This document shows, piece by piece, positions 1 through 64,000 of a stretch of 64,000 nt of DNA. How positions within the stretch are numbered: the stretch's first letter is position 1; every line of letters begins with the position of its first letter. Position numbers and translations under genes: made by a program. The DNA lies in contig CAZNPX010000006.1 in NCBI GenBank assembly GCA_964575175.1, positions 28,578 through 92,577 on the forward strand, given 5' to 3'. This stretch comes from an uncultured Hyphomicrobiales bacterium (GTDB taxonomy: Bacteria > Pseudomonadota > Alphaproteobacteria > Rhizobiales > Xanthobacteraceae). The notes beneath the pieces were generated by a model, which saw only the letters and a program-made list of their open reading frames with translations, had not been told where the DNA came from and did no database searches.

Positions 1-950
1 CCCATGGCGGCTCCGATTTCGGCCATGTCGGCATGGCGCTGGTCTGCGAGGAAATGGGCCGCACGCTTGCGGCCTCCCCTTTCCTCTCGACCGCGGTGAT
101 GGCGGCAACCGCCCTGCGCCGCGGCGGCTCGGAGGAGCAGAAGAAGAAATGGCTTCCCGCGATCTCGGACGCCAGGGCGATCATCGCGCTCGCGGTCGAT
201 GAAGGCCGCAAGCACGCGCCGGAGAAGACGGCGCTGAAAGCCGAGCTCTCCGGCAATGCATTCCTGCTGAACGGCGAGAAGTCCTTCGTCGTGGACGGCC
301 ATGTCGCGGACGCCATCATCGTCGCCGCGCGCACCGCGGGCGAGCCCGGCGACAGGAACGGCATCTCGCTCTTTCTCATCGATGCGAAGGCGCCCGGCGT
401 TTCGGTCGAGCGCGTCATCGGCGTCGACAGCCGCAACAACGCGCGGATCAAGTTCGAGAACGTGACCGCCGTCGATGCGCTGGGCGAAACCGGGAAGGGT
501 TTCGCGTTGCTCGAGAATGCATTGAACGCCGGCCGCACCGGCGTTTCGGCGGAGCTGCTCGGTGTCGCAGGCGAAAGTTTCGACCGCACCGTCGCCTTTC
601 TCAAGGAGCGCAAGCAGTTCGGCAAGCCGATCGGCTCGTTTCAGGCGCTCCAACACCGCGCGGCGCATCTTTTCGGCGAGATCGAACTCCTGCGCTCGCT
701 CGTGCTTGCGGCCTGCGTCACCCTCGACAAGAGCCCGGACGCCGCCGACAGCGCGGTAAGCGCTGCAAAGTATAAAGCCTGCGAGGTCGGCCGGCTCGCG
801 GTTTCCGAGGCGGTGCAGATGTTCGGCGGCATGGGCATGACCGACGAAGTCGACATCGGTCTCTTCATGAAGCGCGCTCGCGTCGCGCAGGAGCTGCTCG
901 GCGACGCCTATTTCCACGCCGACCGCTTCGCGCAAAGCCAGAAATTCTGA
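1..950 (+). CDS. acyl-CoA dehydrogenase family protein, C-terminal part (5' end lies left of the window)
   Basis: Frame of ORF 33..950 stays open back to base 3 (HGGSDFGHVGMALVCEEMG...). ACAD-type C-terminal helical domain (RKQFGKPIGSFQALQH, QMFGGMGMTDE). Confidence 0.85.
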   Translation, partial: HGGSDFGHVGMALVCEEMGRTLAASPFLSTAVMAATALRRGGSEEQKKKWLPAISDARAIIALAVDEGRKHAPEKTALKAELSGNAFLLNGEKSFVVDGHVADAIIVAARTAGEPGDRNGISLFLIDAKAPGVSVERVIGVDSRNNARIKFENVTAVDALGETGKGFALLENALNAGRTGVSAELLGVAGESFDRTVAFLKERKQFGKPIGSFQALQHRAAHLFGEIELLRSLVLAACVTLDKSPDAADSAVSAAKYKACEVGRLAVSEAVQMFGGMGMTDEVDIGLFMKRARVAQELLGDAYFHADRFAQSQKF

Positions 951-977
951 CAAACAAGAAGTAATAAGAGGAACGCA

Positions 978-1904
978 ATGACCATTCGCTTCGACAATCG
1001 CGTCGCCATCGTTACCGGCGCCGGCAACGGCATCGGCAAATCCCACGCGCTTTCGCTTGCCGCGCTCGGCGCCAAGGTCGTCGTGAACGATCTCGGCGGC
1101 ACCCGCGACGGCTCTGGCGGATCGCTTTCGGCGGCCGAAACCGTGGTGCAGGAAATCAAGGCCAAGGGCGGCGAAGCCATCGCCAACGGCGCCAACGTTG
1201 CCAAGTATAATGAAGTCGAAGCGATGATCGAGGAGGCCAAGAAGAAATGGGGCCGTGTCGACGTGCTCGTGAACAATGCCGGCATCCTGCGGGACAAGAC
1301 CTTCGCCAAGATGGAGCTCGAAGACTTCCGCACCGTGCTGGAAGTGCACCTCATGGGCTCGGTGAACTGCTGCAAGGCCGCGTGGGAGACCATGCGCGAG
1401 CAGAATTACGGACGCATCGTGCTCACCTCTTCCTCTTCCGGCCTGTTCGGCAATTTCGGCCAGTCGAACTATGGCGCGGCGAAAGCGGCCATGGTCGGCC
1501 TGATGAACGTGCTTCACCACGAAGGGCAGAAATTCAACATCCGCGTGAATACGCTCTCGCCGACGGCGGCGACACGCATGACGGAAGAGCTGCTGCCGCC
1601 GAACGTGCTCCAGCTCATGCAGCCAGAAGCGATCACCCCCGCCGTACTTTATATGGTGAGCGAGGACGCCCCTTCCCGCACCATCATGGGCGCCGGCGCC
1701 GGCGTCTATTCGGTGATCCGCATCGTGGAAACGCAGGGCGTCTATTTCCCGCCGGAAGAGCGCACCCCCGACGCCATCGCCGCGAAATTTGCGGAGATTT
1801 CCGACATCAATACCGCGCAGGCGCTGGAAGGCGCGTTCCAGCAGACGCAGAAATATGTCGCGATGGCCGCCAAGGCGGCAGGCATCGACCTGTCGAAAAA
1901 GTAG
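978..1904 (+). CDS. SDR family oxidoreductase (MFE-2-type 3-hydroxyacyl-CoA dehydrogenase-like)
   Basis: 308-aa ORF with TGAGNGIGK Rossmann motif, NNAGI, and S...YGAAK catalytic pattern. AAGAGGAA SD-like run upstream. Confidence 0.85.
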   Translation: MTIRFDNRVAIVTGAGNGIGKSHALSLAALGAKVVVNDLGGTRDGSGGSLSAAETVVQEIKAKGGEAIANGANVAKYNEVEAMIEEAKKKWGRVDVLVNNAGILRDKTFAKMELEDFRTVLEVHLMGSVNCCKAAWETMREQNYGRIVLTSSSSGLFGNFGQSNYGAAKAAMVGLMNVLHHEGQKFNIRVNTLSPTAATRMTEELLPPNVLQLMQPEAITPAVLYMVSEDAPSRTIMGAGAGVYSVIRIVETQGVYFPPEERTPDAIAAKFAEISDINTAQALEGAFQQTQKYVAMAAKAAGIDLSKK

Positions 1905-1946
1905 CCTGCGCCGTCATTCGCTTTCGCGCGACGCTGCGCTAGACTC

Positions 1947-3794
1947 ATGTCCATGAGCCAGACGCAGCACTTCGACGACGCCGGGAAACTTGCCGGCGCA
2001 ATCGCCGCAAAAACGGGGCGCGAGATCACGCTCGCGCTCCCGCTTGGCCTCGGCAAGGCAAATACGGTGGCCAACGCGATCTATGCGCGCGCGGCGAGCG
2101 ACGCATCGCTGACGCTGAACATCTTCACCGCACTCACGCTGCAACGGCCGAGCGTTTCGGGGCTTGAAGCGCGCTTCATCGATCCGGTACTCGACCGGCT
2201 GTTCGGCGGCTACCCCGAGCTTGCCTATGCCCGCGCGCTCAAAAGCGGCACGCTGCCGCGCAACATCCATGTCAGCGAATTCTTCTTTCTTGCCGGGCGG
2301 TGGCTCGGCAGCGCGCTCGCGCAGCGGCATTACATTTCCGCCAACTACACCCACGCTTTCCGCTACGTGCTCGACCGCAACGTGAACGTGATCGCGCAGC
2401 TCGTGGCCAAACGCGTCGTTAACGGAGAGACCCGCTACAGCCTCTCCTGCAATACCGATCTCACGATCGATCTGCTGCAAGCCCGCCGCGAGGGTCGCGC
2501 GGATTTCGTTCTCGTCGCGGAAGTGAACTCCGAACTTCCTTTCATGCCGGGTGACGGCGACCTTCCCGAAAGCGCTTTCGACTTCGTCTATGAGAATCCA
2601 AAGACGGATTTCCCGCTGTTCGCGCCGCCGAAACAACCGGTGCCGCTTACGGCCTATGCCATCGGCCTGCATGCGGCGACGCTCGTGGAAGACGGAGGCA
2701 CGCTGCAAATCGGGATCGGCGCCGAGGGCGACGCGGCCGCGCATGCCCTGATCCTCCGGCAGAAGCAGAATGCAGCATTTCGCGAGACGATCTCCGCGCT
2801 CTCCCCGCAACTGCGGGGCGAATTCGGCGCCTTTCAGACCGGGCTCTACGGCGCGACGGAAATGTTCGTGGATTCCTTTCTCGACCTGATAGACGCGGGC
2901 GTCGTGAAGCGCGAGGTCGACGGCGTGCTCCTCCACGGCGGCTTCTTCCTGGGACCGAAGAACTTCTATCGGCGCCTGCGCGAGATGACGGATGCGGAGC
3001 GCGCGAAACTCCAGATGAAAGCCGTTTCCTACGTCAATCAGCTCTACGGCGACGAGGAAAGAAAACGCGCGGCGCGCGTCAAGGGGCGTTTCATCAACAA
3101 CGGGATGATGGCCACCCTGCTTGGCGCCGTCGTTTCGGACGGGCTTGAGAACGGCCTCGTCGTAAGCGGCGTCGGCGGCCAGTATAACTTCGTGGCGCAG
3201 GCTTTCGCGCTCGAAGGCGCTCGCTCCATCATCTGCGTGAATGCGACGCGCGGCTCCGGCGCAAAGACGCAATCCAATATCCGCTGGGCTTACGGGCACA
3301 CCACGATCCCGCGGCATCTGCGCGACGTCGTCGTCACCGAATATGGCATCGCGGACCTGCGCGGAAAATCCGACGAGGACGTGATCGCCGAAATGCTTTC
3401 GGTGACGGACTCGCGCTTTCAGGAAGAGTTGCTGCGCGAAGCCAAAAAGAACAACAAGATTTCCAAGGATTACGAAATCCCGGCGGCGTTCCGCGACAAT
3501 ACGCCCGAACGGATCGAGAAAGCGCTCGCACCCGCGAAAAAAAGCGGCCTGCTGCCCGACTTCCCGTTCGGCAGCGACTTCACCGAAACCGAAATCCAGC
3601 TCATCCCCGCGCTGCAACTACTGAAACAGAAATCCGCAGCGCCCTTGCAGCTTGTTCCGCTCGCGCTGCGCGGACTGTTCGCGCCGAAGAACGCGGAGCA
3701 CGACGCCGCCATCGAGCGAATGGGACTGAGCCAGGCAGCGGCGCTGAAGGACAAACTTTATCGGATGCTGCTGCGCGGGGCGTTGCGCGGCTAG
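1947..3794 (+). CDS. acetyl-CoA hydrolase/transferase family protein
   Basis: 615-aa ORF with a C-terminal GVGGQYNF-type motif characteristic of acetyl-CoA hydrolase/CoA-transferase C-terminal domains. Confidence 0.75.
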   Translation: MSMSQTQHFDDAGKLAGAIAAKTGREITLALPLGLGKANTVANAIYARAASDASLTLNIFTALTLQRPSVSGLEARFIDPVLDRLFGGYPELAYARALKSGTLPRNIHVSEFFFLAGRWLGSALAQRHYISANYTHAFRYVLDRNVNVIAQLVAKRVVNGETRYSLSCNTDLTIDLLQARREGRADFVLVAEVNSELPFMPGDGDLPESAFDFVYENPKTDFPLFAPPKQPVPLTAYAIGLHAATLVEDGGTLQIGIGAEGDAAAHALILRQKQNAAFRETISALSPQLRGEFGAFQTGLYGATEMFVDSFLDLIDAGVVKREVDGVLLHGGFFLGPKNFYRRLREMTDAERAKLQMKAVSYVNQLYGDEERKRAARVKGRFINNGMMATLLGAVVSDGLENGLVVSGVGGQYNFVAQAFALEGARSIICVNATRGSGAKTQSNIRWAYGHTTIPRHLRDVVVTEYGIADLRGKSDEDVIAEMLSVTDSRFQEELLREAKKNNKISKDYEIPAAFRDNTPERIEKALAPAKKSGLLPDFPFGSDFTETEIQLIPALQLLKQKSAAPLQLVPLALRGLFAPKNAEHDAAIERMGLSQAAALKDKLYRMLLRGALRG

Positions 3795-4622
3795 TTACTT
3801 GCAGAGCGTATGATAGCGCTCGATGCAGGTTTTGAGCACTTCCTCGCCGGGACGCTTCCACCAGTCGGCGGCGGAGAAGATTTCCACTTCCTGCGGACCG
3901 TGAAAGCCTGCGGCTTCGATCATGCGGCGGAAACCTTTGAAATCGATCACGCCGTCACCCATCATACCGCGGTCGAGCAGCATGTCTTTCGTCGGCACCA
4001 GCCAGTCGCAGATATGGTGCGCGAAAATGCGCTGCTCGCGGCCGGCGCGGGCGATCTGCTCCTTCAGCTCCGGATCCCACCACACATGATAGGTGTCGAT
4101 GGCAACGCCGACGTCGGGTCCGAGCTGGATCGCGATATCGAGCGCCTGTTTCAGCGTATTCACGCAGGCGCGGTCGGCGGCGTACATCGGATGCAGCGGC
4201 TCGATCGCGAGCGGCATTTTCGCGCCGCGCGCATGCGGAAGCACCGCCGCAATGCCTTCGGCGACCTGCGTGCGCGCGCCAACCATGTCCGTCGAGCCTT
4301 GCGGCACGCCCCCGACGACGAGCACAAGGCAATCGGCGCCGAGCGCCTGCGCTTCGTCGATCGCGCGCTTGTTGTCGTCGATCGCGGCCGTCCGCCCTTT
4401 TGCGTCACTTGCCGTGAACATGCCGCCGCGACAATAGCCGGTAACCTGCATGCCGTTGTCCCGGATGACCTTCGCGGACTCATGCAGGCCGAATGCGGCC
4501 ACCTGATCGCGCCAGGGATCGACGGCTGAAATACCGAGCTTCGCGCAGGCTTCGACGGCTTCGCCGAGATTCCACTGCTCACGCACGGTCGCGAGATTGA
4601 TCGAGAGGCCTTCCGCGTTCAT
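3795..4622 (-). CDS. sugar phosphate isomerase/epimerase (xylose-isomerase-like TIM barrel)
   Basis: 275-aa ORF with typical family layout (LSINLATVREQW..., IEPLHPMYAADRACVNTL..., IDTYHVWWDP). Last gene of the operon starting at operator A. Confidence 0.8.
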   Translation of the reverse strand: MNAEGLSINLATVREQWNLGEAVEACAKLGISAVDPWRDQVAAFGLHESAKVIRDNGMQVTGYCRGGMFTASDAKGRTAAIDDNKRAIDEAQALGADCLVLVVGGVPQGSTDMVGARTQVAEGIAAVLPHARGAKMPLAIEPLHPMYAADRACVNTLKQALDIAIQLGPDVGVAIDTYHVWWDPELKEQIARAGREQRIFAHHICDWLVPTKDMLLDRGMMGDGVIDFKGFRRMIEAAGFHGPQEVEIFSAADWWKRPGEEVLKTCIERYHTLCK

Positions 4623-4627
4623 TCCAA

Positions 4628-5800
4628 TCAGCCAATACCGTGAACGGCCAGCAGCTTCTTCATGCGCGAGGCGGCGAGCTCGGGGTCATGCAATACGCGC
4701 GCCTTGTCTGCGAGACGGAACAGCTCGGAAAGATGCTGCATGGAGCGCGCGCTCTCCTGCCCGCCGATCATCAGAAAGTGATCCTGCTGGCCGTTGAGCC
4801 AGGCGAGAAACACGATGCCGGTTTTGTAGAAGCGCGTCGGCGCCTTGAAGATGTGGCGCGAGAGCGGAACTGTCGGCTCGAGGATTCCGTGGAAACCTTG
4901 CAGGTCATTCTTCGCAAGGCGCGCAAGACCGGCGGATGCCGCCGGCGCGATGCCGTCGAAAATGCCGAGCAGCGCGTCGGAGTAGCCTTCGTCGTCGCCT
5001 GCGATCAGTTCGGCATAGTTGAAATCGTCGCCGGTGTACATGCGCACGCCCTTCGGCAGGCGGCGGCGCATCTCGATTTCCTTTTCCTTGGAGAGCAGCG
5101 AGATTTTCACCCCGTCCACTTTGGCGGCGTTGCGCGCGATGATGTCGAGACAGACATCCATCGCCGCATGGTGATCGTCCGAGCCCCAATAGCCCTTGAG
5201 CGCGGGATCGAACATTTCGCCGAGCCAATGCAGGATCACGGGCTCCTTCACCTGCGAAAGAATGCGGTCATAGACGCGCTTGTAGTCCTCGGGACCTTTG
5301 GCGGCGTAAGCAAGCGCGCGGCTCGCCATCACGATCAGGCGACCGCCGAGCTTTTCGATTACTTCGATCTGCTCTTCATAAGCGCGGATGACGTCGTCCA
5401 CCGAAACGTCCGGGCCGGGCGTGATGTGATCGGTGCCGCAGCCACAGGCGATCTTCACGCCCGAACGCGACTTCGCGGCTTCCAGCGCACGCCGCATCAA
5501 TTCCTGCGCGCCGCTCCAGTCGAGGCCCATGCCGCGCTGCGCAGTGTCCATGGCCTCGGCAACGCCAAGGCCGAGATCCCAGAGATAATGACGAAACGCG
5601 ATCGTGCGGTCCCAGTCGATGGCGGGATCGACCCACGGATCGTTGTCCGCGAGCGGATCGGCGACGACATGGGCGGCAGCAAACGCCACGCGATTGAAGG
5701 AGGCGATTTCCTCCTTCGAGGGAAACTGGATCGGCTCGCCGGTCGTGTAGGGCGAGAGTTTGCGATCAAGACCGGGCAGCGAAAGCGTCGCCATCGTCAC
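4628..5800 (-). CDS. DUF993 / dihydrodipicolinate-synthase-superfamily protein
   Basis: 390-aa ORF. GTG at 5800 overlaps the upstream stop (GTGA); alternative ATG at 5794. The N-terminal pattern (RVAFAAAHVVADPLADNDPW...IDWD.TIAFR..LW..GLGVAEAMDTAQRGMGLDW) matches what I recall of the DUF993 family. Confidence 0.7.
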   Translation of the reverse strand: MTMATLSLPGLDRKLSPYTTGEPIQFPSKEEIASFNRVAFAAAHVVADPLADNDPWVDPAIDWDRTIAFRHYLWDLGLGVAEAMDTAQRGMGLDWSGAQELMRRALEAAKSRSGVKIACGCGTDHITPGPDVSVDDVIRAYEEQIEVIEKLGGRLIVMASRALAYAAKGPEDYKRVYDRILSQVKEPVILHWLGEMFDPALKGYWGSDDHHAAMDVCLDIIARNAAKVDGVKISLLSKEKEIEMRRRLPKGVRMYTGDDFNYAELIAGDDEGYSDALLGIFDGIAPAASAGLARLAKNDLQGFHGILEPTVPLSRHIFKAPTRFYKTGIVFLAWLNGQQDHFLMIGGQESARSMQHLSELFRLADKARVLHDPELAASRMKKLLAVHGIG

Positions 5801-6951
5801 ACCTTCAGTTCAGGAACATCGAGCCAGCGGCGCTCGGCCCAGCTCTTCAGGCCGAGCTCGGCAAGCTGCACGCCCTTGGCGCCTTCGAGCAAATCGAACT
5901 TCCACGGCGTGCCTTCCATGAGGTGCCGGATGAAGCCTTCCCACTGCACCTTGAAGCCGTTGTCGTAAACCGTGTTGTCCGGCATCTCTTCCCATTGCTC
6001 CTGGAATTTCATGGTCTGCGGCTCGTCGGGATTCCAGACCGGGCGCGGCGTGTTCACGCGATGCTGGGTCCAGCAGCGCGTGAGGCCCGCGACCGCCGAG
6101 CCATGCGTGCCGTCGGCATGGAAAGTGACGAGATCGTCGCGGCGCACGCGCGTCGCCCAGGAAGAATTGATCTGCGCGATCACGCCGCCCTCGAGTTCGA
6201 AGGTGGCGTAAGCGGCATCATCGACGTCGGCGCTATAGGGCTTTCCCGCCTCGTCGATGCGCGTCGGAATATGGGTGGCGCCGAGGCAGCTCACCGCCTT
6301 CACGTTGCCGAACAGATTGTCGAGCACGTAACGCCAGTGGCAGAGCATATCGAGAATGATGCCGCCGCCGTCGGCCTTGCGGTAATTCCAGCTCGGGCGC
6401 TGCGCGGGCTGGCCCCAGTCGCCCTCGAATACCCAGTAGCCGAACTCGCCGCGCACGGAGAGCAGCTTGCCGAAGAAACCGGATTCCTTCAGCAACTGCA
6501 TCTTGCGCAGGCCCGGCAGGAACAACTTGTCCTGCACGACGCCGTGCTTGATGCCCTTCTGCTTCGCGAGCTTCGCGACGGCGAGCGCCTTGTCGAGCGA
6601 ATCCGAGATCGGCTTCTCGCAATAGACGTGCTTGCCGGCGTTGATCGCGCGCGTGAGCAGATCGGTGCGCATCTGCGTGGTCGCCGCATCGAAGAAGACC
6701 GTGTCGTCAGAATTCTTCAGCGCCGCATCGAGATCCGAGGTCGAGCGCTCGATGCCATATTGTTTCGCGAGCGCCGCTACCTTCTCGGCATTGCGGCCGA
6801 CCAGGATCGGATCGGGCATCACGCGGTCGCCGTTTCCGAGCACGACGCCGCCCTGCTTCCGGATCGCGACGATGGAGCGAACCAGATGCTGGTTCAGGCC
6901 CATGCGTCCCGTCACGCCGTTCATGATGATGCCGAGGCGCTGCGTCGCCAT
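5797..6951 (-). CDS. Gfo/Idh/MocA family oxidoreductase
   Basis: Start reset to ATG 6951 (MATQRLGIIMNGVTGRMG Rossmann N-terminus), preceded by a GGGAGAG SD. The longer ORF-track start at 7011 would run through the 16-bp operator palindrome. Confidence 0.85.
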   Translation of the reverse strand: MATQRLGIIMNGVTGRMGLNQHLVRSIVAIRKQGGVVLGNGDRVMPDPILVGRNAEKVAALAKQYGIERSTSDLDAALKNSDDTVFFDAATTQMRTDLLTRAINAGKHVYCEKPISDSLDKALAVAKLAKQKGIKHGVVQDKLFLPGLRKMQLLKESGFFGKLLSVRGEFGYWVFEGDWGQPAQRPSWNYRKADGGGIILDMLCHWRYVLDNLFGNVKAVSCLGATHIPTRIDEAGKPYSADVDDAAYATFELEGGVIAQINSSWATRVRRDDLVTFHADGTHGSAVAGLTRCWTQHRVNTPRPVWNPDEPQTMKFQEQWEEMPDNTVYDNGFKVQWEGFIRHLMEGTPWKFDLLEGAKGVQLAELGLKSWAERRWLDVPELKV

Positions 6952-7003
6952 ATTCGCTCTCCCGGAATGTTTTGCTGCAATGGCCGTTCGTTCGCGGCCG
7001 TAA

Positions 7004-7019
7004 GTAACCAATTAGTTAC
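7004..7019. promoter_or_regulatory. 16-bp palindrome GTAACCAATTAGTTAC (operator copy A)
   Basis: Near-perfect inverted repeat 53 bp upstream of the Gfo/Idh/MocA start. Two further copies at 12155 and 15292, each in a promoter region. Confidence 0.55.
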
Positions 7020-7106
7020 AAGTACGACGAGGCCGGTTTTCCGTCAATAGCGGCCCTTCCGAGCATGACCGTTTCCGAAAGCGGTATCCACTTTTCGGGA
7101 TCATGT

Positions 7107-7772
7107 TCAGGGCCGGAGGTAGCTCAGCACGACGTCAAGCAGGTGCTTGCCGCGCGCATCGAGATATTGCGGTGCCGTAAGATCACGGCCGAAGATGGTG
7201 GAGAGCGTGTAACGGTTCGACATGTAAAAGAAGCCGAGCGCCGCAATGGAGATATAGAGATCGACGGGATCGACGTCCTTGCGGAATACCTTCGCCTTCG
7301 CGCCACGCTGCAACAGGTCGCCGATCATCCCGACCAGCGGCGAATGCAGCTCCCGGATTTTCTTCGACCGCTTGAGATAGGCGGAGCGATGCAGGTTTTC
7401 GGTGGCGAGCAGGCTCAGGAATTCGGGGTGGTTGCGGTAATAGCTCCAGGTGAATTGCACCAGCTCGCGCATGCCCTCGATCGGGTCGCGCTTGCCGAGG
7501 TCGAGCTTGATCTCCTCCGAGCGGATCGCGGCATAGGCCGCCTCCAGCACCGCAAGATAGAGGCCGTCCTTGTCTCCGAAGTAGTGATAGATCATCCGCT
7601 TGTTGACGCCGGCACGCTCGGCGATCTCGTCGACGCGCGCGCCGCCCAGGCCCTTCTCGGTGATCTCCCCCGTCGCGGCCGCGAGAATCACGGCGCGCGT
7701 GCGCTCGGGATCGCGCGCATTGCCGCCTGCGCGTTTGGCCGTGGCTTTCTTCGTGGCGGCTGCCGTTGCCAT
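7107..7772 (-). CDS. TetR/AcrR family transcriptional regulator
   Basis: TetR HTH (RTRAVILAAATGEITEKGLGGARVDEIAERAGVNKRMIYHYFGDKDGLY). ATG 7772 overlaps the stop of the upstream oxidoreductase by 1 nt (TGATG). Confidence 0.85.
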   Translation of the reverse strand: MATAAATKKATAKRAGGNARDPERTRAVILAAATGEITEKGLGGARVDEIAERAGVNKRMIYHYFGDKDGLYLAVLEAAYAAIRSEEIKLDLGKRDPIEGMRELVQFTWSYYRNHPEFLSLLATENLHRSAYLKRSKKIRELHSPLVGMIGDLLQRGAKAKVFRKDVDPVDLYISIAALGFFYMSNRYTLSTIFGRDLTAPQYLDARGKHLLDVVLSYLRP

Positions 7773-9376
7773 CAGTGCAATGCCCTCAGCCGTTCGGAAA
7801 TCGCCGGCGGCGCCCAATCGGCCCTGACGCCGTGATCCGCGAGAATCACCTGCGCCGCGTTGTAGCCGGGAAGCCCGGTGACGTTGCCGCCGGGATGGCT
7901 CGACGATCCGCAGAGATACAAATTCGAAATATGGGCGCGATAGCTGCCCGCGCCGGGGAACGGACGATCGTGACCGATCTGTCCGTGGGTAAAGGCGCCG
8001 ATCAGAAGATCGGCTTCACGCATGTTGGGCAGTTCGCGCTCGACATCCAGCGGCGAACGGGTGAAGGCGTCGATCACCGCGTCTTCGAGGTTGGGCGCGT
8101 GCTTGCGCCAGAGCGCGAGCATCTTCCGGCCGTGCTCGTCCTTCGCGGCATCCCAATTTTTCGGATCGCCGTGCAGGCGGTACGGCAGCTTCTCCCACAT
8201 GAAGGCGGCGTGCTTTCCGGCCGGCGCCTGCGACGGGTCGAACAAGGACGGGGTCGCACCCCACATCACCGTATCCGGCACCGTGCCCGCTTCATGATGG
8301 CGGACGATGTCGTTGAACTGATCGACGTGATCGAGCCCCATGATGACCATGAAGGCATTTGCCAGCGCAGGATTTTGCCTCGCCGCCTCGTATTGCGGCG
8401 CTTCGCTGAGATTCAGATGCAACGCGAACAGCGGCGCCAGCAGATTGTACTGAAACCTGGAAGCAAGATCGCGGATTTCGCGCGGAACCAGCGTCTCGTC
8501 GAGCAGGTCGAGGAAGGTCTGGTGCGGGTTCAGCGCGGAAGCAACGAAACTCTTCGCGCGAAGCAGTTCGCCCTGCTTCGTCTCGACGCCGACCGCCTTG
8601 CCGTTTTCCACGACGATCCGCGCGGGCTCGGTAATGAGACGGATTTCGCCGCCGCTCTCGATCACCGCCTTTTCAAGCGCGCGCGCGAGCGCGGCCGTGC
8701 CGCCGCGCGACATCTGCGCCTTGGCGGGCGACGCGAGCAGCGCGGCGATATGATGGCCGAAGCCCTTGACGCGCAGGTCGACCTCGCGAAGGCCGTTGAA
8801 GAAAAGCAGGCCCGCCTTCACCGCCGGGTTCTCGAATTCCTGATGTACGAACTCGAGCGGCGAGAGCGCGCTCACTTCGAGCAGCCTGCGGCCGGCCGCG
8901 CTTTTCTCGAGCAGCGCACGGCGTTCGGCCGCCGGCAGCGGCGGCGATTTCGCCTCCCAGGAAAGAATATCGCGCACGATGGGCACGAAGTCGCTTTGCC
9001 AGCGCTTCAGCGTTTCGGCGTCCTTCTTCGAGAAATTCTCGAAGGACGCCACCGTGCGCCCGATATCGGTCCACCATTCGAGCGAGCGGTTGCCGCTCGT
9101 GATCATCGCGACGTTCAGCTCGGGCTCGATGTAATGCGCGCCGTGGCGGGCAAGATCGAGATCGGCGTACCACGGCATCTGCGTGATCGCGCGCTGGAAG
9201 AATGCGTGCGTGTTGTGGAGAAAGCCCGGAAGGCGCGGGTCTTCCATCGTTTCCAGCCCGCCGCCGGCGATATGGCGGCGGTCGATCGAAAGCACCTTGA
9301 AACCGGCCTTGCCGAGATAAGCCTGCAAGACAAGCGCGTTGTGACCCGCGCCGATGATGATGCCGTCCCAGCTCAT
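7772..9376 (-). CDS. phytoene-desaturase-family NAD(P)/FAD-dependent oxidoreductase
   Basis: 534-aa ORF with an N-terminal dinucleotide fold (DGIIIGAGHNALVLQAYLGKAGFKVLSIDRR). ATGA overlap with the upstream ABC ATPase gene. Confidence 0.8.
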   Translation of the reverse strand: MSWDGIIIGAGHNALVLQAYLGKAGFKVLSIDRRHIAGGGLETMEDPRLPGFLHNTHAFFQRAITQMPWYADLDLARHGAHYIEPELNVAMITSGNRSLEWWTDIGRTVASFENFSKKDAETLKRWQSDFVPIVRDILSWEAKSPPLPAAERRALLEKSAAGRRLLEVSALSPLEFVHQEFENPAVKAGLLFFNGLREVDLRVKGFGHHIAALLASPAKAQMSRGGTAALARALEKAVIESGGEIRLITEPARIVVENGKAVGVETKQGELLRAKSFVASALNPHQTFLDLLDETLVPREIRDLASRFQYNLLAPLFALHLNLSEAPQYEAARQNPALANAFMVIMGLDHVDQFNDIVRHHEAGTVPDTVMWGATPSLFDPSQAPAGKHAAFMWEKLPYRLHGDPKNWDAAKDEHGRKMLALWRKHAPNLEDAVIDAFTRSPLDVERELPNMREADLLIGAFTHGQIGHDRPFPGAGSYRAHISNLYLCGSSSHPGGNVTGLPGYNAAQVILADHGVRADWAPPAISERLRALH

Positions 9377-10137
9377 TCCATGCCCAACAGGCGATAGATG
9401 CGCCGCGTGTATTCACCGAATTTTTCGGTGTTGCGCATATCGAGGGTCCGCGGCATCGGAATATCGACTTCGAAATTATCCGCCATGCGCGCCGGGCCTG
9501 CGGTCAACACGACGACGCGCGTGCCGAGAAACACCGCCTCGGTGATGCCGTGGGTCACGAAGACGATGGTTTTCTTCGCTTCCTCCCAGATGCGCAGCAG
9601 CTCGAGATTCATCTTCTCGCGCGTGAGCGCATCGAGCGCACCGAACGGCTCATCCATCAGGATCAGCTTCGGGTCATGCACCAGCGCGCGCGCGATCGAA
9701 GCGCGCTGCTGCATGCCGCCGGAAAGCTCATAGGGATATTTTTCCTCGTGCCCCTTGAGGCCGACGAGATCGAGCAGTTCATAGGCGCGCTTGCGCGCAG
9801 AATCCTGCGAGAGGCCGAGAATTTCGGTCGGCAGCATCACGTTGTCGATGATGCGGCGCCATTTCAGCAAAAGCGGCTGCTGAAACACCATGCCGATGTC
9901 CTTCGCCGGATTGAACGGCTGGCTCCTGGTGCCGATCCGCACTTCGCCCGCATCGTGGCCGTGCAGGCCAGCGAGAATCTTCAGCAGCGTGGTCTTGCCG
10001 CAGCCCGAAGGACCGACGAGCGAAACGAGCTCGCCCTGATGAACATCGAAGGTCGCTTCCGACACGGCAAGGAATTCCTTGCCGCGAGTCCGATAGACTT
10101 TCTTCACGCCGGAGAGATGGATAAAGGGTTCGCTCAT
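9373..10137 (-). CDS. ABC transporter ATP-binding protein (NitT/TauT type)
   Basis: Walker A GPSGCGKTT, signature LSGGMQQR, Walker B LILMDEPFGALD. Confidence 0.9.
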   Translation of the reverse strand: MSEPFIHLSGVKKVYRTRGKEFLAVSEATFDVHQGELVSLVGPSGCGKTTLLKILAGLHGHDAGEVRIGTRSQPFNPAKDIGMVFQQPLLLKWRRIIDNVMLPTEILGLSQDSARKRAYELLDLVGLKGHEEKYPYELSGGMQQRASIARALVHDPKLILMDEPFGALDALTREKMNLELLRIWEEAKKTIVFVTHGITEAVFLGTRVVVLTAGPARMADNFEVDIPMPRTLDMRNTEKFGEYTRRIYRLLGME

Positions 10138-10145
10138 AACGCCGC

Positions 10146-10913
10146 CTATTGAATCCGCGCATCTTTGACGACGAAGTAGCGCTCAAGCCCAAGCACGATG
10201 CCGTACAGCACGCCGCCGATCATGGTGATGAGAATGACCGCCATGAACATCGCGGCGGTATCGAGCGTCACCTGCACCTGGAGCATCAGATAGCCAAGCC
10301 CGCGCTCCGAGCCCAGGAACTCGCCGACGATCGCGCCGGCAACCGCGAGGATCGCCGCGACCTTCATGCCGGAGAAGATGTAGGGCAGCGCGCCGGGGAG
10401 CTGAATCTTCACGAAGAGCTGCCAGCGCGAGCCGCGCAGCGAGCGCACGAGGTCGAGGAGATCGGGCTCGACCTCGCGCAGGCCGCGCGCGGTGGTAAGC
10501 ACGATCGGGAAGAAGCTGATCGCGAAAGCCATCAAGGTGTTCGGCCAGATGCCGTAGCGGAACCACACGATCATCAGGGGCCCGAGCGCCACTTTCGGAA
10601 TCATGTTGAGGCTCACGAGCAGCGGCATTGCGAACATCTCGAGCCAGCGGAACCACGAGAACAGCAGCGCCGTCAGAATTCCGAACACCGCAGCGAGCAG
10701 GAAGCCGCCGAAAATTTCGATCGAGGTGGCGAGGATATTCTCGAGCCAGCGATAATTCGGCACGACCAGCGCGTGAAGCGTGTCGTAGGGCGTCGGCATG
10801 ACGACCTTCGGAATATTTCCGTACACGACGAAGAAGTGCCAGACCGCGACAAGGATCAAATGGCTGAGCACGGCCAGCGCATAGCGCTGTACCTGCTCGT
10901 TGCTACCGCTCAT
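10146..10913 (-). CDS. ABC transporter permease (NitT/TauT type)
   Basis: Multi-TM ORF. Start reset to ATG 10913, preceded by a GGGGAGAA SD. Confidence 0.85.
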   Translation of the reverse strand: MSGSNEQVQRYALAVLSHLILVAVWHFFVVYGNIPKVVMPTPYDTLHALVVPNYRWLENILATSIEIFGGFLLAAVFGILTALLFSWFRWLEMFAMPLLVSLNMIPKVALGPLMIVWFRYGIWPNTLMAFAISFFPIVLTTARGLREVEPDLLDLVRSLRGSRWQLFVKIQLPGALPYIFSGMKVAAILAVAGAIVGEFLGSERGLGYLMLQVQVTLDTAAMFMAVILITMIGGVLYGIVLGLERYFVVKDARIQ

Positions 10914-10980
10914 GACTGTTCTCCCCTTCCCGTTCCGACTATCCGGGAAGCCGTAGATACCCGCAAGCCGCAAAAATACT

Positions 10981-12042
10981 TCATGCAAGCCACCGCGCCA
11001 GATTCTCGCGCACGAAGGCGTCGTCGTTCAGATGCGGATAGGCCGCCGAGATGCGGTCGATCTCTTCCTTCTGGCCCGGCCCGAGCGTTTCCTTCGGGTC
11101 GAGGCACCAGGTGCCTTCGAGCAGACCCTGACGGCGAAGGATTTCGTGGCAGCCGCAGATCACGCCATGAAAATCATTCGCGACATCGAAGATCGCCGCG
11201 TTGCAGTCGGTGACCTGCGAGTCGAGCGCCAGCATTTCCGCCGAGACGGACGCCTGTGCCACCTCTTGCTGCGCGCGCTCCAGCAACTCCACCGCGCGCT
11301 TCGCCCAGCAGCTCCAGTGTCCGAGCAGGCCGCCTTTGATGCGCACCGTGACCGGTTTGCCGCTGCGCATGACGACGAAAGGCGTCACGAGATCGAGCAC
11401 GATATGGTCGTCGTTGCCCGTATAAAGAGTGATGCGGTCCTCGGCTTTCGCATCCACCACGCCGCGAATCACGTCGAGGGTGCGATAGCGGTTGAAGGGC
11501 GCCATCTTGATCGCGACGACATTCTCGATTTCCGCGAACCGTTTCCAGAACGAAGCGGGCAACACCAGGCCGCCTACCGCGGGCTGCAAATAGAATCCGA
11601 CCAGCGGAATCTCGGCCGCGACCTGCTTGGCGTGCTCGATCAGCTCGTCTTCGGACGCGCCTTTCATCGCCGCAAGCGACAGAAGTCCCGCGTGATAGCC
11701 GAGCCCGGCCGCGGTCTGCGCTTCCCGGATCGCCTGTGCGGTCTTGCCCGCAAGCCCCGCAACCATCACGAGCGGCTTCGCGGTCCATTCCCGCGCGGTG
11801 TTCATCGCCAGCGAAAGCACCGGTTCGTAGAGGCCGACATCGCGAATCGCGAACTGCGTGGTGTGGACGCCGACCGCGAGCCCGCCCGAACCGGCATCGA
11901 TATAGTAACGGGACAGCGCGCGCTGGCGGCGCTCGTCGAGCTTGCGCGAAGCATCGAGCGCAAGCGGATGCGCGGGAATTACCGCGCCCTTGCGCAATAC
12001 GGCCAGCACTTCCGGCGGCAGATCCGTCCAGCGTAACGCCAC
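10981..12042 (-). CDS. dihydrodipicolinate synthase family protein (second DHDPS-superfamily paralog)
   Basis: Start reset to GTG 12042, preceded by a GGGAGAGG SD. The 423-aa ORF-track version runs across operator copy B. Start is approximate. Confidence 0.65.
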   Translation of the reverse strand: MALRWTDLPPEVLAVLRKGAVIPAHPLALDASRKLDERRQRALSRYYIDAGSGGLAVGVHTTQFAIRDVGLYEPVLSLAMNTAREWTAKPLVMVAGLAGKTAQAIREAQTAAGLGYHAGLLSLAAMKGASEDELIEHAKQVAAEIPLVGFYLQPAVGGLVLPASFWKRFAEIENVVAIKMAPFNRYRTLDVIRGVVDAKAEDRITLYTGNDDHIVLDLVTPFVVMRSGKPVTVRIKGGLLGHWSCWAKRAVELLERAQQEVAQASVSAEMLALDSQVTDCNAAIFDVANDFHGVICGCHEILRRQGLLEGTWCLDPKETLGPGQKEEIDRISAAYPHLNDDAFVRENLARWLA

Positions 12043-12154
12043 GCGCCTCTCCCTTCGCCTTCTCCCGGCCCTTGTCGCGGCAATGCCGGAGTTCATCCGT
12101 CCCGCGCTCATTTTCGCGCCATTTGACAGGCGCTTTGGCCGCTCATATCGTCTT

Positions 12155-12170
12155 GTAACCAGATAGTTAC
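12155..12170. promoter_or_regulatory. 16-bp palindrome GTAACCAGATAGTTAC (operator copy B)
   Basis: Lies in the divergent intergenic region between the DHDPS-like operon (-) and the substrate-binding protein gene (+). Confidence 0.55.
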
Positions 12171-12241
12171 ATCGAAACTTCGCCGCCTGTCGAGAACCGG
12201 ATGACCGGCCAATGCGGCGAAAGGCTACGGGAGGAAGTCTG

Positions 12242-13255
12242 ATGAAAGCCACACTGAAATTTGCGTCCGCAATTTTCGCCGCTGCCTTGCTGGCACCGGC
12301 GAGCGCATCGGCGCAGAAAGTTACCCTGACCCTGAACTGGGTCGTCGGCGGCGACCATGCGCCGTATTTCTACGCGCTCAAGAACGGCTGGTATAAGCAG
12401 GCCGGTCTTGATCTCGACATCGAAGCGGGCCGCGGCTCGGCGGCTTCCGCGCAGAAGGTCGCGGCCGGCAGCTCGCAGATCGGTCTTTCCGATATGGCGG
12501 GCGTGCTCAACTTCATCGGCAAGGGCGCGAACCTCGTCGGCGTCATGAACATCTACGCCAACTCGCCGCAGGGCCTCTACTGGAAGAAAAGCTCGGGCAT
12601 CAAGGGCGTCAAGGATCTCGCCGGCAAGCGCATCGGCAATCCGGCCGGCGACGGCGCGCGCACGATGTGGCCCGCGCTTGCGAGAGCGAACGGCATCGAC
12701 CCGAACTCGGTGATCTGGGTCAATATCGACGCGAACTCGAAGCTCGCCGCGCTGAAATCCGGCGCGATCGACGCGACCACGTCGTTCTTCAACCTGCATC
12801 ACGTTTTCGCCCGCGAGCTCGGCGATGACATGGGCTTCCTCGCCTGGCGCGAAGGCGGCATCAATCCTTACGGCAACTCGCTCATCGTCAACGGCGACTG
12901 GCTGAAGAACAACAAGGACAAGGTCGCGGCCTTCGTGAAGGTGACGCAGCGGGCTTTCGCCGAATGCGCGAAGAAGCCCGAACCGTGCGTGCAGGCGATG
13001 GTCGAAATGAACGGCGCGCTCAAGTTCGACAACGAGCTGACCAACTGGCACCTCGTCTCGATCCTGATGAGCGACGATACTTCGAAGAACGTGGCGCTCG
13101 GCTGGCATGACGACAAGCGCATGAAGGCCGACTACGATCTCGTCGACCAGTATCTCAAGATCGAGAAGCCGTACGACATCAAGAACGCCTATACCAACGA
13201 GTTCCTCGACAAGAACGTGAAGATGCCGGCGATCAATCCGCCGAAGCTCTACTGA
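12242..13255 (+). CDS. ABC transporter substrate-binding protein (NMT1/THI5-like)
   Basis: Signal peptide MKATLKFASAIFAAALLAPASASAQ. GGGAGGAAG SD upstream of ATG 12242. Confidence 0.85.
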   Translation: MKATLKFASAIFAAALLAPASASAQKVTLTLNWVVGGDHAPYFYALKNGWYKQAGLDLDIEAGRGSAASAQKVAAGSSQIGLSDMAGVLNFIGKGANLVGVMNIYANSPQGLYWKKSSGIKGVKDLAGKRIGNPAGDGARTMWPALARANGIDPNSVIWVNIDANSKLAALKSGAIDATTSFFNLHHVFARELGDDMGFLAWREGGINPYGNSLIVNGDWLKNNKDKVAAFVKVTQRAFAECAKKPEPCVQAMVEMNGALKFDNELTNWHLVSILMSDDTSKNVALGWHDDKRMKADYDLVDQYLKIEKPYDIKNAYTNEFLDKNVKMPAINPPKLY

Positions 13256-13276
13256 TCGAGGCGACAGGAATGCGGG

Positions 13277-13306
13277 AAAGGGCCGGCTCACCGCCGGCCC
13301 TTTTTT
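13277..13306. terminator. bidirectional rho-independent terminator
   Basis: AAAGGGCCGG-CTCACCG-CCGGCCCTTTTTT between convergent genes: GC stem flanked by an A-run and a T-run. Confidence 0.75.
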
Positions 13307-14163
13307 CAGCCGAGCTCGGGGCCGGCGACCGCGAAGGTGTTCGGCAAAGACTGAAAGCTTTCGGAGCGGCGAAGCATCATGCGCGTGTAAGGGCGCTCAT
13401 GCACGAAGCCTGCCGCCGCGAGCCGATCGAGCAGGATGCGCTTGTCGTCCATGACATCGATATAGACCGGCGCGGTCACGGAGGTGAGCGCGTGATCGAG
13501 CAGCGCGCATGCGACGGCTTCGCTGTCGGCGACAAGGGGGCCGACCTGGGCGGCCCTCCTCCCCGTTCGCCCGAGCATGAAGCCCGCGATGCCGTCTCCG
13601 CTGCGGACCAGGGCGTCCCCGCCGGGTAGCCGCCCGCGCAAGCGGGACAGCACTGCGCTGCGGTCGGCGCCGAAGCGCGCGGCGTCATACGCGCAGAGCG
13701 CATCCCAATCCGCATCGCGCACCGGCTCGACACGCAGCACATTCGCCGGGGGCTGCGGTATCACCGGCTCTTTCAACAGCATGCGCTGAAACGGCCAGGA
13801 ATCCTGAAAGCCGAGGCCGAGATACACGGCGCGCCCCGCCGGGGTGGCGTCGAGAATGGGCACGAGCCCCGCCGCCGTGAGGTCGGCGATGCAGCGCTCC
13901 ATCATGCGCGTGGCAAGCCCCTGCCGGCGGTAGCTGCCCGAAATCAGAACCATGCTGATCCACGCGAATGTTCCGCCATAGGGCAGCGTCGCCGCGGTCG
14001 CGATCACCCTGCCCTTGTCGCGCAGCGCGTAAACGGTGCCGAAATCCAGAAATATCCGCCAGTCGGCCTCGGTCTGGTTCCAGCCAGCTTCCTTTACGAG
14101 CGCATCCGCATCGGCGACGCCACTTGCGGTCAGCCGGCCGATCTCGAAATCAGAATTTGCCAT
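13306..14163 (-). CDS. GNAT family N-acetyltransferase
   Basis: Acetyl-CoA binding-type motif (RRQGLATRMMERCI). Start set to ATG 14163 (MANSDFEIGRL), overlapping the upstream gene by 14 nt. Start is approximate. Confidence 0.7.
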   Translation of the reverse strand: MANSDFEIGRLTASGVADADALVKEAGWNQTEADWRIFLDFGTVYALRDKGRVIATAATLPYGGTFAWISMVLISGSYRRQGLATRMMERCIADLTAAGLVPILDATPAGRAVYLGLGFQDSWPFQRMLLKEPVIPQPPANVLRVEPVRDADWDALCAYDAARFGADRSAVLSRLRGRLPGGDALVRSGDGIAGFMLGRTGRRAAQVGPLVADSEAVACALLDHALTSVTAPVYIDVMDDKRILLDRLAAAGFVHERPYTRMMLRRSESFQSLPNTFAVAGPELG

Positions 14164-15190
14164 CGCGGGTATCGTAATGGGTTTCCTTGCCGAGGCTGCG
14201 CTGATCGCGCGCGATCCAGTCGGCGGTCCAGGCAATCATGCGCTCCAAGGGCACCGGGGGCTCGCCCAGCAGCTTGCGCGCCTGCGCCGTGTTCACGAGC
14301 CAGCCATCGGCGGCTTCGGTCCCGCTGAATTGCGGCGCGCGGCCGAAGCGCCTGCCGAACTCCCCCGCAAGCCAGCGGATGCCGATGGTTTCGGGACCGC
14401 TGATATTGATCGGGCTCGCGGGCACCGTGCAATGCGCGAGCATGCGCAGGATCATCGTATTGGCGTCGCCCTGCCAGATCACGTTCACATGACCGGCGGC
14501 GAGATCGATGACGCGGCCGGAATATACCTTCGCCGCTACGTCGTGCAGCACGCCGTAGCGCATGTCGATCGCGTAATTGAGCCGGATGATGCGCCCGGGC
14601 GTGCCGTGTTTGTGCGAGAAGTGCTCGAACATGGCTTCGCGCGCGACACACGAATTGGCATAGGCGCCCGGCGGCGGAACCGCGGGCGTTTCCTCGGTGG
14701 CGCCGCCCTTGGTGACATCCACATAAGGATAGACGCAGCCGGTCGAGAAGGCGACGATCCGCGACCGCGCGAAGACTTCCGCGACCATCGCCGGCACATG
14801 CGCGTTCATCGCCCAGGTGAGATGCTCGGCGCCGGTCGAGCCGAACTTGCGGCCCGCCATGAAGACCACGTTCGGGGATTGCGGCAGCTTCTCGAGGCTC
14901 GCGCGATCCAGAAGATCGGCTTCGATGCACTCGATGTCCCAGGAGCGGAGCTTTTCGCGCAGGCCCGCTTCGCTGAACCGCGCCACGCCGATGACGCGGC
15001 GGCCGGGAACCGCGCGCTTGGCGAGGCGCGCGAGCGTCGGTCCCATCTTTCCGCCCACCCCCAGCACCAGAATATCGCCCGGCGCCTTTTCGAGATCCGC
15101 CCGCAACAAATCCGAGGGCTGCGTCATGAAGTCTTCGAGCGCCGCTTCGTCGCGGAAGGTTTCCGGCAGCGCGTCTGCGGCGATGTTCAT
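14150..15190 (-). CDS. NAD-dependent epimerase/dehydratase family protein
   Basis: 346-aa ORF with a Rossmann motif (ILVLGVGGKMG) and extended-SDR layout. Confidence 0.8.
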   Translation of the reverse strand: MNIAADALPETFRDEAALEDFMTQPSDLLRADLEKAPGDILVLGVGGKMGPTLARLAKRAVPGRRVIGVARFSEAGLREKLRSWDIECIEADLLDRASLEKLPQSPNVVFMAGRKFGSTGAEHLTWAMNAHVPAMVAEVFARSRIVAFSTGCVYPYVDVTKGGATEETPAVPPPGAYANSCVAREAMFEHFSHKHGTPGRIIRLNYAIDMRYGVLHDVAAKVYSGRVIDLAAGHVNVIWQGDANTMILRMLAHCTVPASPINISGPETIGIRWLAGEFGRRFGRAPQFSGTEAADGWLVNTAQARKLLGEPPVPLERMIAWTADWIARDQRSLGKETHYDTRDGKF

Positions 15191-15291
15191 GGCGTTGTCC
15201 CCGTCCTTTTTCTTGCTTCGTTATTCTTCTGCTTCGTTATTCCCGGCGGCTTTTCATTTTTCTTGGCGCTTGCGCCGCCGCCGCGCTATAA

Positions 15292-15307
15292 GTAACCAAC
15301 TAGATAC
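15292..15307. promoter_or_regulatory. 16-bp palindrome GTAACCAACTAGATAC (operator copy C)
   Basis: Lies in the divergent intergenic region between the epimerase-GNAT operon (-) and the MetE-like gene (+). 14/16 identical to copy A. Confidence 0.5.
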
Positions 15308-15372
15308 TTACGATCTTATGGCGCGTAAAGACGCCGGGCAACCGCCGCAAGCAAGCCTCGGGAGTAGAAGAC

Positions 15373-16398
15373 ATGGCCAATGCAGCACGAATCCAGACCA
15401 CCGTGGTCGGCTCCTATCCGGTGCCGGAATGGCTCACCGCGCTTCCCTCCGAGCAGGCGGTGATCGACGCGACCCGCGTGGTGCTGCACACGCAGGAACA
15501 GGCCGGCATCGATCTCGTCTGCGACGGCGAGCTTTCGCGCTTCGACGTCAATCACCCCGAAACCAACGGCATGATCGAATATTTCGTGCGGCCGATGGCG
15601 GGCATCCGCACCGCGATCACCTTCGACGAGCTGGTGGAATATCGCGCCATGAGCTCGATGCGCTTCCGCACGCGCCCGCCGGGACTGGTCGACGGCCCGG
15701 TCAGCTCCGGCACGCTCGATCTGCCGCAAGCCTATCAGCGCGCTCGCGCGCTCACGCACAAGCCGTTCAAGTTCACCGTGACCGGCCCGCACATGCTGGC
15801 GAAGACGCTCCTGGACAAGCACTACAAGAAGCTGCCCGACCTCGCCTTCGCGATCGCGGACGCGCTCGCCGAACAGGTGAAATATATCGACGCCGACGTG
15901 GTGCAGATCGACGAGGCCAATCTTCCCGGCAGCCCGGACGAATGGAAGTGGGCGGCGGAAGCGATCAACCGCGTGCTCAAAGCCGTGAAGAAGAAGCCCG
16001 CCGTGCATCTGTGCTTCGGCAATTACGGCGGCCAGTCGATCCAGAAGGGCACCTGGAACCAGTTGATGAATTATCTCAACGCGCTTCACGCCGATCACAT
16101 CGTGATGGAAAACGCGCATCGCCCGGCCGACGAGCTCGCCGCCTTCCGCGAACTTAAACCCGAAATCGGGTTTGGCCTCGGCGTCGTCGACGTCAAGGCG
16201 ACGGTGATCGAAAGCGCGGATTCGATCGCGCGGCAGATCGAGCGCGCCGAAACCATGATCGGCGCCGGCCGCGTGAAATATATCCACCCCGACTGCGGCT
16301 TCTGGATGCTCAAGCGCTCGATCGCGGACGGCAAGATCCGCGCGCTCGTTGAAGGCCGCGATCTCTATGAAGGCCGGAGCAAGCCGCAGGTCGCCTGA
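15373..16398 (+). CDS. cobalamin-independent methionine synthase II (MetE C-terminal-like) family protein
   Basis: 341-aa ORF. N-terminus TTVVGSYPVPEWL and HLCFGNYGG / HPDCGF metal-site-like motifs are typical of the MetE catalytic-domain family. Confidence 0.8.
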   Translation: MANAARIQTTVVGSYPVPEWLTALPSEQAVIDATRVVLHTQEQAGIDLVCDGELSRFDVNHPETNGMIEYFVRPMAGIRTAITFDELVEYRAMSSMRFRTRPPGLVDGPVSSGTLDLPQAYQRARALTHKPFKFTVTGPHMLAKTLLDKHYKKLPDLAFAIADALAEQVKYIDADVVQIDEANLPGSPDEWKWAAEAINRVLKAVKKKPAVHLCFGNYGGQSIQKGTWNQLMNYLNALHADHIVMENAHRPADELAAFRELKPEIGFGLGVVDVKATVIESADSIARQIERAETMIGAGRVKYIHPDCGFWMLKRSIADGKIRALVEGRDLYEGRSKPQVA

Positions 16399-16420
16399 CC
16401 GCCGTCATCATTCCGGTGTC

Positions 16421-16454
16421 ATTCCGGGGCGCGTCGAAAACGCGATCCCGGAAT
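16421..16454. repeat. REP-like imperfect hairpin (ATTCCGGGGCGCGT-cgaaa-ACGCGATCCCGGAAT)
   Basis: Inverted repeat read directly. Resembles the GTCATTCCGGGGCG...CCCGGAAT extragenic repeat class common in Bradyrhizobiaceae genomes. Confidence 0.6.
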
Positions 16455-16493
16455 CGGAGACTGCTCGCACGGGCTTGGCCTCGCCTGCGCGCT

Positions 16494-16538
16494 TCATCCC
16501 GAGAAGCGCGAACATACTTCGCGCGCCTCGAAGGATGA
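16494..16538. repeat. REP-like imperfect hairpin (TCATCCCGAGAAGCGCGAA...TTCGCGCGCCTCGAAGGATGA)
   Basis: Inverted repeat read directly. Resembles a second extragenic repeat class (TCATCC...CTCGAAGGATGA) of the same bacterial group. Confidence 0.55.
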
Positions 16539-17189
16539 GCGGCACTTGGGTATTGCCGATTCGGTTTCCAAACAGCGCGCATGCCAATGCATCCCTGCAA
16601 GTCGAGGGGGCGGAGCGCCGCGAAGCGCCAGGGACTTTCAGGTCGCATCCTTTTCGTTTGCGCGATGATGCGAGCATCAGGCGCAGGCGAAAGGACGCGC
16701 GTCGCTTCGCAGCGCTCCGCTTCGGCGATTTTCGGACGCGGGCCGCGCTTTTCGTGAACGCCCTCGCGAGGAAGGCGCTGCTCCGTCAGCCGTGCTCCCG
16801 GCAGGCGAGCCTAGTCTCGCCGGGCGGTGGCCCCGCGCCGTCCCGGAGCGCGGCCGCGAACCGCGCGCGGAGACGCCGGCCGCTTCCCGCGATCAAGACG
16901 CCTCATGAGCGCGCCCTCGACGGAAACGGCATGCGGAACGTAAGCGCATGACGGAAGGCGGGGATAAATTTTTCGCGCATTCCCGGTTCCTGCTGCGCGA
17001 CAAGGAGAAAGCGCGCATGCCGAAAAGTGATTTCCCCGCGGCACTCGCGCTGCGAGTTCTGTGACCCTTCGCGTGGCCGGAATGCCGCGCTGCACTCTAT
17101 TCCAGCGAATCCCGGCTGCGAGCTTTTCCGATAGCGGCTTCACGCCTAGGCTCGCCGGAAAACCGGATCGAAACATGCAAGGAAACGCC

Positions 17190-18134
17190 ATGCCGAAATT
17201 CACGCTTCGCGCATTCTGCACGAGCCTCTTCGTGCTTGCCTGCCTACCCGCGCAGGCGCAGCTCAGCGCCTTGCCGCCGGAGGTCGCTGAGAAAGTCCGC
17301 GCGCTGGGCCCGGTGATCGATCCTCCGAAGACCGCGCCGATCTTCGCTCCGTTCCAGCAGAAGGAGCCCTATGAAGACGTCGCGGTGAAGCGCGACATCG
17401 CCTACGGGCCGGACGACCGCAACAAGCTCGACGTCTTCACGCCCGCCAAGGCCGATGCGTCGCCGCGCCCCGTGCTGATTTTCGTGCATGGCGGCGCCTA
17501 TATCGCCGGCAACAAGCGGACCGGCACCTCGCCGTTCTACGACAACATCATGCTGGCCGCGGTGAAGAACGGCTTCGTCGGCGTGAACATCACCTATCGT
17601 ATTGCGCCCGCGCATCCGTTTCCGGCCGCGACCGAGGACCTCTCGAAAGCCGTGCAGTGGGTGCTCGCCAACATCGCCGCAAGCGGCGGCGATCCCGCGC
17701 GCGTCTTTCTCTGGGGGCAATCGGCCGGCGCCGCGCATGCCGGAAACTACATCGCCCATACCCAGTTTCACGGTCCGAAGGGAAGCGGCCTCAAGGGCGC
17801 GATCCTGATGTCGGGCATATTCGACCAGACGGTTTTTCCGACCGCGCCGAACGTCGTCGCCTATTTCGGCGAGGATCGCAGCAAGTATGAGGAGCGCTCC
17901 TCGCTGAAGGGCATCGTCGCGTCGAAGCTGCCGCTGCTCGTGATCGACGCCGAGATCGACCCGCCGCCGTTCATCGCGCAGTCGAAACTTCTGAACGACG
18001 CGCTATGCGCGGCCGGGCGCTGCCCGGTGCGCATCACGCTGCCGGGGCACAGCCACATGTCCGAGGTCTATTCGATCAATACAGCCGACAGGCAGGTGAT
18101 CGATGCGGTCGCGGCGTTTGCGAAACAGCAATAG
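17190..18134 (+). CDS. secreted alpha/beta hydrolase (carboxylesterase/lipase-type)
   Basis: Start reset to ATG 17190 (AAGGAAA SD). Signal peptide MPKFTLRAFCTSLFVLACLPAQAQ. HGGAY oxyanion motif and GQSAGA nucleophile elbow. Confidence 0.8.
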   Translation: MPKFTLRAFCTSLFVLACLPAQAQLSALPPEVAEKVRALGPVIDPPKTAPIFAPFQQKEPYEDVAVKRDIAYGPDDRNKLDVFTPAKADASPRPVLIFVHGGAYIAGNKRTGTSPFYDNIMLAAVKNGFVGVNITYRIAPAHPFPAATEDLSKAVQWVLANIAASGGDPARVFLWGQSAGAAHAGNYIAHTQFHGPKGSGLKGAILMSGIFDQTVFPTAPNVVAYFGEDRSKYEERSSLKGIVASKLPLLVIDAEIDPPPFIAQSKLLNDALCAAGRCPVRITLPGHSHMSEVYSINTADRQVIDAVAAFAKQQ

Positions 18135-18167
18135 CGAAGGACAAGGCGGTCGCGGCTTCGTGGCTCG

Positions 18168-18192
18168 AGACGCATCGCGGCGCGATGCGTCT
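18168..18192. terminator. GC-rich hairpin between convergent genes (possible bidirectional terminator)
   Basis: AGACGCATCGCG-G-CGCGATGCGTCT is a near-perfect palindrome. No clear U-tract. Confidence 0.4.
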
Positions 18193-18201
18193 TGCCATGA
18201 T

Positions 18202-19626
18202 CTACTTCGTCATCACTTCGCGGAAACGCGCGACCGGCGCCGGGTTGCGGATCATGGTGAGCGGCATCGAGAAGTGGCCACGATCCCAGACGAAGCGGTT
18301 TTCGTCGGGCACGCCCCATGAATCGATCAGGCTCAGCCCGCTCGCATAAGGCGTGATGCGGTCGCGCTTGCCGAGCACGGTGACGATGCGCTCGGGCTTC
18401 ACGGCGGGCAACCGCGCGGGATCGAGCAGCCCGAGCCCGGCTTCGATCCGCTCGCGGCTCCAGCCGCGCTGCTCGGCGTTCAGATCGACGCCGAGAAGAT
18501 TGGCCATGTCGCCGTGAAAGGTCGCATCGGTCATGCGGCCGGAATGGGTAATCAGGAACAGCCCTTCCGGGCGCAGGCGCTCGTCGCGCTCGCCGATTTT
18601 TTCCGCCGCGAACTGCGCAACCAGCGCGCCGAGGCTGGTGCCGCCGAAAGCGAGCGGCGCGTCGGAATTGCGGCGACACCAGTTTGCGATCACCGCCCAT
18701 TCCTGCGCTGCGCCCGTGAAGGCGTCGAACAGGCCGCCGGGAATGCGCGCCATCATCGCCTGCCCGCCGAAACTGCCCAAGGGGCGGCGGCGGCCATGCC
18801 ACGGCGCGACCGGGCGGATCACGCGGAAGCCTTCCGCGCGCAGCGTACGCGCTTCGTCGATCAGCCCGCGCCACTGATCGTATTCGATGCAGATGCCGTG
18901 GCCGAAGATGATCGTCGGCGGATTGGCGACCCCGCGCGGCTCCAGCACGCGGGCGTAAACGGTGTCGCCGAGCAGCGCCGACGGACTCTGGAAGCGCAGC
19001 CAGTAATCGACGCCGGCGGCGCGCTCGACCGGCTTCGAGATTTCGATTTCGGTGTTGCCGGAAGCGATGCCCTCGAGCGACAGGCGCTCGAAGCGGCTGC
19101 CGTAGATCGCCGCGATCTCCTCGGGGCTTTGGGTCTGCGATTTCAGCCGCGGCGGATCGTTGCGCAGCATGAAGCCGAAATGCCGCCGCGCGAGATTATA
19201 AGTGTGGCTCGCGGCATAGCGCGCGGCTTCGATCTCGCGCAGCGCTTCCGGCGCCGAGGCGTCGGCGCCGAAAAACGCCTGCTGCCACGCGGCTTCCGTG
19301 CGCTGCGCAAGCGCGCGCGCGGCCGCGGTCTGGATGAGCGCTTCCGCGAGCTTCTTTTCGTTCGCGCTTTTGCGCGGCAGTTGCGCCGCCTCGAAGAAGT
19401 GTTCGACCGAAGTGCCGGCCTGCTCAGCCGCGGCCCACAGCAGCGAGGACGGCACGAACAGCCGCCGCAGCGCCCAGGAACTGACCGGATCGAACCACGC
19501 CCAGCCGAAGGCGTACCCCTTCAAGGTTCGTCCCCAGTTGCGCGGGGGCCTGGCTTTGTATTGCATGGCGGGAGGCTGTCCGGTCACGAGCGAAAAGAAC
19601 CGCGCGGCTTCGAGGAAACGTTCCAT
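18202..19626 (-). CDS. alpha/beta hydrolase with ~230-aa N-terminal extension of unknown function
   Basis: 474-aa ORF with GGTSLGA nucleophile elbow in the C-terminal half. Start uncertain (alternative ATG at 19566); no clear SD at either. Confidence 0.65.
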   Translation of the reverse strand: MERFLEAARFFSLVTGQPPAMQYKARPPRNWGRTLKGYAFGWAWFDPVSSWALRRLFVPSSLLWAAAEQAGTSVEHFFEAAQLPRKSANEKKLAEALIQTAAARALAQRTEAAWQQAFFGADASAPEALREIEAARYAASHTYNLARRHFGFMLRNDPPRLKSQTQSPEEIAAIYGSRFERLSLEGIASGNTEIEISKPVERAAGVDYWLRFQSPSALLGDTVYARVLEPRGVANPPTIIFGHGICIEYDQWRGLIDEARTLRAEGFRVIRPVAPWHGRRRPLGSFGGQAMMARIPGGLFDAFTGAAQEWAVIANWCRRNSDAPLAFGGTSLGALVAQFAAEKIGERDERLRPEGLFLITHSGRMTDATFHGDMANLLGVDLNAEQRGWSRERIEAGLGLLDPARLPAVKPERIVTVLGKRDRITPYASGLSLIDSWGVPDENRFVWDRGHFSMPLTMIRNPAPVARFREVMTK

Positions 19627-19671
19627 AGCGGATGACAGGTCCGCCGTCTCGCAGGGATTGGGGGCAGAATT

Positions 19672-21144
19672 ATGTGGTCGGAAGTCACGCTGCCGCTATG
19701 GGTCGTCATCATCGCGGGGCTGCTGGCGGCGCTCGCATTCCTCGACCGGCTCCTGATCCCGAGCGTGCGCTGGGCGCTGCGGCGCCGGGCCAACCGGGCG
19801 ATCGGGGAGCTGAACACCCGGCTGCGGCTCCAGATCAAGCCCTTCAAGCTCACCAAGCGGCAGGTGCTCATGGACCGGCTGGTCTACGACCCCGAGGTGC
19901 TGCACGCGGTCGACGAATATGCGCGCGAGCAGAAGATCCCGCGCGAAGTGCTCATGGAAAAAGTGAAGCGCTATGCCGGCGAGATCGTGCCCTCGTTCTC
20001 GGCCTATGCCTATTTCCGGATCGGGACGCGGCTCGCGAAGCGGATTTCGGAAATGCTCTATCGCGTGCGTATCGGCATCCGCAACGAAGAGGCCTTCGCC
20101 AAGGTCGATCCGGACTCCTCGGTGGTCTTCGTCATCAATCACCGTTCCAACATGGACTACGTGCTCGTGACCTATGTCGCGGCGCAGTCTTCCGCGCTTT
20201 CTTATGCCGTCGGCGAATGGGCGCAGGTCTGGGGCCTGCGCAATCTCATCCGCTCCATGGGCGCCTATTTCATCCGCCGCGACTCGCGCGACGCGCTCTA
20301 CCGCAAGGTGCTTTCGCGCTACGTGCACATGGCGACCGCTTCCGGCGTGGTGCAGGCGATCTTTCCCGAAGGCGGCCTCTCCCGCGACGGCAAGCTGCGG
20401 CCGCCGAAATTCGGCCTGCTCAGCTACATGGTCGCCGCCTTCGATCCGAAGGGGCCGAAGGACGTCGTGTTCGTGCCGGTCGGCGTGAACTACGACCGCG
20501 TGCTCGAGGACCGCATGCTGACGGGCGCGGCCAGCACCGAGCCCGGCAAGAAGCCGGTCTTCGGCTTCAACCTGTTCGTGCTCCTGAAGCACTTCTTCCG
20601 CAGCATCGGGCTTGCGCTGCGCGGCAACTGGTATCGCTTCGGCTATACCTGCGTCAGTTTCGGCGAGCCGATCTCGCTCAAGCAATATGTCTCCGAGCAC
20701 AGGATCGATTTCCGCGACCTGCCGGAAAAGGAGCGCTTCGAGGCCGTCGAGCGGCTCGGCTCGACGCTGATGGATGCGGTCGGCAAGGTGGTGCCGGCGC
20801 TGCCGGTATCGCTGGTGGCGACCGCGCTCCTCGACGCGCATCCGGCGCCGCTTTCGCTGTTCGAGATCAAGAGCCGCGTGTCGCGGGTCATCGAGACGCT
20901 GGAAGCGTCGAAAGCCTATGTGCACATTCCGCGCTCGGATCGCGACTACGCCATCGAAGTCGGATTGCGGATGCTCAAGCTCCGCCGCATCGTGCACGAG
21001 AACGACGGCATCTATTCCGCCAATCCCGCCGATCTGCACATGCTGCGCTATTACGCGAACGCGATCGCGCATCTGCTGGCGGGGAGTGCTGCTTCGAACG
21101 CGCCCCTGCCCCACGCCGCCCTGCCGGCGGCGGCCGCCTCCTGA
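19672..21144 (+). CDS. PlsB-like glycerolipid acyltransferase
   Basis: 490-aa ORF with an N-terminal TM helix and the HX4D acyltransferase motif (VINHRSNMDYV). Confidence 0.75.
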   Translation: MWSEVTLPLWVVIIAGLLAALAFLDRLLIPSVRWALRRRANRAIGELNTRLRLQIKPFKLTKRQVLMDRLVYDPEVLHAVDEYAREQKIPREVLMEKVKRYAGEIVPSFSAYAYFRIGTRLAKRISEMLYRVRIGIRNEEAFAKVDPDSSVVFVINHRSNMDYVLVTYVAAQSSALSYAVGEWAQVWGLRNLIRSMGAYFIRRDSRDALYRKVLSRYVHMATASGVVQAIFPEGGLSRDGKLRPPKFGLLSYMVAAFDPKGPKDVVFVPVGVNYDRVLEDRMLTGAASTEPGKKPVFGFNLFVLLKHFFRSIGLALRGNWYRFGYTCVSFGEPISLKQYVSEHRIDFRDLPEKERFEAVERLGSTLMDAVGKVVPALPVSLVATALLDAHPAPLSLFEIKSRVSRVIETLEASKAYVHIPRSDRDYAIEVGLRMLKLRRIVHENDGIYSANPADLHMLRYYANAIAHLLAGSAASNAPLPHAALPAAAAS

Positions 21145-21224
21145 CATTATAAACAGGCGATAGATACGCGAATTCGCGCATACGCAGGGCGCAAAATACC
21201 CATGCGAAAAAGCGCTTGCCTTCT

Positions 21225-21248
21225 CGTTATATCCAGCTATACATAACG
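21225..21248. promoter_or_regulatory. ModE-type Mo-box 1: CGTTATAT-CCAGCTA-TACATAACG
   Basis: Exact match to the ModE operator consensus TATAT-N7-TAYAT, with CG-flanked inverted half-sites. Located in the AT-rich leader of the TonB receptor gene. Confidence 0.7.
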
Positions 21249-21412
21249 CATAACTCGATGGCGGGACCGGCTCTCTTCATCGAGTACTTACCCGGAGTGT
21301 CGCTTGGCGCGTGTCGTTGGCGGCTCCGGGTTATTTCCCGTTTCCCCCGTGCGAATCCCGGGACCAGTGCGACCAAATTGCGCGCCTGATCTGCGCTTTC
21401 CGCGCATGGACT

Positions 21413-21436
21413 CGTTATATCTAAAAATATATCACG
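21413..21436. promoter_or_regulatory. ModE-type Mo-box 2: CGTTATAT-CTAAAAA-TATATCACG
   Basis: Second exact TATAT-N7-TAYAT match, 107 bp upstream of the receptor ATG. Shares the 11-mer CTCGTTATATC with box 1. Confidence 0.7.
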
Positions 21437-21542
21437 ATACCATACCGGGCATTCGGGCTGGATGCCGGTGCGTGCGGCGTTGCCGTGCACGGAAAGACAA
21501 AACTTCGAAAAAAGCAGGACTTCACCTGCAAGCGGGGGCTCA

Positions 21543-23621
21543 ATGCGTTACACCTTAATCGCCGTGCTGCTGTCGACGACCGCCATCGCGAGCGCGCAGA
21601 CCGCCGCGGCACAAGGCCAGGTCTTCGATCTCGGCACCATCACCATCAGCGCGGGCGACCCCGACAGCACGGTTTCACCCACCGGCGTCGCGATCTCGAA
21701 CGAGCAGATCTATATCCGCAACGCGACCTCGCTGGATGCGGCGCTCGCCAATCTTCCGGGCGTCAACGCGACCATGGACAGCAACGGCCGCCGCAACGAG
21801 CGCGACATCTTCGTGCGCGGCTTCGGGCGCTGGCAGGTGCCGCTGACCATCGACGGCGTGCGCATCTACCTCCCCGCCGACAACCGGCTCGACTTCAACC
21901 GCTTCCCGACCGCGGACCTCTCCGAAATCCAGATCGAGAAGGGCTACGCCTCGGTGCTGAACGGCCCCGGCGGCATGGGCGGCTGGATCAACCTCGTCAC
22001 CCGCAAGCCGGTGAAGCCGCTCGAAGGCGAATTCATCGCGGGATTCAACGTCGACAACCGCGGCAGCTTCAACGGCTGGCAGAGCTACGGCCGCATCGGC
22101 ACCTTGCAGGAGCGCTTCTACCTGCAGGCGAGCTTCACCAGCAACGACCAGGATTTCTGGACGCTCTCGCGCAAGTACCGGCCCACGCCCACCAGCCTCG
22201 AGGACGGCAACCGGCGCATCAACTCGGATTCCGGAGACTGGCGGCTCAACCTGAAAGCCGGCTTCACTCCGAACGAGACCGACGAATACGTCTTCAATTA
22301 CGTCCGCCAGGAAGGCTTCAAGGGCGGGCCGCTGCACGTGCGCACCAACCCGCCGGTACCGCCGAACGGATTCTGGCGCTGGCCGCAATGGGACGTCCAG
22401 AACATCAGCTTCCTGTCGAACACCCGGATCGGCGAAGTCTCCTATGTGAAGACCAAGTTCTACTACAACACCTTCGACAACCTGCTGTCGGCCTTCGACA
22501 ACATCAACTACACGACGCAGAGCAACGCCGGGCGCTTCAACAGCTACTATAACGACAACGCCTATGGCGCGAGCGTCGAGGGCGGCACGCAGATCATCCC
22601 GCGCAACCTGCTGAAGGTCGCGGCGCACATCCGCTTCGACACGCACAAGGAATACAACGACAACCAGCCGACCAACCCGGGCGCGAGGAATATCGAGCCG
22701 GTGCAGGTGCAGCAGGAGCGCACCTGGTCGATCGCGGCGGAGAACACCTTCAACGTCAACAGCAACGTCGACTGGATCGTGGGCGTCAGCTACGACGAGA
22801 ACAAGCTGACCCGCGTCGAAGAATACAATTCCATCGTGGGCCTGTTCAGCTATCCCACCGGCGGCAGCGACGCCTTCAACTGGCAATCCATGCTGGTGTG
22901 GCGCTACACGCCGGCCGGACAGCTTCATGCCAGCATTTCCTCGCGCTCGCGCTTCCCGACGCTGTTCGAGCGCTTCAGCACGCGCTTCGGATCGGCGCTG
23001 CCGAACCCGGACCTCGGGCCGGAAAAGGCGATCAACTACGAGCTCGGCTGGAAATATCGCTTCAACCCCGAAACCCGGGTCGAGGCGGCGGTCTTCTACA
23101 GCGACGTGAAGGATTTCATCCAGTCGGTGCAACTGCCGACGCCGCCGAACCCGGCGAACACGACGCAGTTCCAGAACGTCGGCGACGGCCATTTCTACGG
23201 CTTCGAAATCTCCGGCCAGACGCGGCTGAACAGCCAGCTCACGCTGGGCGGCAACTACACCTTCATCCGCCGCGAGATCACCGATGTCGTAAACACCGCC
23301 TTCCGCCCGACCGGCGTGCCCACGCACAAGGCCTACGTCTATGTGAACTGGCAGGTGCTGCCGCAGCTCGAGATCATCCCGAGCCTCGAGATGGCGAGCG
23401 CACGCTGGACCGACGTGGTGCAGCAGCCCGCGGGCCCGGTCGGCATCTACAACCTGACCGGCTCCTATACGATGGCGAACCTCACGGCGCGGTACCGCAT
23501 CACGCAGAACCTCGACATCACCGCGGGCGTGCGCAACCTGCTCGACAAGCATTACGAGCTTGCGGACGGGCTGCCGGAGCCGGGACGGACCTTCTTCGCG
23601 AAGGCGCGGGCGACCTTCTAG
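21543..23621 (+). CDS. TonB-dependent outer-membrane receptor
   Basis: Start reset to ATG 21543 (signal peptide MRYTLIAVLLSTTAIASAQTAAAQ). Plug-domain motifs (IFVRGFG, IDGVRIY, IEKGYASVLNGPGGMGG). C-terminal ...TFFAKARATF beta-barrel terminus. Confidence 0.9.
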   Translation: MRYTLIAVLLSTTAIASAQTAAAQGQVFDLGTITISAGDPDSTVSPTGVAISNEQIYIRNATSLDAALANLPGVNATMDSNGRRNERDIFVRGFGRWQVPLTIDGVRIYLPADNRLDFNRFPTADLSEIQIEKGYASVLNGPGGMGGWINLVTRKPVKPLEGEFIAGFNVDNRGSFNGWQSYGRIGTLQERFYLQASFTSNDQDFWTLSRKYRPTPTSLEDGNRRINSDSGDWRLNLKAGFTPNETDEYVFNYVRQEGFKGGPLHVRTNPPVPPNGFWRWPQWDVQNISFLSNTRIGEVSYVKTKFYYNTFDNLLSAFDNINYTTQSNAGRFNSYYNDNAYGASVEGGTQIIPRNLLKVAAHIRFDTHKEYNDNQPTNPGARNIEPVQVQQERTWSIAAENTFNVNSNVDWIVGVSYDENKLTRVEEYNSIVGLFSYPTGGSDAFNWQSMLVWRYTPAGQLHASISSRSRFPTLFERFSTRFGSALPNPDLGPEKAINYELGWKYRFNPETRVEAAVFYSDVKDFIQSVQLPTPPNPANTTQFQNVGDGHFYGFEISGQTRLNSQLTLGGNYTFIRREITDVVNTAFRPTGVPTHKAYVYVNWQVLPQLEIIPSLEMASARWTDVVQQPAGPVGIYNLTGSYTMANLTARYRITQNLDITAGVRNLLDKHYELADGLPEPGRTFFAKARATF

Positions 23622-23627
23622 CCCGCG

Positions 23628-23999
23628 CTACTTGGAACGGCGCGCTGGAGCATTGCGCATGAGCAGATCCAGCGCGTCGCGGCTGCTTGCGGTCGCGCTT
23701 GCGGTCTTGGTTTCGATCTGGCGGTAGAGCTTCACGATCTCGCGGCCGGTATCGGTGAGCTGCGCGCCGCCGCCGTGGTCGCCGCCGGTTTCCGTCGAGA
23801 TGACCGGCTCGCGGAAGGTGTTGTTGAAAGCATCCACCAGCAGCCACGCCTTGCGGTACGACATGCCCATGCGCCGCGCGCCCGCGGAGATCGAGCCGGT
23901 TTCGGCGATCGCCTCCAAGAGCGCGACCTTGCCGGGGCCGACCCGCACGCCCGATTTCAGGTCGATGCGTATCGAGATGGTGTTTTCGCCTCTCGCCAT
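23628..23999 (-). CDS. ModE N-terminal-domain (winged-helix) regulator lacking Mop domains
   Basis: KVALLEAIAETGSISAGARRMGMSYRKAW...TGGDHGGGAQLTDTG aligns by eye with E. coli ModE RISLLKHIALSGSISQGAKDAGISYKSAW...TGGKGGGGAVLTRYG. The ORF ends after ~125 aa. ATG 23999 preferred over TTG 24023. Confidence 0.75.
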   Translation of the reverse strand: MARGENTISIRIDLKSGVRVGPGKVALLEAIAETGSISAGARRMGMSYRKAWLLVDAFNNTFREPVISTETGGDHGGGAQLTDTGREIVKLYRQIETKTASATASSRDALDLLMRNAPARRSK

Positions 24000-24038
24000 G
24001 GGATTCCGCCTGCCTGACTTCAACGCAACATTGTAACC

Positions 24039-25280
24039 TTACACGCCCTCGCCAAGCCAGCGCGCGGCGCCCTGCCCGGCGGCAACCCCGGTCGCGAAGG
24101 ATGCCTGCAAAAGATAGCCGCCGGTGGGCGCTTCCCAATCGAGCATTTCGCCAGCCGCGAACACGCCGGGAAGTTTCCTGAGCATGTAATTTCCGTCGAG
24201 TTCGCGCGGCACGATGCCGCCCGCGGTCGAGATCGCGTTTTCGATGGGCGCGATGCCGGTCAGCGTCAGCGGCAGGCGGTTGACGAGGGCGGCGAGCGCC
24301 GCGGCCGGAAGCTCCGCGAGCCGCGCGCCGTTCGCGGCCGCCCATTCCTGCAACAGCGCGATCGCGGCGGGCGAAAGATTAATCGCCTTGCGCAGGAAAT
24401 TCGAGAACGACTGCTTGCCGCGCGGCGCGGAAAGCCTTTCGGCCATCTGCGGCTCGGGAAGATCGGGCCGCAGGGCGACATGGAGGACGGCATTGCCGTT
24501 CGCCAGAATTTCCTCGCGCAATTTTCCCGACAGCGCATAGACCGCACCGCCCTCGAGGCCGTAGCGCGCGATCACCGCCTCGCCGCGCACCGTGGCATCG
24601 CCGCAGGAGAGCGCGATGCGCTTCAAGGGCGTGCCCGCGAAACGCGCGCGGAAGGTTTCCGACCAGCGGGTTTCGAAGCCGCAATTGGCGGGCCGCAGGG
24701 GCGAAAGCGCGATGCCGGCCGCGGCGAGAATGTTCGTCCAGGAGCCATCGGAGCCGAGCCGCGGCCAGCTCGCGCCGCCGAGCGCAAGCACGCTTGCGTC
24801 CGCGGTCACGCTCGCCCTTCCCTTCGGGGTGTCGAAGGCAAGCGCGCCGTCCGCGCTCCAGCCGAGCCAGCGGTGGCGGAACGCAAACGTCACGCCCATC
24901 GCGTCGAGCCGCCGCAGCCACGCGCGCAGCAAAGGCGACGCCTTGAACGCCTCGGGGAAAATGCGGCCGCTCGATCCCTCGAAGGTGTTCTGGCCGAGCG
25001 CCTCGCTCCATGCGCGCAGCGCCGCGGGCGGAAAATTTTCGATTGCCGGGCGCAACACGGCGGCGCGCGCGCCGTAGCGGCGCAGGAAATCCTCGAACGG
25101 CTCGCCGTGGGTGAGGTTGAGGCCGCCGCGCCCCGCGAGCAGAAACTTCCGTCCCGCGGAGGGCATGCGCTCATAGACGGTCACGCGGAATCCGGCTTTC
25201 GCGATTTCCTCGGCGGCGATCAGGCCGGCGGGACCGGCGCCGATCACGGCGGCTTCGCGCGCCACTTTGCTCGTATCCAT
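24039..25280 (-). CDS. HI0933/BaiN-like flavoprotein (TIGR03862-type)
   Basis: 413-aa ORF with N-terminus AAVIGAGPAGLIAAEE...RKFLLAGRGGLNLTH, typical of this flavoprotein family. Confidence 0.75.
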   Translation of the reverse strand: MDTSKVAREAAVIGAGPAGLIAAEEIAKAGFRVTVYERMPSAGRKFLLAGRGGLNLTHGEPFEDFLRRYGARAAVLRPAIENFPPAALRAWSEALGQNTFEGSSGRIFPEAFKASPLLRAWLRRLDAMGVTFAFRHRWLGWSADGALAFDTPKGRASVTADASVLALGGASWPRLGSDGSWTNILAAAGIALSPLRPANCGFETRWSETFRARFAGTPLKRIALSCGDATVRGEAVIARYGLEGGAVYALSGKLREEILANGNAVLHVALRPDLPEPQMAERLSAPRGKQSFSNFLRKAINLSPAAIALLQEWAAANGARLAELPAAALAALVNRLPLTLTGIAPIENAISTAGGIVPRELDGNYMLRKLPGVFAAGEMLDWEAPTGGYLLQASFATGVAAGQGAARWLGEGV

Positions 25281-25289
25281 GGCCCGGCT

Positions 25290-25574
25290 TTAGGGCACGG
25301 CGCTGAAAAGCGAAATACCCTCGCTCAGTTTCCGGCGCAGCTTGCGCGCGCGCTTCAGGAAATATTCGCGCCGCATCGCCTCGTTCCGGCTCTCGAAATA
25401 CTCGACATAAAGCAGCCGCCAGGCGCGGCCGCGCGTGGAGCGCGCGCCCTTGCCGGCATTGTGGCGGGCGAGGCGCCGGGCGATGTCGTTGGTCCAGCCT
25501 ACATAAGTGCGCACGCCATGCCGGTCCGCGCAGCCGAGCACATAGACGAAGGATCGCGAGGCGCTTTTCGTCAA
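25290..25574 (-). CDS. GIY-YIG nuclease superfamily protein
   Basis: SFVYVLGC...TYVGWTNDIARRLARHN...E matches the GIY-(X)n-YIG layout. Proposed TTG start 25574 forms a TTGA overlap with the NUDIX stop. Start is approximate. Confidence 0.65.
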   Translation of the reverse strand: MTKSASRSFVYVLGCADRHGVRTYVGWTNDIARRLARHNAGKGARSTRGRAWRLLYVEYFESRNEAMRREYFLKRARKLRRKLSEGISLFSAVP

Positions 25575-26002
25575 CGGAACCGCTTGGCGAAACTCTTGAT
25601 AATTTCGCGCAACTCCGGCTCCTGCACCTGCATTGCCGCTTCCTCGGGCGTGAACCATTGCGTCTCGCGCTGGCCCTGCTCGGGCCAGTGCGGCAACTGC
25701 TGCTCGACCTCGAGCGCGAAGGTATCCACCGTGCAGTTCAGGATCGAGCCGTCGCCGCGCTTCTTGTCGTAGCGATAGGTGCCGATCGGCCGCTCGCCGA
25801 TCTTGCCGACGAGGCCCGCCTCCTCCATCGCCTCGAGGGCCGCGAGGTTGTGCGGCTCGACGCCGAGGATGGGCCAGCCCTTGGGGATGATCCAGCGCCG
25901 CGTCTCGCGCGAGGTGACGAGCATGATCTCGACGGCACCCTTCCGGGTCCGCCGGTAAGGAAGGGCGGCGTATTGCTGGGGGTTTTCCGATTTCCGGCTC
26001 AT
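25571..26002 (-). CDS. NUDIX hydrolase
   Basis: Last 143 codons of a spurious 1134-aa ORF. Nudix-box-like GWPILGVEPHNLAALEAMEEAGLVG. ATG 26002 overlaps the PiT stop (ATGA). Confidence 0.8.
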   Translation of the reverse strand: MSRKSENPQQYAALPYRRTRKGAVEIMLVTSRETRRWIIPKGWPILGVEPHNLAALEAMEEAGLVGKIGERPIGTYRYDKKRGDGSILNCTVDTFALEVEQQLPHWPEQGQRETQWFTPEEAAMQVQEPELREIIKSFAKRFR

Positions 26003-27003
26003 GAGAACAGGCCGCTCGCCAGATAGAACAGCGAGGCGATGACGGCGGCCGCGGGCAGCGTGATGACCCAGGCCACGACGATGTTGCTGGCCACGTTCCA
26101 GCGCACGGCGGACACCTTCCGCGCCGCGCCGACGCCGATGATGGCGCCGGTGATGGTGTGGGTGGTCGAAACCGGAATGCCCATCCAGGTCGCGGCAAAC
26201 AGCGTGATCGCGCCGCCGGTCTCCGCGCAGCAGCCCTGCATCGGCGTGAGCCGCGTGATCTTCGAGCCCATCGTATGCACGATGCGCCAGCCGCCCATCA
26301 GCGTGCCCAGCCCCATGAAGAACTGGCAACTGATGACGACCCAGAACGGCACGTAAAACTCGCTGCCGAGATGCCCGGTCGAGAACAAAAGCACGGCGAT
26401 GATGCCCATGGTCTTCTGGGCGTCGTTGCCGCCGTGGCCCAGCGAATAGAGCGACGCCGAGATGAATTGCAGGCCGCGGAACGTGCTGTCCACGGAGCGC
26501 GGATTCGCGCGCACGAAAAGCCACGACACCAGCAGCACGAGCATCAGGGCGAGGAAGAAGCCGGTCATCGGCGACAGCACGATCGCGGCGGTGGTCTTGA
26601 GCAACCCGTACCAGACGATGGAGGCGCTGCCGGCCTTGGTCACGGCGGCGCCGAGCAGGCCGCCGATCAGCGCGTGCGAACTGCTCGACGGAATCCCGGC
26701 CCACCACGTAATCACGTTCCAGCTGATCGCGCCCATCAGCGCGCCGAAGATCACGCGCGCATCGACGATGCCGGCGGAGACGATGCCGGTGCCGATGGTG
26801 TTCGCGACGTGCAGGCCGAAGAACAGGAACGCGATGAAATTGAAGAAGGCCGCCCACATCACCGCGTATTTCGGGCGCAGCACGCGGGTCGAAACGATGG
26901 TCGCGATCGAATTCGCGGCATCGTGCAGCCCGTTCAGGAAATCGAACAGGAGCGCAATCGCGATCAGTGCGATCAGGATTTGCAGGCTGATGGATGCGTC
27001 CAT
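25999..27003 (-). CDS. inorganic phosphate transporter, PiT family
   Basis: 334-aa polytopic ORF with the duplicated PiT signature (GLHDAANSIAT / GHGGNDAQKTMG). Confidence 0.9.
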   Translation of the reverse strand: MDASISLQILIALIAIALLFDFLNGLHDAANSIATIVSTRVLRPKYAVMWAAFFNFIAFLFFGLHVANTIGTGIVSAGIVDARVIFGALMGAISWNVITWWAGIPSSSSHALIGGLLGAAVTKAGSASIVWYGLLKTTAAIVLSPMTGFFLALMLVLLVSWLFVRANPRSVDSTFRGLQFISASLYSLGHGGNDAQKTMGIIAVLLFSTGHLGSEFYVPFWVVISCQFFMGLGTLMGGWRIVHTMGSKITRLTPMQGCCAETGGAITLFAATWMGIPVSTTHTITGAIIGVGAARKVSAVRWNVASNIVVAWVITLPAAAVIASLFYLASGLFS

Positions 27004-27018
27004 TGCGGTACGCCGTGC

Positions 27019-27663
27019 TTACAGGTGATCGGTTACGAGCGCGCTGATTTCGTTCGCGACGTCTTCGAAACGGTCCACCACCTTTTCCAGATGATCGTAA
27101 ATTTCGCCGCCGATGATGAAGTTCATCGCGTTGCCGTTGCGGTTCGCGAGGAACAGCGCCTTGCGCCCGGCTTCGTGCAAATGGTCGGACTGCTCCTCGA
27201 TCTCGATGATCTGCTCGGTGATCCGGTGCAGCGCGGCGCTGTTCTTCCCGATATTGGCGAGCAGCGGCATCGCCTGCTGCACGAGCCTTGCCGCGACCGG
27301 CGCCATCGCCGCCATCTCCCGCATCTGCGGATCGAAATTCCTGACCTCGTAGAGCGCGATGAGCTTCGCGGTCTTGTTCATCTGGTCGATGGAATCGTCC
27401 ATCGAGCCGACGAGGTCCTGGATGTCGGTGCGGTCGAACGGGGTGATGAAGGTGCGACGCACCGCGGTCAGCACCTGCCGCGTGATCTCGTCGGCTTCGG
27501 CTTCGCGGTCGAAGATCACCTTGCAGTAATGCTCGATCCTGTCGCCGCCCTGAAACAGCCCCTCGAGCGCTTCGGCGCCGGCAAGGACAACATCGGCGTG
27601 ACGGGAAAAGAACTCGAAAAAGCGCTCTTCCTTCGGCATCAGTGCCTGAAACCAGCCGAGCAT
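27019..27663 (-). CDS. DUF47 (PhoU-like) phosphate transport regulator-related protein
   Basis: 214-aa helical ORF immediately upstream of PiT, the usual DUF47-PiT pairing. Confidence 0.8.
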   Translation of the reverse strand: MLGWFQALMPKEERFFEFFSRHADVVLAGAEALEGLFQGGDRIEHYCKVIFDREAEADEITRQVLTAVRRTFITPFDRTDIQDLVGSMDDSIDQMNKTAKLIALYEVRNFDPQMREMAAMAPVAARLVQQAMPLLANIGKNSAALHRITEQIIEIEEQSDHLHEAGRKALFLANRNGNAMNFIIGGEIYDHLEKVVDRFEDVANEISALVTDHL

Positions 27664-27756
27664 TGTCTTTCCGCCTTGCAGAGAATCGGTTGCAGCATTT
27701 TACCGGATTGCGACGGCGCGCGAGAAACCGCGCCCCGGAACTCCCGGCGCAGCCGG

Positions 27757-28923
27757 TCAGGCCCGGAAGCGGAATTCCGAGAGGTCCAGATGCGGCTCGC
27801 CGAGGGCCATCTGCGCCACGGCCTCGCCGATCGCCGCCGAATGCTTGAAGCCGTGGCCGGAGCAAGGCGACGCGACGATTACGCGCGCATGCGCCGGGTG
27901 CCGGTCGATCACGAACCGGCTGTCGGGCACGCTCGTATAAAGACAGACGTCGGAGCGGACGCATTCGGGCGACAGGCCGGGGAAATAAGGACCGACATAC
28001 TCTTCGTAGAGCGCGGACTGCTCGGCCGCCGAAACGCTCCGCGCCATGTGCTCCGGGTCGGCCGCCGTGTCGTACTGCTCGGTGGAGATTTTCACGCCCT
28101 GCTCCGGTCCCTCGAGCGCGGGGAAGCCGTAGGAAATCTGCTCGCCCGGCACCTGCCAGACGAAGGCGGGAAAGCGGGCCGGCTGAAAATCCTCGAACCG
28201 CGCGCCGTCCCTGACGCGAAACCAGCACACGATCTGCCGGGTGATCTTCAGCCCCGGCATGTGCTTCACGTCCATCAAATCCGGGAGCCACGGCCCCGCG
28301 GCGACGATCACGTTCGCTGCCGTATATTCGCCCGCCGCCGTCTTCACGCGAACGCCGCCCGCGGTTTCCTCGAACGACAGCGCCCGCTCGTTCAGGCGAA
28401 CCTGCGCGCCGGATTGCCGCGCGAGCCGCAACTGCACTTCGACGCAACGTTCCGGCCACAGGAAGCCACCCACGCGGTCGTAATAGACCGCGTCGTCGTC
28501 TTTTACGTTGAAGGCCGGGCAGCGCTTGCGAAATTCGCGGCCGTCGAGAATTTCGTATGCGATGCCGGCGGCCTTGGCGGCCGCGATGGTGACTTCCAGA
28601 AACTCCGCGTTGCCCGCCTTCGCCGCGCGGCGGGTCTTTCCGGCAATCGAGGCGAAGCCGTTTTGCGTGAGCAGCGCGGCGCCGGACTCCCGCTCGATCT
28701 CGCGCCACAGGAGATTGGAGCGCAACGCGAGCGGCGTGTATTCGAGGCCCTCGCCGCAGGCGACGCGCGTGATCCGGCTTTCGCCGTGGGTCGAGCCCAG
28801 GCGATGCGGCGGCGCGTAGCGGTCGCAGCCGAGGACCTTCGCGCCGCGCTTCGCCAGTTGATACAGCGCGGCCGAACCCATCGCGCCGAGGCCGATGACG
28901 ATGACGTCGAAATCCGGGTCCAA
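27757..28923 (-). CDS. monomeric sarcosine oxidase / N-methyltryptophan oxidase family flavoprotein
   Basis: DFDVIVIGLGAMGSAALYQLAKRG dinucleotide fold and C-terminal SPCSGHGFK covalent-FAD cysteine motif. Start set to TTG 28923 (AGGGAA SD); alternative GTG at 28953. Confidence 0.8.
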   Translation of the reverse strand: MDPDFDVIVIGLGAMGSAALYQLAKRGAKVLGCDRYAPPHRLGSTHGESRITRVACGEGLEYTPLALRSNLLWREIERESGAALLTQNGFASIAGKTRRAAKAGNAEFLEVTIAAAKAAGIAYEILDGREFRKRCPAFNVKDDDAVYYDRVGGFLWPERCVEVQLRLARQSGAQVRLNERALSFEETAGGVRVKTAAGEYTAANVIVAAGPWLPDLMDVKHMPGLKITRQIVCWFRVRDGARFEDFQPARFPAFVWQVPGEQISYGFPALEGPEQGVKISTEQYDTAADPEHMARSVSAAEQSALYEEYVGPYFPGLSPECVRSDVCLYTSVPDSRFVIDRHPAHARVIVASPCSGHGFKHSAAIGEAVAQMALGEPHLDLSEFRFRA

Positions 28924-29036
28924 CGAAAATTCCCTGAGGTTTCGCCACGGCACGAGCGCGGCGCGGCTGCCGCAAGCTCTACCAGAAAATTCCGCCGCGC
29001 AAACGGAGAGACGCCGCCGCGGCGGCGGCGCGGAAA

Positions 29037-30428
29037 TCAGACCGCGTGCGAATGGCGGGTCTGCCGTTCCTCCAGATAGCGGTCGAATATGCTCGCGACG
29101 ATCCGGGCGAAGGGCCTGCCCCGATCCGTCACCTCGATCCGCCGCCCGAGCCGGCGGACCAGTCCCTGCGTCGCCAGCAGATCCACTTTGGCAAGCTCGC
29201 GCGAGAAGATCGTCGGCAGGCGGTGCTTCAGGACGAGCTTGTCGATGTCCACGCGGAAGCTGCACATGATGCGCTCGATGATCTCGGCGCGGAGCAGGTC
29301 CTCCCGGCTCAGCACGGCGCCGCGTATGGTCGCGAGCTTGCCGTAGCGAATTTCCGCGGAGTACGCCGCGGCGGCCGGATGATTCTGCGCGTAGCCTTGC
29401 GGCAGGCGGCTGATCGCGGAAGCGCCGAGCCCGATCAGCGCGGGGCTGTCGTCGTCGGTGTAGCCCTGAAAATTCCGGTGCAGCGTGCCGCGCCCGGCCG
29501 CGCTCGCAAGATTATCGCCGGGCAACACATAATGATCGATGCCGACCGGCACGTATCCGAGTTCGAGCCATGCCTGCGCCGCCGTCAGCGCCTGCCGGTA
29601 GCGCTCCTCCGCGTCCGGCAGGGTGCGGACGTCGATCAGGGTCTGCTGCTTCTTGAACCACGGAACATGCGCGTAGCCGAACACCGCGACGCGCTGCGGC
29701 CGAAAGCGCGCGGCCAGGGTCGCGCTGAAGCGGATGTCCTCGACGGTCTGCTTCGGCAGGCCGTACATCAGGTCGATGCCGATATTGCCGATGCCGTTCC
29801 TTTCGAGCACCTTCACCGCGGCCTCGACAAGCTCGAACGGCTGCACGCGGCCGATTGCCTGCTGCACTTCGGCGGAAAATTCCTGCACGCCGAGATTTGC
29901 GCGATTGATGCCGATTGCGGCCAGCGTCTCGACGAGGCCGCCATCGAGCCGCCGCGGATCGAGTTCGATCGCGTGTTCGTTCAGCGTGGAGAGATCGAAG
30001 CTGCGCGCGAGTGCGCGGAAAATCTGTTGCAGCCCATCGACGCCGACGATGGACGGGGTTCCGCCGCCCCAGTGAATCCGCCGGACCTTCCTGCTGCCGG
30101 AAAGCCGCGCGAGCAGCGAGATTTCGGTAATCAGGTCGCGGACGTAATGCTCGACGGGCTCCATGCGCCGCGTCGCATGCGTATTGCATCCGCAATAATG
30201 ACAGAGCTCCCGGCAGAACGGCACATGCAGATAGAGCGACAGCCCTGCCTGCGACGGGATCGCCGCAAGCCAGCCTGCATAAACTTCAGGGGTAACCGTG
30301 GCCGCGAAGTTCGGCGCGGTCGGATAGGATGTGTAACGCGGTACCGCCCGCTCAGCGAACGGATCGCCGGGCTGCGCCGGTCCCGCGGCCGGCGCATCAC
30401 GCGGCAGATCGGTGTCCGGCTTCACCAT
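29037..30428 (-). CDS. hemN: oxygen-independent coproporphyrinogen III oxidase
   Basis: 463-aa ORF with PRYTSYPTAP N-terminus and radical-SAM CRELCHYCGC motif. Confidence 0.9.
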   Translation of the reverse strand: MVKPDTDLPRDAPAAGPAQPGDPFAERAVPRYTSYPTAPNFAATVTPEVYAGWLAAIPSQAGLSLYLHVPFCRELCHYCGCNTHATRRMEPVEHYVRDLITEISLLARLSGSRKVRRIHWGGGTPSIVGVDGLQQIFRALARSFDLSTLNEHAIELDPRRLDGGLVETLAAIGINRANLGVQEFSAEVQQAIGRVQPFELVEAAVKVLERNGIGNIGIDLMYGLPKQTVEDIRFSATLAARFRPQRVAVFGYAHVPWFKKQQTLIDVRTLPDAEERYRQALTAAQAWLELGYVPVGIDHYVLPGDNLASAAGRGTLHRNFQGYTDDDSPALIGLGASAISRLPQGYAQNHPAAAAYSAEIRYGKLATIRGAVLSREDLLRAEIIERIMCSFRVDIDKLVLKHRLPTIFSRELAKVDLLATQGLVRRLGRRIEVTDRGRPFARIVASIFDRYLEERQTRHSHAV

Positions 30429-30446
30429 CGGCTCCGCGGCGTGCCG

Positions 30447-31133
30447 TCAGATCCACGCCGGCAAAGGCTCGAGCGCCAGATTGTCCTTGACCGACCTGAC
30501 GCCGGGGGTGCCCTCGATCGCGATGCGGACGGCGCTGCGTTCGGCTTCCGAGCGCACCAGTCCCCACAGGTGGACCACGCCGCCGCTTACGGTGACGTTC
30601 AGCATGGTCACGTTGGTCCAGCGCTCGGCTTCCAGCCGGTTCTGGATGTTGCGGCGGACTTCCTCGTCGCTGAGCATCTGCCGCTCGTCCTGCGGCGCCG
30701 TCGCAATCGCCTGCACCAGATTGGCGCGCGTGACGATGCCGACCAGCTTTCCGGCCTCGATCACCGGGACGCGCTTGATGTTGCGGCTCTCGAACAGGTT
30801 GGCGATCTCGGACAGCGGCGTATCCGGCACGACGGCAACGATATCGCGCGTCATGAGGTCCTTCACCTGCGTCGCGTGCGAGCGGGCATATTGCTGCGCG
30901 AGCTCGATGTTACCGGCGAAGAAGGAAAGCCACGAGCGCCGCGGCGCCTCCGTGCCGATTTCGGCACGGCGGATCAGGTCGCCCTCGCTGACGATGCCGA
31001 TGACGTTGCCGGCATCGTCGACGATGGGAAGCGCGCTGATATGGTTTTCGGTGAGGATTTTCGCGACGTCGCGGACGGTCATATCCGCCTTTCCGGTTTT
31101 CACCGGGGAGACCATTACGTGCCGGGCTCTCAT
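30447..31133 (-). CDS. CBS-pair + BON domain protein
   Basis: Start reset to ATG 31133. Two CBS repeats (VMVSPV...ISALPIVDDAGNVIGIVSEGDL; LMTRDIVAV...IKRVPVIEAGKLVGIVTRANL) and a C-terminal BON-like segment (VTVSGGVVHLWGLVRSEAERSAV). Confidence 0.8.
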   Translation of the reverse strand: MRARHVMVSPVKTGKADMTVRDVAKILTENHISALPIVDDAGNVIGIVSEGDLIRRAEIGTEAPRRSWLSFFAGNIELAQQYARSHATQVKDLMTRDIVAVVPDTPLSEIANLFESRNIKRVPVIEAGKLVGIVTRANLVQAIATAPQDERQMLSDEEVRRNIQNRLEAERWTNVTMLNVTVSGGVVHLWGLVRSEAERSAVRIAIEGTPGVRSVKDNLALEPLPAWI

Positions 31134-31144
31134 GGCTGCCTCCG

Positions 31145-31849
31145 TCAGGAGTTGAGGTTGCGAAGTGCTGCGCGATTCTTCAGCCGGACCTTGCGCGAGC
31201 TCGGCAATTCGATGACCGCCTTGCGCTCGAAGCTGGAGAACGTCCGCGAGATCGTCTCGATGGTAAGACCGAGGTAATCGGCAATATCCTGCCGCGACAT
31301 CGGCAGATCGAATTCGTTGCGGTTGACGGAGCGATCCGCCATTTCGACGAGGAAGGACGCGACGCGCTCCTGCGCGCTCGAGCGGCCGAGCAGAACCATC
31401 TGATCGTGGACGTGATCGAGCTCGCGCGCTGTCATCTCCCACAGCTCGCGGGCAACCGTCGCATCGGTTTGCGCGAGCGCCGCCAGCGTCGAGCGCTTCA
31501 TCGCGATCACCACGGTGTCGGCCATGGCTTCGGCGGAGAAGCGGTGATTTCCGCCCGAGCCCAGGCCGAAAATATCGCCCGGCAGATAGAACGCGCCGAT
31601 CTGCCGGCGGCCGTCGTCGAGAAGCTTGTAGGTGCGGACCGAGCCGCTCTGGATTCTGTAGACGTACTCGGCCTCCTCGCCCTGCCCGTAGATTTCCTCG
31701 TTGCGGGCGTAGTTGAGCTTCAAGCCCATGAGCTCGAGCGAGTTCCGGAAACCCTGCTCCCGGAGGACGCCGTTCGCGGTCTTCGGGACGCTGCGCGGCA
31801 CGGCGTAAGCCGACGCCGGATGGGAGACTTGCGTGGCCTGAGCGAGCAT
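31145..31849 (-). CDS. fixK: Crp/Fnr family regulator, FixK type
   Basis: cNMP-binding-like barrel plus C-terminal HTH ([22 protein letters not shown]). No N-terminal Cys cluster, so not Fnr. Divergent from fixLJ. Confidence 0.85.
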
Positions 31850-31974
31850 GGGTTTCTCCTGCGGTACAGGTGAAACGGTTAGCTGGCGCCGCGGCCGCGG
31901 ACCATTCCGGCCGATGCCCTAAGGACTATTCCGTAGGCGTGATTTGCATAAGAATTTCAGGCTATTATCGAGCC

Positions 31975-33471
31975 ATGAAGGTGCCCGAGGCTATAAAAAA
32001 CGGTGCAAGGCGGCTGTGGTCGCTGGACCTGACGATGCAGAGCCCGTGGTCGCGCTATGCCGCGGTGATTCCGGTCGTCGCCGCCGCGCTCGCGGTCCGC
32101 GCGAGCCTGCAACCGCTGATCGGCAACGAAGCGCTCTTTCTTCTCTTCGTTCCCGCCGCGCTGGCGGCGGCCATGATCGGCGGCTTCGGGCCGGGCGTCG
32201 CGGCGACGCTGCTCAGCTTTGCGGTCGGCTACATCTTCTTTCTCGGACAGAGCGCTCCCGCCGCGCACCTCGTCTCCAACAGCATCGCCTTCGTGGCTTC
32301 GGGAATCGCAATCGCGGCCTTCGGCGGCTGGACCCGGACCACGCGGCGGGCGGCGGCGGCGCGCGAAGCGCACCTGAACTCGATTCTCGATACCGTTCCC
32401 GACGCGATGATCGTGATCGACAGCAAGGGCATGATCCAGTCCTTCAGCGCCGCCGCCGAGCGCCTGTTCGGATACAGGGCCGCCGAAGTCCGCGGCGGCA
32501 ATGTCAGCGTGCTGATGCCCACGCCCTATCGCGAGGCGCATGACGGCTATCTGGAAAAATACCTGCGCACCGGCGAGCGCCGGATCATCGGCATCGGCCG
32601 CGTCGTCGTGGGCGAGCGCAAGGACGGCTCGACATTCCCCATGGAGCTTGCGGTCGGCGAAATGATCTCCGGCAAGGAGCAATATTTCACCGGCTTCGTC
32701 CGCGACCTGACCGAGCGCCAGGAAACCGACGCCCGGCTGCAGGAGTTGCAGGCGGAGCTGGTCCACATCTCGCGCCTGTCGGCCATGGGCGAAATGGCCT
32801 CCACGCTCGCGCACGAGCTCAACCAGCCGCTCACCGCCATCGCCAACTACATGAAAGGCTCGAGCCGCATCGTCAGCGAGCTGGAATCGGATCGCGCGCC
32901 GATGCTGAAATCCGCGCTGGACAAATCCGCCGAACAGGCGGTGCGCGCCGGGCAGATCATCCGCAGGCTCCGCGATTTCGTCGCCCGCGGCGAGAGCGAG
33001 CGCAGCATCGACAGCCTCTCCAAAATCATCGAGGAAGCCAGCGCGCTGGCGCTGGTGGGGGCGAAGGAATCCGGCATCCATGTCCGCATGCGGCTCGACC
33101 CCGACGGCGACCTCGCCTTCGTGGACCGGATCCAGATCCAGCAGGTGCTCCTGAATCTCATCCGGAACGCCATCGACGCGATGATGCAGAGCCCGCGCAA
33201 GGAGCTCTCGATCCTGAAGCACGCGCCGGTCGACGGGATGGTGGTCATCACCGTCTCCGACACCGGACCGGGCATCGATCCCGACATTCGCGGGCAACTG
33301 TTCCAGCCGTTCGTGACCACGAAATCGGACGGCATGGGGGTCGGCCTTTCCATCTCCCGCACCATCATCGACGCGCATGGCGGCAAGCTATGGGTGGACG
33401 ACAATGCCGATGGCGGCGCGTCCTTCCGCTTCAGCCTGCCGGTCGCGCATGGCAGCAAGAGCAAAGAGTAA
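31975..33471 (+). CDS. fixL: oxygen sensor histidine kinase FixL (with membrane N-terminal domain)
   Basis: Heme-PAS signature [43 protein letters not shown]-box [20 protein letters not shown]1 and G2 boxes present. ATG 31975 preferred over GTG 31870. Confidence 0.9.
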
Positions 33472-33476
33472 AGAGA

Positions 33477-34097
33477 ATGTCCGAGAAGCAGACCGTCCAT
33501 GTGATCGACGACGACGACGCGGCCCGCGATTCGCTGCAATTCCTGCTGGAGACCGCAGGACTGCAGGCGCGGACCTACGAGACGGCGGCGGCGTTCCTGA
33601 AGGAGCTGCCGGCGACGGCCTCGGGTTGCGTCATCACCGACGTGCGGATGCCGGGCATGACCGGGATCGACCTGCTGAAGACCCTGAAGGCGCGGGCCTT
33701 TCCGCTGCCCGTCATCGTCATCACCGGGCACGGCGACATTCCGCTCGCCGTCGAGGCCATGCGCGAGGGGGCCTCGGACTTCCTCGAAAAGCCCTATGAC
33801 GACGAGGCGCTGCTGCAATCGATCTCCCGCGCGGTGGCCTCGTCGAAATCCGCAGCCAATGCGGACGACGAAAAGGCCGACATCCTGCGCCGGGTCGCGG
33901 CGCTTTCCGGGCGCGAGGCGGAAGTGATGACGGGCCTGATCGCGGGCAAATCCAACAAGGTCATCGCCATCGACCTCGAAATCAGCCCCCGCACCGTCGA
34001 AATCTACCGCGCCAACGTGATGTCCAAAATGGGGGCGGACAGCCTGCCGGCCCTCGTCCGCATGGCGATCGTCGCCGGGGTTCCCGAAAGCCGCTGA
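33477..34097 (+). CDS. fixJ: response regulator FixJ (receiver + LuxR-type HTH)
   Basis: Start reset to ATG 33477. Receiver (VHVIDDDDA...DVRMPGMTG...KP) plus LuxR HTH (LSGREAEVMTGLIAGKSNKVIAIDLEISPRTVEIYRANVMSKM). Confidence 0.9.
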   Translation: MSEKQTVHVIDDDDAARDSLQFLLETAGLQARTYETAAAFLKELPATASGCVITDVRMPGMTGIDLLKTLKARAFPLPVIVITGHGDIPLAVEAMREGASDFLEKPYDDEALLQSISRAVASSKSAANADDEKADILRRVAALSGREAEVMTGLIAGKSNKVIAIDLEISPRTVEIYRANVMSKMGADSLPALVRMAIVAGVPESR

Positions 34098-34103
34098 TCC
34101 GGC

Positions 34104-34117
34104 TTGCGCCAGATCAA
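34104..34117. promoter_or_regulatory. FixK-type box TTGCGCCAGATCAA
   Basis: Matches the Bradyrhizobium FixK2 consensus TTG(A/C)-N6-(T/G)CAA. Its centre is 41.5 bp upstream of position ~34152, coincident with ATG 34151. Confidence 0.5.
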
Positions 34118-34150
34118 GGCGCGTACACCGGGACCGGCGCATCATGAAGG

Positions 34151-34603
34151 ATGCCCCCGGCGTCCGTAAAAAAATCCCGATCCGTCCGCATGGCGCCGCG
34201 CAGCACGCGCTCGAAAGGCGTGGTGTTCATCGTCGACGACGATGCGGCGGTGCTGACCTCGCTCCAGTTCGCGCTCGAAATGGAGGGCTACACCGTGCAC
34301 GCTTTTTCCGACGCCAAGGGCCTGCTCGGGCTGCATCACATCGAGCGCCAGGCCTCGCTCGTGATCGACTACCGGCTGCCCGACACCAACGGGCTCGACC
34401 TCGTGCAGCGGCTCCGGGCAAAGGGCGTGACCGCGCCCGCGCTCATCATCACGAGCCATCCCGGCCCGGACCTGAAACGGCGCGCGGCCATGCTCGCGGT
34501 GCCGATCCTGGAAAAGCCCCTGCTCGACAATTCCCTGATCGCGGCGATCCGCGAGCAGCACGAAAGCCCTGCCGCGGGCATGATGAAGCCCGCGAAGAAG
34601 TGA
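34151..34603 (+). CDS. single-domain response regulator (receiver only)
   Basis: Receiver residues present (DDD, VIDYRLPD, ITSH, EKP); no output domain. Start is either ATG 34151 (would be leaderless given the box position) or ATG 34190. Confidence 0.8.
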   Translation: MPPASVKKSRSVRMAPRSTRSKGVVFIVDDDAAVLTSLQFALEMEGYTVHAFSDAKGLLGLHHIERQASLVIDYRLPDTNGLDLVQRLRAKGVTAPALIITSHPGPDLKRRAAMLAVPILEKPLLDNSLIAAIREQHESPAAGMMKPAKK

Positions 34604-34657
34604 TTGTGGTGCCGCGTCGGTTCCGCGTGGCGCGGATCCGGAACGCGCGGCAAAAAT

Positions 34658-34686
34658 AAAAAAGCCCCGGCTGCCGGGGCTTTTTC
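34658..34686. terminator. bidirectional rho-independent terminator
   Basis: AAAAAAGCCCCGG-CTG-CCGGGGCTTTTT: perfect 7-bp GC stem flanked by an A-run and a T-run. Serves the receiver gene (+) and the small ORF (-). Confidence 0.85.
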
Positions 34687-34694
34687 TTTTGGCG

Positions 34695-34719
34695 TTTCTT
34701 TCGTGTCTTTTCTTTCGTG
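34695..34719. repeat. tandem direct repeat, 2 x TTTCTTTCGTG with 14-nt period
   Basis: Read directly. Lies between the small-ORF stop and the terminator. Function unknown. Confidence 0.5.
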
Positions 34720-34732
34720 CCCCGCCGCAGGA

Positions 34733-34840
34733 CTAGCTGCGGAATTGCCGGGTCTGGCGCTCGGCCCAATACAGCCCGCCCATGAACACAAGAAAGAGAA
34801 GCGTGACGAAGACGAGGACGGCAATGGCTTCGAGAGGCAT
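34733..34840 (-). CDS. unannotated 35-aa single-TM peptide (MPLEAIAVLVFVTLLFLVFMGGLYWAERQTRQFRS)
   Basis: Hand-translated; below the 60-aa cutoff of the ORF track. GGAGA SD 6 nt before the ATG, FixK-type box 58 bp upstream, strong terminator 47 nt after the TAG. Confidence 0.55.
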   Translation of the reverse strand: MPLEAIAVLVFVTLLFLVFMGGLYWAERQTRQFRS

Positions 34841-34891
34841 GACGTTTCTCCGTTATCGGGAGAAACATGCTTCAGCCGCGAACGCCGCTCC

Positions 34892-34905
34892 TTGATCTGC
34901 CGCAA
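34892..34905. promoter_or_regulatory. FixK-type box TTGATCTGCCGCAA
   Basis: Matches TTG(A/C)-N6-(T/G)CAA. The centre predicts a minus-strand TSS near 34857, giving a ~16-nt leader with the SD of the 35-codon ORF. Confidence 0.5.
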
Positions 34906-34961
34906 AGCGCGCAAGGGCTTGCGGCGCGCTTCCTCTTGTTACTCTTTGTGTGCTGCCGCGC

Positions 34962-35639
34962 TTATTTCGCCGCCGCGCCGATGCCGGTGATTTTCAGGCC
35001 CGCATCCGGCACCTTATACTTGCGGTTGATCCAGATCAGCACCGAGGTCAGGCTTTCCGCGACGACGGAATTCGCCAGCGGGCCGGCGTCGACCCCGTTC
35101 AGCCCGGCGTCGCCGGCAAGGCCGATCGCGACTTCCCGCGCATCCTTGTCGTCGCAAGCCACGAGCACGTCGCAGTCGATCTTGTGATCGAGCTCCTTGA
35201 GCTTGTGCGCCGAGACGTTCTGGAAGGCGGAAACCACGCGGGTCTGCTCGCCGAGCAGCTTCTGCACGGCGACGACGCACGAATCCGATTCCGGCAACTG
35301 CACCTGCGAAACCTTCGGCGGCACCAGCGGCACCGTGACGTCGATCAGGATTTTTCCGGCGAGCACGTCCTTCAGCCCTTCGACCGTCGGCTTCTGCGCG
35401 GAAAAGGGAACGGTGAGGACGACGATGTCGGCCGCGCTGACGCCGCTGCGGCTGTCCATGGCCTCGACGTTCTGCTTGCCGGTGAGCGCGTTCAGCGCGT
35501 CCGCGGTGGCCTTGGCCTTGCTCACGTCGCGCGAGCCGATAATGACGCGATGACCTTTCACCGCCCAGCGCGCGCCGAGGCCGCTCCCCTCCGCGCCGGT
35601 TCCGCCGACGATGCAGATCGTTTTCACTTCCACGCTCAC
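34962..35639 (-). CDS. npdG: NADPH-dependent F420 reductase (F420:NADP+ oxidoreductase, NpdG/Fno type)
   Basis: ICIVGGTGAEGSGLGARWAVKGHRVIIGSRD Rossmann N-terminus and overall NpdG/Fno layout. GTG 35639 is preceded by GGAGG inside the fbiC 3' end and lies 1 nt after the fbiC stop. Confidence 0.8.
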   Translation of the reverse strand: MSVEVKTICIVGGTGAEGSGLGARWAVKGHRVIIGSRDVSKAKATADALNALTGKQNVEAMDSRSGVSAADIVVLTVPFSAQKPTVEGLKDVLAGKILIDVTVPLVPPKVSQVQLPESDSCVVAVQKLLGEQTRVVSAFQNVSAHKLKELDHKIDCDVLVACDDKDAREVAIGLAGDAGLNGVDAGPLANSVVAESLTSVLIWINRKYKVPDAGLKITGIGAAAK

Positions 35640-35640
35640 G

Positions 35641-38046
35641 CTAACCTCCAACTTCCATTACGGCTCTTTCCGCAGAGCCTTTGCGTTTTCCGACGAAGGG
35701 ATCGAGCACCAGATCCGTCAGCGCTGCCGCGCCGAAGCTCCTGCCGCGGCGCTCGACGGCGACCTCGCCGTAAAGCGTGGTGCGCTGCGCCGGCGTTCTT
35801 CCGATCGAGGAGACGAGCCGCTCCATGTTCTCGGGGCTCAATTCCTGACCGTGCTGCGTGCCCGCGGCGCGCGAAATGCTTTCGTTCATCAAGGTGCCGC
35901 CGAGATCGTTCGCGCCGCCGTTGAGCAAGCTAGCGGCCCCCTCCGCGCCGACCTTCACCCACGACGCCTGGATGTTTCCGATCAGCGGATTGAAGACGAG
36001 CCTTGCGATCGCGTGCAGCAGGCGCACTTCGCGCCAGGTCGGCCCCTGCCGCGCCTGCCCGCGAAGCGACATCGGCGCTTCCATGTGCACGAAGGGCAGC
36101 GGCACGAATTCGGTGATGCCGCCGGTCCGCTGCTGCAAGTCGCGCAGCGCAAGCAGATGGCGCGCCCAGCTTATCGGGGCTTCCACATGCCCGAACATGA
36201 TCGTCGATGTGGTCGGCAGCCCGCAGCGATGCGCGGCTTCGATGACCGCGAGCCACTCGGCGGCGTCGAGCTTGTCAGGGCAGATTATCTGCCGGATGCC
36301 GTCGTCGAGAATCTCCGCGGCCGTTCCCGGCAGCGATCCCAGACCCTCGTCGCGAAGCATGCCGAGAAAGCGCGCGACCGGAATTCCGAGCGTGGCCGCG
36401 CCCTGCGATATTTCGAGCGGCGAGAAGGCATGGACATGCATCCCCGGCACTTCGTTCTTCACCGCGCGCACCAGATCGATATAGGTCTGGCCGGTGTAAT
36501 GCGGGTTGATGCCGCCCTGCATGCAGACTTCGGTCGCGCCGCGGCCCCATGCCTCGCGCGCGCGCCGCGCCACTTCGCCGAGCGAAATGTCGTAAGGCTT
36601 GCCGCGAAGATGGTCGTGGCTCTTGCCCTTCGAGAACGCGCAGAAGCTGCAGCGGTAGAGGCAGACGTTGGTGTAGTTGATGTTCCGGTTGACGACGTAG
36701 CGGACCATGTCGCCGCTCACGCGACGGCGCAGCTCGTCGGCCGCGGAAACGATCTCGGCGACGCCGGTATCCCGCGCGCCGAACAGCTTCACGATCTCCG
36801 CGTGGGCAAGCCGTTCTCCGGCCTGCGCGCGGTCGAGCAACTTGTCGTAGCTGCCCGGCGCTCCGCCGCTCACCGACGGCGACGGGATCGGTTCCAGCGA
36901 GCCGGGCGACCACGCCTCTTCGCGCGCGAAGCCTTCGCTGTCCGACAATTGCACCAGCTTCGAGAAGGGCTCCGCATCGAACCATTCGCGTTCGAGCGCG
37001 AAACGCGGATAGGCGGCAAGCCGCGGCACGAGCGAGAAGCCGGCCTGCTCCGTCATCGCGCGCAGCTTCGGGATCGCGGGCCACGCGGCTTCGGGATTTA
37101 CGTGATCCACCGTTACCGGGGAGATGCCGCCCCAGTCGTTGATGCCGGCATCGAGCAGGCGCGGATAGTCGGCGTAGCTCAGGTTCGGCGGCACCTGGAT
37201 GTTCATTTCGGCGCCGAAGACGAGGCGCGTGACGGCCGCGGTCCACAACAGATCGTCGAAGCTCGGCTCCTCCGACAGCGCGAGACGGGTGCCGGGCTTG
37301 GCGCGGAAATTCTGGACGATGATTTCCTGGATGTGGCCGTATTGCGCGTGCAGATCGCGCAGCGCGAGCAGCGATTGCACGCGCTCCAGCCGGGTTTCGC
37401 CGATGCCGATGAGAATGCCGCTGGTGAACGGCACCTTCTGCCGCCCGGCCGCGGCGATCATCTCGACACGAACCGCGGGGTCCTTGTCGGGCGAACCGAA
37501 ATGCGCGCCGCCGCGCTCGCACAGCCGCGGCGAAATCGTCTCCAGCATGATGCCTTGCGATACGCTGACGCGCCGCAGCCGCGCGATCTCTTCTTCCTCC
37601 ATCACGCCGGCGTTGACGTGAGGCAACAGCGTCGTGTTGCGCAGGACCAGTTCGCACACCGCCTCGAGATAGGCGTGGGTCGAGGCGTATCCCAAGGCGT
37701 CGAGCGCCTCGCGGGCCGCCGCATAGCGAAGCTCGGGCTTGTCGCCGAGCGTGAAGAGCGCTTCGGTGCAGCCCGCCGCCTCGCCCCTGCGCGCGATCTC
37801 CAGCACTTCATCGGGAGAGAGGTAGGCGCGCTTCAGCCGCTTCGGCGTTTTCGCGAAGGTGCAGTAGCCGCAGGTATCGCGGCACAACTGCGTGAGCGGT
37901 ATGAACACTTTGCGGGAATAGGAAATATTGGTGCCGTGGCCCTCGACCCGGAGCCGCGCCGCGCGCGCAAGCAGCGCCGCCAGCGGAAGGCTCTCGAATT
38001 TCGCCAGCAATTGCTCCGGCGTACAGGCTTCGAATTCCACGCTCAT
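35641..38046 (-). CDS. fbiC: bifunctional FO synthase FbiC (CofG+CofH fusion; 7,8-didemethyl-8-hydroxy-5-deazariboflavin synthase)
   Basis: 801-aa ORF with two radical-SAM motifs (CRDTCGYCTF and CLYRCSFCAF) in tandem CofG-like and CofH-like halves. Confidence 0.93.
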   Translation of the reverse strand: MSVEFEACTPEQLLAKFESLPLAALLARAARLRVEGHGTNISYSRKVFIPLTQLCRDTCGYCTFAKTPKRLKRAYLSPDEVLEIARRGEAAGCTEALFTLGDKPELRYAAAREALDALGYASTHAYLEAVCELVLRNTTLLPHVNAGVMEEEEIARLRRVSVSQGIMLETISPRLCERGGAHFGSPDKDPAVRVEMIAAAGRQKVPFTSGILIGIGETRLERVQSLLALRDLHAQYGHIQEIIVQNFRAKPGTRLALSEEPSFDDLLWTAAVTRLVFGAEMNIQVPPNLSYADYPRLLDAGINDWGGISPVTVDHVNPEAAWPAIPKLRAMTEQAGFSLVPRLAAYPRFALEREWFDAEPFSKLVQLSDSEGFAREEAWSPGSLEPIPSPSVSGGAPGSYDKLLDRAQAGERLAHAEIVKLFGARDTGVAEIVSAADELRRRVSGDMVRYVVNRNINYTNVCLYRCSFCAFSKGKSHDHLRGKPYDISLGEVARRAREAWGRGATEVCMQGGINPHYTGQTYIDLVRAVKNEVPGMHVHAFSPLEISQGAATLGIPVARFLGMLRDEGLGSLPGTAAEILDDGIRQIICPDKLDAAEWLAVIEAAHRCGLPTTSTIMFGHVEAPISWARHLLALRDLQQRTGGITEFVPLPFVHMEAPMSLRGQARQGPTWREVRLLHAIARLVFNPLIGNIQASWVKVGAEGAASLLNGGANDLGGTLMNESISRAAGTQHGQELSPENMERLVSSIGRTPAQRTTLYGEVAVERRGRSFGAAALTDLVLDPFVGKRKGSAERAVMEVGG

Positions 38047-38128
38047 ACCATCAATTCCTGCCGGGCATTCCGCTCATGTCGGGCCGCGCGACACGCGCCG
38101 CATTGCTGCCCTGCGGCGGCCGCAGGAC

Positions 38129-38767
38129 TCACTCGACACGATCGCTCGGTCCCGTCGCCACGTCCGCGACATTGCGCATCGAATAGATCTCTCCAAGGCC
38201 GGCGTAATTGGGGCCGCCGATCCGGCACAACGGGCGGAGCTGCCGCGTGTCGATCTTGTTGTTCTCGCACAAGCCGTCGCGAACGTGAAACATCAATACT
38301 TCGCCGACCAGGAATTTCGAGCCGGTCTCGCCGAATGCGATGTCGTGCCGCAGCGCGCATTCCATACTGATCGGGGCCGCCGCAAGCCGCGGGACCGGGA
38401 CGCGATCGCTCGGCGCGGTTTCCAGATCGAGCAGCGTGGTTTCGCTGACGTCGTAGGGATGCGCGACCGCGCTGAGGTGAACCTTTTCGACCATGGTTTC
38501 GTCGCCGATGTTCACCACGAAACTCTTCCCTTCGAGAATATTCCGGGCGGTGTCCTTCTGCTCGCCGCTGCGAAGCCCGACATTGATCCCGATCATCGGC
38601 GGCTTCGACGAGACGAAGGTGAAGCAACTGAACGGAGCCAGATTGACGATTCCGGCAGCCGACAGCGTCGTCACCCAGGCGATCGGGCGCGGCACCACCA
38701 TTCCCGTCAGCAGCCGGTAAATGTCCTGGGGCGGCATCGGGGCCGGATTGATTTTCATTGCTCGCAT
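38129..38767 (-). CDS. flavin reductase-like (FMN-binding split-barrel) domain protein
   Basis: 212-aa ORF with LLTGMVVPRPIAWVTTLSAAGIVNLAPFSCFTFVSSKPPMIGINV, typical of the flavin-reductase-like domain. Sits directly upstream of fbiC. Confidence 0.8.
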   Translation of the reverse strand: MRAMKINPAPMPPQDIYRLLTGMVVPRPIAWVTTLSAAGIVNLAPFSCFTFVSSKPPMIGINVGLRSGEQKDTARNILEGKSFVVNIGDETMVEKVHLSAVAHPYDVSETTLLDLETAPSDRVPVPRLAAAPISMECALRHDIAFGETGSKFLVGEVLMFHVRDGLCENNKIDTRQLRPLCRIGGPNYAGLGEIYSMRNVADVATGPSDRVE

Positions 38768-38803
38768 ACCATGTTGGACGGGGACCGCGACAGGAGGCCG
38801 AAC

Positions 38804-39607
38804 TCAGGCCACCGACATCTTTTGCCGATCGGAATTCCCGAAAGGCGGCGCCGGCAGCGCGCCCTGCTTGCTCGAAATGATTCCGGCGCAACGCTCGGTG
38901 ACGATCTGCATGTGCTTGTAGAAGTTCTTGTCGTGGCCCTGCTTGTGAATGGCGGAGCTGAGCGCGGCGACGACATCGCCGGAGGCGTCCCGGATCGGGC
39001 AGCCGACGGCATAGATATCGACGAGATTCTCCTCGTCGGAGATCGAGTATCCGCGCTTCAGGACATTCCGCAGGTCGGCCACCAGCGAGCGGGTGTTGAT
39101 GATGCTGTAGGGGGTCAGGCGATTGAGCGAAAGCCGCGGCAACAGCTTCTGCAACTCGGCATCGTTCATCGCCGCGAGCAGGACCTTGCCGGCGGCGGTG
39201 GTATGCAGCTGCCCGGTCACGCCCGTGTTGATGCGCAGCACATACGGCTGCGCGCCCTGGATTGCGTACAGGTACAGCATGACGTTGTCGGAGCGCACGC
39301 AAAGATAGACGTTCAGCCCCTCGCTTTCGGCGAGCTGGTGCAGGTCGTCGTAGCAGGCGTTGTAGAGCGGGTTCGAGCGCGTGTATTTCTGGCCGATCTC
39401 GAAGGTGGTCGGCCCGACGCGGTATCGGCGGGTGGCCGGGTTCTGCTCGAGAAAACCGTCCTCGGCCAATGTCAGCAGCAGGCGCGACGCCTTGCTCTTA
39501 TCGAGCGAAAGCAGGCGGGCGACTTCGCGAACACCAAGCTCGGGACCATGCTCGGCAATGGTCTTCAGAATTTTCAGCCCGTGAGATAGCGACTGATTGA
39601 TTGCCAT
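38804..39607 (-). CDS. IclR family transcriptional regulator
   Basis: N-terminal wHTH (LKILKTIAEHGPELGVREVARLLSLDKSKASRLLLTL) plus an IclR effector domain. Confidence 0.85.
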   Translation of the reverse strand: MAINQSLSHGLKILKTIAEHGPELGVREVARLLSLDKSKASRLLLTLAEDGFLEQNPATRRYRVGPTTFEIGQKYTRSNPLYNACYDDLHQLAESEGLNVYLCVRSDNVMLYLYAIQGAQPYVLRINTGVTGQLHTTAAGKVLLAAMNDAELQKLLPRLSLNRLTPYSIINTRSLVADLRNVLKRGYSISDEENLVDIYAVGCPIRDASGDVVAALSSAIHKQGHDKNFYKHMQIVTERCAGIISSKQGALPAPPFGNSDRQKMSVA

Positions 39608-39616
39608 GATCGGACT

Positions 39617-40399
39617 TTAGTGCCCCCCGGCAGCGCTGGCAGGTGTTGTTTTCTCCCAATACACGACTTTTCGATAGATCGCGCGAACGATGAAGTTGGC
39701 CGTGACGCCGATCAGCGACAGCGTGAAAACCGCGGTGAACATCGCGCCCACGTCGAAGTTCATGGACGACGACTGGATCAGGTGGCCGAGGCCCTGCCTC
39801 GCCGCCAGAAATTCGCCGACCACGGTACCGATCAGTCCCAGCACGACGCTGATCTGGAGACCGGCGAAGATCGAGTTGGCGGCGCTCGGCAGCTTCACGT
39901 CCCAGAAAATGAGGCGGCGCGGCGCCGAGAAGGCGCGATAGAGATCAACCAGATCGGGATTGGCCGAGCGCAGGCCCGTCATCGTGTTGATGAACATCGG
40001 GAAGAAGCAGATCAGCGCCACCAGAACGACCTTGAAGGTCATGCCGAAGCCGAACCAGACCAGCAGCAAAGGCGCGAGCGCCACCTTGGGCATCGACTGG
40101 AAGCCGACGACATAGGGAAAGACGATGCGCTCGGCCAGCACGAACTCCGCGACCAGCGCGCCGAGCAGGAACGCGACGATGCAGCCGAGGAAATATCCGA
40201 GCACCATCTGCGTCAGCGTGATTCCGATATGCGGGAAAATCAGGCCGCTCGAGTAGAGCACCCACGCCGACTTCGCGACCTCGATCGGCCCCGGCAGCAG
40301 GTAACTCGGAACGCCGAAGTATTTCGTGCCGAAGTGCCAGATCAGCAGGAAGCAGACAATGGAGAGGGTGGAAATCGAATATGCCTTGAGCTTGTTCAT
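39617..40399 (-). CDS. ABC transporter permease (NitT/TauT type)
   Basis: 260-aa polytopic ORF, paralogous by eye to the permease at 10146..10913. Confidence 0.85.
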   Translation of the reverse strand: MNKLKAYSISTLSIVCFLLIWHFGTKYFGVPSYLLPGPIEVAKSAWVLYSSGLIFPHIGITLTQMVLGYFLGCIVAFLLGALVAEFVLAERIVFPYVVGFQSMPKVALAPLLLVWFGFGMTFKVVLVALICFFPMFINTMTGLRSANPDLVDLYRAFSAPRRLIFWDVKLPSAANSIFAGLQISVVLGLIGTVVGEFLAARQGLGHLIQSSSMNFDVGAMFTAVFTLSLIGVTANFIVRAIYRKVVYWEKTTPASAAGGH

Positions 40400-40408
40400 C
40401 CCCTGCCC

Positions 40409-41188
40409 TCAATGCATCGCGGAGCTGGCGCCGAGCATCTGCCGGAGCTTGTTGGCGATCGCGCCGAATTCGGGGCTTGCCAGCGTTTCCAGCGTGCGCG
40501 GCCTCGGGATGTTCACGGGCACTTCCAGGATCTTCGTTCCCGGCCGTCCCGACAGTACGACGATCTTGTCCGCGAGGAACACCGCTTCGGGAATCGAATG
40601 CGTGATGAAGATCACCGTCTTGCGGGTGTTGAGCCAGATCGATTGCAGCTCGATGGTCATGCGCTCGCGCGTCAGCGCATCCAGCGCCGCGAAGGGCTCG
40701 TCCATCAGCAGCACCGCCGGATCGTGAATGAGCCCGCGGGCGATGCCCGCGCGCTGCTGCATGCCGCCCGAAAGCTCGCGCGGAAGATGATCGGCGAACT
40801 TGCTCAAGCCGACCAGCTCCAGCAGCTCGCGCGCCCTCGGCACATATTTCGCCGTGGACTGCCCGAGCGCGCGGATCGGCACCAGCACGTTCTCGATCAC
40901 CGTCTTCCATGGCAGCAGCGTGGGCTGCTGGAAGACGATGCCGACATCCGAGCGCGGGCCGACGATGGGCGACGCCGAGAGCTTGGCGACGCCGGACGCC
41001 ACCGGCATCAGGCCGCTCACCACCCGCAGCAGGGTCGATTTTCCGCAGCCGGACGAGCCGATCACGGCGACGAACTCGCCCTTGGCGACGGTGAGATCGA
41101 GGTTTTGCAGGGCCATCAGCGGTCCCTGCGTCGTCTGGTACACGACGGAGACACCGCTGATGTCGAGCGTAGGCACTTCGTTTCGCAT
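40409..41188 (-). CDS. ABC transporter ATP-binding protein
   Basis: Walker A GSSGCGKST, signature LSGGMQQR, Walker B LLLMDEPFAALD. Confidence 0.9.
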   Translation of the reverse strand: MRNEVPTLDISGVSVVYQTTQGPLMALQNLDLTVAKGEFVAVIGSSGCGKSTLLRVVSGLMPVASGVAKLSASPIVGPRSDVGIVFQQPTLLPWKTVIENVLVPIRALGQSTAKYVPRARELLELVGLSKFADHLPRELSGGMQQRAGIARGLIHDPAVLLMDEPFAALDALTRERMTIELQSIWLNTRKTVIFITHSIPEAVFLADKIVVLSGRPGTKILEVPVNIPRPRTLETLASPEFGAIANKLRQMLGASSAMH

Positions 41189-41220
41189 GAGGCTGTTACC
41201 CGGCTCTACAGAAGGCCAAC

Positions 41221-42312
41221 TTACTTATATGCCTTCGCCTTCTGCACGACTTCGTCGCGGCTGAAGCGGTTATACTCGGCCACGAACTGGTTAGTGTAGA
41301 GCGTGTCGAGCGGGATATTCGCGTTCTTTTCGATCAGCCCGCCGAGCTTCAGCGCATCGACGATCAGCTTCCACTCGTTCGCGGTGAATTCGCCGATATT
41401 CTTGTCGTTGCGGCCGAACAGCAGGTTCTCGATCCGCGGCTTCAGAATCGTCATTTCCCGCTTGATGTTTTCGGCTTCGGTGCCGGTGGTCGGGCGCATG
41501 GTCGGATATTCCGCCCAGAACGAGCGAATGCAGCCCTCGAGATTCGCCTGGCAGGCGACGGCGCCCTTCGACATCGCGCGTCCGAACTTCGCGATCAGGT
41601 CCGGCCGGCTCTTGATCATCTCATTGGTGTAGGGGAAGCCGTGGCTCGGGAGGCTCTGATATTCCTTCGGGAACGGGACCAGCCGGATCTTGGTGCCCGA
41701 CAGGCCGAGCGCGACGTGCATCGTGTCCCACAGGTTCAGCGCATCGACCTGCTTGCGGCGGAGCGCCTCGAAGGCAGGCACGCCGGAACCGACGCCCATC
41801 TTCTGCACGCTGTTCCAGTCGACGCCCTGGTTCTGGGCCATCGCCTGCGTCATCGCGATATTGCCGGAGGTCAGCGAGACGAAGCCGACGGTCTTGCCGT
41901 TCAGGTCGCCGAAAGCCTTGATCGGGCTTTCGTCGAGCACCGCAAGCTCCCAGATCGAGCGCGGCAGGTAATTATATGTGAACTGGATCGGAAAGTTCGG
42001 CTTTCCTTCCTGCCGCGAGATCGGCAGCGGCTCCAGGCTCGCGTAGGCGGTGTGGATCGTTCCCTTCAGGAGCTGGGGAATGATCACGCCGGAGCCGGTG
42101 AGCACGATCAGCTCGACGTCGAGTTTTTCCTCGTCGAAGAAGCCGAGCGCCTTGGCGAAGGTGAAATTCGCCACGCCCGAATTGATGGCCGACGGCCACG
42201 CAAAGACGAACTTGTCTTTTGCCTTCGCCTCGGGAGCGGCAATCACGGCCGCAACAGCCAGCGTCAGCATGGCTACCCGGCGGCTCAGACCGCCAAACAT
42301 CGGAAATTTCAT
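41221..42312 (-). CDS. ABC transporter substrate-binding protein (NMT1-like)
   Basis: 363-aa ORF with a signal peptide (...LAVAAVIAAPEAKA). First gene of the transporter-IclR-flavin reductase-fbiC-npdG string. Confidence 0.8.
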   Translation of the reverse strand: MKFPMFGGLSRRVAMLTLAVAAVIAAPEAKAKDKFVFAWPSAINSGVANFTFAKALGFFDEEKLDVELIVLTGSGVIIPQLLKGTIHTAYASLEPLPISRQEGKPNFPIQFTYNYLPRSIWELAVLDESPIKAFGDLNGKTVGFVSLTSGNIAMTQAMAQNQGVDWNSVQKMGVGSGVPAFEALRRKQVDALNLWDTMHVALGLSGTKIRLVPFPKEYQSLPSHGFPYTNEMIKSRPDLIAKFGRAMSKGAVACQANLEGCIRSFWAEYPTMRPTTGTEAENIKREMTILKPRIENLLFGRNDKNIGEFTANEWKLIVDALKLGGLIEKNANIPLDTLYTNQFVAEYNRFSRDEVVQKAKAYK

Positions 42313-42363
42313 TATCGTCCCCCTCAGCTGTGAAAGTGTCTCATTGTATTCTTAAACGTCTCA

Positions 42364-42392
42364 ACTATTGATACGATTAAAGCGCCTGTCAA
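42364..42392 (-). promoter_or_regulatory. sigma70-like promoter candidate TTGACA-N17-AATAGT
   Basis: Read on the minus strand, 52-80 bp upstream of the SBP ATG. The predicted TSS falls on a TGAGAC repeat. Confidence 0.35.
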
Positions 42393-42486
42393 GTTTGCCC
42401 CTGCTGTTTCGGCCGTATTTCGCAGCATAAAATGCCCGAATATTCGGCTTTTTTCGCTCGAACGGCGCCCTTTCCCGGCCGCCCGG

Positions 42487-45400
42487 TCAGGCACCCGGGA
42501 GCCCCTCCACGGCAGCCTCGATCGCCCGCGCAACCACCGTCACGGTGAGTTCCGTCTTGTAGTGATTGTGCTCGAGCGGCAGCGCGCCATAGACCGAGGC
42601 CGCCGCGGCCGCCTCGATGGTCTGCGGCGTCAGCGCGGCGCCGCGCAGGATTTTCTCGCTGTGAACCGCCCGCGCCGGCGTCGGCGCCACGCCGCCGAGC
42701 ACGATGGCGGCGTCCGTCAGTTTCTGCTTCGAGCCCATGAGCCGCACGGCGGCGGAGGCTTCCGCGAAATCGCCGCGCCAGCGGGCATATTTTTCATAAT
42801 GGAAAGACGCGCCGGCGCGCGGCTTCGGAATCTCGATCGCGGTAATCAGTTCGGCCGGTTCGAGCACCGTTTCGCCCGCCCATACATAAAGCTGCTCGAC
42901 GGGAATGCGCCGCGCGCGCTCCGGCCCCGCGGTAACGACCTGGGCATCGAGGCAGGCGAGCATCGGCGCGAGATCCGACACGCAAGGGGCCGCGCACCTG
43001 CCCGCGCCCATGATGGAATGGTGACGATTGTCTCCGAGCACCGCGTAACAGGGACAGGCCGGGCCGGAGAAGCGATAACACGGCGTGGCGGAACGAAAGA
43101 ACCAGCAGCGCTTCTCCTGACAGAGATCGCCGGCCACCGTCGCGCGGTTGCGGATCTGCTGGGTCGCGATCAGCGCAGCACCTTTCGCAAGGCCCAGAAA
43201 ATTCTTTTCGATCAACGCATGCTCGATGAGCGTGCTCACGGTGACGGCCGCGCCGACCTTCAGAAATTCGCCGGCCAGCACGATTTCCTTCACGCCCGGC
43301 GTGTTGCCATAGGCAATCAGTTTCGGCGGCCCATAGACACCCTGTCGGATGCCCGGCAGCAGATCGGTGCCGCCGCCCAGGAACCGGCTTCCTTCGCTGG
43401 CTGATGCCTGCGCCACCGCATCCGCGACCGTGCCGGCGACGACGGTTTCGAACGCGCGCACGCGCGGCCGCGAGCGGCCCAGATACTTGCCCGCCTTCTT
43501 CATCACCGGCGCCATCACGGGATAGAGTTTGCGGACCGCTGCGATCTCGGCGTTGAGCGGCCGCAGATAAGGCTTCAGCGAACGCGCGGGCCTGCCGTTC
43601 TGCGCGATCGCCGCGAGCACCGCCTCGGGCGTGATCGGCAACTTGTGAAAACGAACGCCCACCGCGTCGGCGACCGCATTGGCGACCGCCGCCACGGTCG
43701 CATTGATCGTGGGCTCGCCCGCGGCCTTGGCGCCGAAAGGACCCAGCGCGTCCGCCGTTTCGATGAAGTCGATCGAGATGTTCGGCGTGTCCGCGATCCG
43801 CGGCACACGATAATTGATGAGCGAGCGGTTCACCGGCCGGCCGTTCTCGAACACGACATCCTCGCTGAGCGCCATGCCGACGCCCTGCATGATGCCGCCG
43901 TAGGTCTGCCCTTCGAGCGCGGTCGGATTGATGACGCGGCCGACATCCTGCGCCGAGGCGATGTTGAGAATGGTGACGTGGCCGGTGCCGGGATCGACTT
44001 CGACTTCCACCGCCTGCGCGCCGAAGGCATAAGCCGCCGCATAGTTTCCGTATCCGGTCACCGGATCGGGCCGCTCGAGCCCGATCTCGTAGCGCCCCTC
44101 GACGCGCAGCGTGCCGAAACGCTGCCCGGCCTGGGACAGCGTCAGCTCGCGCCGCTCGTCGTGGGGATGTGAGAAGGTGCCGGCGTCATAGCCGATCTCT
44201 TCGGCGGCGATGTTCCACTCTTCCGCGATGCGCTGCCGCAAGCGCGAAACCAGCTCCTTGCCGGCGGCAATCGCGGCGTTTCCCGTGACGAAGGTGACGC
44301 GCGACGCCGCGCTGCCGAGATCGTCGGGCCCGAGCTCCGTGTCCATGTGAACGACGGAGATTCCTTCCATCGACACGCCGAGCGTCTCCGCCACGAGTTG
44401 CGCGAGAATGGTGTTCTGCCAGGTCCCGGCGTCGGCGGTCTGCGTGAAGATCTGCATTCGCCCGTCGGGTTGCAGCTCGACCGCGATGTTGGAGAAATTT
44501 CCTTCGGCATAAAGCACGCTGCCGCTCGGATGGATCATCGAGGCGATGCCGATGCCGCGATAGGGCGGCAGCTTACCTTTCTTGTCGGCCCAGCCGATCC
44601 GTTCCGCCGCCTTGCGCAGGCAATCGCTGAGGCCGCAGCTCGTGATCTTCCAGCCGAGCGGGGTCAGGTCGCCGGGCTGGTTGGCGATCCGCAAGCGATA
44701 CTCCACCGGATCCAGCTTCAGCCGCGCGGCGATTTCATCGACCTGGGTTTCGATCGCCCAGATGATTCCGGGAGCGCCCATTCCGCGATAGGAGCCGCCC
44801 GGCAACTTGTTCGTATAGACGAGTTTCGCGCGCACGCCTGCCGCGCCCACGCGATAGAGATTGGCGGTGCGCTGCCGCACGGCGGAAACGTAAACGGGGC
44901 CCATGTGCGTATAGGCGCCGTTATCGACAATCGCATCGACCGTGCGCGCGAGAATGTTGCCTTTCGCATCGACCGCGGTGCGCAGCGACATGGATTTCGC
45001 GTGGTCGCTCTTGCCGGCGATGTATTCCTCGTCCCGCGACAGCACGACCTTGACCGGCCTTCCGGTCCGCTTCGAAAGCAGTGCTGCAATCGCGATCTGC
45101 TCAGGCGCCTGCGACTTGCCGCCGAAGCCGCCGCCGATGGCGACGGGGCGGACGACGATCCTGCCGGGCTCCAGATCGAGCACGCGCGCAAGCTCCTTGC
45201 GCACGAAGAACGGCGCCTGGGTGCCGCACCACACTTCCAGCTTGCCGCTTGCCGCATCGAATGACGCGACCGCCGCATTGGTTTCCATGCAGACCGGCCA
45301 GACGACGCCATGCTCGAAGCGGCCCTCGACGATCAAGGCCGCATCCTTGAGTCCCTTCTCGACATCGCCGAGCGATATATCGACGAGCTGGGCGACATTC

Positions 45401-45864
45401 GCGGCGAGCTTGTCGCGGCGCGGGTGAATGTCGGGCGCATTAGGCGCAAGCGCGGCCTCCACCGTGACCGCGGCCCGCTGTTCCCTGTAGCGGATCGCGA
45501 CCGCGCGCACGCCGAGCCAGGCGGCCTGCGCCGATTCCGCCGCGACGGCCGCGACTTCTTCGCCGTAGAAGCGCACCTTGTCGGTCGCCATCGCGTGGCG
45601 GTCGGAATAGGCCGGGCCGTAATTCACGTAGCGCGAGCCGCTGAAATCCGATGCAACGACGGCATCGACCACGCCCGCCACGGCGAGCGCCGGCTTCAGA
45701 TCGATATCGAGAATGTCGGCGGCGGCGTGCGGGCTGCGCAGCACCGCGCAATAGAGCATCCCCGGGAGCACGATGTCGTGCGTGAACTGCGCGGCGCCGG
45801 TGACTTTCGTCCGCGCCTCGATCTGCGGCACGCGCTGCCCGATGGTGCCGAGCGGGCCGCTCAT
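42487..45864 (-). CDS. xanthine-dehydrogenase-family molybdopterin subunit fused to an FAD-binding (CoxM/HcrB-like) subunit with a Cys-rich insertion
   Basis: Start reset to ATG 45864 (ATGA overlap with the upstream 2Fe-2S gene). Residues ~1-750 form the Mo subunit (GGGFGGK, ...GAKAAGEPT...). A ~50-aa linker follows, then the FAD domain (FLGGGTDLLPGIRQG). No stop codon between the two parts. Confidence 0.85.
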   Translation of the reverse strand: MSGPLGTIGQRVPQIEARTKVTGAAQFTHDIVLPGMLYCAVLRSPHAAADILDIDLKPALAVAGVVDAVVASDFSGSRYVNYGPAYSDRHAMATDKVRFYGEEVAAVAAESAQAAWLGVRAVAIRYREQRAAVTVEAALAPNAPDIHPRRDKLAANVAQLVDISLGDVEKGLKDAALIVEGRFEHGVVWPVCMETNAAVASFDAASGKLEVWCGTQAPFFVRKELARVLDLEPGRIVVRPVAIGGGFGGKSQAPEQIAIAALLSKRTGRPVKVVLSRDEEYIAGKSDHAKSMSLRTAVDAKGNILARTVDAIVDNGAYTHMGPVYVSAVRQRTANLYRVGAAGVRAKLVYTNKLPGGSYRGMGAPGIIWAIETQVDEIAARLKLDPVEYRLRIANQPGDLTPLGWKITSCGLSDCLRKAAERIGWADKKGKLPPYRGIGIASMIHPSGSVLYAEGNFSNIAVELQPDGRMQIFTQTADAGTWQNTILAQLVAETLGVSMEGISVVHMDTELGPDDLGSAASRVTFVTGNAAIAAGKELVSRLRQRIAEEWNIAAEEIGYDAGTFSHPHDERRELTLSQAGQRFGTLRVEGRYEIGLERPDPVTGYGNYAAAYAFGAQAVEVEVDPGTGHVTILNIASAQDVGRVINPTALEGQTYGGIMQGVGMALSEDVVFENGRPVNRSLINYRVPRIADTPNISIDFIETADALGPFGAKAAGEPTINATVAAVANAVADAVGVRFHKLPITPEAVLAAIAQNGRPARSLKPYLRPLNAEIAAVRKLYPVMAPVMKKAGKYLGRSRPRVRAFETVVAGTVADAVAQASASEGSRFLGGGTDLLPGIRQGVYGPPKLIAYGNTPGVKEIVLAGEFLKVGAAVTVSTLIEHALIEKNFLGLAKGAALIATQQIRNRATVAGDLCQEKRCWFFRSATPCYRFSGPACPCYAVLGDNRHHSIMGAGRCAAPCVSDLAPMLACLDAQVVTAGPERARRIPVEQLYVWAGETVLEPAELITAIEIPKPRAGASFHYEKYARWRGDFAEASAAVRLMGSKQKLTDAAIVLGGVAPTPARAVHSEKILRGAALTPQTIEAAAAASVYGALPLEHNHYKTELTVTVVARAIEAAVEGLPGA

Positions 45865-46373
45865 GCTGCTTCGGCCACGGCGGCGCGAACCGCTTTCAAT
45901 ATCTGCGCGTAGCCGGTGCAGCGGCAGATGTTGCCCTGCAAGGCGTGCCGAATCGCCTCGTCGCTGGGATCGCGGCGCTTCGCAAGCAGCGCATAGGCGG
46001 ACATGATCATGCCGCTGGTGCAGAAGCCGCACTGAAATCCGCCGTGCTCGATGAACGCGCGCTGAAGCGCATGAAGCGCGCCGTTGCGCTCCAGCCCCTC
46101 GATGGTCTGCACGGAGGAGCCGGACACCGTGCAGGCGAGCGTGACGCAGGAGCAGACCGCGGCATCGTCCAGCATGACGGTGCAGGCGCCGCACTCGCCG
46201 CTGTTGCAGCCCACCTTGGTGCCGCGCAACTGCAAGCGGTCGCGCAGGATGTCGGCCAGCGATTCATGCTGCCCGACGACCAGTTCCCGGTCGGCGCCAT
46301 TCACCGACAGGCGAATTGCGGTCGATCCGCTTTCGCTTTCCGGTTGGCTCGGATCGGGCAACACGGCGCTCAT
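45861..46373 (-). CDS. (2Fe-2S)-binding small subunit (module B)
   Basis: Last 170 codons of a spurious 715-aa ORF. Motifs CNSGECGACTV and CGFCTSGM...CRCTGY. ATGA overlaps at both ends. Confidence 0.9.
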   Translation of the reverse strand: MSAVLPDPSQPESESGSTAIRLSVNGADRELVVGQHESLADILRDRLQLRGTKVGCNSGECGACTVMLDDAAVCSCVTLACTVSGSSVQTIEGLERNGALHALQRAFIEHGGFQCGFCTSGMIMSAYALLAKRRDPSDEAIRHALQGNICRCTGYAQILKAVRAAVAEAA

Positions 46374-48634
46374 CCCATCAATATTTTCTCGGCCGTAACC
46401 GGAAGATGCGTGATCCGTTTGCCGCAGGCGGCGGCGACCGCGTTCGCGACCGTCGCCGGCGGCTGCATGCAGGGCGGCTCTCCGACCCCCTTGGCGCCGT
46501 AAGGCCCCGCGACCGACGGATGCGTCACCATGATTACGTCGATCTGCGGCACATCCATGATCGTCGGCATCTTGTAGTCGGTCAGGTTGCCGTTCTGGAC
46601 GTGGCCGTTGACCATGATGAGTTCCTCGAACAGCGCCTGCCCGATGCCCTGCACTGCGCCGCCTTCGAGCTGGCCTTCGAGATAAGTCGGGTTGATCGCG
46701 TAGCCGACATCCTGGGCGACGACGTAGCGATGGATCGTCACCTCGCCCAACACTTCGTCCACGGAAACATCGGTCGCGTGAACGTGGAAGCTCGGCGACG
46801 GCCAGCTCGGCGAGAAATGGTTCTGCACGCGGGAGGCGTCGTGCTCGACCGCCGGCGCGATATAGGTCGCTTCCGCGATCAGCCCGCCACCGCCGGCATT
46901 GGCCTGCGTCGCCAACTCGGCAAACGAAATCTTCTTGTCGCCGTTCCAGAACGCCTTGGCACGCATTTCGAGCGCATCTTCCGCGACATTCAGCGCCTTG
47001 GCCGCGCGCGTGCGCAGCTTCGCGAGCAGGTCGCGCGCCGCCGCGCGCGATGCGTTGGCGACCGCGAACATGGTGCGGCTGCCCTGCGAACCGAAATCGT
47101 AGGGCGTGGTGAGCGAGTCGGCGCTGACGACGTTCACGTCCGTCAGGGCCATGCCCATTTCCTCGGCGACGACCTGCGCCGCGCCGGTCAAGGCGCCGGT
47201 GCCCATTTCGACCACGCCGACCATCATGGTCAGCGTGCCGTCCTGCATCAGTTTCAGATAAGCACCCGACGAGCCGCGCGAGGTCATCCACCAGCCGCAT
47301 GCTAGCCCCTTGCCGCGGTTGCGCGCGGGCCTGCGCTCGCTCCAGCCGATGGCGGCGGCGGCCTTTTCGAGGCACTCCGCAAGCCCGACGCTGGTCATCT
47401 TCTGCCCGTTCACGGCGGTGTCGCCCTCGCGCAGAATGTTGCGCATCCGGATTTCCAGCGGATCGATGCCGAGATCGTCGGCGATCATATCCATCTGCGA
47501 CTCGGAGGCGAAATTTGGCATGGGCCCCGAAGGCGCGCGCACCGAACCGTTCGGATGATTGTTGGTGTAGACCGCGATGCCTTCGATATGCGCGTTCGGA
47601 ATCCGGTACGGCCCGGAAAGGATCATGGTCGCGGTCGAGGCGACCAGCGGGCCGGAGCCCGAGCAGGCGCCCGCATCGACCACGATGCGGCCCTGCTTCG
47701 CGACGATCCGGCCGTCCCTGTCGACGCCGGTTTTCAACTCGATCGTTGCCGGCTGCCGAAACAGCGCGGCGGTCAATTCCTCTTCGCTGGTGGACATCAC
47801 GCGCACCGGCCGCTTGGCGGCGCGCGCCAGCGCCATCGCATAATGCTCCATGCCGAGCCGCAGCTTGCCGCCGAAACCGCCGCCGATGCCCGGCACGATC
47901 ACGCGGATATGCGACGGCGGCACGCCGAAGATCTCGGCCAGCGTGCTTTGCGTATCGAACAGGAGTTGCGCGTTGCACCACACCGTCGCCTGATCGGGAC
48001 CGGTCCATTGCGCGACCGCGACGCGCGGCTCGGTATAGCCGGCGTGAACCGGGCTGGTCCGGAAGGTGTGCTCGTAGACACGAAAGCTGTTGCGGAAGCC
48101 TTCCTCGACGTCGCCGAACTTGATGACGGTGCGGCCGCAGCGGTTGGCGTCGCGGGAAATGATCGGCGCCGCCTTCAGGTTCTGCCAGTCGGGATGCACG
48201 AGCGGCGCATCGGGCTCGAGTGCCGCGACGGCATCGAAGACCGCGGGCAGCGGCTCATAATCGACCTCGATCGCGCGCAACGCGCGCTCGGCGGCGTCGG
48301 GCGTATCGGCGGCAATCGCCGCGACCGCCTGGCCTACGTGATAGACGCGCTCGGTCGCGAATACCTCGAAGTCCTTGATGAAGTTGCCGAAGCGATTCAG
48401 CTTCTGGCTCGCGCCGGTGACGATGGTCCGCACGCCGGGCATCTTGCGCGCGGCGGCGACATCGATGCGCGTGATTTTCGCGTGCGCGTGCGGGCTGCGC
48501 AGCACGCGGCCGTGCAGCATTCCCGGCAGCGAAAAATCCGACGCATAGACCGCGGCGCCCGTCACCTTGCCGGCGCCGTCGAGCCGGTTCAGCCGTCTTC
48601 CGACGACGTGATAAATTGGAGGAGATGCGTTCAT
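46370..48634 (-). CDS. xanthine-dehydrogenase-family molybdopterin-binding large subunit (module A)
   Basis: Start reset to ATG 48634 (MNASPPIYHVVGRRLNRLDGAGKVTGAAVYASD). GGGFGGK and GAKGVGEPP motifs. ATGA overlap with the 2Fe-2S gene. Confidence 0.9.
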   Translation of the reverse strand: MNASPPIYHVVGRRLNRLDGAGKVTGAAVYASDFSLPGMLHGRVLRSPHAHAKITRIDVAAARKMPGVRTIVTGASQKLNRFGNFIKDFEVFATERVYHVGQAVAAIAADTPDAAERALRAIEVDYEPLPAVFDAVAALEPDAPLVHPDWQNLKAAPIISRDANRCGRTVIKFGDVEEGFRNSFRVYEHTFRTSPVHAGYTEPRVAVAQWTGPDQATVWCNAQLLFDTQSTLAEIFGVPPSHIRVIVPGIGGGFGGKLRLGMEHYAMALARAAKRPVRVMSTSEEELTAALFRQPATIELKTGVDRDGRIVAKQGRIVVDAGACSGSGPLVASTATMILSGPYRIPNAHIEGIAVYTNNHPNGSVRAPSGPMPNFASESQMDMIADDLGIDPLEIRMRNILREGDTAVNGQKMTSVGLAECLEKAAAAIGWSERRPARNRGKGLACGWWMTSRGSSGAYLKLMQDGTLTMMVGVVEMGTGALTGAAQVVAEEMGMALTDVNVVSADSLTTPYDFGSQGSRTMFAVANASRAAARDLLAKLRTRAAKALNVAEDALEMRAKAFWNGDKKISFAELATQANAGGGGLIAEATYIAPAVEHDASRVQNHFSPSWPSPSFHVHATDVSVDEVLGEVTIHRYVVAQDVGYAINPTYLEGQLEGGAVQGIGQALFEELIMVNGHVQNGNLTDYKMPTIMDVPQIDVIMVTHPSVAGPYGAKGVGEPPCMQPPATVANAVAAACGKRITHLPVTAEKILMG

Positions 48635-49107
48635 TTTCCGCTCATCGTTTGGGCGGCTTCGTGCACCGCTTCGACAATCTTGGTGTAGCCGGTGCAGCGG
48701 CAGAGCGTGCCGCACAGGCCTTCGCGGATTTCGTCATGGGTCGGCGAAGGATTTTCCTTCAGGAACCCGGCTGCCGCCATGATCATGCCCGGAATGCAAT
48801 AGCCGCACTGCACCGCGCCGCGATCGAGGAATGCCTGTTGCAGCGCGTGAAGCTTCTCGCCGTCGCCAAGACCTTCGATGGTCGTGATCTCGGCGCCACG
48901 GCATTGCGCGGCCAGAAGGATGCACGAATTGACCACGCGGCCGTTCATGAGCACCGCGCAGACGCCGCACTCGCCTTCCAGGCAGTTCGATTTCGCGCCG
49001 GTCAGCGTCAGCTCGTTGCGCAGCACATCGAGCAGGGTGTCGGACTCGTTCGCCCGCACCTCCCACTGCTCGCCGTTTACCGTCAGGGTCAGTTCATGCA
49101 TCGCCAT
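48631..49107 (-). CDS. (2Fe-2S)-binding small subunit (module A)
   Basis: Motifs CLEGECGVCAV and CGYCIPGM...CRCTGY. Start set to ATG 49107 (alternative 49101), 6 nt after the FAD-subunit stop. Confidence 0.9.
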   Translation of the reverse strand: MAMHELTLTVNGEQWEVRANESDTLLDVLRNELTLTGAKSNCLEGECGVCAVLMNGRVVNSCILLAAQCRGAEITTIEGLGDGEKLHALQQAFLDRGAVQCGYCIPGMIMAAAGFLKENPSPTHDEIREGLCGTLCRCTGYTKIVEAVHEAAQTMSGK

Positions 49108-49112
49108 CACCG

Positions 49113-49970
49113 TCACGAGATTTCCGCGCATTGCGAAATCGCGCGCTTCACCAGTCCTTCGACAACCTTGGTCCGATAGGCCGCGGAGGCGCGCGGATCC
49201 GAGCGCGGGCTGCACTCGGCCTTGGCCTGTTCCGCCGCGCGCGCGATCAGCGCCGCGTCGAGCTTCGCGCCCTCGAGCAGGCGCTCCGCCGCCTTCGCGC
49301 GCAACGGCCGCGGGCCGACCGCGCCGAGCGCGATGCGGGCGCTTTCGCAAATGCCGCCGGCGCTTACCCGAAGGCTTACCGCCGCCGACACCACGGAGAT
49401 TTCCATGGCCTTGCGGCGCCCCACCTTCAGGAACACGCTGCGCGCGCCCTCGCCGGGCCGGTCCAGCTCCACGCCCTCGATCAGTTCGGCGGGCGCGAGC
49501 GTGGTCTTTCCGGAAGTCACGAAGAGATCGTCGATCGCGATCAGGCGTGTGCCACCTGGTCCGCGCGCAACAATTCTTGCATCCAGCGCCAGCAAGGCGA
49601 CCGCGACATCGGCCGCGGGCGAGGCATTCGCGAGATTGCCGCCGACCGTGCCGACATTGCGGATCTGATGCCCGCCGACAACGCGCGCGGCGGCGCGAAG
49701 CGCGGGAAAATCCTGGCTCAGTCCGGAATGCAGTTCCGCGTCCTTATGCGTGCAGAGCGCGCCGATGCGATAGCCGCGCTCATGCGCCTCGATTCCGCGC
49801 AACGACGAAATGCCGGAAAGGTCGATCAGGTGGTCGGCCGTGCGAACGCCGCGGCGGATCTGGATCACCAGATCGGTGCCGCCGGCGATATAGCGCCAGC
49901 CGTCCTTCAATCCCGCCGCCAGTTCCAGCGCGTGCGCGGACGATTTTGCGGAATGCAGATTGAACCTCAT
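49113..49970 (-). CDS. FAD-binding subunit (CoxM-like) of molybdo-hydroxylase (module A)
   Basis: 285-aa ORF with IAGGTDLVIQIRRG and the canonical uninterrupted IRNVGTVGGNLANASPAADVAVALLALDA. Confidence 0.9.
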   Translation of the reverse strand: MRFNLHSAKSSAHALELAAGLKDGWRYIAGGTDLVIQIRRGVRTADHLIDLSGISSLRGIEAHERGYRIGALCTHKDAELHSGLSQDFPALRAAARVVGGHQIRNVGTVGGNLANASPAADVAVALLALDARIVARGPGGTRLIAIDDLFVTSGKTTLAPAELIEGVELDRPGEGARSVFLKVGRRKAMEISVVSAAVSLRVSAGGICESARIALGAVGPRPLRAKAAERLLEGAKLDAALIARAAEQAKAECSPRSDPRASAAYRTKVVEGLVKRAISQCAEIS

Positions 49971-49974
49971 GGCG

Positions 49975-51009
49975 TCAGTTCTTCATGTGCTTCGACGCGG
50001 GCTGCCACGCCTCGGAAACGAAACGCTCAAGCGTCTGCTGAACCGTGACGCCCTTTGCCGGCAGCGCCGAAAGAATGACGCCGCCGATTCCGGCTTCGAA
50101 CAGCGAGATCAATTGCGCCTTGATGTCCCCGGGCGTTCCCACGAGCGAGATGGCCCTGATCATCGCGTCGGAGATTTCCGCGCGGATGGCCTCGTAGGGT
50201 GCGGCACCCTCCTTGTAGGCGACATGCGCGACACTCTCGAGAACCGCCGCCGGAACGGCCAGACCCTGCTGCTCCAGCGTATCGAAATGCGTGCGGCCCG
50301 ATGCGAGCGTGCGCGCGGCGCGCAGCCGCAGCGCGTCGTAGGCGTCGGCCGGATTGTCGCTGAGCGATACGTTCAGGCGCGCGACCAGCCGCACGTCCTG
50401 CGGCTTGCGACCGGCGGCAACGGCCGTCTCCGCGATGCGGGCGGCGAAGGATTTTGCTTCCAGCGCATTGCCGCAGGCTTCCATGATGACGGCATCGGCA
50501 AGTCGCGCGCCGAGCTGCTGCACCTGCGGGCCGTTGCCCGCGAGCCAGACCGGCAAATCCGGCCGCGCCGGCTTGAAGCCGAGCTTGCCGGCCGCGAATT
50601 TCACGATCTCGCCGTCGTAGGAAACCTCGTCGCCGCCCGACATCGCGCGAATGAGTTCAATCGATTCACGCAGCGCGCGCACCGGCTTCGGCCGCGGCGT
50701 GCCCATCTCGGCAAAGCCGGAAACGCCGGCGCCAAGCCCGAGAATCGCGCGGCCGCGCGAAATGTCGTCGAGCGTATGGATCGCCATCGCCGTGAGCGCG
50801 GGGTGGCGGGAAAAGGGATCCGTGACGCAGGGACCGACATTGATCCGCTTCGTCTTCATCGCGATCACGGTGAGCAGCGAATAGACTTCGCGATAGAAGC
50901 GCTCGTCCGCCATCCAGACATCGGTGAAGCCGAGATCTTCAGCGAAGGCGGCAAGGTCCGCGTGAACGAACGGGTCCGAGTGTCCCGCCATCAGGATGCC
51001 GAGCGTCAT
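49975..51009 (-). CDS. LLM-class (luciferase-like) oxidoreductase, probably F420-dependent (Mer-like)
   Basis: 344-aa TIM-barrel LLM pattern (FTDVWMADERF..., ILGLGAG...). F420 specificity is inferred from context only. Confidence 0.8.
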   Translation of the reverse strand: MTLGILMAGHSDPFVHADLAAFAEDLGFTDVWMADERFYREVYSLLTVIAMKTKRINVGPCVTDPFSRHPALTAMAIHTLDDISRGRAILGLGAGVSGFAEMGTPRPKPVRALRESIELIRAMSGGDEVSYDGEIVKFAAGKLGFKPARPDLPVWLAGNGPQVQQLGARLADAVIMEACGNALEAKSFAARIAETAVAAGRKPQDVRLVARLNVSLSDNPADAYDALRLRAARTLASGRTHFDTLEQQGLAVPAAVLESVAHVAYKEGAAPYEAIRAEISDAMIRAISLVGTPGDIKAQLISLFEAGIGGVILSALPAKGVTVQQTLERFVSEAWQPASKHMKN

Positions 51010-52142
51010 TATTGCGTCGTCCTCATTGGAATGTAATCGATGTCGAAGCCGTAGTGGCGCGGGCCGAGCGCCTCGACGAATTGCGGCGTGCGGTGGGCGC
51101 TCGCGGCCGGCGCCGCGATGACGGCGACGTCGGTTCCGGCTTCCAGGTTGGTGTTGGTGTAAGGCTCGCCGGTTTCGGCATCGACGACGCAGATCAGGTC
51201 CGGCGCGGTGTAGCGCGGCTCGCCGCCGATCCAGACGATATGGTTCTCGTTCTTCAGGAAGATGCGCGCCTCGGGATGACCCGGGGCCGCGATGCGAAGC
51301 TCACCGAACATGTAGCCGTCGCGGCTTTCCCAGTCTTTCGCCGCCACCGTTCCCCGATAGACCACCTCGCCGCCGAGTTCCTGCGCCGCGCGAAGCGCGG
51401 GGTCATCCTGCGCGACTCTCGCGGCGGCGATCGAGCGGCCGATCCGCAAGGCGCGCGTGAGCCCGCCCGCGATCGCCACGCGCTTCAGGGTTCGTCCATC
51501 GACGATGAAGGCCGCGCGCGCGCACTGGGCGCGCATGTCCGCGAGCTTGGTGACGGAGCTGATGGCCTTGCCCAGCCGTTCGGCCTGCTTGGGGCTGTGA
51601 CACTTCGAGATCGTGACCAGGCTGCCCCAGGGATCCGCGAACACGGCGGGCGCAAAAGAAACGCCGGCCAGCGCCACCGTGCTCTGGCTCATTTCCGGAA
51701 TTGCACGGCCTGCGCAATCGCAATCGATCATGTCGATCCCGGCGGCGAGCGCGGTCGCAAACGGCGTCGTCGTATTTCCGGCGCCGAGTTCGATGGGGAA
51801 GACGCCGGAGATGGTCTTGTTCGATTGCCGCTCGAGCTCGCGCAACGCCAGCAACATCGGCGGCGTATCGTCCATTTCCTTCGGATAGCCGGCCGCGATG
51901 CGTTCCGGCTGGCTCATCGGCTGCGTGGGCGCGATGGATCCGAGCCCCGACAGCGAGCAGAAATAGGCGTCGTCCGAAATCGACTCCAGCGCGCGCCAGC
52001 GCGGATGTTCGCCCCGTTCGATCCAGGGTCCGAGCGCCGCAAACCCCGCCTCCGGCCGGCCGCCGCCGCCGGTGCCCAGCAGCGTCAGACCCCGGATAAA
52101 ATCCGCCAGATCTTCGGGAGACCTCAGCTCATTGCCGGACAT
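51009..52142 (-). CDS. DUF917 family protein
   Basis: Start reset to ATG 52142 (MSGNELRSPEDLADFIRGLTLLGTGGGG, the usual DUF917 N-terminus). TAATG overlap with the downstream LLM gene. Confidence 0.75.
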   Translation of the reverse strand: MSGNELRSPEDLADFIRGLTLLGTGGGGRPEAGFAALGPWIERGEHPRWRALESISDDAYFCSLSGLGSIAPTQPMSQPERIAAGYPKEMDDTPPMLLALRELERQSNKTISGVFPIELGAGNTTTPFATALAAGIDMIDCDCAGRAIPEMSQSTVALAGVSFAPAVFADPWGSLVTISKCHSPKQAERLGKAISSVTKLADMRAQCARAAFIVDGRTLKRVAIAGGLTRALRIGRSIAAARVAQDDPALRAAQELGGEVVYRGTVAAKDWESRDGYMFGELRIAAPGHPEARIFLKNENHIVWIGGEPRYTAPDLICVVDAETGEPYTNTNLEAGTDVAVIAAPAASAHRTPQFVEALGPRHYGFDIDYIPMRTTQ

Positions 52143-52379
52143 AGGTGTCTCAATAATTGCGACAAATATCTCATTTTCTGAGACATCATTAGGAACGCCG
52201 GGAGAGTGAGTCAATCCCGGCGCGCGCAATACCTCTGCAAAGCCCGCGTCTGCGCGGCTTCGGCGTGCCTCTATTCGCAGCAGTTGGGGTGTTGCGCGCC
52301 TGGCGCGGAACGGGCGAAGCCCGCGGACGCGCGGGGTCCGCGGACTTCGGCCGGGCAATCGATGCCAGGCGCGAACGAC

Positions 52380-52400
52380 CCGCCGGCGACGTCGGCGGGC
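52380..52400 (-). terminator. GC hairpin just after the tctA stop (possible attenuator/mRNA stabiliser; no U-tract)
   Basis: CCCGCCG-N7-CGGCGGG. A second hairpin, CCGCGGAC-N7-GTCCGCGG, lies at 52321..52343. Confidence 0.3.
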
Positions 52401-52403
52401 GCG

Positions 52404-53921
52404 CTAGGAATTATCGGGCTGCGCGTATTTCTGGCTTCGCCCCGCCTTGAAGTAGGAATAGGCGGTGTAGGTCAGCACGATCGCGGTCACGCCGATGATC
52501 GCGGACGAGATCGGGCGCATCACGATGATGCCGATGTTGCCGTCGCCCATCAGCAGCGCCTGCCGCAAGGACGTATCCATGATGTTCGCGAGGATGAACG
52601 CCATGGCGAAGGGACCGGCATCGAGCGCGGCCTTGCGCAACAGGTAGCCCACGCCGCCCGCCGCCATCAGCAGGCCGACATCGGCCCAGTTGTTGCGAAG
52701 GCTGTAGGTGCCGAATATCGCGACGAGCAGAACCGCAGGGCCCAGAATCCAGACCGGCACGCGCAGGAGCTGCACCCACAACCCGACCAGCGGCAGGTTG
52801 AGAATGAGCAGCATCACGTTGCCGACATACATCGACGCGATCACGCCCCAGAAAATATCCGGATGCTTGACCAGCATCAGCGGTCCCGGCTGCACGTTCT
52901 GAATGAGAAGGCCCGCGAACAGAACCGCGGTAACGGCATTGCCGGGAATGCCCAGCGTGAGCAGCGGAATGAAGGACGAAGACGCGGCGGCGTTGTTCGC
53001 GGCTTCCGGGCCGGCGACGCCGGCAATCGCGCCGTGGCCGAATTTCTCCGGCGTTTTCGAAAGCTTCTTCTCGACCGTGTAGCTCAGGAGCGAACCGATG
53101 ATCGCGCCGCCGCCCGGTATCAGGCCGACGACAAAGCCGAGCACCGAACCGCGCCCGATCGCGCCGGAAGATTCCTTCCACTCCTCGCGATTGGGCAGCA
53201 GGCGGCCGATCTTGGATTTCAGGATCGACAGGTCGCCCTTCTGCTCGAGGTTGTAGAGAATCTCGCCGATGCCGAACAAGCCCATCAACAGCGGCACCAA
53301 ATCGATGCCGTCCGCAATCGTCGGCATGCCCATGGTGAAGCGGTCGACGCCAGTCACGGTGTCGGTGCCGACCAGGCCGAAAAGAACGCCGAGGACGACC
53401 ATGCAGAGCCCGCGCGTCGGCGAGCCGCCGCCGATGGTCGCGCTGAGCACGAGGCCGAAAATCGCAAGCGCGAAATATTCGGGAGGACCGAACGACACCG
53501 CGAAATTCGCGAAGGCCGGGCCGACGAAACTCAGCGCCACGACCGCGCCGGTGCCGGCAATGAACGATCCGATCGCAGCGATGGAAAGCGCGGGACCGGC
53601 CCGGCCCTGCTTCGCCATCTCGTAGCCGTCGATGCAGGTGATGACCGACGCCGCCTCGCCCGGCACGCGAAGCAGGATCGATGTCGTCGAGCCGCCATAC
53701 ATCGCGCCGTAATAGATCGACGCCAGCATGATGATCGCGCCGAGCGGGTCGCCGACCTGAAAGGTCAGCGGCAGCAGCACGGCGATGGTGGTGATCGGCC
53801 CGAGCCCGGGCAACACGCCGACGAGGGTGCCGAGCAGGCAGCCCATGAACGCATACAGCAGATTCTGCGGCAGCACCGCGAGCGAAAGCCCGTAGAAGAT
53901 TTGCTGAAGGGAATCGAACAT
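52404..53921 (-). CDS. tctA: tripartite tricarboxylate transporter large permease TctA
   Basis: Start reset to ATG 53921 ([42 protein letters not shown]). ~505-aa polytopic protein. TAATG overlap with tctB. Confidence 0.9.
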
Positions 53922-54355
53922 TACCAGACCGGCAACATCTGCATCGGAACCTTGAGCAGGTATCCGAAGATGAACCACCCGACGGCGACAAGCAGCACAC
54001 TCAGGATAAATGCGAGCATCAGGCTTTTCCGCTCAAAACACATGACCCAGGCGACGATGAGCGTGACCGTGGGAATGATAAAACCGAGATAAGGAAGCAC
54101 GACCGCGTAGGCGCACAACATGACGATCGCGATCAGCGGATGAGGATGAAACCTCTCTCCGTTGTCGAACTTCTCGCGAAGCACGAGGACCAGCACCGGC
54201 GCCACAAACACCGCGGCAACGAACGGGAGCAATCCGGGTCCTGGACCGTCTTCGGTCCAGAACCCGAGATTCCACGAAGCGATGCCGAACGCGATTGCGG
54301 TGACCGCAATCAGCGCGACGGCAACGTTGATCGGGCGTTCGAACGCGCGATGCAT
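53921..54355 (-). CDS. tctB: tripartite tricarboxylate transporter small subunit TctB
   Basis: 144-aa, 4-TM ORF between tctC and tctA. 1-nt overlaps on both sides. Confidence 0.8.
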   Translation of the reverse strand: MHRAFERPINVAVALIAVTAIAFGIASWNLGFWTEDGPGPGLLPFVAAVFVAPVLVLVLREKFDNGERFHPHPLIAIVMLCAYAVVLPYLGFIIPTVTLIVAWVMCFERKSLMLAFILSVLLVAVGWFIFGYLLKVPMQMLPVW

Positions 54356-55308
54356 TACTGCTTCTTGCTGCTCTCGATCAGTTCCTTGGCGAGCGCGTAT
54401 TCGCCCTCGACCAGCTTCTTCACTTCGTTGCCGGGAAGATCCACGACCTGCATCGCAAGCTTCTTCATGGTTTCCTGGAACGCCTTGTCGCTCAGCGCCT
54501 TGCGGAACGCGCCTTCGAGCTTGAGACGGATGTCCTCAGGCAGTCCCTTCGGGGCGATGATCGCCTGCACCGAGCGCAGCGACTTGAAGCCGAGCTCGCC
54601 GAAGGTCGGCACATCCGGATAGACATCGGAGCGCTTCACCGCCGAAACCGCGAGCAGGCGCATCTGCTTGCTTTCGACGAAGGGCGCCCAGACCGAGGTT
54701 TCCATGATGAAATCGACGTGGCCGCCGAGCAGCGCCGGCGCGGAGGCGGCGGAGCCCTGCTGCGGCACGTGCACGAATTTCGCGGCCGACGAGCGCTGCA
54801 ACGCCTCGATGGTCAGGTGCTGCGTGGTGCCGACGCCGGCGGTGCCGTATTTCAGCTTGCCGGGGTTCGCCTTGCCGAACGCCAGGAGGTCGGCCAGCGT
54901 TTTATGCGGCGAGTCCTGCAACACGGCGATGCCGATCAGATTGTCTCCGTAATAGCTGATGTAGGAGAAATCGTGGATCGGATCGAAGGAGAGCTGGCGC
55001 CCCTGCAACGAGACGAGATAGCCGGTGCTGGAAAGCGTTCCGATGGTGTAGCCGTCGGGATTCGCCTTCGCGAGCTCGGCCATGCCGATGGTGGTCGATG
55101 CGCCGGGGCGGTTCACCACGACGATCGGCTGACCGAGATAGGCTTCCGCCGCCTTCGCGAGCACGCGCGCGGTCTGGTCGGTGCTGCCGCCCGGCGCCCA
55201 CGGCACGATGAGGGTGATCGGCTTGTCGGGATACTGCGCTTGCGCAGGCTGTACGACGAATGCGGCGGACATCGCCGCAAGCGCCAGAACCAAATGTCTG
55301 AACTTCAT
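54355..55308 (-). CDS. tctC: Bug/TctC family periplasmic substrate-binding protein
   Basis: Start reset to ATG 55308 (GGAAGAGGTG SD). Signal peptide MKFRHLVLALAAMSAAFVVQPAQAQ followed by YPDKPITLIVPWAPGGSTD. Confidence 0.9.
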   Translation of the reverse strand: MKFRHLVLALAAMSAAFVVQPAQAQYPDKPITLIVPWAPGGSTDQTARVLAKAAEAYLGQPIVVVNRPGASTTIGMAELAKANPDGYTIGTLSSTGYLVSLQGRQLSFDPIHDFSYISYYGDNLIGIAVLQDSPHKTLADLLAFGKANPGKLKYGTAGVGTTQHLTIEALQRSSAAKFVHVPQQGSAASAPALLGGHVDFIMETSVWAPFVESKQMRLLAVSAVKRSDVYPDVPTFGELGFKSLRSVQAIIAPKGLPEDIRLKLEGAFRKALSDKAFQETMKKLAMQVVDLPGNEVKKLVEGEYALAKELIESSKKQ

Positions 55309-55415
55309 GTTAGCACCTCTTCCCTGTTTCAACCCAGTTCAACACCAAAAGCAGAACCCGCGCACTTCCATCCAATACCGTTTACGGAATACGGAGAAGT
55401 GCATGGCGATCCCGT

Positions 55416-55880
55416 TCATTCACGAATTGCGAAAACCGCCTCAACCTCGGTCGCGGCATTGAGCGGCAAGGAATTGCAGCCGACCGCCGCGCGCGTGTGG
55501 CGGCCCGCATCCCCCAAGGCAAGGACAATAAGATCCGAAGCGCCGTTCACGACCTGCGGATGCTCGGCGAAGTCCGGCCCGCAATTGACGAAGCCGCCGA
55601 GACGAACGCAGCGATCGATCCGCTCGAGATTTCCCAGCACCAGCCTGGCCTGCGCCAGAATGTTCAGCGCGCAAAGCTGCGCGGAGAGCTTGCCGTCGGC
55701 GACGCTGACGTCCTGACCGACTTTTCCGCGGTAGCGCACTTCGCCGGACGTTACTGGCAACTGCCCCGACACGAACAGGAGTCCGCCCAGGGCCATGGCC
55801 GGCACGTAGTTCGCCACACTGGGCTGCGCCACGGGGACTTCGAATCCCGCTTCCCGCAAACGCTGCTCGACCACCGACAT
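55416..55880 (-). CDS. RidA/YjgF family protein
   Basis: 154-aa ORF with typical family layout (...LLFVSGQLP..., ...RAAVGCNSLPLNAATEVEAVF). Confidence 0.85.
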   Translation of the reverse strand: MSVVEQRLREAGFEVPVAQPSVANYVPAMALGGLLFVSGQLPVTSGEVRYRGKVGQDVSVADGKLSAQLCALNILAQARLVLGNLERIDRCVRLGGFVNCGPDFAEHPQVVNGASDLIVLALGDAGRHTRAAVGCNSLPLNAATEVEAVFAIRE

Positions 55881-55886
55881 CCTGTC

Positions 55887-55903
55887 GTTCCTATTATTGG
55901 AAC
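55887..55903. promoter_or_regulatory. perfect inverted repeat GTTCC-TATTATT-GGAAC
   Basis: Read directly. Begins 7 nt upstream of the RidA ATG and overlaps its AGGAA SD. Downstream of an IclR gene. Confidence 0.3.
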
Positions 55904-56001
55904 ATCGTTCTCACTTTGTAGAATTTGTTTAACCGCTAATCCGGGTCAATGCAACGAATCTCCGAACGGCGTGCCGGCATCAAAGCTGTGCGTTCGGCGC
56001 G

Positions 56002-56784
56002 TTATCTTGCCGCTCTGGGCGGCGCGCCGAGCCGCTGCGAAATGCGGTCTGCCGCTTCTTTCACCATTTTGCACAATTCGGAGATCGCCTTTGCCGTGAG
56101 TTTCTGTCCCGGCACCGCGCCGCTGATCGCCGCGATCGTATCGCCCGATGCATTGCGGATCGGCGCGCCGGCTGCGAATACATTCTCGATATTCTCCTCG
56201 TCGCAGACGACGTAGCCGAGACGGCGGCAATCCTCGAGATCCTTGGCGAGCGCGGAAAAAGTGCGGCGCGTTTTCTTCGTCAACTGCCTATAGGGCGCGG
56301 GCCCGAGCAGGGCCGCGGCTTCGGCGTCGGTCATCGCAGAGAGCAGCGCCTTGCCGAGCGCGGTCGAATGCATCCAGGTGGTCGAGCCGGGCGCGTTGGT
56401 AATCGTGATCGGGGCGCCGCTCTGCACGGCGGCGAGATAGACGACGGAGCGATCCCGCAGCACGCCGAGGAAGCTGTTGACATGATGCTGGTCCGCGAGC
56501 CACCGCAGCTCCGGCGCGGCGGCCGCGTTCAGATCGACATTGGTGAGAAACTTCGCGCCGATCTGGAACGACTTGTATCCGATCTTCCAGCGCGATGTCT
56601 CGATCGACTTCTCGATGAAGCCGGCGTCCGACAGGGTATTGACCAATCGCTGCGCCATGCTGGGCGCGATCTTCAACTGCCGGGCGATGTCGCGCACACC
56701 CATCTCGCCGTTGGTTCCGAGCAACTCAAGGATGCGCAAGGCCCGCGCAACGGTCTGGCTTCCGCCCTTCTTTTCTTGCGGCAT
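56002..56784 (-). CDS. IclR family transcriptional regulator
   Basis: wHTH (LRILELLGTNGEMGVRDIARQLKIAPSMAQRLVNTL) plus an IclR effector domain. Confidence 0.85.
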   Translation of the reverse strand: MPQEKKGGSQTVARALRILELLGTNGEMGVRDIARQLKIAPSMAQRLVNTLSDAGFIEKSIETSRWKIGYKSFQIGAKFLTNVDLNAAAAPELRWLADQHHVNSFLGVLRDRSVVYLAAVQSGAPITITNAPGSTTWMHSTALGKALLSAMTDAEAAALLGPAPYRQLTKKTRRTFSALAKDLEDCRRLGYVVCDEENIENVFAAGAPIRNASGDTIAAISGAVPGQKLTAKAISELCKMVKEAADRISQRLGAPPRAAR

Positions 56785-56826
56785 TCTCTACCACCGGGTT
56801 GGTTCTGGTTTCATCGACGGCACGGC

Positions 56827-57420
56827 TCACCCGAACGCACGCTTCCATTTCAGATAGTCGTCCGGTTCATCAATATCGAACTCGAGCGCTTCGTTGCGAA
56901 GGATCGTGGGATTGCGGTTCTGCGCGAGCGCGTTATCGACGTGAACCCGAAAACTATTCTCGCCGTAGGCGAAGCGGAAGTCCGCGAACGCGCCGTTGCG
57001 CAGCAGGAGCACATTGGTGCCGGCCTGCCTGCGATCCGGCACGATAACGACGTCACCCGCGGCGGCGGTTACGCTCGCTAGGGATTTTTCCGTCGCAAGG
57101 GGAATGTCGATCGGCAGGATCAGGACCTCGGCAGGGAGGCCTGATTTCGCAAGCTCGGCCCGCGCGCCCGAGAGGGCGGCGTTCAGGTCGGGCCACGCCT
57201 CGGCGAACGTCTCGATGCCCTCGCCGGCCGCGATCTCGCGCGCTTTTTCATCCGCACTGACGAGCCTGACGTTCGCCGCTCCCGCGATCCCGCGCGCGAG
57301 CTTCAGCGTGTCGGCGAGGAAGCGCTCGCAAAGCGCCTGCCGTTCCGCCTGCGTGAGCAATCCCGCCAGCCTGGATTTTCCGGAGGCCAGCGACTTGCAG
57401 GGAACGAGGATCACGGGCAT
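56827..57420 (-). CDS. cofC: 2-phospho-L-lactate (or PEP/3-PG) guanylyltransferase CofC/FbiD
   Basis: Start reset to ATG 57420 (MPVILVPCKSLASGKSRL, the usual CofC N-terminus). ~197 aa. 5 nt after the cofD stop. Confidence 0.85.
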   Translation of the reverse strand: MPVILVPCKSLASGKSRLAGLLTQAERQALCERFLADTLKLARGIAGAANVRLVSADEKAREIAAGEGIETFAEAWPDLNAALSGARAELAKSGLPAEVLILPIDIPLATEKSLASVTAAAGDVVIVPDRRQAGTNVLLLRNGAFADFRFAYGENSFRVHVDNALAQNRNPTILRNEALEFDIDEPDDYLKWKRAFG

Positions 57421-57425
57421 GGCCG

Positions 57426-58385
57426 TCAACGGCTCCGCAACGCGGAGGCGAATTCCAGGCACTGCTGCGCGAGGGCCACCCGCTCGGCGTCCGTTTTCAT
57501 GATGGTGTTCTCGATCCGCACCTGCATGCCGAGCGCTTCGATCTCGTGCTTCAGCGCCGCGTCGCTGGTGTCGATGACGAAGCCGTCGACAAGCCCGCGA
57601 TAATGTTGCGCCACGGTTCTGGCGGAGGGCTCATGGCCGAGCTCGCCCATGATCTTCGCAGCCGGGCCCTTGATCGCCATGCCGGCGACGATGGGAGACA
57701 CCGCGATCACCGGCGCGCCGCAACTCCGCAGCCAGTCCCGAAACTCCGGAAGCTCGAGCATGGGATCGATGCTCAGATAAGGATTGGAAGGGCACAACAC
57801 GATGGCCGCGGGCGGCGCGACCGATCTCCTGCGGCGCAGCGCTTCGCTGATCGACGCTTCCCTTGCGCCGCGGAATTCCAGCCGCCTGACGGCCGGCGCG
57901 CAGGCAAGGCGGACGAAGTATTCCTGAAACGCGATTTCCGCGTCCGCGGTGTGAACGATGGTCCGCACCTTATCGTCGGACATCGGCAATATCTCGGCGC
58001 GCACGCCGAACGCGCGGCACAACTCGCGGGTCACCTGCGTGAGCGTGGCGCCTTCCGCAAGCCGGCGCGTGCGCAGCACATGGGTCGCGAGATCCCGATC
58101 GCCGAGCTTGAACCAGACCGGGCCGCCGAGCCGCGAAAGCTGATCCATGAAGCTCCAGCTTTCGCCTTCCAGCCCCCAGCCCTGCGCGCGATTGGCGACG
58201 CCGCCGAGCGTGTACATCACCGTGTCGAGATCGGGAGAGACATGAAGCCCGAGATGCTCGAAATCGTCGGCGGTGTTGACGGCGACGACGAGATTTTCTT
58301 CCCTTATATGCTGGAGGCCGGCGGCGAGCTTGGCCCCGCCCACGCCCCCGGCAATCGCGAGCACCCAGCCACCGGCAGCGCTCAC
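57426..58385 (-). CDS. cofD: 2-phospho-L-lactate transferase CofD/FbiA
   Basis: 319-aa ORF with LAIAGGVGGAKLAAGL...VNTADDFEHLGLHVSPDLDTVMYTL, characteristic of CofD. Confidence 0.9.
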   Translation of the reverse strand: MSAAGGWVLAIAGGVGGAKLAAGLQHIREENLVVAVNTADDFEHLGLHVSPDLDTVMYTLGGVANRAQGWGLEGESWSFMDQLSRLGGPVWFKLGDRDLATHVLRTRRLAEGATLTQVTRELCRAFGVRAEILPMSDDKVRTIVHTADAEIAFQEYFVRLACAPAVRRLEFRGAREASISEALRRRRSVAPPAAIVLCPSNPYLSIDPMLELPEFRDWLRSCGAPVIAVSPIVAGMAIKGPAAKIMGELGHEPSARTVAQHYRGLVDGFVIDTSDAALKHEIEALGMQVRIENTIMKTDAERVALAQQCLEFASALRSR

Positions 58386-59137
58386 CGGAACAGGTCCTTG
58401 TTTTTCGGACGCAGCAGATCCCGGCTGTCGCCGTTTCCGGTGAGGATCGCCTTTCCTCTCACATGCACGATCGGCCAGCCCTCGTCGGCCTGTCCCATCA
58501 CGACGGACGCGGCGGCGGCGATTTCATCGCCCCGGCCGACCTCGGTGGTTTCCAGCTTGCGGCCGAGCAGATCCGGCTTGCCGCGCAGATCCAGCAACGT
58601 CGCGACGCCGCTGCCGCCGATCAGCGTGCCGATGGTGCCGTTTCGCCACGCGCGGCCGATGCTGTCGATAATCATGACGCCGATCTCGTGGCCCGTCTGC
58701 GCCTCGATGTCGGCGCGGATGCGCCGCGCCGAAACGTCCGGCGCGAGCGGCAGCAGCAATGCATGGTCTTCGCCTTCCACGTTGGAGCGGTCGATGCCCG
58801 CATTCGCGAGCACGAGCCCCAGCCGGTGCTCGACGATGATCACCCCCGGCAGCGCGCGGAGGACGTCTTTCGATTCCGACAGGATAAGCTCGACCACGCG
58901 CGGATCTTTGTGCGCGACCGCGGCGAGCTCGATTGCGGCGGCCGAGGGCTTCACCGTCGAGAGTTCGACGAGCCGCCCTTCGGCTTTCGAGACGACCTTC
59001 TGGGCATAGACGAACAGATCGCCCGCATCGACGGCGATGCCCGACGCGGCGGCCGCATCCAGCGTTATCCGCGCGAGATCGTCCCCGGCATGCACCATGG
59101 GCACCCCGCGCAGGGCTGTCAGCGTGAGACTGCTCAT
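58382..59137 (-). CDS. cofE: coenzyme F420-0:L-glutamate ligase CofE (single-domain, no FbiB nitroreductase domain)
   Basis: 251-aa ORF (...VVSKAEGR...LANAGIDRSNV...). ATGA overlap with cofD. The length leaves no room for a C-terminal nitroreductase-like domain. Confidence 0.9.
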   Translation of the reverse strand: MSSLTLTALRGVPMVHAGDDLARITLDAAAASGIAVDAGDLFVYAQKVVSKAEGRLVELSTVKPSAAAIELAAVAHKDPRVVELILSESKDVLRALPGVIIVEHRLGLVLANAGIDRSNVEGEDHALLLPLAPDVSARRIRADIEAQTGHEIGVMIIDSIGRAWRNGTIGTLIGGSGVATLLDLRGKPDLLGRKLETTEVGRGDEIAAAASVVMGQADEGWPIVHVRGKAILTGNGDSRDLLRPKNKDLFR

Positions 59138-59211
59138 TCGTGTCGTTCGATCCCAATCGAATCGGCTTCGAAGCCCTTCTTACCCCGCGGCAGAAACTCC
59201 GTCAGTCTCCG

Positions 59212-60216
59212 TCACCCTACCTTCGCCATGACGTCGCGCGCAAACCACTCGATCTGATCGTTCATCTCGCTCACGCTGTCCGCGGGGAACATCAGCGCGC
59301 TGCAATGATCGATCCCGATGGCCTTTAGCTTCGCAACTTTCTCGATGATGACGTCGGGCGAGCCGACGAGGTTTGCGATCACCTGATGGCTCAGGTCGCG
59401 GCCGGTATAGGCGAGCGACACGCGATGCGCGACCAGCCCGCTTTCCATGTAGCGCTTTTCCGCGGCTTCCATGGTCTTGTCGATGGTGACGGAGAACTGC
59501 GGCGCGATCTCGATGTCGGCCGGGTTTCTGCCGAGCTCGGCCGCGCGCGTCTTCAGGTTCTTGATTCTTTCCTCCAGCTCCGTGAGCGGACGCCAGCCCG
59601 GCAGCCAGCCCTGGCCGTAGCGCGCGGCGCGCTCGATCGCCTCGAGGTTGTGGCCGCCGATATAAAGCGGGAACGGCTGCGCCCTGCTCTTCGGAAACAT
59701 CTCGACGTCCTTGAAGGAGTAATATTTTCCCTCGAAGCTCGCGCTCTTTTCCTTGAACAGCATTTCGAGCGACGTCAGCGCCTCGTCCATCATGTCGCCG
59801 CGGCGGGCCTTCGCGGCCCGCGAGCCGCCCCATGCCAGAAACTCCTCGCGATAGGCGCCGAGTCCGACGGCCATGATGAAGCGGCCGTTCGACATCTGGT
59901 CGAGCGTGATGGCCTGCTTCGCGAGATAGACGGGATCGCGCATCGGCAAGACGCAAAGCGCCGTTCCCAGTTTCAGCTTCGTCGTGACGGCGCCGATTGC
60001 CGCAAGCACGACCAGCGGCTCGTAGAAATTCGGCGGCGTGTTCGGGAACAGATCCCGCACATAATCCTGGGTCGTGATGTGGTCGTTGCCCCAGACCGAA
60101 TCGTAGCCGAGCCGCTCGCAGAGCTTGCCCTGCTCGATGAAATCTTCCGGGCCCGCGAACGGAATCGGATACATGACGCCTTCGAACCCCGTCGAAAGAC
60201 ATACGCTGAATTTCAT
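59212..60216 (-). CDS. LLM-class oxidoreductase, probably F420-dependent
   Basis: 334-aa LLM TIM-barrel pattern (LGYDSVWGNDHI..., MAVGLGAYREEF...). Sits 74 nt upstream of cofE. Confidence 0.8.
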   Translation of the reverse strand: MKFSVCLSTGFEGVMYPIPFAGPEDFIEQGKLCERLGYDSVWGNDHITTQDYVRDLFPNTPPNFYEPLVVLAAIGAVTTKLKLGTALCVLPMRDPVYLAKQAITLDQMSNGRFIMAVGLGAYREEFLAWGGSRAAKARRGDMMDEALTSLEMLFKEKSASFEGKYYSFKDVEMFPKSRAQPFPLYIGGHNLEAIERAARYGQGWLPGWRPLTELEERIKNLKTRAAELGRNPADIEIAPQFSVTIDKTMEAAEKRYMESGLVAHRVSLAYTGRDLSHQVIANLVGSPDVIIEKVAKLKAIGIDHCSALMFPADSVSEMNDQIEWFARDVMAKVG

Positions 60217-60218
60217 TT

Positions 60219-61178
60219 CTATCTCCCGTGAATTTTTAGAATGCTGGAAATCTGCTCGGACGCGCGAACACCCGCGATGACGACTTCGTCGAGGCCCGCG
60301 CGCTGGTACGTCTCGAAGCGCTCGCGCAACTGCGCGGCGGTGCCGCTGACGGCGTGGCGGCGAACGATGTCGTCGGTAATCAGCGCTTCCGCCGCGGCCC
60401 AGTCGTTCGCGAGCACCGCGCCGTTCAGGGCCGCCTGGTCGAGCCGGCTTCCCGCCGCATCCAGATTTGCCCTGTGGTGCGGCCCGCGCAGCAGAATCGC
60501 GAGCGCGCGGCGCAGCCTGTCGTTCGCGACCGTTTCGCTCGCGTCGATCGAGGAATAAACGAGCCCGTGCGTGCGCACCGGCCTGCCCTTCGCGCCGCGC
60601 CGGACATGATCCAGCGTCTGCTCGACGAAGGGCACCGACGCACCCGCGCTGATGAGCACGCCATCCGCTTCCGCGCCGGCAAGCTCGAGCATGCCCGGGC
60701 CCGACGCCGCGAGCACGATCGGGACGTTGCGCGCCCCGGTCACGAGCGCGCGCGAGGAAATGCTGAAGTGATCGCCTTCGTAGCGGACGGTTTCTCCGGC
60801 GAGCAGCGCCCGCGTGATCTTCAAGGCCTCGCGCATCAGCTTCAGCGGCTTCGAGCCGTCGATCGCGAGCGCATTGAGATCGGCCGGGGCGCCGACGCCC
60901 AGACAGAGCGTCACGCGGCCGGGAAACATTTCATCGAGCGTGGCGACGCTCATCGCCGCCTGCACCGGATGGATGGTCAGCGGGCTCACCGCCATGAGCG
61001 CGACATTCACCCGTTCGGTGCGGGCCAGCGAAAGCGCCGCCAGCGATACCGGATCGCGCAGGAACAGATGGTTCGCGGCCCACAAGGCGCGCGCGCCGCC
61101 CGCTTCGGCAAGCGCCAGCTTCTCCAGAAACTGCTGCGGCGTATCGCGGCCGTCGGTCGATACCGAGAGATCAAACAA
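60219..61178 (-). CDS. LLM-class oxidoreductase, probably F420-dependent
   Basis: 319-aa LLM pattern (ARALWAANHLFLRDP..., TLCLGVGAP...). 2 nt from the next LLM gene; 8-nt overlap with the upstream 2Fe-2S gene. Confidence 0.75.
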   Translation of the reverse strand: MFDLSVSTDGRDTPQQFLEKLALAEAGGARALWAANHLFLRDPVSLAALSLARTERVNVALMAVSPLTIHPVQAAMSVATLDEMFPGRVTLCLGVGAPADLNALAIDGSKPLKLMREALKITRALLAGETVRYEGDHFSISSRALVTGARNVPIVLAASGPGMLELAGAEADGVLISAGASVPFVEQTLDHVRRGAKGRPVRTHGLVYSSIDASETVANDRLRRALAILLRGPHHRANLDAAGSRLDQAALNGAVLANDWAAAEALITDDIVRRHAVSGTAAQLRERFETYQRAGLDEVVIAGVRASEQISSILKIHGR

Positions 61179-61632
61179 GGCTTTTCACCGCTTCGAGAAT
61201 TTTGATGTAGCCGGTGCAGCGGCAGATATTGCCGCGGAGAAAGTGGCGGATTTCCTCCTCGGTCGCGGACGGCTTCAGTTCGAGCAGCGCCGTGGTCGCG
61301 AGCACCATGCCCGAGGTGCAGAAGCCGCACTGCATCGCCGCATGATCGACGAACGCCTGCTGCACCCGGCTCAGCTTTCCATCCGCCGCGAGCCCCTCGA
61401 TGGTCGTCACCGACTTGCCGTCGGCATCGACGGCGAGCGTCGTGCAACTGCTGACCGGAAGCCGGTCGACGAGCACCGTGCAGGCGCCGCAGACCTCGAC
61501 GTCGCAGGATCGCTTGGTGCCCTTCAGCTTGCAGCGGTCGCGCAGCACGTCGACCAGAAGCTCGGAGGAATCGACCGTCAATTCCCGCGGCGACCCGTTC
61601 ACGATCAAGGAGATGGTTGTCGGATCACGCAT
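61171..61632 (-). CDS. (2Fe-2S)-binding small subunit (module C)
   Basis: Motifs CDVEVCGACTV and CGFCTSGM...CRCTGY. Confidence 0.9.
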   Translation of the reverse strand: MRDPTTISLIVNGSPRELTVDSSELLVDVLRDRCKLKGTKRSCDVEVCGACTVLVDRLPVSSCTTLAVDADGKSVTTIEGLAADGKLSRVQQAFVDHAAMQCGFCTSGMVLATTALLELKPSATEEEIRHFLRGNICRCTGYIKILEAVKSLV

Positions 61633-62506
61633 GGCGCGCGTCCCCGGCAGGAGGGACGCCGCATGCCGCCATCAACGTCCGCTGGATCAGCACCGCGGCG
61701 AGATGCTGCTTGTAGTCGGCGCTGCCGTGAAGATCGCTCGTCGCGGAAATCTTCGATGCGAATTGCCGCGCCGCCGCAGGCAGGACGTCGGGCAGCGCCG
61801 GCACCGGCACGCCCGCAAGCGCATCCTCGACTTCCTTTGCGTGAATCGGATGCTCGCCGATGGCGCCGAGCCAGATGCGGTACTCGTTGCCGCTTCCGCC
61901 GCCAACGAAGCCCGCGGACACGCCGACCGCGGGGCGCTCGAGGTGGCCGGTTTTCCGGTAGCAGAAACTTTCGCCCGCCTTCGTCACCGGAATCCTGATT
62001 TCCGAAATCAGCTCGTTATCCTCGCGTATCGTGGTGAATTCGCCGACGATGAACTCGGCCACCGGGACCGAGCGCTTCGACTGCGGGGAAACCAACGTGA
62101 CCGATGCGCCCATCGCGGCAAGAAGCGACGGCGGATCGGAATGGGCTTCGGCAAATCCGAGATTCCCCGCGAGCGTGCCGGCGGCGCGGACGCGAATGTT
62201 CGCGATGCCGTCGCTCAGCGCCGCATAAGCGGGAACGCGGCTCCTGACGAACTCGCTGCTCGCGAGCTCATGATGGGTGACGAGCGCGCCAATGACGAGT
62301 TCTTCGCCCTCCACGCGCAGGCCCCTGAATTCCTCGATCCGCTTCAGGTCGATCAAATGCTCGTAGCGGAGCACCCGCGCCTTCAGCGCGAGCAGCAACT
62401 CGGTGCCGCCCGCATAAACGGCCGCGTCGTCCCCGTGCTTCGAGAGCAACTCGAAAACCGCGGGAAGACCGCCGGGCCGGTGATGCGTGAACGGTGCGAG
62501 GAACAC
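61625..62506 (-). CDS. FAD-binding subunit (CoxM-like) of molybdo-hydroxylase (module C)
   Basis: 293-aa ORF with YAGGTELLLALK and uninterrupted AGTLAGNLGFAEAHSDPPSLLAAMGA. Confidence 0.85.
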   Translation of the reverse strand: MFLAPFTHHRPGGLPAVFELLSKHGDDAAVYAGGTELLLALKARVLRYEHLIDLKRIEEFRGLRVEGEELVIGALVTHHELASSEFVRSRVPAYAALSDGIANIRVRAAGTLAGNLGFAEAHSDPPSLLAAMGASVTLVSPQSKRSVPVAEFIVGEFTTIREDNELISEIRIPVTKAGESFCYRKTGHLERPAVGVSAGFVGGGSGNEYRIWLGAIGEHPIHAKEVEDALAGVPVPALPDVLPAAARQFASKISATSDLHGSADYKQHLAAVLIQRTLMAACGVPPAGDARHA

Positions 62507-62509
62507 GGC

Positions 62510-62962
62510 CTACACCTGCGCCAGCTGTTCTTTGATACGGCGCTCGAACTCCACGAAGTTTTCTTCCGCCTTCTTCTTGATGACGGAATAACCGAGCGAG
62601 GCCAGTCGGCCCGCGACGTTGAGGCTCGCGTTCACGGCAAACCTGCTCGCGCCGGATTCCACCGGATCGACGGTGACGTGCAGCGCGACCGTGAGCGTGG
62701 TGCCGGTGAACTTGTCCTTCCCGGTGGCGGCAGCCTTGACGAAGGAGGGCTCCTCGAAGCTTTCGACCGCAATCTGCGCCGGGACTTCCAGCTTGAAGGG
62801 GCCGATCTTCTGCTTCATCACCGCGCTGTACGATTTGAGCTTCTCCTGCACCTCGATGCTTTCGCAGCCGGGAATGCAGGCGGCCATGCGCTCGATGTCG
62901 ATCATCATGGTCCAGATGCGCTCGGGCGCCGTAGGCAGCACGGTTTCAAAGCTGAAATCCAT
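62510..62962 (-). CDS. CoxG/SRPBCC family protein
   Basis: 150-aa ORF with a CoxG-like pattern (IERMAACIPGCESIE..., KIGPFKLE...). Embedded between the Mo and FAD subunit genes. Confidence 0.8.
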   Translation of the reverse strand: MDFSFETVLPTAPERIWTMMIDIERMAACIPGCESIEVQEKLKSYSAVMKQKIGPFKLEVPAQIAVESFEEPSFVKAAATGKDKFTGTTLTVALHVTVDPVESGASRFAVNASLNVAGRLASLGYSVIKKKAEENFVEFERRIKEQLAQV

Positions 62963-62964
62963 CG

Positions 62965-64000
62965 TCAGCCTCCTTTCTTTTCGCGGATGGCGCGCCAGAC
63001 GCGCTCCGGCGTGAGCGGCAGCTCGCGGATTCGCGCGCCGTAGCCCGCGGCGAGCGCATTGGCGATTGCGGGCGCGACCGGAAGGATCGCGCCCTCGCCC
63101 ATTCCGCGCATGCCGCCGGGGCCGGGGCCGGTGCCGCTTTCGATCAGAATGGTGGTGAAATTATCGGGCACTTCATCGATGGTCGGCACGTGATAGTCGA
63201 TCATGGTCGCGTTGATCGGCTGGCCGTCCTGATAAACCAGTTCTTCGCTCAGCGTGTGGCCGAGGCCCATGATCGACGCGCCTTCGTCCTGCCCTTCGGC
63301 GGCGGCGCGATTGAGCGCGCGGCCGACGTCGGCCACGCTCACGTAATGACGAACCCTGATTTCGCCGGTCTCTTCATCGACGGCGATGGCGCAGCGGCCC
63401 GCCGCCGTTTCCCAGAACAGCGGCGCCTGCGCGAGACGGCCGCCATTCGAATGCGGCGTCACGCGCCCGATGCTGACGATCTCGCCGCTGTCGATGCCGT
63501 AATAGGCATGCAGCAATTCGCTGAAGGTTTTTCTTTCGTTGCCGATGGCGATGCCGCCCTCGCACAGTTGCACCGCTTCAGGATCGACCGACAGCACCAC
63601 CGCCGCGATTTCGGCGACCTGCCTGCGGATGTCATTGGCGGCGTCCTCGATCGCAAGGCCCATCATCAGCGACGAGCGGCTTGCGCCCGTGCCCCAGTCG
63701 TAGGGCGCAATCGCGGTATCGGGCGTGAGCACCTCGATCGCCTCGATGGGCTGGTTGAGCTGCTCGGATGCAAGCGTGCGCAGCACTTCGCGCAGGCCCT
63801 GCCCGATCTCCACGCTGTTCGACACCACGGCGACGGAGCCGTCGATCTTCAGGCGCATCATGACCGACGCGACCGGCATGATCCCCGGATCGGAAATTCC
63901 GAGCGCGGTGCCCTGATGCGTCGCGGAGCCCTGATCCAGCGCGGTCAGGCGGTCCATCTCCTGCGAGGCGAGGTCCATCGCCTCGCCCATTTCGACATCG
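62965..64000 (-). CDS. xanthine-dehydrogenase-family molybdopterin-binding large subunit, C-terminal part (module C; 5' end right of window)
   Basis: Frame open to the window edge. C-terminal Mo-subunit motifs (GMRGMGEGAILPVAPAIANALAAGYGARIRELPLTPERV). Confidence 0.9.
   Translation of the reverse strand, partial: DVEMGEAMDLASQEMDRLTALDQGSATHQGTALGISDPGIMPVASVMMRLKIDGSVAVVSNSVEIGQGLREVLRTLASEQLNQPIEAIEVLTPDTAIAPYDWGTGASRSSLMMGLAIEDAANDIRRQVAEIAAVVLSVDPEAVQLCEGGIAIGNERKTFSELLHAYYGIDSGEIVSIGRVTPHSNGGRLAQAPLFWETAAGRCAIAVDEETGEIRVRHYVSVADVGRALNRAAAEGQDEGASIMGLGHTLSEELVYQDGQPINATMIDYHVPTIDEVPDNFTTILIESGTGPGPGGMRGMGEGAILPVAPAIANALAAGYGARIRELPLTPERVWRAIREKKGG

Follow-up and report, generated by a model that had tools for sequence, protein, structure and literature searches.

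Two ModE-type operators near a TonB-dependent receptor gene, one of them beside a candidate small RNA, point to an unrecognized molybdenum-starvation response

The locus, its two Mo-boxes and the short ModE

The DNA analysed here, hereafter the window, is a stretch of 64,000 nucleotides from an uncultured Hyphomicrobiales bacterium (contig CAZNPX010000006.1). The features that concern us are the following, in window positions:

21215..21220, plus strand: CTTGCC, -35-like element of P1, a putative small-RNA promoter
21225..21248: Mo-box 1, CGTTATATCCAGCTATACATAACG, i.e. CGTTATAT-CCAGCTA-TACATAACG; operator overlapping the spacer and the -10 of P1
21237-21242: CTATAC, -10-like element of P1, inside box 1 and 16 nt downstream of CTTGCC
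21248..21343, plus strand: structured RNA module of about 95 nt, candidate ModE-repressed small RNA
21253-21285, plus strand: RNA hairpin 1, which holds a C/U-rich stretch
21290-21331, plus strand: RNA hairpin 2, with the invariant apical 12-mer GCUUGGCGCGUG
21332-21343, plus strand: U-rich tail of the RNA, UUAUUUCC, short and interrupted
21407-21412 and 21428-21433: promoter-like elements of box 2, TGGACT (-35-like) and TATATC (-10-like)
21413..21436: Mo-box 2, CGTTATATCTAAAAATATATCACG, i.e. CGTTATAT-CTAAAAA-TATATCACG; operator of a putative receptor promoter
21437..21542, plus strand: 5' leader of the receptor gene, containing conserved hairpins and, at 21534-21538, a Shine-Dalgarno GGGGG
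21543..23621, plus strand: TonB-dependent outer-membrane receptor, 692 aa, with Pfam domains Plug (PF07715) and TonB_dep_Rec_b-barrel (PF00593)
23628..23999, minus strand: short ModE, or ModE(S), 123 aa, convergent with the receptor gene; ModE repressor domain TIGR00637
24039..25280, minus strand: TIGR03862/HI0933-like flavoprotein (496.8 bits), directly upstream of modE(S) and co-oriented with it

The operator of ModE, the Mo-box, is an imperfect palindrome, CGnTATAT-N8-ATATAnCG or alternatively TATAT-N7-TAYAT. Direct reading of the letters confirmed the two boxes of the preliminary description: both fit TATAT-N7-TAYAT and, with the CT that precedes each of them, they have the 11-mer CTCGTTATATC in common. 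The distance of 107 bp from box 2 to the receptor ATG was also correctly given, the last position of box 2 being 21436 and the ATG lying at 21543. The pattern TATAT-N7-TAYAT occurs twice in the 64 kb and not once in any of 100 dinucleotide-preserving shuffles; the boxes match the full 24-mer consensus at 0 and 1 mismatch (0.01 expected), and a weight-matrix scan found no other Mo-box in the window. The modA operator of E. coli K-12 is CGTTATATTGTCGCCTACATAACG, 20 nt 5' of modA, and comparison with that sequence bore out the earlier remark that box 1 has the same two half-sites (CGTTATAT and TACATAACG). These sequence comparisons support the view that both sites are real ModE-type operators.

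Two other statements fared less well. The 398-bp leader, said to be unusually AT-rich, has 54.5% GC in a window of 64.5%, but the other intergenic gaps of the window range from 50.6 to 66%, so that the leader is ordinary intergenic DNA. Mo-enzyme genes do exist in the window as had been claimed, two xanthine-dehydrogenase-family enzymes being verified, but none of them has a Mo-box.

Each box holds a -10-like hexamer, with a -35-like element of TTG/TGG type 15-17 nt upstream, and the elements of P1 resemble the alphaproteobacterial sigma-70 consensus, which is CTTGAC-N17-CTATAT. A generic sigma-70 scan of 21100-24100 called no promoter, P1 included. Because the box overlaps the -10-like hexamer, we infer repression as the direction of control; in E. 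coli, ModE activates some promoters as well.

The protein described as ModE-like matches TIGR00637 at 93.7 bits and is 40% identical to residues 19-111, in the N-terminal domain, of E. coli ModE, which upholds the assignment. It consists of the N-terminal winged-helix DNA-binding domain alone (residues 27-116 of the 131-aa ORF), and profile searches found no Mop/TOBE domain in it. Its 120 listed homologues are 109-141 aa long, with the exception of one of 213 aa. The flavoprotein gene is a probable operon partner of modE(S), and the same gene pair is found in L003, L146, L150-L157, L161 and L163 of the compared loci.

The receptor: Mo-box conservation and likely cargo

The receptor ATG at 21543 is backed by a signal-peptide-like N-terminus, the GGGGG Shine-Dalgarno sequence and orthologue alignments that run from residue 1; judged by eye, MRYTLIAVLLSTTAIASAQ is signal-peptide-like and the DLGTITISA that follows it TonB-box-like. 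The 5' leader contains conserved blocks in the alignment with L001-L003. The protein comprises a plug and a beta-barrel (AlphaFold2 model with pLDDT 75 and pTM 0.79). It is a member of a tight orthologous family and has at least 560 relatives in species-representative genomes; the family also occurs outside the diazotrophs, for instance in Nitrobacter and Afipia carboxidovorans.

For the footprint we used orthologous receptors that are 46-79% identical. When only the E. coli consensus was allowed, with at most 3 mismatches and at most 450 bp upstream, a site was found at 44 of 76 orthologous loci where 0.77 were expected, and the enrichment upstream of the orthologues in this non-circular test was 78-fold. 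A 28-nt palindromic weight matrix was also applied in leave-one-out fashion, with a minimum score of 18 bits over the 480 bp ahead of each receptor gene. It detected a box in 50 of 77 loci, at distances of 50-350 bp from the gene, where the background rate is 0.015 per 480 bp. A Mo-box ahead of the receptor was seen in Alpha-, Beta- and Gammaproteobacteria and also in Verrucomicrobia, the counts being 25/26 loci in Alphaproteobacteria, 16/21 in Gammaproteobacteria, 2/2 in Verrucomicrobia and 1/18 in Acidobacteriota. The orthologues of the latter are thus mostly devoid of a box, and the Moco riboswitch was not found at the box-less orthologous loci either. The only match to a known RNA at these loci was to a c-di-AMP riboswitch, which follows the receptor gene in L024. 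As to the layout, L001-L003 and the L150-type loci of the window clade have two boxes, at about -290 and -103, the Nitrobacter-type loci likewise have two, with a separation of about 52 bp, and L146 has a single box upstream of the receptor gene.

The gene neighbourhoods are similarly recurrent. The receptor gene adjoins a short modE in 21 loci, usually convergently and with 5-80 bp past the receptor stop, and a gene for a ModA-type binding protein in 12; ModA/ModB is its commonest transporter neighbour. In Mesorhizobium and others, it lies next to a FecCD/Peripla_BP_2 system related to HI_1472, the second-best solved relative of the Peripla_BP_2 protein, which we take to be MolA, a molybdate/tungstate-binding protein. 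Additional Mo-boxes at the receptor loci stand ahead of modA, of MolA-like/FecCD transporters and of other binding proteins. In Nitrobacter and some Gammaproteobacteria, two genes come after that of the receptor: one encodes a small periplasmic protein, the other a di-haem enzyme of MbnH/MauG-like type (TIGR04039, 268 bits, under the NCBIfam cut-off). An HMM search did not identify the small protein as MbnP. The partner protein of cluster 4 had no Pfam or NCBIfam match, and kinship between the partner proteins of about 180 aa in clusters 4 and 12 was rejected (hhalign probability 0.3%).

Conservation of the site across taxa, together with the adjacent short ModE and modA genes, argues well for ModE control. 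The earlier proposal of a molybdate-regulated receptor is therefore well supported by the conserved upstream site and the repeated adjacency to short modE and modABC, and the receptor very probably belongs to a ModE regulon. Fur and Irr (ICE) boxes were sought in the window with up to 3 mismatches and none was found, on which ground iron control of the receptor was rejected.

What the receptor carries is a separate issue. An attempt to derive the substrate from structure was abandoned, as the PDB sequence and fold searches yielded only generic TonB transporters: the sequence search gave matches no better than 1e-15, the closest solved structures are 15-18% identical, and the model has a TM-score of about 0.72 to PfeA, PirA and OprC alike (0.73-0.75 for OprC). 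NCBIfam assigned the receptor to no family at its curated cut-offs, characterized siderophore-receptor subfamilies included, the best sub-threshold matches being haem and siderophore receptor subfamilies. No Cys/His/Met metal site was evident among the invariant residues. The neighbouring ModA- and MolA-like binding proteins lean toward an oxyanion cargo, and we somewhat favor the import of a molybdenum or tungsten species.

The preliminary description had gone further and proposed uptake of a molybdenum (or tungsten) chelate, or molybdophore; a catecholate-Mo complex, as opposed to free molybdate, would be an example. Chelates are the usual cargo of TonB transporters, and catecholate molybdophores are known from Azotobacter. 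Catecholate receptors are among the closest folds, including PfeA, whose structure was determined with protochelin. At some loci, FecCD/Peripla_BP_2 transporters and DUF364/DUF4213 'putative heavy-metal chelation' proteins accompany the receptor under Mo-boxes, the DUF364/DUF4213 protein of L007 being the sole neighbour with a chelation flavour. However, the likeness to catecholate receptors is generic, OprC being equally close at the same low identity, the Peripla_BP_2 neighbour is related to HI_1472, and the binding proteins nearby are of ModA and MolA type, whose ligand is the free oxyanion. Moreover, chelator-biosynthesis genes were found neither in the window nor, as far as was noticed, in 80 loci, while ModA/ModB prevails among the transporter neighbours; TonB transporters for unchelated metals, such as ZnuD and OprC, do exist. 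The chelate proposal is thus left without specific support, and we regard it as unlikely.

It is less likely still that the receptor is induced by Mo starvation and imports something else, be it tungstate or vanadate, or a complex of iron or another metal for Mo-independent back-up enzymes. ModE regulons elsewhere include genes of alternative enzymes, and the best sub-threshold NCBIfam matches could be read in this sense. [quoted passage not shown] Against such a cargo stand the repeated linkage to modA/modB and MolA-like genes, many of which have a Mo-box of their own, and the lack of Fur and Irr boxes in the window. The presence of the family in Nitrobacter and Afipia carboxidovorans also speaks against it, as these are non-diazotrophs whose key enzymes need Mo.

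A structured RNA module beside box 1

The two boxes had been presented as a pair ahead of the receptor, a view that the DNA between them does not sustain: box 1 belongs to a separate unit with a conserved small structured RNA. Conservation of the inter-box block is above that of the flanking intergenic DNA. The folding energy of its plus strand is -39.8 kcal/mol (z = -2.2), and its minus strand is unremarkable. A covariance model matched 20 loci besides the window, with 10 distinct sequences in all. Over these 10 sequences, in an alignment that was fitted to the model, 95.9% of cells pair, against 33-53% in slid controls, and 9 of the 27 pairs change on both sides. The matches to the module came only from a narrow Xanthobacteraceae-like clade and Pseudorhodoplanes. 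When metagenomes were scanned for the inter-box element with CCGGAGNNNNGCTTGGCGCGTG, 66 matches came up, 65 of them by chance in coding DNA; L146 was the only genuine one.

Other readings of the inter-box DNA were discarded. Rfam 15, including the Moco riboswitch, gave no match at gathering threshold in the window, and between 21140 and 21560 only matches with E-values of 1.4 or above; since these are at chance level, a Moco riboswitch or other known RNA in the leader was rejected. The module has no conserved ORF: the 43-codon ATG-initiated ORF between the boxes is found in the window only, and because its ATG is not conserved, the small-peptide reading was rejected as well.

Independence of the module from the receptor is shown by its distribution. 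Box 1 is retained with the RNA in every copy; four loci without the receptor gene (L158-L160 and L163) keep CTTGC, the Mo-box, both hairpins and the U-tail, and in L146 the module lies downstream of the receptor gene. In L007, the next upstream ORF is on the opposite strand, so that the module needs its own promoter there. A CTTGC precedes the box by 4-6 nt in 10 of the 11 listed copies of the module (ATTTGC in L146), and the combination of CTTGC, Mo-box and CTATAC is likewise kept in 10 of the 11, across three gene contexts. We consider it probable that box 1 drives a discrete small RNA.

Both boxes might alternatively form one two-site operator of the receptor gene, acting cooperatively or by looping over 188 bp, with the RNA as a receptor 5' leader or attenuator. 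ModE(S) of A. tumefaciens binds two Mo-boxes at modA, and a two-box layout is kept in the window clade and also seen at Nitrobacter-type loci. This arrangement is, however, difficult to reconcile with the receptor-less loci, in which box 1 and the hairpins are intact without receptor and box 2, and with L146, in which the module follows the receptor gene and the latter has its single box. Furthermore, hairpin 2 and the U-tail are terminator-like and placed ahead of box 2, which has its own -10/-35-like elements. We therefore hold a joint operator to be improbable.

An equally improbable option is that there is no functional small RNA at all, hairpin 2 being a (bidirectional) terminator of the neighbouring genes and box 1 either an orphan or decoy site for ModE or an obstacle to transcripts that run on from an acyltransferase gene. 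It is true that most copies of the module lie just downstream of this gene, co-oriented with it, and that hairpin 2 reaches up to or into the stop codon of a convergent modE(S) in L146 and L163. The U-tail is weak, and no RNA target emerged from the searches: RNAduplex of the RNA against the translation-initiation regions of the window gave meaningless full-length duplexes, and the complement of the invariant 12-mer GCUUGGCGCGUG occurs nowhere else in the window. On the other hand, an invariant apical 12-mer on covarying basal stems is rare for terminators, the structure of hairpin 1 is conserved though its sequence is replaced, and CTTGC, Mo-box and hairpins follow in constant order and at near-constant spacing in three gene contexts.

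Proposed response and its relation to known systems

The best overall explanation, which we hold to be likely, is that the locus is transcribed as two units, that a ModE operator lies over the promoter-like element of each unit, and that both operators are read by the short ModE whose gene directly follows that of the receptor. One unit would consist of box 2, the leader of about 106 nt and the TonB-dependent receptor gene. When Mo (or molybdenum cofactor) is sufficient, ModE(S) on box 2 would cover the -10-like hexamer and repress transcription of the receptor gene; upon Mo starvation the receptor would be made, and a Mo species would pass the outer membrane energized by TonB, to be handed to periplasmic binding proteins of ModA or MolA type. 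The other unit would consist of box 1 and the two-hairpin RNA of about 95 nt, which ends in a terminator-like hairpin and U-rich tail; this small RNA would be repressed by ModE independently of the receptor and appear in response to the same lack of Mo. The scheme predicts that ModE(S) is the protein bound at both boxes, that the receptor imports Mo in a TonB-dependent manner, and that the RNA is expressed and acts in trans.

The locus resembles E. coli ModE/modA in the identical half-sites of box 1, in the apparently promoter-proximal position of the site at a putative uptake gene, and in a DNA-binding domain that is 40% identical. It differs in that ModE(S) is devoid of the molybdate-binding di-Mop domain, and in that the genes under the operators are those of an outer-membrane receptor and a candidate small RNA, not modABC. 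Another counterpart is the short ModE of Agrobacterium tumefaciens and Sinorhizobium meliloti, which reportedly represses modABC in dependence on Moco status and not on direct binding of molybdate (work attributed to Hoffmann et al. 2016, Mol Microbiol); to our knowledge, that work describes neither a receptor nor a small RNA as a target. Like these proteins, the ModE(S) of the window is a DNA-binding domain only, of about 120 aa, encoded directly after a co-oriented gene in an alphaproteobacterial user of the Mo-box.

TonB transporters under metalloregulators are known for zinc (ZnuD/Zur), copper (OprC/NosA) and nickel (FrpB4/NikR). The receptor described here shares with them the 22-strand barrel and plug, a putative promoter with the operator of the cognate metal sensor and, as predicted, induction by starvation, but it is only 15-18% identical to solved transporters and its presumed cargo is an oxyanion; we know of no characterized TonB transporter for an oxyanion. 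The A. vinelandii receptors are likewise TonB-dependent and tied to a lack of Mo, which is a prediction for the receptor of the window. Their control, however, is indirect, through the activator VnfA1 and with no Mo-box on the receptor promoter, and their annotation is that of siderophore receptors, encoded in operons together with ABC components. MbnT-MbnP-MbnH is a copper module and MolABC a type II molybdate/tungstate importer; MbnH-like and MolABC-like partners stand beside orthologous receptors elsewhere and are absent from the window.

Small RNAs repressed by metalloregulators include RyhB and PrrF under Fur, and HrrF in Haemophilus. The candidate RNA is like RyhB and PrrF in having its own promoter-like element under the operator of a metal sensor and an end formed by a hairpin and U residues, an arrangement by which the RNA would be made on starvation; unlike them, it would answer to ModE and not to Fur. 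In the searchable full-text literature, we found no TonB receptor controlled by a Mo-box or ModE, with imperfect recall, as 'ModE' collides with 'mode'; a transcriptome paper on N. winogradskyi held nothing relevant. The same literature and Rfam (subscription journals and databases of RegPrecise type being outside this scope) contained no Mo-responsive small RNA. The reviews consulted on Mo uptake cover only ModABC, ModE and the Moco riboswitch.

Molybdate is usually assumed to cross the outer membrane by passive diffusion through porins, and little has been written on its passage at the pico- to nanomolar levels that many soils and fresh waters offer. Since the operator is found across several phyla and modE/modABC are frequent neighbours, the receptor family is a concrete and testable candidate for this outer-membrane step. 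Among its carriers are organisms that rely on Mo enzymes for their central metabolism, such as nitrite oxidizers and CO oxidizers, and the predictions for both receptor and RNA can be tested in cultured carriers by standard methods. Cultured carriers of the receptor include Nitrobacter winogradskyi, Nitrobacter sp. TKz-YC01, Afipia carboxidovorans OM5, Tardiphaga alba, Methylorubrum thiocyanatum and Mesorhizobium sp. Root552. If confirmed, the small RNA would rank as the first riboregulator known to respond to Mo, and through it ModE would gain control at the post-transcriptional level. The two sites together point to an unrecognized molybdenum-starvation response; in its widest form, which we hold to be less likely than not, many Gram-negatives may possess a ModE-controlled TonB route for Mo species, and one alphaproteobacterial clade a ModE-controlled 'Mo-sparing' small RNA, the counterpart of Fur/RyhB.

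Mo-boxes and genes of the window

The preliminary description had placed two Mo-boxes, operators of the ModE type, in front of a gene for a TonB-dependent receptor, and direct reading of the DNA located both exactly there: box 1 is CGTTATATCCAGCTATACATAACG and box 2 is CGTTATATCTAAAAATATATCACG. The pattern TATAT-N7-TAYAT has two matches in the 64-kb window and none in 100 dinucleotide-preserving shuffles, and the boxes fit the 24-nt consensus with zero and one mismatch (0.01 expected). The likeness to the E. coli modA operator, stated in that description, was borne out by the K-12 mod region, where CGTTATATTGTCGCCTACATAACG lies 20 nt upstream of modA with both half-sites identical to those of box 1. 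A weight matrix scan of the window revealed no Mo-box beyond these two. The gene map is GC3-based, with annotation by NCBIfam and Pfam scans:

19672-21144, +, PlsB-like acyltransferase (NCBIfam/Pfam scans)
21225-21248, box 1
21248-21343, +, predicted small-RNA module
21413-21436, box 2
21543-23621, +, TonB-dependent receptor, plug and barrel domains, below every named subfamily's cut-off
23628-23999, -, short ModE, ModE(S), 123 aa, ModE N-terminal DNA-binding domain only
24039-25280, -, TIGR03862 flavoprotein, directly upstream of modE(S) on the same strand

The receptor start at 21543 is backed by a signal-peptide-like N-terminus, a GGGGG Shine-Dalgarno sequence and orthologue alignments from residue 1; box 2 therefore ends 107 bp upstream of the ATG, as first measured. 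The leader is not unusually AT-rich, as had been thought, its GC content being 54.5% versus 64.5% for the window (other intergenic gaps, 50.6-66%). Between box 2 and the start codon (21437-21542), hairpins such as GGCAUUCGGGCUGGAUGCC and GCAGG...CCUGC are kept in three related loci (L001-L003), the latter at 21514-21529, just 5' of the Shine-Dalgarno sequence, and may add post-transcriptional control.

The short ModE shares 40% identity with residues 19-111 of E. coli ModE, and the NCBIfam and Pfam scans found no Mop domains in it; operator and regulator alike are unremarkable for the ModE and ModE(S) families. Farther off lie a PhoU_div/PHO4 pair, hemN, fixK/fixLJ, F420 genes and two xanthine-dehydrogenase-family molybdoenzymes, none of which has a Mo-box in the weight matrix scan of the window. 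The molybdoenzyme genes lie within 42487-49970; one of the enzymes is fused to its FAD subunit, and a separate FAD subunit is also encoded. The PhoU_div (DUF47) and PHO4/PiT-family pair (25999-27663) keeps company with the flavoprotein and modE(S) genes in several relatives too (L081, L150, L161, L163); since it has no Mo-box, this link may be synteny only. Judging by its nearest relatives, the host probably belongs in or near Xanthobacteraceae.

The receptor family and the ModE regulon

A scan of species-representative genomes returned at least 560 relatives of the receptor, of which the best 80 loci were kept. The family is tight, with full-length identities of 46-79%, and public records name it just 'TonB-dependent receptor'. 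In 16 loci, spread over Alphaproteobacteria, Gammaproteobacteria and Verrucomicrobia, the strict literature pattern occurs a short way 5' of the receptor. When each locus was scored by a 28-nt palindromic matrix built without its own sites (threshold, 18 bits), 50 of 77 loci had a site in the 480 bp before the receptor, against a background of 0.015 per 480 bp. Because this matrix was trained on these same upstream regions, we repeated the test with the E. coli modA consensus alone, allowing up to three mismatches, and recovered upstream sites in 44 of 76 loci versus 0.77 expected, a 78-fold enrichment. Mo-boxes precede the receptor in 25/26 alphaproteobacterial, 16/21 gammaproteobacterial, 1/2 betaproteobacterial and 2/2 verrucomicrobial loci, and in only 1 of 18 loci from Acidobacteriota. 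No Moco riboswitch was detected in the box-less receptor loci, and no Fur or Irr box within the 64-kb window.

All ORFs of the receptor loci were clustered and the clusters annotated. A short ModE adjoins the receptor in 21 loci from both Alpha- and Gammaproteobacteria, usually as a convergent gene 5-80 bp from the receptor's 3' end; this protein family is large, the members listed having 109-141 aa with one exception of 213 aa. ModA-type binding proteins adjoin the receptor in 12 loci and ABC permeases, possibly ModB, in six. The receptor loci have about 30 more strong Mo-boxes at other positions, including in front of modA and, in Mesorhizobium and Aquamicrobium, of FecCD/Peripla_BP_2/ABC transporters. 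The second-best solved relative of the Peripla_BP_2 protein is HI_1472 (E = 1.8e-25), known as MolA, which binds molybdate or tungstate for a type II importer. In Pseudorhodoplanes (L007:8743-10454), a strong Mo-box (36 bits) separates divergent DUF364/DUF4213 ('putative heavy-metal chelation') and DUF2478 genes, with a short modE and a FecCD-type transporter alongside. Taken together, the conserved sites and the gene neighbours make it very probable that the receptor belongs to the ModE regulon, which is the best-supported statement of this analysis.

Two other genes look like further members of the regulon. Pairs of Mo-boxes head an SBP_bac_6 binding protein of 430-450 aa (L018:4550-5957, L071:3200-4618), distantly PhnS2-like and upstream of the receptor in an apparent operon with it; another pair stands in front of a DUF2325 protein (L057:11040-12475).

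Other neighbours recur. In Nitrobacter and several Gammaproteobacteria, a secreted protein of about 180 aa followed by an MbnH/MauG-like di-haem enzyme lies after or before the receptor (L016:6766-8314, L041:8254-9799, L017:8273-9917; also L020, L058, L062, L074), a layout reminiscent of the MbnT-MbnP-MbnH arrangement for copper. Two Cys are invariant in the secreted protein, as are W, D and K residues; it often has its own Mo-box, and no match among Pfam or NCBIfam models. A protein of similar size occupies the slot after the receptor in Acidobacteriota and Verrucomicrobia (L030:5837-6376, L023, L036, L077, L079) and weakly matches the molybdopterin-binding Oxidored_molyb domain (E = 2e-13); kinship of the two was ruled out (hhalign probability, 0.3%). 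A DHOR (PF06537) di-haem oxidoreductase directly adjoins the receptor in Xanthomonadales-like and Rhodospirillaceae loci (L018:8088-9401, L047:4523-5833, L058, L062, L071, L078); in Pseudomonas aeruginosa, a DHOR-like gene presumably neighbours icmP, the outer-membrane partner of a secreted ModA. In an acidobacterial MAG, a c-di-AMP riboswitch (55.6 bits) lies immediately 3' of the receptor orthologue (L024:8105-8318).

The module linked to box 1

When the leader was aligned with its three closest counterparts, the inter-box stretch of roughly 100 nt proved better conserved than the flanking intergenic DNA. The plus strand forms two hairpins, with UUAUUUCC after them (-39.8 kcal/mol, z = -2.2), and the minus-strand fold does not stand out. 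The region has no match among Rfam families. A small peptide was rejected, as the sole ATG-initiated ORF is not conserved.

A metagenome pattern scan yielded one true additional copy of the module, in L146. The receptor there has a single Mo-box at -112; a Mo-box, two hairpins and a T-tract lie 3' of the receptor and abut the convergent modE(S) gene at its stop codon. Five copies served to build a covariance model, which then matched a divergent copy in Pseudorhodoplanes, with the CTTGCC element of the window and its own Mo-box; the next ORF found upstream of that copy runs the other way. DNA retrieved around close homologues of ModE(S) and of the receptor gave extra loci, ten of them with the gene order of the window. 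Four others (L158-L160, L163) lack the receptor as well as box 2, and have modE(S) and the acyltransferase gene as immediate convergent neighbours; in all four the 150-175-nt gap holds the whole module: CTTGC, a Mo-box (CGTTATATCCTACTATACATAACG or CGTTATGTCCTGATATACATAACG), the two hairpins and the U-tail.

In the alignment of ten distinct module sequences, which was fitted to the model, 95.9% of cells are standard pairs versus 33-53% with slid partners, and 9 of 27 pairs change on both sides (18 cells). Hairpin 1 has its sequence replaced and its pairing kept; in hairpin 2 the apical GCUUGGCGCGUG is invariant. CTTGC precedes the box by 4-6 nt in 10 of the 11 copies listed, and the right half-site of the box forms a CTATAC-type -10 element 16-17 nt downstream of it, a layout that resembles the alphaproteobacterial promoter consensus; a generic sigma-70 scan made no promoter call for it.

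We therefore disfavour a two-site receptor operator formed by both boxes, as well as a receptor leader made of the inter-box RNA, because the receptor-less loci keep the module and that of L146 stands apart, 3' of the receptor. Box 1 is rather likely to be the operator of an independent, predicted small-RNA gene. Of the molybdate-regulated receptor first proposed, Mo control is strongly supported, and the assignment of two boxes to one gene is not.

The receptor itself appears as a presence/absence polymorphism: the receptor-less loci, which are from close relatives, pass directly from the terminator of the predicted small RNA to the stop codon of modE(S), and the cassette of about 2.3 kb (box 2, leader and receptor; 21344-23627) is cleanly absent; in L163 the RNA 3' end overlaps modE(S) by 13 nt. 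The L146 receptor (oriented 2838-4934) aligns over residues 1-692 with 76% identity, and its frame is split into ORFs 2838-4256 and 4275-4934, indicating an in-frame stop or an assembly error. Upstream of the Pseudorhodoplanes module by about 170 nt is a third Mo-box (L007:5340-5450; CAATATATTTATCTGGATACATCG, 26.8 bits), with TTGACT before it and a GC-rich hairpin and seven consecutive T after it; this box may drive a second, unrelated small transcript in tandem. Nitrobacter loci (L010-L014, L043) have another two-box layout, unlike that of the window: receptor and flhA diverge from a common intergenic region that has two Mo-boxes, spaced by about 52 bp, and no RNA module between them.

Cargo, control and precedents

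The AlphaFold2 model of the receptor (pLDDT 75, pTM 0.79) and sequence searches place it among generic TonB transporters only, catecholate receptors and the copper transporter OprC being equally near (15-18% identity). A chelate, the cargo first envisaged, seems less likely than the oxyanion: no chelator-biosynthesis genes were found near the receptor, and the periplasmic proteins linked to it are predicted oxyanion binders. For these reasons we lean towards molybdate or tungstate itself. The cargo may also be a different metal, or an iron complex wanted in Mo starvation.

In the scheme proposed here, which way control runs, which protein binds, what is imported and that the RNA is made are all inferred. 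With sufficient Mo (or Moco, to whose status the A. tumefaciens ModE(S) homologue reportedly responds), ModE(S) would occupy both boxes and block both promoters. Mo starvation would release them; the receptor would then use TonB energy to import a Mo species and pass it to ModA- or MolA-type proteins, and the small RNA would act in trans.

TonB receptor promoters that carry the operator of a metal sensor are known for zinc, copper and nickel, and repression of a small RNA by a metal sensor for iron; the same logic would apply here to molybdenum. Searchable full texts, in which 'ModE' collides with 'mode' and which exclude subscription journals and regulon databases, contained no Mo-controlled TonB receptor or small RNA; together with two recent reviews, they mention only ModABC, ModE and the Moco riboswitch for molybdenum. 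The Mo-controlled receptor or the RNA may have been predicted computationally before. The nearest precedent, an indirect one, is that of the VnfA1-dependent TonB receptors of A. vinelandii, expressed only without Mo and V (PMC9542535).

All this adds interest beyond that of the first description: the receptor would be a widespread member of the ModE regulon, and box 1 leads to a conserved, Mo-box-linked predicted small RNA.

Follow-up and report, generated by a model that had tools for sequence, protein, structure and literature searches.

The stretch of DNA analysed here (the window, 64,000 nucleotides from an uncultured Hyphomicrobiales bacterium) carries on its minus strand, between positions 34905 and 34658, a compact series of elements that reads as a small gene. 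In the direction of transcription, these elements are: (i) a FixK/FNR-type box, TTGCGGCAGATCAA, at 34905..34892 (TTGATCTGCCGCAA on the plus strand), centred 58 nt upstream of the start codon; (ii) a putative -10-like hexamer, CATGTT, identified by reading the sequence at 34864..34869, 22 nt past the box; (iii) a predicted transcription start site (TSS) at 34856..34857, obtained arithmetically as the box centre minus 41.5; (iv) an inverted repeat or RNA hairpin, AUGUUUCUCC-CGAUAAC-GGAGAAACGU, at 34842..34868, which folding and shuffling indicate and which pairs the Shine-Dalgarno (SD) sequence; (v) the SD itself, GGAGA, at 34851..34847, followed by the 6-nt spacer AACGTC; (vi) a coding sequence of 35 codons plus TAG at 34840..34733 (ATG at 34840..34838, TAG at 34735..34733), translated as MPLEAIAVLVFVTLLFLVFMGGLYWAERQTRQFRS; (vii) two copies of CACGAAAGAAA (TTTCTTTCGTG on the plus strand) in the 3' UTR, at 34695..34719; and (viii) an intrinsic terminator at 34686..34658, active in principle on both strands, whose stem of 13 pairs, 7 of them G-C, bears a 3-nt loop and is accompanied by a T-run. 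When the sequence was re-read, every element that a preliminary description of this DNA had listed was found on the minus strand where it had been placed, and the SD, the 6-nt spacer, the ATG at 34840, the 35 codons and the TAG all read as claimed.

The setting reported for the unit was likewise borne out: fixK, fixL, fixJ and a gene for a receiver-only response regulator (RR) lie on one side of it, and npdG and fbiC on the other. The fixK-like gene (31145..31849, minus strand) encodes the Pfam domains cNMP_binding, HTH_Crp_2 and Crp, and its product carries ETISR, i.e. the recognition motif E--SR; since it lacks an N-terminal Cys cluster, the product is regarded as FixK-like and not FnrN-like. 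Every FixL viewed in the related loci has the DUF4118 membrane domain, and the FixL of the window appears to be of the same kind, judging by its hydrophobic N-terminus. The RR gene next to the unit carries a FixK box of its own. Two other roles for these elements were considered and rejected: that the box serves npdG, as it lies downstream of that gene, and that the ORF is a leader peptide or uORF, as a terminator and a convergently transcribed gene come after it.

The ORF had been called unannotated, which holds for the 60-aa ORF track but not for public data: the exact 35-aa product is already deposited in a public protein collection (sources NCBI and Logan), and a gene caller has predicted the gene on a metagenome contig. 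In the ORF list, many spurious ORFs overlap the same region. Conservation of the reading frame in relatives had been proposed as a check, and the frame is indeed conserved, its length being fixed at 35 codons and its changes biased to third positions. Out of 5.8 billion clusters, approximately 23 belong to the family, whose members have exactly 35 aa with few exceptions; depending on the search, 14 to 23 homologues were found, almost all of them of that same length. Among the codons of related loci (labelled L002, L005 and so on), 23, 17 and 34 of the 35 first, second and third positions are variable, respectively. In the peptide frame, pN among relatives ranges from 0.09 to 0.36 versus 0.41 to 1.0 for pS, and dN/dS lies between 0.03 and 0.48 in the comparisons with unsaturated dS; stops interrupt the remaining five frames in most loci. 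This pattern of substitutions clearly indicates purifying selection on the peptide frame, and the ORF is almost certainly a real protein-coding gene. An alternative in which G+C-rich intergenic DNA merely happens to leave a frame open, and the box is a fortuitous match, would agree with the overlapping spurious ORFs and with the lack of enrichment of the box pattern in the window; nevertheless, length, frame and sequence are kept across the approximately 23 clusters with synonymous-biased substitutions, and the position of the box is kept in 12 of 12 loci. Frame, box and family conservation already refute such a chance origin computationally, and we consider it hardly credible.

The family is rare and narrow in taxonomic range. 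Word-index searches, for which the alignment was padded with five X residues as a mere search device, were complemented by scans of GTDB species genomes (one family locus; the species representatives scanned do not include the genome from which the window comes) and of JGI metagenomes (two loci), while a tblastn search of 72,556 plasmids yielded no match to the peptide. Neither Pfam nor NCBIfam assigns the peptide to a family. Its weak hits are spread over four families, each of them reached by a single member, and are hence attributed to chance similarity between transmembrane (TM) segments. The peptide motif is absent from the papers in a literature search, which also returned no paper connecting FixK with such a peptide. 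The family has neither a name nor a described function.

As for the product itself, the preliminary description had envisaged a small membrane protein with one TM helix and a tail, and both hydropathy and the single helix modelled by AlphaFold (AF2) agree with it. Kyte-Doolittle (KD) hydropathy averages 2.57 over residues 5-24 and drops to -1.98 in the tail, and AF2 models one helix over residues 3-34 with a pLDDT of 94. Lys and Arg are absent before the helix, and two to three Arg follow it. The peptide thus shows what is expected of a single-pass protein (a hydrophobic helix of approximately 20 residues flanked on a single side by basic ones), and is predicted to sit in the inner membrane with its N-terminus out and its C-terminus in. 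The hydrophobic span (residues ~5-24) gives way to a polar tail of high conservation, W-A-[DE]-x-Q-T-R-x-F-R, which is the most conserved portion of the peptide and lies on the predicted cytoplasmic side. Conservation also shows helical periodicity (p = 0.044). The conserved polar tail, together with the conserved helix face, suggests a specific partner.

Several known small membrane proteins invite comparison. The loose resemblance to CcoQ that had been noticed earlier found no support: hmmscan gave no FixQ, FixS or CydX Pfam hit for any of 14 family members at E <= 1. FixQ/CcoQ and FixS/CcoS are, like the peptide, small single-TM proteins of the FixK regulon with a Trp-Ala and basic motif after the helix; unlike them, the peptide matches neither the FixQ (PF05545) nor the FixS (PF03597) profile in that same search. 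CydX (PF08173, YbgT_YccB) is another small single-TM protein, tied to cydAB. The peptide differs from CydX in having no PF08173 hit and in being encoded on the opposite strand under its own promoter; moreover, a genuine, Pfam-recognised CydX is encoded nearby in L002, L005, L015 and L020-25. One of the 14 members matched CoxIIa (PF08113) with 12.5 bits, below the gathering cut-off of 20.7 (E = 0.13). A PDB profile search returned a sole, meaningless match (PsbH, E = 1.4) and no bd-oxidase subunit.

With regard to regulation, the box TTGCGGCAGATCAA is present at 34892..34905 and matches TTG(A/C)-N6-(T/G)CAA, the documented FixK2 consensus (PMC5582078). The arithmetic of the start site also stands: from a box centre at 34898.5, position -41.5 falls at 34857, which leaves a predicted 5' UTR of approximately 16-17 nt. 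In Bradyrhizobium, the class II geometry of FixK2 is illustrated by nosR, where the TSS lies 40.5 bp from the box axis (PMC5582078). The present promoter resembles the Bradyrhizobium FixK2 class II promoters in that its box fits the consensus and its spacing leaves room for a short leader when the centre is placed near -41; it differs from them in the conserved inverted repeat that spans the predicted start site. The earlier caveat that the box, taken alone, could be a chance occurrence is justified, as the degenerate form has 5 matches in the window versus 3.25 expected (23 of 100 shuffles reach as many) and the general form TTG-N8-CAA has 11 versus 8.6 expected. It is the position of the box, not its frequency in the window, that raises it above chance: 12 of 12 distinct related loci have a TTG-N8-CAA box whose centre lies 57-62 nt before the ATG, a placement with a chance of approximately 0.0007-0.0018 per locus, and the DNA flanking the box cannot be aligned among relatives. 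The information content of the aligned promoters peaks at the box and the SD only, the latter kept as GGAG[GA] in all loci. When a PWM built from the boxes of the family was run over the 64-kb window, its two best matches were this box (second) and the box before the convergent RR gene.

Neighbouring genes with FixK boxes provide a further frame of reference. The distance from box to ATG is similar, at 55.5-61.5 nt, for unk116, CBS-BON, unk128, Usp and the gene of an ADP-forming acyl-CoA synthetase, and at least 8 intergenic boxes occur within 16 kb in one related locus (L011). The -10-like hexamers are weak at the peptide promoters; at the place equivalent to CATGTT, the RR promoter of the window has CATCAT, the divergent FixK-box gene of the relatives has TATGAT or TACGAT, and in the promoters of unk116 the class II position is occupied by clean -10 hexamers. 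On the basis of these sequence comparisons, FixK-type activation of the peptide gene is very probable.

The hairpin that pairs the SD has a folding energy of -12.7 kcal/mol in the window, where 1.3% of shuffles are equally stable, and an equivalent SD-pairing hairpin occurs in all related loci (Fisher p 6e-10) and not in the leader of the divergent gene of the relatives. The sequence of its outer stem differs between lineages. RNAalifold, applied to the leaders as aligned by MAFFT, returned no consensus structure; because the stems shift register between loci, the evidence for the hairpin consists of per-sequence folds and shuffles. We know of no description of an inverted repeat over the start site as a feature of FixK promoters. 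The 5' arm of the hairpin lies upstream of the TSS predicted for a class II promoter, and is unaccounted for by a simple class II model. Both the hairpin and the link with cydABX in relatives (see below) had been missed in the preliminary description.

One way of accounting for that arm is to place the start upstream of the hairpin, so that the box would not be a class II site but would lie near -25 to -30 or in the leader, and control would be mostly translational, through opening of the SD-sequestering hairpin. The presence of the hairpin in all loci despite a differing outer stem fits such an arrangement, as do G-U pairs (e.g. in L018), which point to pairing in RNA rather than in DNA. But the stretch separating box and hairpin contains no -35/-10 pair that could drive an upstream start, the box lies as far from the ATG as in the neighbouring FixK-box genes, which have a clean -10 and no hairpin, and the divergent upstream gene found in most loci leaves little room for another promoter. 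An upstream start is therefore improbable in our judgement. RNA data agree with this as far as they go: in L005, the contigs from three probable RNA runs span positions 6001-6479 and no more, i.e. the peptide gene and approximately 370 nt downstream of it, and stop short of the region upstream of the ATG and of cydX. Being unstranded, these contigs could instead represent the 3' end of the convergent gene. In a search of sequencing runs the window was found solely in metagenome DNA runs, and a query of RNA-only runs with a relative gave no match.

Under FixK-driven class II activation, the hairpin may acquire a different meaning. Since the anti-SD arm lies within the -10/discriminator DNA, the SD would be exposed only in FixK-initiated transcripts, whose start would fall within the loop of the hairpin; read-through or pervasive transcripts would be silent, their SD being sequestered. 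If real, such a promoter-embedded anti-SD would be a neat coupling of translation to promoter choice.

A hidden SD is also what a type I toxin-like peptide might have, i.e. a membrane-perturbing product, silenced by the hairpin, that would lower membrane potential or growth under oxygen limitation. The small, hydrophobic, stand-alone ORF, its narrow taxonomic range and its control by a stress regulator, as in tisB under LexA, are in line with such a role. Against it speak the strongly conserved polar tail and helix face with the specific partner they suggest, the stability of the fixLJ/cyd synteny across lineages, the single copy of the gene (no paralogue was found in the window) and the fact that an unsystematic look revealed no conserved antisense promoter. 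A toxin-like function thus seems very unlikely.

The gene neighborhoods of the relatives bear on the partner of the peptide. In every case the gene faces, tail-to-tail, the gene that closes either fixL-fixJ-RR or fixL-fixJ-RR-cydDC-cydAB-cydX. It adjoins cydX in L002, L015/16 and L020-25, which represent three separate lineages; in L005, one gene (unk199) intervenes between the two. It is immediately convergent with the RR-fixJ-fixL operon in the window and in L003/4, L008/9, L011-14, L017, L018, L019 and L026, so that in approximately half of the loci it adjoins the RR gene with no cyd genes in view. The window has no cydAB: tblastn of CydA, CydB, CydX and the unknown neighbour proteins matched the RR only. 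Neither fixNOQP nor fixGHIS appears in any of the neighborhoods viewed. Finally, cydA has a FixK-type box of its own, located approximately 76 nt upstream of it in L021 and L005.

Because the gene adjoins cydX in three lineages and cydA has its own FixK-type box, we prefer cytochrome bd as the more likely partner, with membrane-anchored FixL as its main rival. The identification of the bd oxidase is tentative, being drawn from gene position and from analogy with YnhF/CydY, in whose manner the peptide would act as an accessory subunit or assembly factor. YnhF/CydY (CydH) of Escherichia coli is the fourth subunit of cytochrome bd-I, a single TM helix of approximately 30 aa which is made at low oxygen from a gene outside the cyd operon and packs against CydA (PMC6853902). 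The peptide gene is similar in being stand-alone, in having the box of a low-oxygen regulator and in lying beside cydX in three lineages; it is dissimilar in showing no sequence similarity, and its association with the bd oxidase is deduced from position. The conserved tail W-A-D-x-Q-T-R-x-F-R is not known to be a feature of CydY. Speaking against a bd partner are the loci without cyd in view, the window's lack of cydAB, and the lack of similarity to CydX, CydY or any PDB chain.

If the partner were FixL instead, gene and regulation would be the same, and the peptide would be a feedback modulator whose tail touches FixL near the membrane. MgrB, an enterobacterial membrane peptide that inhibits PhoQ and owes the induction of its gene to the very two-component pathway on which it acts, offers a functional analogy, given that the peptide gene adjoins the two-component pathway on which it would act; there is no homology, however, and the conserved part of MgrB is periplasmic whereas that of the peptide is predicted to be cytoplasmic. 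The FixK-induced peptide would then add a second branch of feedback to that of the FixT-like receiver protein, whose gene lies tail-to-tail with its own, and the FixK box before that RR gene suits a feedback module. Several other observations are compatible with FixL as the partner: (i) the immediate convergence with RR-fixJ-fixL in the window and in many loci; (ii) the presence of fixL-fixJ-RR in the same string where cyd genes intervene (L020-24, wherever the fetched DNA reaches); (iii) the membrane anchoring of FixL by DUF4118; and (iv) the location of the most conserved part of the peptide on the side of FixL's PAS and kinase domains. Nevertheless, the adjacency to fixLJ may just mirror a dense island of the FixK regulon, as in L011, five cyd genes intervene before the RR gene in three lineages, and the peptide has no homology to MgrB or to known kinase modulators. 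In all, we consider FixL an unlikely partner, although one to be kept in mind beside the bd oxidase.

Taken as a whole, the stretch 34905..34658 would be a self-contained monocistronic gene encoding a 35-residue single-pass inner-membrane protein of a rare family without a name. We assign this reading a probability of roughly 0.6, a figure that refers to the whole statement with the partner kept general, as some component of the micro-oxic machinery that resides in the membrane. According to it, at low oxygen FixL would phosphorylate FixJ, which would induce fixK; FixK, acting as a class II activator, would occupy the box, with its centre near -41.5; RNA polymerase would start approximately 16 nt before the ATG, giving a short leader that carries the SD; and the peptide would insert N-out/C-in and dock, through its conserved helix face and cytoplasmic tail, onto its membrane partner. 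A more ambitious and rather doubtful proposal is that the peptide is a new component, regulatory or structural, of the FixLJ-FixK circuit, either as a fourth bd subunit tuning oxygen access or as an MgrB-like brake on FixL, and that its translation depends on promoter choice.

Small membrane proteins are routinely missed, and some of them are essential parts of oxidases (CydX, CydY, CcoQ, CcoM) or brakes on kinases (MgrB). This FixK-boxed 35-aa gene, conserved, neatly bounded and fixed at the tail of the fixLJ/cydABX cluster, is a concrete candidate for a part still missing from micro-oxic respiration or oxygen signalling as known in a group of mostly uncultured Hyphomicrobiales-like bacteria. 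The finding is unsurprising in kind. The wider impact is moderate, since the family is rare. From a methodological point of view, the case illustrates that a regulatory site which lacks significance within a single genome can be validated when its position is kept among promoters that do not otherwise align.

Regarding the 3' end, the 11-mer repeat had been described as a tandem one. Its two copies are present (34695..34705 and 34709..34719), but a 3-nt gap separates them (period 14), so that the repeat is not strictly tandem, and TRF reports none. It is absent from the relatives; not being conserved, it was rejected as a functional element and is probably without function. The terminator at 34658..34686 is present as well, but it does not belong solely to the peptide gene: it is bidirectional and common to that gene, on the minus strand, and to the convergent RR gene on the plus strand, which ends at 34603. 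An Rfam search of 34000-35600 at E <= 1 gave only sub-threshold matches, all of them over the terminator region. Comparable terminators are found in relatives: G+C-rich ones separate the peptide gene from cydX in L002, L015 and L023, and L005, L008 and L026 have ones made of a hairpin and a T-run.

The peptide gene occupies, on the minus strand, the interval between the stop codon of npdG (34964..34962) and that of a receiver-only response regulator gene, RR (34603). In the direction of transcription, the following elements can be distinguished: (i) a FixK-type box, TTGCGGCAGATCAA (34905..34892); (ii) a CATGTT hexamer (34869..34864), 22 nt after the box; (iii) an inverted repeat, GTTTCTCC-CGATAAC-GGAGAAAC (34866..34844); (iv) a GGAGA Shine-Dalgarno (SD) sequence (34851..34847), followed by 6 nt and the ATG at 34840; (v) an ORF of 35 codons (34733..34840) ending in TAG (34735..34733); (vi) two exact 11-mers, TTTCTTTCGTG (34719..34695), in the 3' UTR; and (vii) a terminator (34686..34658) with a 13-pair stem and T-runs on both strands. 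When the minus strand was read again, every coordinate of the preliminary description proved correct. Two of its labels have to be narrowed: the 11-mers exist but are not strictly tandem, as 3 nt stand between the copies and TRF ignores them, and the terminator is bidirectional and common to the peptide and RR genes. The 11-mer pair, conserved in no relative, looks like a local duplication. A further inverted repeat, AAGCGCGC-N11-GCGCGCTT (34931..34905, minus strand), follows the npdG stop, directly adjoins the box and may insulate the co-directional gene upstream or weakly terminate its transcription; in L002, one of the related loci from public collections that carry family members (L002 to L026), a similar perfect 9-bp hairpin ends at the box.

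According to Pfam and NCBIfam matches and translations, the gene order on one side comprises hemN (29037..30428, minus), a CBS-BON protein (30447..31442 as listed, minus, its 5' part overlapping fixK), a fixK-type CRP/FNR regulator with an ETISR recognition motif and without the Cys cluster (31145..31849, minus), fixL, whose product has a hydrophobic N-terminus (end 33471, plus), fixJ (33474..34097, plus) and the RR gene (34151..34603, plus). The other side holds npdG (34962..35651), fbiC (35641..38046), a flavin reductase gene (38129..38767) and an IclR regulator gene (38804..39607), all on the minus strand. The location between fixLJ and the F420 block thus holds, with RR on one flank and npdG-fbiC on the other. 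As a separate observation, in this alphaproteobacterial MAG the F420 genes (34962..38046, minus) directly adjoin a fixLJ-fixK-hemN island; within the stretch examined, npdG and fbiC have no FixK box in front of them. The window has a G+C content of 64.5%, and the sequencing runs that contain it are metagenome DNA only, which assigns it to an uncultured organism.

Three homologues, each of 35 aa, were returned when 1.84 billion representatives were searched exhaustively with phmmer, and three profile searches, queried with the family alignment padded with X, retrieved 9, then 15 and finally 23 of 5.8 billion clusters. In GTDB species genomes a scan yielded one locus, and in JGI metagenomes two. 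The ORF had been taken as unannotated; actually, its exact product is already in the protein collection (sources NCBI and Logan), called on a metagenome contig. Members bear no other name than 'hypothetical protein', and the family, with no Pfam or NCBIfam model, is unnamed and undescribed; in the literature, its motif occurs in no paper, and no paper was found that ties FixK to such a peptide. The family is rare, with a range limited to a few lineages that are mostly uncultured. The peptide is of a well-known kind, namely the small single-pass proteins of low-oxygen regulons.

Among nine distinct genes, ORF length is constant, and 23, 17 and 34 of 35 sites vary at codon positions 1, 2 and 3, respectively; alternative frames contain stops in most loci. 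Differences at synonymous sites have reached or approach saturation (pS 0.41-1.0), vs a pN of 0.09-0.36, with dN/dS of 0.03-0.48 where computable. A variant in contigs of probable RNA runs, MTFESILVLALVALIFGAFAVGLAWADYQIREFRD, differs at nine sites, six of them third positions, with the frame intact. Judged by these substitution patterns, the ORF is a coding gene, and a chance ORF is excluded. The family consensus is MPFExIVVLxFVxLxFAVFAxGLxWADYQTREFRD, in which M1, L9, F16, F19, A26 and Q29 are invariant and E4, T30, R31, F33 and R34 nearly so. Distant members (33-49 aa) keep MP.E...FA.FA.GLAWA..QT and have an altered tail. In P0016 (8001..8108 of L026), where the tail reads WASHQMHHFHE, the conserved Arg and Thr have given way to other residues; box, hairpin, terminator and fixLJ context all persist at this gene. 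The change may reflect drift or an altered function.

The proposed single transmembrane helix agrees with a strongly hydrophobic segment (mean KD hydropathy 2.57 over residues 5-24, with a polar tail at -1.98) and with the AlphaFold2 model from a 14-member alignment, a single continuous helix over residues 3-34 (pLDDT 94). Since no Lys or Arg precedes the helix and two to three Arg follow it, an N-out/C-in topology is predicted. Conservation has a helical periodicity (p = 0.044), which weakly suggests a putative single binding face. The loose likeness to CcoQ-type peptides gained no support: Pfam gave no consistent match (four different families, with a single member each, and none of them FixQ, FixS or CydX). 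There was no match to the peptide in NCBIfam or in plasmid sequences, and no meaningful one in the PDB. A type I toxin-like role is unlikely for this peptide.

The caution that the box's occurrence is in itself no evidence was well placed: the degenerate pattern occurs five times in the window vs 3.25 expected, and TTG-N8-CAA 11 times vs 8.6, with no enrichment beyond chance. In consequence, the decision had to rest on the relatives. Twelve distinct loci were read (the window, L002, L003, L005, L008/11, L015, L017, L018, L019, L020, L023 and L026), and all of them keep TTG-N8-CAA at a centre-to-ATG distance of 57-62 nt, the right half reading ATCAA or GTCAA; shuffled sequences carry a box of this kind within that 6-nt range with a probability of 0.0007-0.0018 per locus. 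When loci are compared from the box, information content appears only at TTG..(A/G)TCAA and the SD, the remainder being unalignable.

A PWM built from the boxes of the family loci was run over the 64-kb window. Its two best matches were TTGCGCCAGATCAA (34104..34117), the best, 6 nt after the fixJ stop and upstream of RR, and the peptide's own box; the third and fourth, TTGATCCAGATCAG (35026..35039, within the 3' end of npdG, with the peptide ATG 192 nt downstream) and TTGAGCCAGATCGA (40629..40642), are both near-consensus FixK-type. In the RR promoter, CATCAT follows exactly 22 nt after the box, the place equivalent to that of CATGTT. For FixK2 of Bradyrhizobium, the consensus is TTG(A/C)-N6-(T/G)CAA and the mapped start lies 40.5 bp from the box axis (PMC5582078). 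Because the spacing matches both the local FixK-box genes and this documented geometry, the best-supported model places a class II start near 34857/34856, some 16 nt ahead of the ATG. RR itself is FixT-like by position (33 bits against NCBIfam FixT; cut-off 150), and as its first ATG (34151) coincides with the predicted start (about 34152-34154), the ATG at 34190 may be its true start codon.

When the -36..+3 segment is folded at minimum energy, each of the 12 loci forms a hairpin (34842..34868 in the window) in which the SD pairs with a pyrimidine tract. Per locus, only 0-11% of shuffles are as stable or more (Fisher p = 6e-10 over all 12; 7e-5 when restricted to seven well-separated lineages). 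The outer stems vary in sequence among lineages and some need G-U pairs, which points to probable pairing at the RNA level; RNAalifold on a MAFFT alignment of the leaders gave no consensus because the stem register shifts among loci. The class II start falls in the hairpin loop, the 5' arm being -10/discriminator DNA upstream of the predicted TSS, and this arm would stay untranscribed from the FixK promoter. Three readings are possible: (i) the anti-SD silences read-through or pervasive transcripts, only the FixK-started mRNA being translated; (ii) the true start lies upstream and the box acts in another way; or (iii) the palindrome functions as a DNA element. Three probable RNA runs from a near relative of L005 (about 96% identity over the compared stretch) gave contigs, without strand information, that bear on the choice: they cover only 6001-6479 of L005, that is, the peptide gene and about 370 nt downstream, antisense to a 199-aa gene, and they begin at the peptide ATG, never upstream, which weakly favours a short leader.

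In every locus, the peptide gene faces, in convergent orientation, the final gene of a co-directional string; two forms of this string exist: (i) fixL-fixJ-RR, in the window (where cydAB is absent), L003/4, L008/9, L011-14, L017, L018, L019 and L026; and (ii) fixL-fixJ-RR-cydD-cydC-cydA-cydB-cydX, complete in L020-24 (for instance, 8183..16108 of L021) and partly visible in L015/16, L005 and L002. Because each subgroup by sequence contains both forms (the window groups with L002, and L005 with the L008 group), the simplest history would start from an ancestral long string and involve at least two losses or relocations of the cyd block. In L020-L024, FixK-type boxes stand upstream of both RR and cydA. 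An assimilatory nitrate/nitrite reductase cluster (nirB-like, nasA, cysG) runs up to the other flank of the peptide gene.

These comparisons establish the gene, its conserved box, its terminator, a membrane-helix product and a fixed position by fixLJ/cyd; the observation in the preliminary description is confirmed as real and its interpretation is supported in its core. At low oxygen, FixL-FixJ-FixK would activate the gene, giving an mRNA with a short leader, and the peptide would insert in the membrane and then bind a partner. The preferred candidate is cytochrome bd oxidase (probability of roughly 0.35), because the peptide gene adjoins cydX in three lineages, cydA there has a FixK-type box, and YnhF/CydY offers a precedent as a single-helix subunit of bd-I that is induced at low oxygen and encoded by a stand-alone gene (PMC6853902). 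The main rival, an MgrB-like action on the DUF4118-anchored FixL, would account for the constant linkage to fixLJ-RR and for the conservation of the predicted cytoplasmic tail; it is considered rather improbable. The choice between bd oxidase and other partners, together with the promoter-embedded anti-SD, is what makes the gene worth an experiment.

The upstream gene in most relatives is divergent unk116 (110-142 aa, no Pfam family; for example, L005 5505..5855, L011 7519..7851 and L018 736..1068), followed by a Usp gene. Its protein starts with M[SG]F[IV]PQ, and the gene has a box of its own, 55-61 nt from the ATG. At the class II position stand clean -10 hexamers (TATGAT, TACGAT, TAATCA), and the leader of this gene has no comparable hairpin. 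Boxes also lie 58-62 nt from the starts of CBS-BON, unk128 (another neighbouring gene) and Usp in L011, and at about 76 nt for cydA in L021 and L005. In the intergenic region common to the two genes, the unk116 and peptide boxes are mirror images, 28-35 bp apart, and in L018 one single box is common to both genes.

Follow-up and report, generated by a model that had tools for sequence, protein, structure and literature searches.

In the window, as we call the whole 64,000-nucleotide stretch of DNA that was analysed, 28 genes extend from position 34962 to the right edge, all on the minus strand. They were placed by GC3-based frame analysis, the list of open reading frames, and Pfam/NCBIfam scans, and both their strand and their order agree with the original prediction. 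Most genes are tightly spaced or overlapping, as had also been stated there: 18 of the 27 junctions, computed with gene calls from the locus L081, overlap or span at most 10 nt. Wider gaps separate LLM2 from cofE (74 nt), cofC from IclR1 (42 nt), IclR1 from RidA (121 nt), RidA from tctC (107 nt), tctA from DUF917 (261 nt), Mo::FAD from the SBP gene (174 nt), SBP from the ATPase gene (32 nt), IclR2 from FlavRed (36 nt), and FlavRed from fbiC (82 nt). A strong bidirectional intrinsic terminator (34658–34686; a 13-bp stem, then a T-run) closes the island, and none was found within the island ahead of 34686. At its other end, the island continues beyond the window, where L081 carries same-strand genes for DadA, a prolidase/ectoine-hydrolase-like M24 hydrolase, and a threonine-synthase-like PLP enzyme.

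The genes for coenzyme F420 biosynthesis stand in two places. The short form of F420-0:gamma-glutamyl ligase, which is devoid of a nitroreductase domain, is encoded by cofE (58382–59137; TIGR01916, 248.6 bits, cut-off 180.65) and is followed by cofD for 2-phospho-L-lactate transferase (57426–58385; TIGR01819, 297.2 bits, cut-off 257.45) and cofC for the guanylyltransferase (56827–57420, with the start called in L081; TIGR03552, 133.2 bits, cut-off 105). Next to the terminator lie fbiC, a cofG::cofH fusion for FO synthase (35641–38046; NF006687, 1119 bits, cut-off 1018), and fno/npdG for the NADPH-dependent F420 reductase (34962–35651; TIGR01915, 193.1 bits, cut-off 149.8). All five products score above the curated equivalog cut-offs of NCBIfam, which confirms the identities assigned to them earlier. 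So far, only trace amounts of F420 have been found in the two Alphaproteobacteria tested (review), which was counted against an F420 route.

Three oxidoreductases belong to the luciferase family: the Mer-like LLM1 (60219–61178; PF00296), the TIGR03619-family LLM2 (59212–60216), and the Mer-like LLM3 (49975–51009), which is paired with XDH2. An open reading frame at 59180–60202 was rejected as the second LLM; it has no Pfam match and overlaps the true LLM2.

Three enzymes of the XDH family are encoded as well, and these molybdoenzymes are mutually distant (33–36% identical). XDH1 comprises Mo1, a molybdopterin subunit truncated by the window edge to its C-terminal 344 aa (62965–64000; MoCoBD_2, 3.5e-59), a CoxG-family accessory protein (62510–62962; PF06240, 3.3e-20), the FAD subunit FAD1 (61625–62506; FAD_binding_5, CO_deh_flav_C), which lacks a Cys-rich insertion in the alignment, and FeS1, with two [2Fe-2S] sites and 8 conserved Cys (61171–61632; Fer2_2, Fer2). 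Full-length Mo1 (761 aa in L081) carries GGGFGGK and GMGEG motifs and has its best NCBIfam match to an HcrA-like family, with 485 bits under a cut-off of 994. XDH2 (46370–49970) is made up of FAD2 (49113–49970), FeS2 (48631–49110), and Mo2 (46370–48634), which carries a GVGEPP motif and also matches HcrA best (NCBIfam, 548 bits; PDB 1rm6_A, 385 bits). XDH3 (42487–46373) combines FeS3 with a Mo::FAD fusion; corrected gene bounds put the former, the third 2Fe-2S gene, at 45861–46373 and the fusion at 42487–45864, starting at 45864. Its Mo domain again has HcrA as best PDB match (379 bits), and an 8-Cys insertion in its FAD domain, nearly invariant in orthologues, lines up with the [4Fe-4S] loop in HcrB 1rm6_B, PaoB, and 5y6q_B.

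Two importers are present, a tripartite carboxylate transporter with overlapping junctions (tctC-tctB-tctA, 52404–55308; PF03401, PF07331, PF01970) and an ABC system (39617–42312) of an NMT1-type SBP (41221–42312), an ATPase (40409–41188), and a permease (39617–40399). Importers together with IclR regulators are typical of catabolism and were counted in favour of a catabolic reading. The RidA/YjgF-family gene lies at 55416–55880 (PF14588, 1.6e-27). The DUF917 protein (51009–52142; PF06032, PF20906), whose domains are now named S-Me-THD_N/C in Pfam, was given a start at 52142 in place of 52358; its sole PDB relative is 2o3i, and it is a putative cyclic-amide (hydantoinase-like) hydrolase. FlavRed (38129–38767; PF01613) had been described as a flavin reductase, which fits its Flavin_Reduct domain but misses that it is an NbaA-like FMN reductase: its PDB matches are 3bpk (148 bits) and NbaA 4z85 (119 bits), the latter a substrate reductase and its nearest characterised relative. 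FlavRed recurs beside F420 genes or LLM–XDH modules in other loci. The Flavin_Reduct and RidA proteins also fit an FMN two-component scheme, which was counted against an F420 route.

The island is not a single transcription unit; promoter-like sites and operator motifs point to two IclR-type regulons and, as it looks, at least four promoters. IclR1 (56002–56784; HTH_IclR, IclR_C) lies at the 3' end of the unit running from M24 to cofC, and IclR2 at 38804–39607 (Pfam/NCBIfam scans). A palindrome GTTCC-N7-GGAAC upstream of RidA (55887–55903), the candidate operator of IclR1, has a single copy in the window, where 0.05 would be expected; the extended motif is found again in L081, preceding the M24 start by 60 nt, and at equivalent sites in three further loci (L173, L168, and L002). 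Upstream of DUF917, a promoter-like TTGACT-18-AATGAT with TGAGAC/TGAGAT boxes (52147–52214, minus strand) is the candidate operator of IclR2, and L082 and L168 keep the boxes in this position. The SBP gene is preceded by a promoter-like TTGACA-17-AATAGT with two TGAGAC boxes (42338–42392, minus strand); the DUF917–XDH unit has this operator motif in common with the unit that ends in fbiC-fno. Regulon 1 (GTTCC-N7-GGAAC) would comprise one unit with M24, the PLP enzyme, XDH1 (Mo1-CoxG-FAD1-FeS1), LLM1, LLM2, cofE, cofD, cofC, and IclR1, and a second with RidA and tctCBA. Regulon 2 (TGAGAC boxes) would consist of DUF917, LLM3, XDH2, and XDH3 in one unit and the NMT1-type SBP, ABC genes, IclR2, FlavRed, fbiC, and fno in the other. 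According to the conserved motifs, predicted regulated catabolic units carry cofEDC or fbiC-fno at their 3' ends, so that each regulon appears to end in F420 genes.

The neighbourhood is conserved in relatives, as had been anticipated. The whole island of about 40 kb recurs in the Xanthobacteraceae metagenome-assembled genome GCA_019635585.1 with two blocks swapped (65–94% identity), and the culturable Rhodopseudomonas palustris HaA2 has block B and fno-cofE-cofD, in the run LLM2-FlavRed-fno-cofE-cofD. In Bradyrhizobium and Ferrovibrio, cof genes lie directly beside the LLM3–XDH2 module. An XDH FAD-subunit gene directly follows the LLM3-like gene in 25 of the 51 metagenome loci with room for one. 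The junctions between F420 genes and catabolic module differ among independent lineages: they lie after Mo2 in Bradyrhizobium valentinum and B. retamae, after Mo-ThiS in the Ferrovibrio type, and after FlavRed in L003 and L170. In Lautropia and L005, cof genes stand beside LLM1, LLM2, PALP, and M24, and in Ramlibacter an operon likewise joins LLM2 and M24 to F420 genes. No paper describing this linkage was found in the literature. Its presence in R. palustris HaA2 makes it testable why Proteobacteria make F420.

The best reading of these sequences is a complete F420 gene set embedded in two regulated gene sets for the breakdown of a ring compound in a soil alphaproteobacterium. An F420H2-dependent catabolic island for an N-heterocyclic or aromatic carboxylate, with its own F420 supply and two IclR-type regulons, is favoured with slightly more confidence than doubt.

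There is a smaller chance that the genes are neighbours without a shared pathway. The F420-linked core would then be LLM2, M24, FlavRed, and TctC, and the XDH, LLM1, and LLM3 modules would be independent NAD+/quinone-linked hydroxylase systems in the same flexible region. The core set could serve F420 maturation, for example by reduction of dehydro-F420 through FlavRed; with a CofE of this form, PEP as the substrate in vivo would make a separate reductase necessary. An operon in Ramlibacter (M24-FlavRed-RibA-TctC-LLM2-fbiC-fno-cofEDC-pnt) has the linkage without any XDH, and the XDHs may therefore be accessory. The several promoters fit this explanation, as does LLM2, the best-conserved island protein (75–94% identity across Xanthobacteraceae, Rhodopseudomonas, and Ramlibacter) and much better conserved than the XDH parts. 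More distant LLM3–XDH modules are mostly without adjoining F420 genes: of 15 metagenome loci with good flanks, only 2 have such genes within 10 kb, and Reyranellaceae L087 has none next to the module. However, only 2 of 80 CofD loci were found to have a FlavRed homologue, and FlavRed is therefore no general F420 maturation factor. Furthermore, the junction of XDH–LLM modules with cof genes takes three different forms across three lineages, XDH1 is flanked by PALP/tct and LLM1-LLM2 within one tight unit ending in cofEDC, and one operator motif is shared by the DUF917–XDH and fbiC-fno units.

It is improbable that the LLMs, or LLM2 at the least, work as FMNH2-dependent two-component monooxygenases fed by the Flavin_Reduct protein, with the F420 genes as unrelated passengers. 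The model would be the Rut pathway, in which RutA is an LLM, RutF a reductase, and RutC a RidA-family protein. Genes for a Flavin_Reduct protein, adjoining LLM2 in HaA2, and for a RidA-family protein are indeed present, and the nearest solved sequences and folds of LLM2 are the FMN monooxygenases 3rao, SfnG, and LuxA, slightly ahead of F420 enzymes, so that this comparison is ambiguous. Nevertheless, LLM2 exceeds the cut-off of the F420-class family TIGR03619 (195.9 against 166.9 bits), and the RutA family gives 44.6 bits (cut-off 498). LLM1 and LLM3 match Mer best in NCBIfam (138.9 bits, cut-off 276, and F420_mer, 192.4 bits, cut-off 348.7) and in the PDB (8qq8, 2.7e-27, and 8qpm, 1e-47); the 11 top matches of LLM1 are all F420 families. 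Both remain below every curated family cut-off, with F420-family scores 2.5 to 4 times those of any FMN family (best 55 and 45 bits), and are predicted to use F420. The proposed F420 side of the LLMs is upheld to this extent. Their lengths (319–344 aa) resemble solved F420 enzymes (321–356 aa), whereas most matched FMN monooxygenases have about 370–460 aa. FMNH2 dependence also disagrees with the NbaA-like FlavRed and leaves the persistent linkage to F420 genes unexplained. Secondary metabolite synthesis is very improbable: F420-dependent LLMs in actinomycete antibiotic biosynthesis, with F420H2-dependent tailoring in Streptomyces, are a precedent (review), but NRPS, PKS, RiPP, and exporter genes are absent from the island, which holds two binding-protein-dependent importers, IclR regulators, RidA, DadA, and a threonine-synthase-type PLP enzyme.

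For the F420H2-dependent catabolic island, we infer an order of steps together with the substrate class. The substrate would be taken up by the TTT and ABC importers, and the three HcrA-like molybdoenzymes would add ring oxygen functions or remove them reductively. Fno would pass hydride from NADPH onto F420, and F420H2 would drive reduction of C=C or C=N in the activated ring by LLM1, LLM3, and LLM2. The resulting cyclic amide or amidine would be opened by DUF917 and the M24 enzyme, and amino-acid-like products would be processed by the PLP enzyme, RidA, and DadA. Ring opening and deamination had been assigned to DUF917 and RidA; both genes are present, but the upstream M24 and PLP enzymes are better candidates for ring opening and elimination. 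LLM scores and conserved synteny support part of the predicted F420-dependent pathway, though the Mo chemistry may be other than hydroxylation. Nicotinate itself is an unlikely substrate; Azorhizobium and Bradyrhizobium handle it with a different, E. barkeri-type cluster (PMC3511419).

Among known systems, 4-hydroxybenzoyl-CoA reductase (HcrA), a reductive enzyme, is the closest relative of all three Mo subunits, and its [4Fe-4S] loop is found in XDH3. Reductive dehydroxylation is therefore possible, and the predicted molybdo-hydroxylases, as XDH-family enzymes of this kind, may work in either direction. The proposed route follows the same logic as the reductive urate pathway, which uses an XDH homologue, a ring reductase, cyclic amidases, and a PLP lyase, and of which a putative F420–LLM variant is reported from Chloroflexota (PMC12507026).

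The gene order predicted from 34962 to the right edge of the window, with every gene on the minus strand, was borne out as an unbroken chain, and the original prediction as a whole, namely that coenzyme F420 genes, molybdenum hydroxylases and luciferase-like oxidoreductases (LLMs) lie together on one strand, was confirmed. The gene set was obtained from ORFs filtered by third-position G+C content and from Pfam scans; G+C is even at 62–68% over the whole window, and for this reason raw ORF lists are full of false frames. The proposal that this island encodes an F420-dependent catabolic pathway found partial support in its parts list, motifs and conservation, and was refined to two IclR-type regulons. 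Judged from sequence, the island would serve to break down an N-heterocyclic or aromatic carboxylate, a reading with slightly better than even chances, in which the substrate, the cofactors used, the direction of the molybdoenzymes and the sequence of steps are inferred.

Tight spacing of the genes had also been claimed. This applies to 18 of the 27 junctions, which are at most 10 nt long or overlapping, but not to nine wider gaps of 32–261 nt: LLM2 to cofE (74 nt), cofC to the regulator gene IclR1 (42 nt), IclR1 to RidA (121 nt), RidA to tctC (107 nt), tctA to DUF917 (261 nt), the Mo::FAD fusion to the gene of an NMT1-type binding protein (SBP, 174 nt), SBP to the ATPase gene (32 nt), the second regulator gene IclR2 to FlavRed (36 nt) and FlavRed to fbiC (82 nt). 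These lengths were checked against the gene calls of identical DNA in L081, a Logan contig of the same organism that reaches beyond the window. LLM2 was corrected to 59212–60216 (minus strand), where an overlapping ORF (59180–60202) carries no domain, and the start of DUF917 was corrected to 52142 (minus strand). The third 2Fe-2S gene (FeS3) lies at 45861–46373 and the Mo::FAD fusion at 42487–45864, both on the minus strand.

The cluster runs on past the right edge on the same strand (L081:181–4230). Upstream of Mo1, the first molybdenum subunit, this contig encodes a D-amino-acid dehydrogenase of the DadA type (445 bits against a cut-off of 383), an M24 enzyme resembling prolidase and ectoine hydrolase, and a threonine-synthase-like PLP enzyme (PALP). 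On the left, the island is ended by a terminator with a 13-bp stem at 34686–34658, beyond which FixLJ/FixK/HemN-like genes follow. A hydrophobic 35-aa ORF, MPLEAIAVLVFVTLLFLVFMGGLYWAERQTRQFRS, with a GGAGA site is found between fno and this terminator (34733–34840, minus strand), and an ORF 60% identical to it occurs about 7 kb downstream of cofD in a relative (L002). The left flank (27757–34603) resembles an oxygen-response region, with a response regulator (34148–34603) and a PAS histidine kinase (31870–33471) on the plus strand, and a Crp/FNR regulator (31145–31849), a CBS/BON protein (30447–31442), HemN (29037–30428) and a DAO-family oxidoreductase (27757–29265) on the minus strand.

No sign of recent transfer was found: the window has no tRNA, no integrase or transposase was seen among its scanned genes, and G+C is even. 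A 25-kb megablast against the PLSDB plasmids gave short fragment matches only, and the island is therefore not a known plasmid island. Elsewhere in the window (9373–13255), another NMT1-type ABC transporter, unrelated to the first and made up of an ATPase, a permease and a divergent SBP, adjoins a DHDPS-family gene, in surroundings that include acyl-CoA dehydrogenase, SDR, CoA transferase, DUF993 and GFO/IDH/MocA genes.

For F420 synthesis and recycling, the island carries the same five genes as proteobacterial F420 operons (fno-cofE-cofD-cofC-fbiC), all above curated NCBIfam equivalog cut-offs: FbiC in its fused form (1119 bits against 1018), CofE (248.6 against 180.65), CofD (297.2 against 257.45), CofC (133.2 against 105) and the F420 reductase Fno/NpdG (193.1 against 149.8; TIGR01915, the npdG model). 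CofE is the short form of 251 aa, without the FbiB nitroreductase domain. An exact-match search with the FbiC sequence gave no entry. FlavRed, a Flavin_Reduct-domain protein (38129–38767) adjoining fbiC, has 3bpk and the 2-nitrobenzoate nitroreductase NbaA as its closest relatives and is a candidate dehydro-F420-0 reductase if PEP is used. Gram-negative CofC enzymes favour 2-phospholactate in vitro (PMC8764529). A role for FlavRed as the general proteobacterial dehydro-F420 reductase was set aside, since a homologue is present in only two of 80 CofD loci and FlavRed also occurs inside LLM3-XDH modules with no cof genes in view.

In consensus scans, three of the wide gaps showed promoter-like sites, and no convincing terminator was seen within the island. 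The hexamer TGAGAC is rarer in the window than expected (7 copies against 20.9), and four of the seven copies lie just downstream of the promoter-like sites preceding DUF917 and the SBP gene. Boxes of this type are found at matching places in relatives of 80–86% identity, and more distant relatives have degenerate versions of them. The palindrome GTTCC-N7-GGAAC, with similarity extending over about 31 nt, is found a single time in the window, where 0.05 copies would be expected, and lies there upstream of RidA; L081 has a further copy 60 nt ahead of the M24 start codon. Among relatives, it precedes both M24 and RidA in L173, M24 in L168 and RidA in L002. We read the boxes and the palindrome as probable marks of two IclR-type regulons, with cofE-cofD-cofC lying between LLM2 and the IclR1 gene in the first and FlavRed-fbiC-fno following IclR2 in the second, and we infer that IclR proteins may bind these candidate operator motifs. 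Further palindromes are seen in the gap before cofE (59138–59211; GGCTTCGAAGCC and TTCGATTGGGATCGAA) and, just past the FlavRed stop, in the gap before fbiC (38047–38128; CCTGCGGCCGCCGCAGG); they are candidate operators, attenuators or REP-like elements. A search of Rfam revealed no riboswitch that would name a ligand.

Conservation of the gene order, which had been predicted as a check, was found, as the island or blocks of it recur in several lineages including cultured strains. The genome scan with CofD covered one genome per species, with 80 loci viewed, and contained no relative above 70% identity. Most of these loci hold one compact F420 operon. In the island, by contrast, fbiC-fno and cofE-cofD-cofC stand apart, and each of these two groups lies at the 3' end of a regulated unit of catabolic genes, among them LLM genes and genes of the xanthine dehydrogenase (XDH) family. 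This arrangement is derived yet recurrent. A Xanthobacteraceae MAG (GCA_019635585.1) has the entire set in collinear arrangement across about 40 kb (65–94% identity), with block A (DUF917...FlavRed) ahead of block B (M24...tctA); the window has B, A and then fbiC-fno. Block A also comes before block B in the complete genome CP075369.1, and in L003 and the JGI contig L170, block A is directly followed by F420 genes. In Bradyrhizobium valentinum and B. retamae, DUF917-LLM3-FAD-FeS-Mo adjoins fno-cofE-cofD-cofC-fbiC, and in Ferrovibrio and three metagenome contigs, IclR-DUF917-hydantoinase A-HapK-LLM-FAD-FeS-Mo-ThiS-like is followed by cofE-cofD-cofC. Rhodopseudomonas palustris HaA2 (CP000250.1, 4988035–5009042) carries M24-PALP-tctCBA-Mo-CoxG-FAD-FeS-LLM1-LLM2-FlavRed-fno-cofE-cofD-IclR on one strand at 42–86% identity, with ABD09097.1 as its LLM2 homologue; cofC and fbiC are not within this 21-kb view, and no paper on F420 in this strain was found. 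Homologues of LLM1, LLM2, PALP and M24 lie beside cof genes in Lautropia and an alphaproteobacterial MAG (L005). M24 and PALP are seen again beside F420 genes in HaA2, Ramlibacter, Lautropia and L005.

The set most tightly tied to the F420 genes is LLM2, M24, FlavRed and TctC. The main alternative, which is rather unlikely, would confine the F420-linked function to these four, perhaps with a part in F420 maturation, and treat the XDH modules as unconnected neighbours. It draws on the F420 operon of Ramlibacter tataouinensis (CP116009.1, 2881013–2902023), which reads M24-FlavRed-RibA-TctC-LLM2-fbiC-fno-cofE-cofD-cofC-pntAB and has no XDH, and on a metagenome sample of 80 LLM3-like genes, in which adjacency was counted only in loci with enough flank: of the 15 well-flanked loci, only 2 have F420 genes no more than 10 kb away. 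Against this alternative stand three independent XDH-cof junctions and the operators in common. In the same sample, an XDH FAD-subunit gene directly follows the LLM3-like gene in 25 of the 51 loci with room, and 11 of 19 loci have a Mo subunit within the next 4 kb; a Reyranellaceae locus (L087) has an LLM-XDH module with no cof genes nearby, although Reyranella genomes do carry cofD. A Mer-like LLM paired with an XDH is therefore a widespread combination; the physical linkage to F420 genes is lineage-specific. As a side observation, the Ramlibacter operon adds GTP cyclohydrolase II (precursor supply) and a pntAA-pntAB-pntB transhydrogenase (NADPH for Fno).

The placement of the three LLMs on the F420 rather than the FMN side held only in part. 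LLM2 is the sole one above an F420-class cut-off (TIGR03619, 195.9 bits against 166.9). For LLM1 and LLM3, Mer is both the best family and the best solved relative (E 2.7e-27 and 1e-47, respectively), but with 138.9 bits against 276 and 192.4 against 348.7 they fall far below the equivalog cut-offs and reach no other curated NCBIfam cut-off. Their NCBIfam matches are nonetheless F420 families throughout the top 11 (LLM1) and top 15 (LLM3), all below cut-off, with the best FMN-class family at 55 and 45 bits, respectively, and their best PDB relatives are Mer, Fgd and Adf. In contrast to Mer, the island LLM genes stand in a catabolic context, and no H4MPT pathway genes are present in the window. 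With LLM2, the FMN enzymes SfnG and luciferase come out slightly ahead of Mer, Fgd and Adf among PDB sequence matches. A Foldseek search from its AF2 model (pLDDT 77) gave E 1e-19 for SfnG and LuxA and 1e-17 to 1e-16 for Mer, Fgd, FGD2 and Adf, and TM scores were 0.7–0.8 for FMN and F420 groups alike; with FMN enzymes barely ahead, similarity does not settle the cofactor of LLM2. This fold result, together with FlavRed and RidA, would fit an FMN two-component (Rut-like) scheme for the LLMs, yet the LLM family scores and the persistent linkage to F420 genes make such a scheme very improbable. LLM2 scores 44.6 bits against 498.3 for the RutA equivalog, and RutA is absent from the listed matches of LLM1 and LLM3.

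All three XDH sets are complete (XDH1, Mo1-CoxG-FAD1-FeS1; XDH2, FAD2-FeS2-Mo2; XDH3, FeS3 and the Mo::FAD fusion), with Hammerhead and MoCoBD_1/2 domains, a 2x[2Fe-2S] subunit and a FAD subunit or domain. The Mo subunits are distant paralogues of 33–36% identity, and each carries GGGFGGK and a G-x-G-E glutamate motif (GMGEG in Mo1, GVGEP in Mo2, AAGEP in Mo3), which are taken as the catalytic residues by comparison with bovine XDH. Their nearest known system is the 4-hydroxybenzoyl-CoA reductase HcrABC of Thauera aromatica (1rm6). HcrA, its alpha subunit, is the best NCBIfam match of all three, but the 485, 548 and 544 bits are about half of the equivalog cut-off of 994.55; it is also the best solved relative of Mo2 (385 bits) and of the XDH3 Mo domain (379 bits), with the next match at 270 or below. 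The FAD domain of XDH3 (42487–43470) contains an insertion of about 40 residues with eight cysteines, CQEKRCWFFRSATPCYRFSGPACPCYAVLGDNRHHSIMGAGRCAAPC, which aligns to the [4Fe-4S] loop of HcrB (1rm6_B), PaoB and 5y6q_B, is almost unchanged in orthologues of 62–82% identity and keeps all eight cysteines in five orthologues. Since oxidative PaoB and 5y6q_B have this loop too, it is no proof of a reductive function in XDH3. Unlike HcrABC, FAD1 and FAD2 lack the Cys-rich loop, and no aryl-CoA ligase or AMP-binding domain was found by Pfam in any island gene of the window and L081. With aerobic CO dehydrogenase, CoxG alone is in common, and the Mo subunits reach 275–297 bits against 991 for the CoxL equivalog.

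LLM-XDH pairs appear to be a multi-copy theme among these relatives. An extra opposite-strand Mo::FAD fusion, about 50% identical to XDH3, is found with a CMD-family gene in L173 (17826–21005) and with an FeS subunit and an LLM in L003 (12347–17184), and L001 and L088 have another LLM-FAD-FeS-Mo set. The more distant LLM-XDH modules of Ferrovibrio and Reyranellaceae (L083:14695–14928 and 9639–9968; L087:14631–14879) have a small ThiS-like gene immediately behind the Mo subunit; one to three HapK-family genes, an SDR and an ABC importer of the Opp type also belong to them, and the window contains none of these.

In the catabolic route proposed here, importers would bring the compound in, and the HcrA-like molybdoenzymes would put on or take off ring oxygen functions. 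Fno would load F420 from NADPH, and LLM1, LLM2 and LLM3 would reduce the activated ring by hydride transfer. Cyclic amide or amidine bonds may then be opened by DUF917 and the M24 enzyme, and the PLP enzyme, RidA and DadA would handle amino-acid-like products. A biosynthetic rather than degradative island is scarcely credible, because there are importers and IclR regulators and no scaffold-building genes. DUF917 is S-Me-THD-like in current Pfam, with one solved relative that is uncharacterised; almost no literature on it was found, and a preprint judged it hydantoinase-like. Homologues of the SBP of about 55% identity (Pararoseomonas, L171) lie in a different gene context and therefore give no clue to the substrate.

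A bolder and quite improbable extension is that F420 is the dedicated redox partner of these XDH-family enzymes, whose FAD (or FAD/[4Fe-4S]) modules would swap hydride equivalents with F420/F420H2, the Mer-like LLM adjacent to each enzyme drawing on this F420 pool too. In that case, a closed low-potential F420 loop would link ring (de)hydroxylation with ring reduction, as an aerobic counterpart of the ferredoxin-driven 4-hydroxybenzoyl-CoA reductase and the first physiological role for F420 in Proteobacteria. Such coupling would give a well-studied enzyme family a new electron partner and add low-potential hydride chemistry to aerobic N-heterocycle degradation in soil.

[quoted passage not shown] In the literature searched, no paper linking F420 genes to XDH-family clusters in Proteobacteria was found, which is not proof of absence. 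The island offers a conserved and regulated set for F420 supply and recycling, with candidate F420H2-consuming enzymes, beside molybdoenzymes and importers, and its core is also present in the cultured R. palustris HaA2 and Ramlibacter tataouinensis, so that the question of a proteobacterial F420 role becomes experimentally approachable.

Among known systems, nicotinate degradation of the E. barkeri type follows a similar logic of Mo-dependent hydroxylation, ring reduction and hydrolytic ring opening. It relies on an Hnr-type 6-hydroxynicotinate reductase and an enamidase, coded in a separate conserved cluster (PMC3511419), and both are absent from the Pfam and NCBIfam matches of the island genes. 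Azorhizobium and Bradyrhizobiaceae degrade nicotinate via 1,4,5,6-tetrahydro-6-oxonicotinate with an E. barkeri-like cluster (PMC3511419), and nicotinate was rejected as the substrate on account of this separate cluster in these families.

[quoted passage not shown] Its reductive steps fall to an XDH homologue, which acts on urate, and to a flavoenzyme that removes the aromaticity of the ring; amidohydrolases, a peptidase and a PLP lyase complete the pathway (PMC12507026). In Chloroflexota urate clusters, a putative F420-dependent LLM has been proposed in place of the ring reductase (PMC12507026). The logic of the urate pathway agrees with that of the island in combining an enzyme of the XDH family and a ring reductase with hydrolases of cyclic amides, a peptidase and a PALP-family enzyme. 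No SsnA/HyuA amidohydrolase, carbamoyltransferase or M20 peptidase Pfam family was found in the island or L081; DUF917, M24 and the threonine-synthase-like enzyme stand in their place. The island further differs by its three XDHs and three LLMs, its aerobic host group and the embedded F420 biosynthesis genes, and the relation is one of analogy only.

The actinobacterial npd pathway for picrate and 2,4-dinitrophenol combines NpdG (Fno) with the LLM-family hydride transferases NpdC and NpdI. Its logic is like that of the island, in that an NADPH:F420 reductase feeds LLMs that pass hydride to an aromatic ring within a catabolic cluster. Host phylum and substrate class are unlike those of the island, and to our knowledge the npd cluster is without molybdoenzymes. 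On the reading proposed here, the island would join two known kinds of system, F420-dependent catabolism as in Actinobacteria and XDH-based ring degradation.
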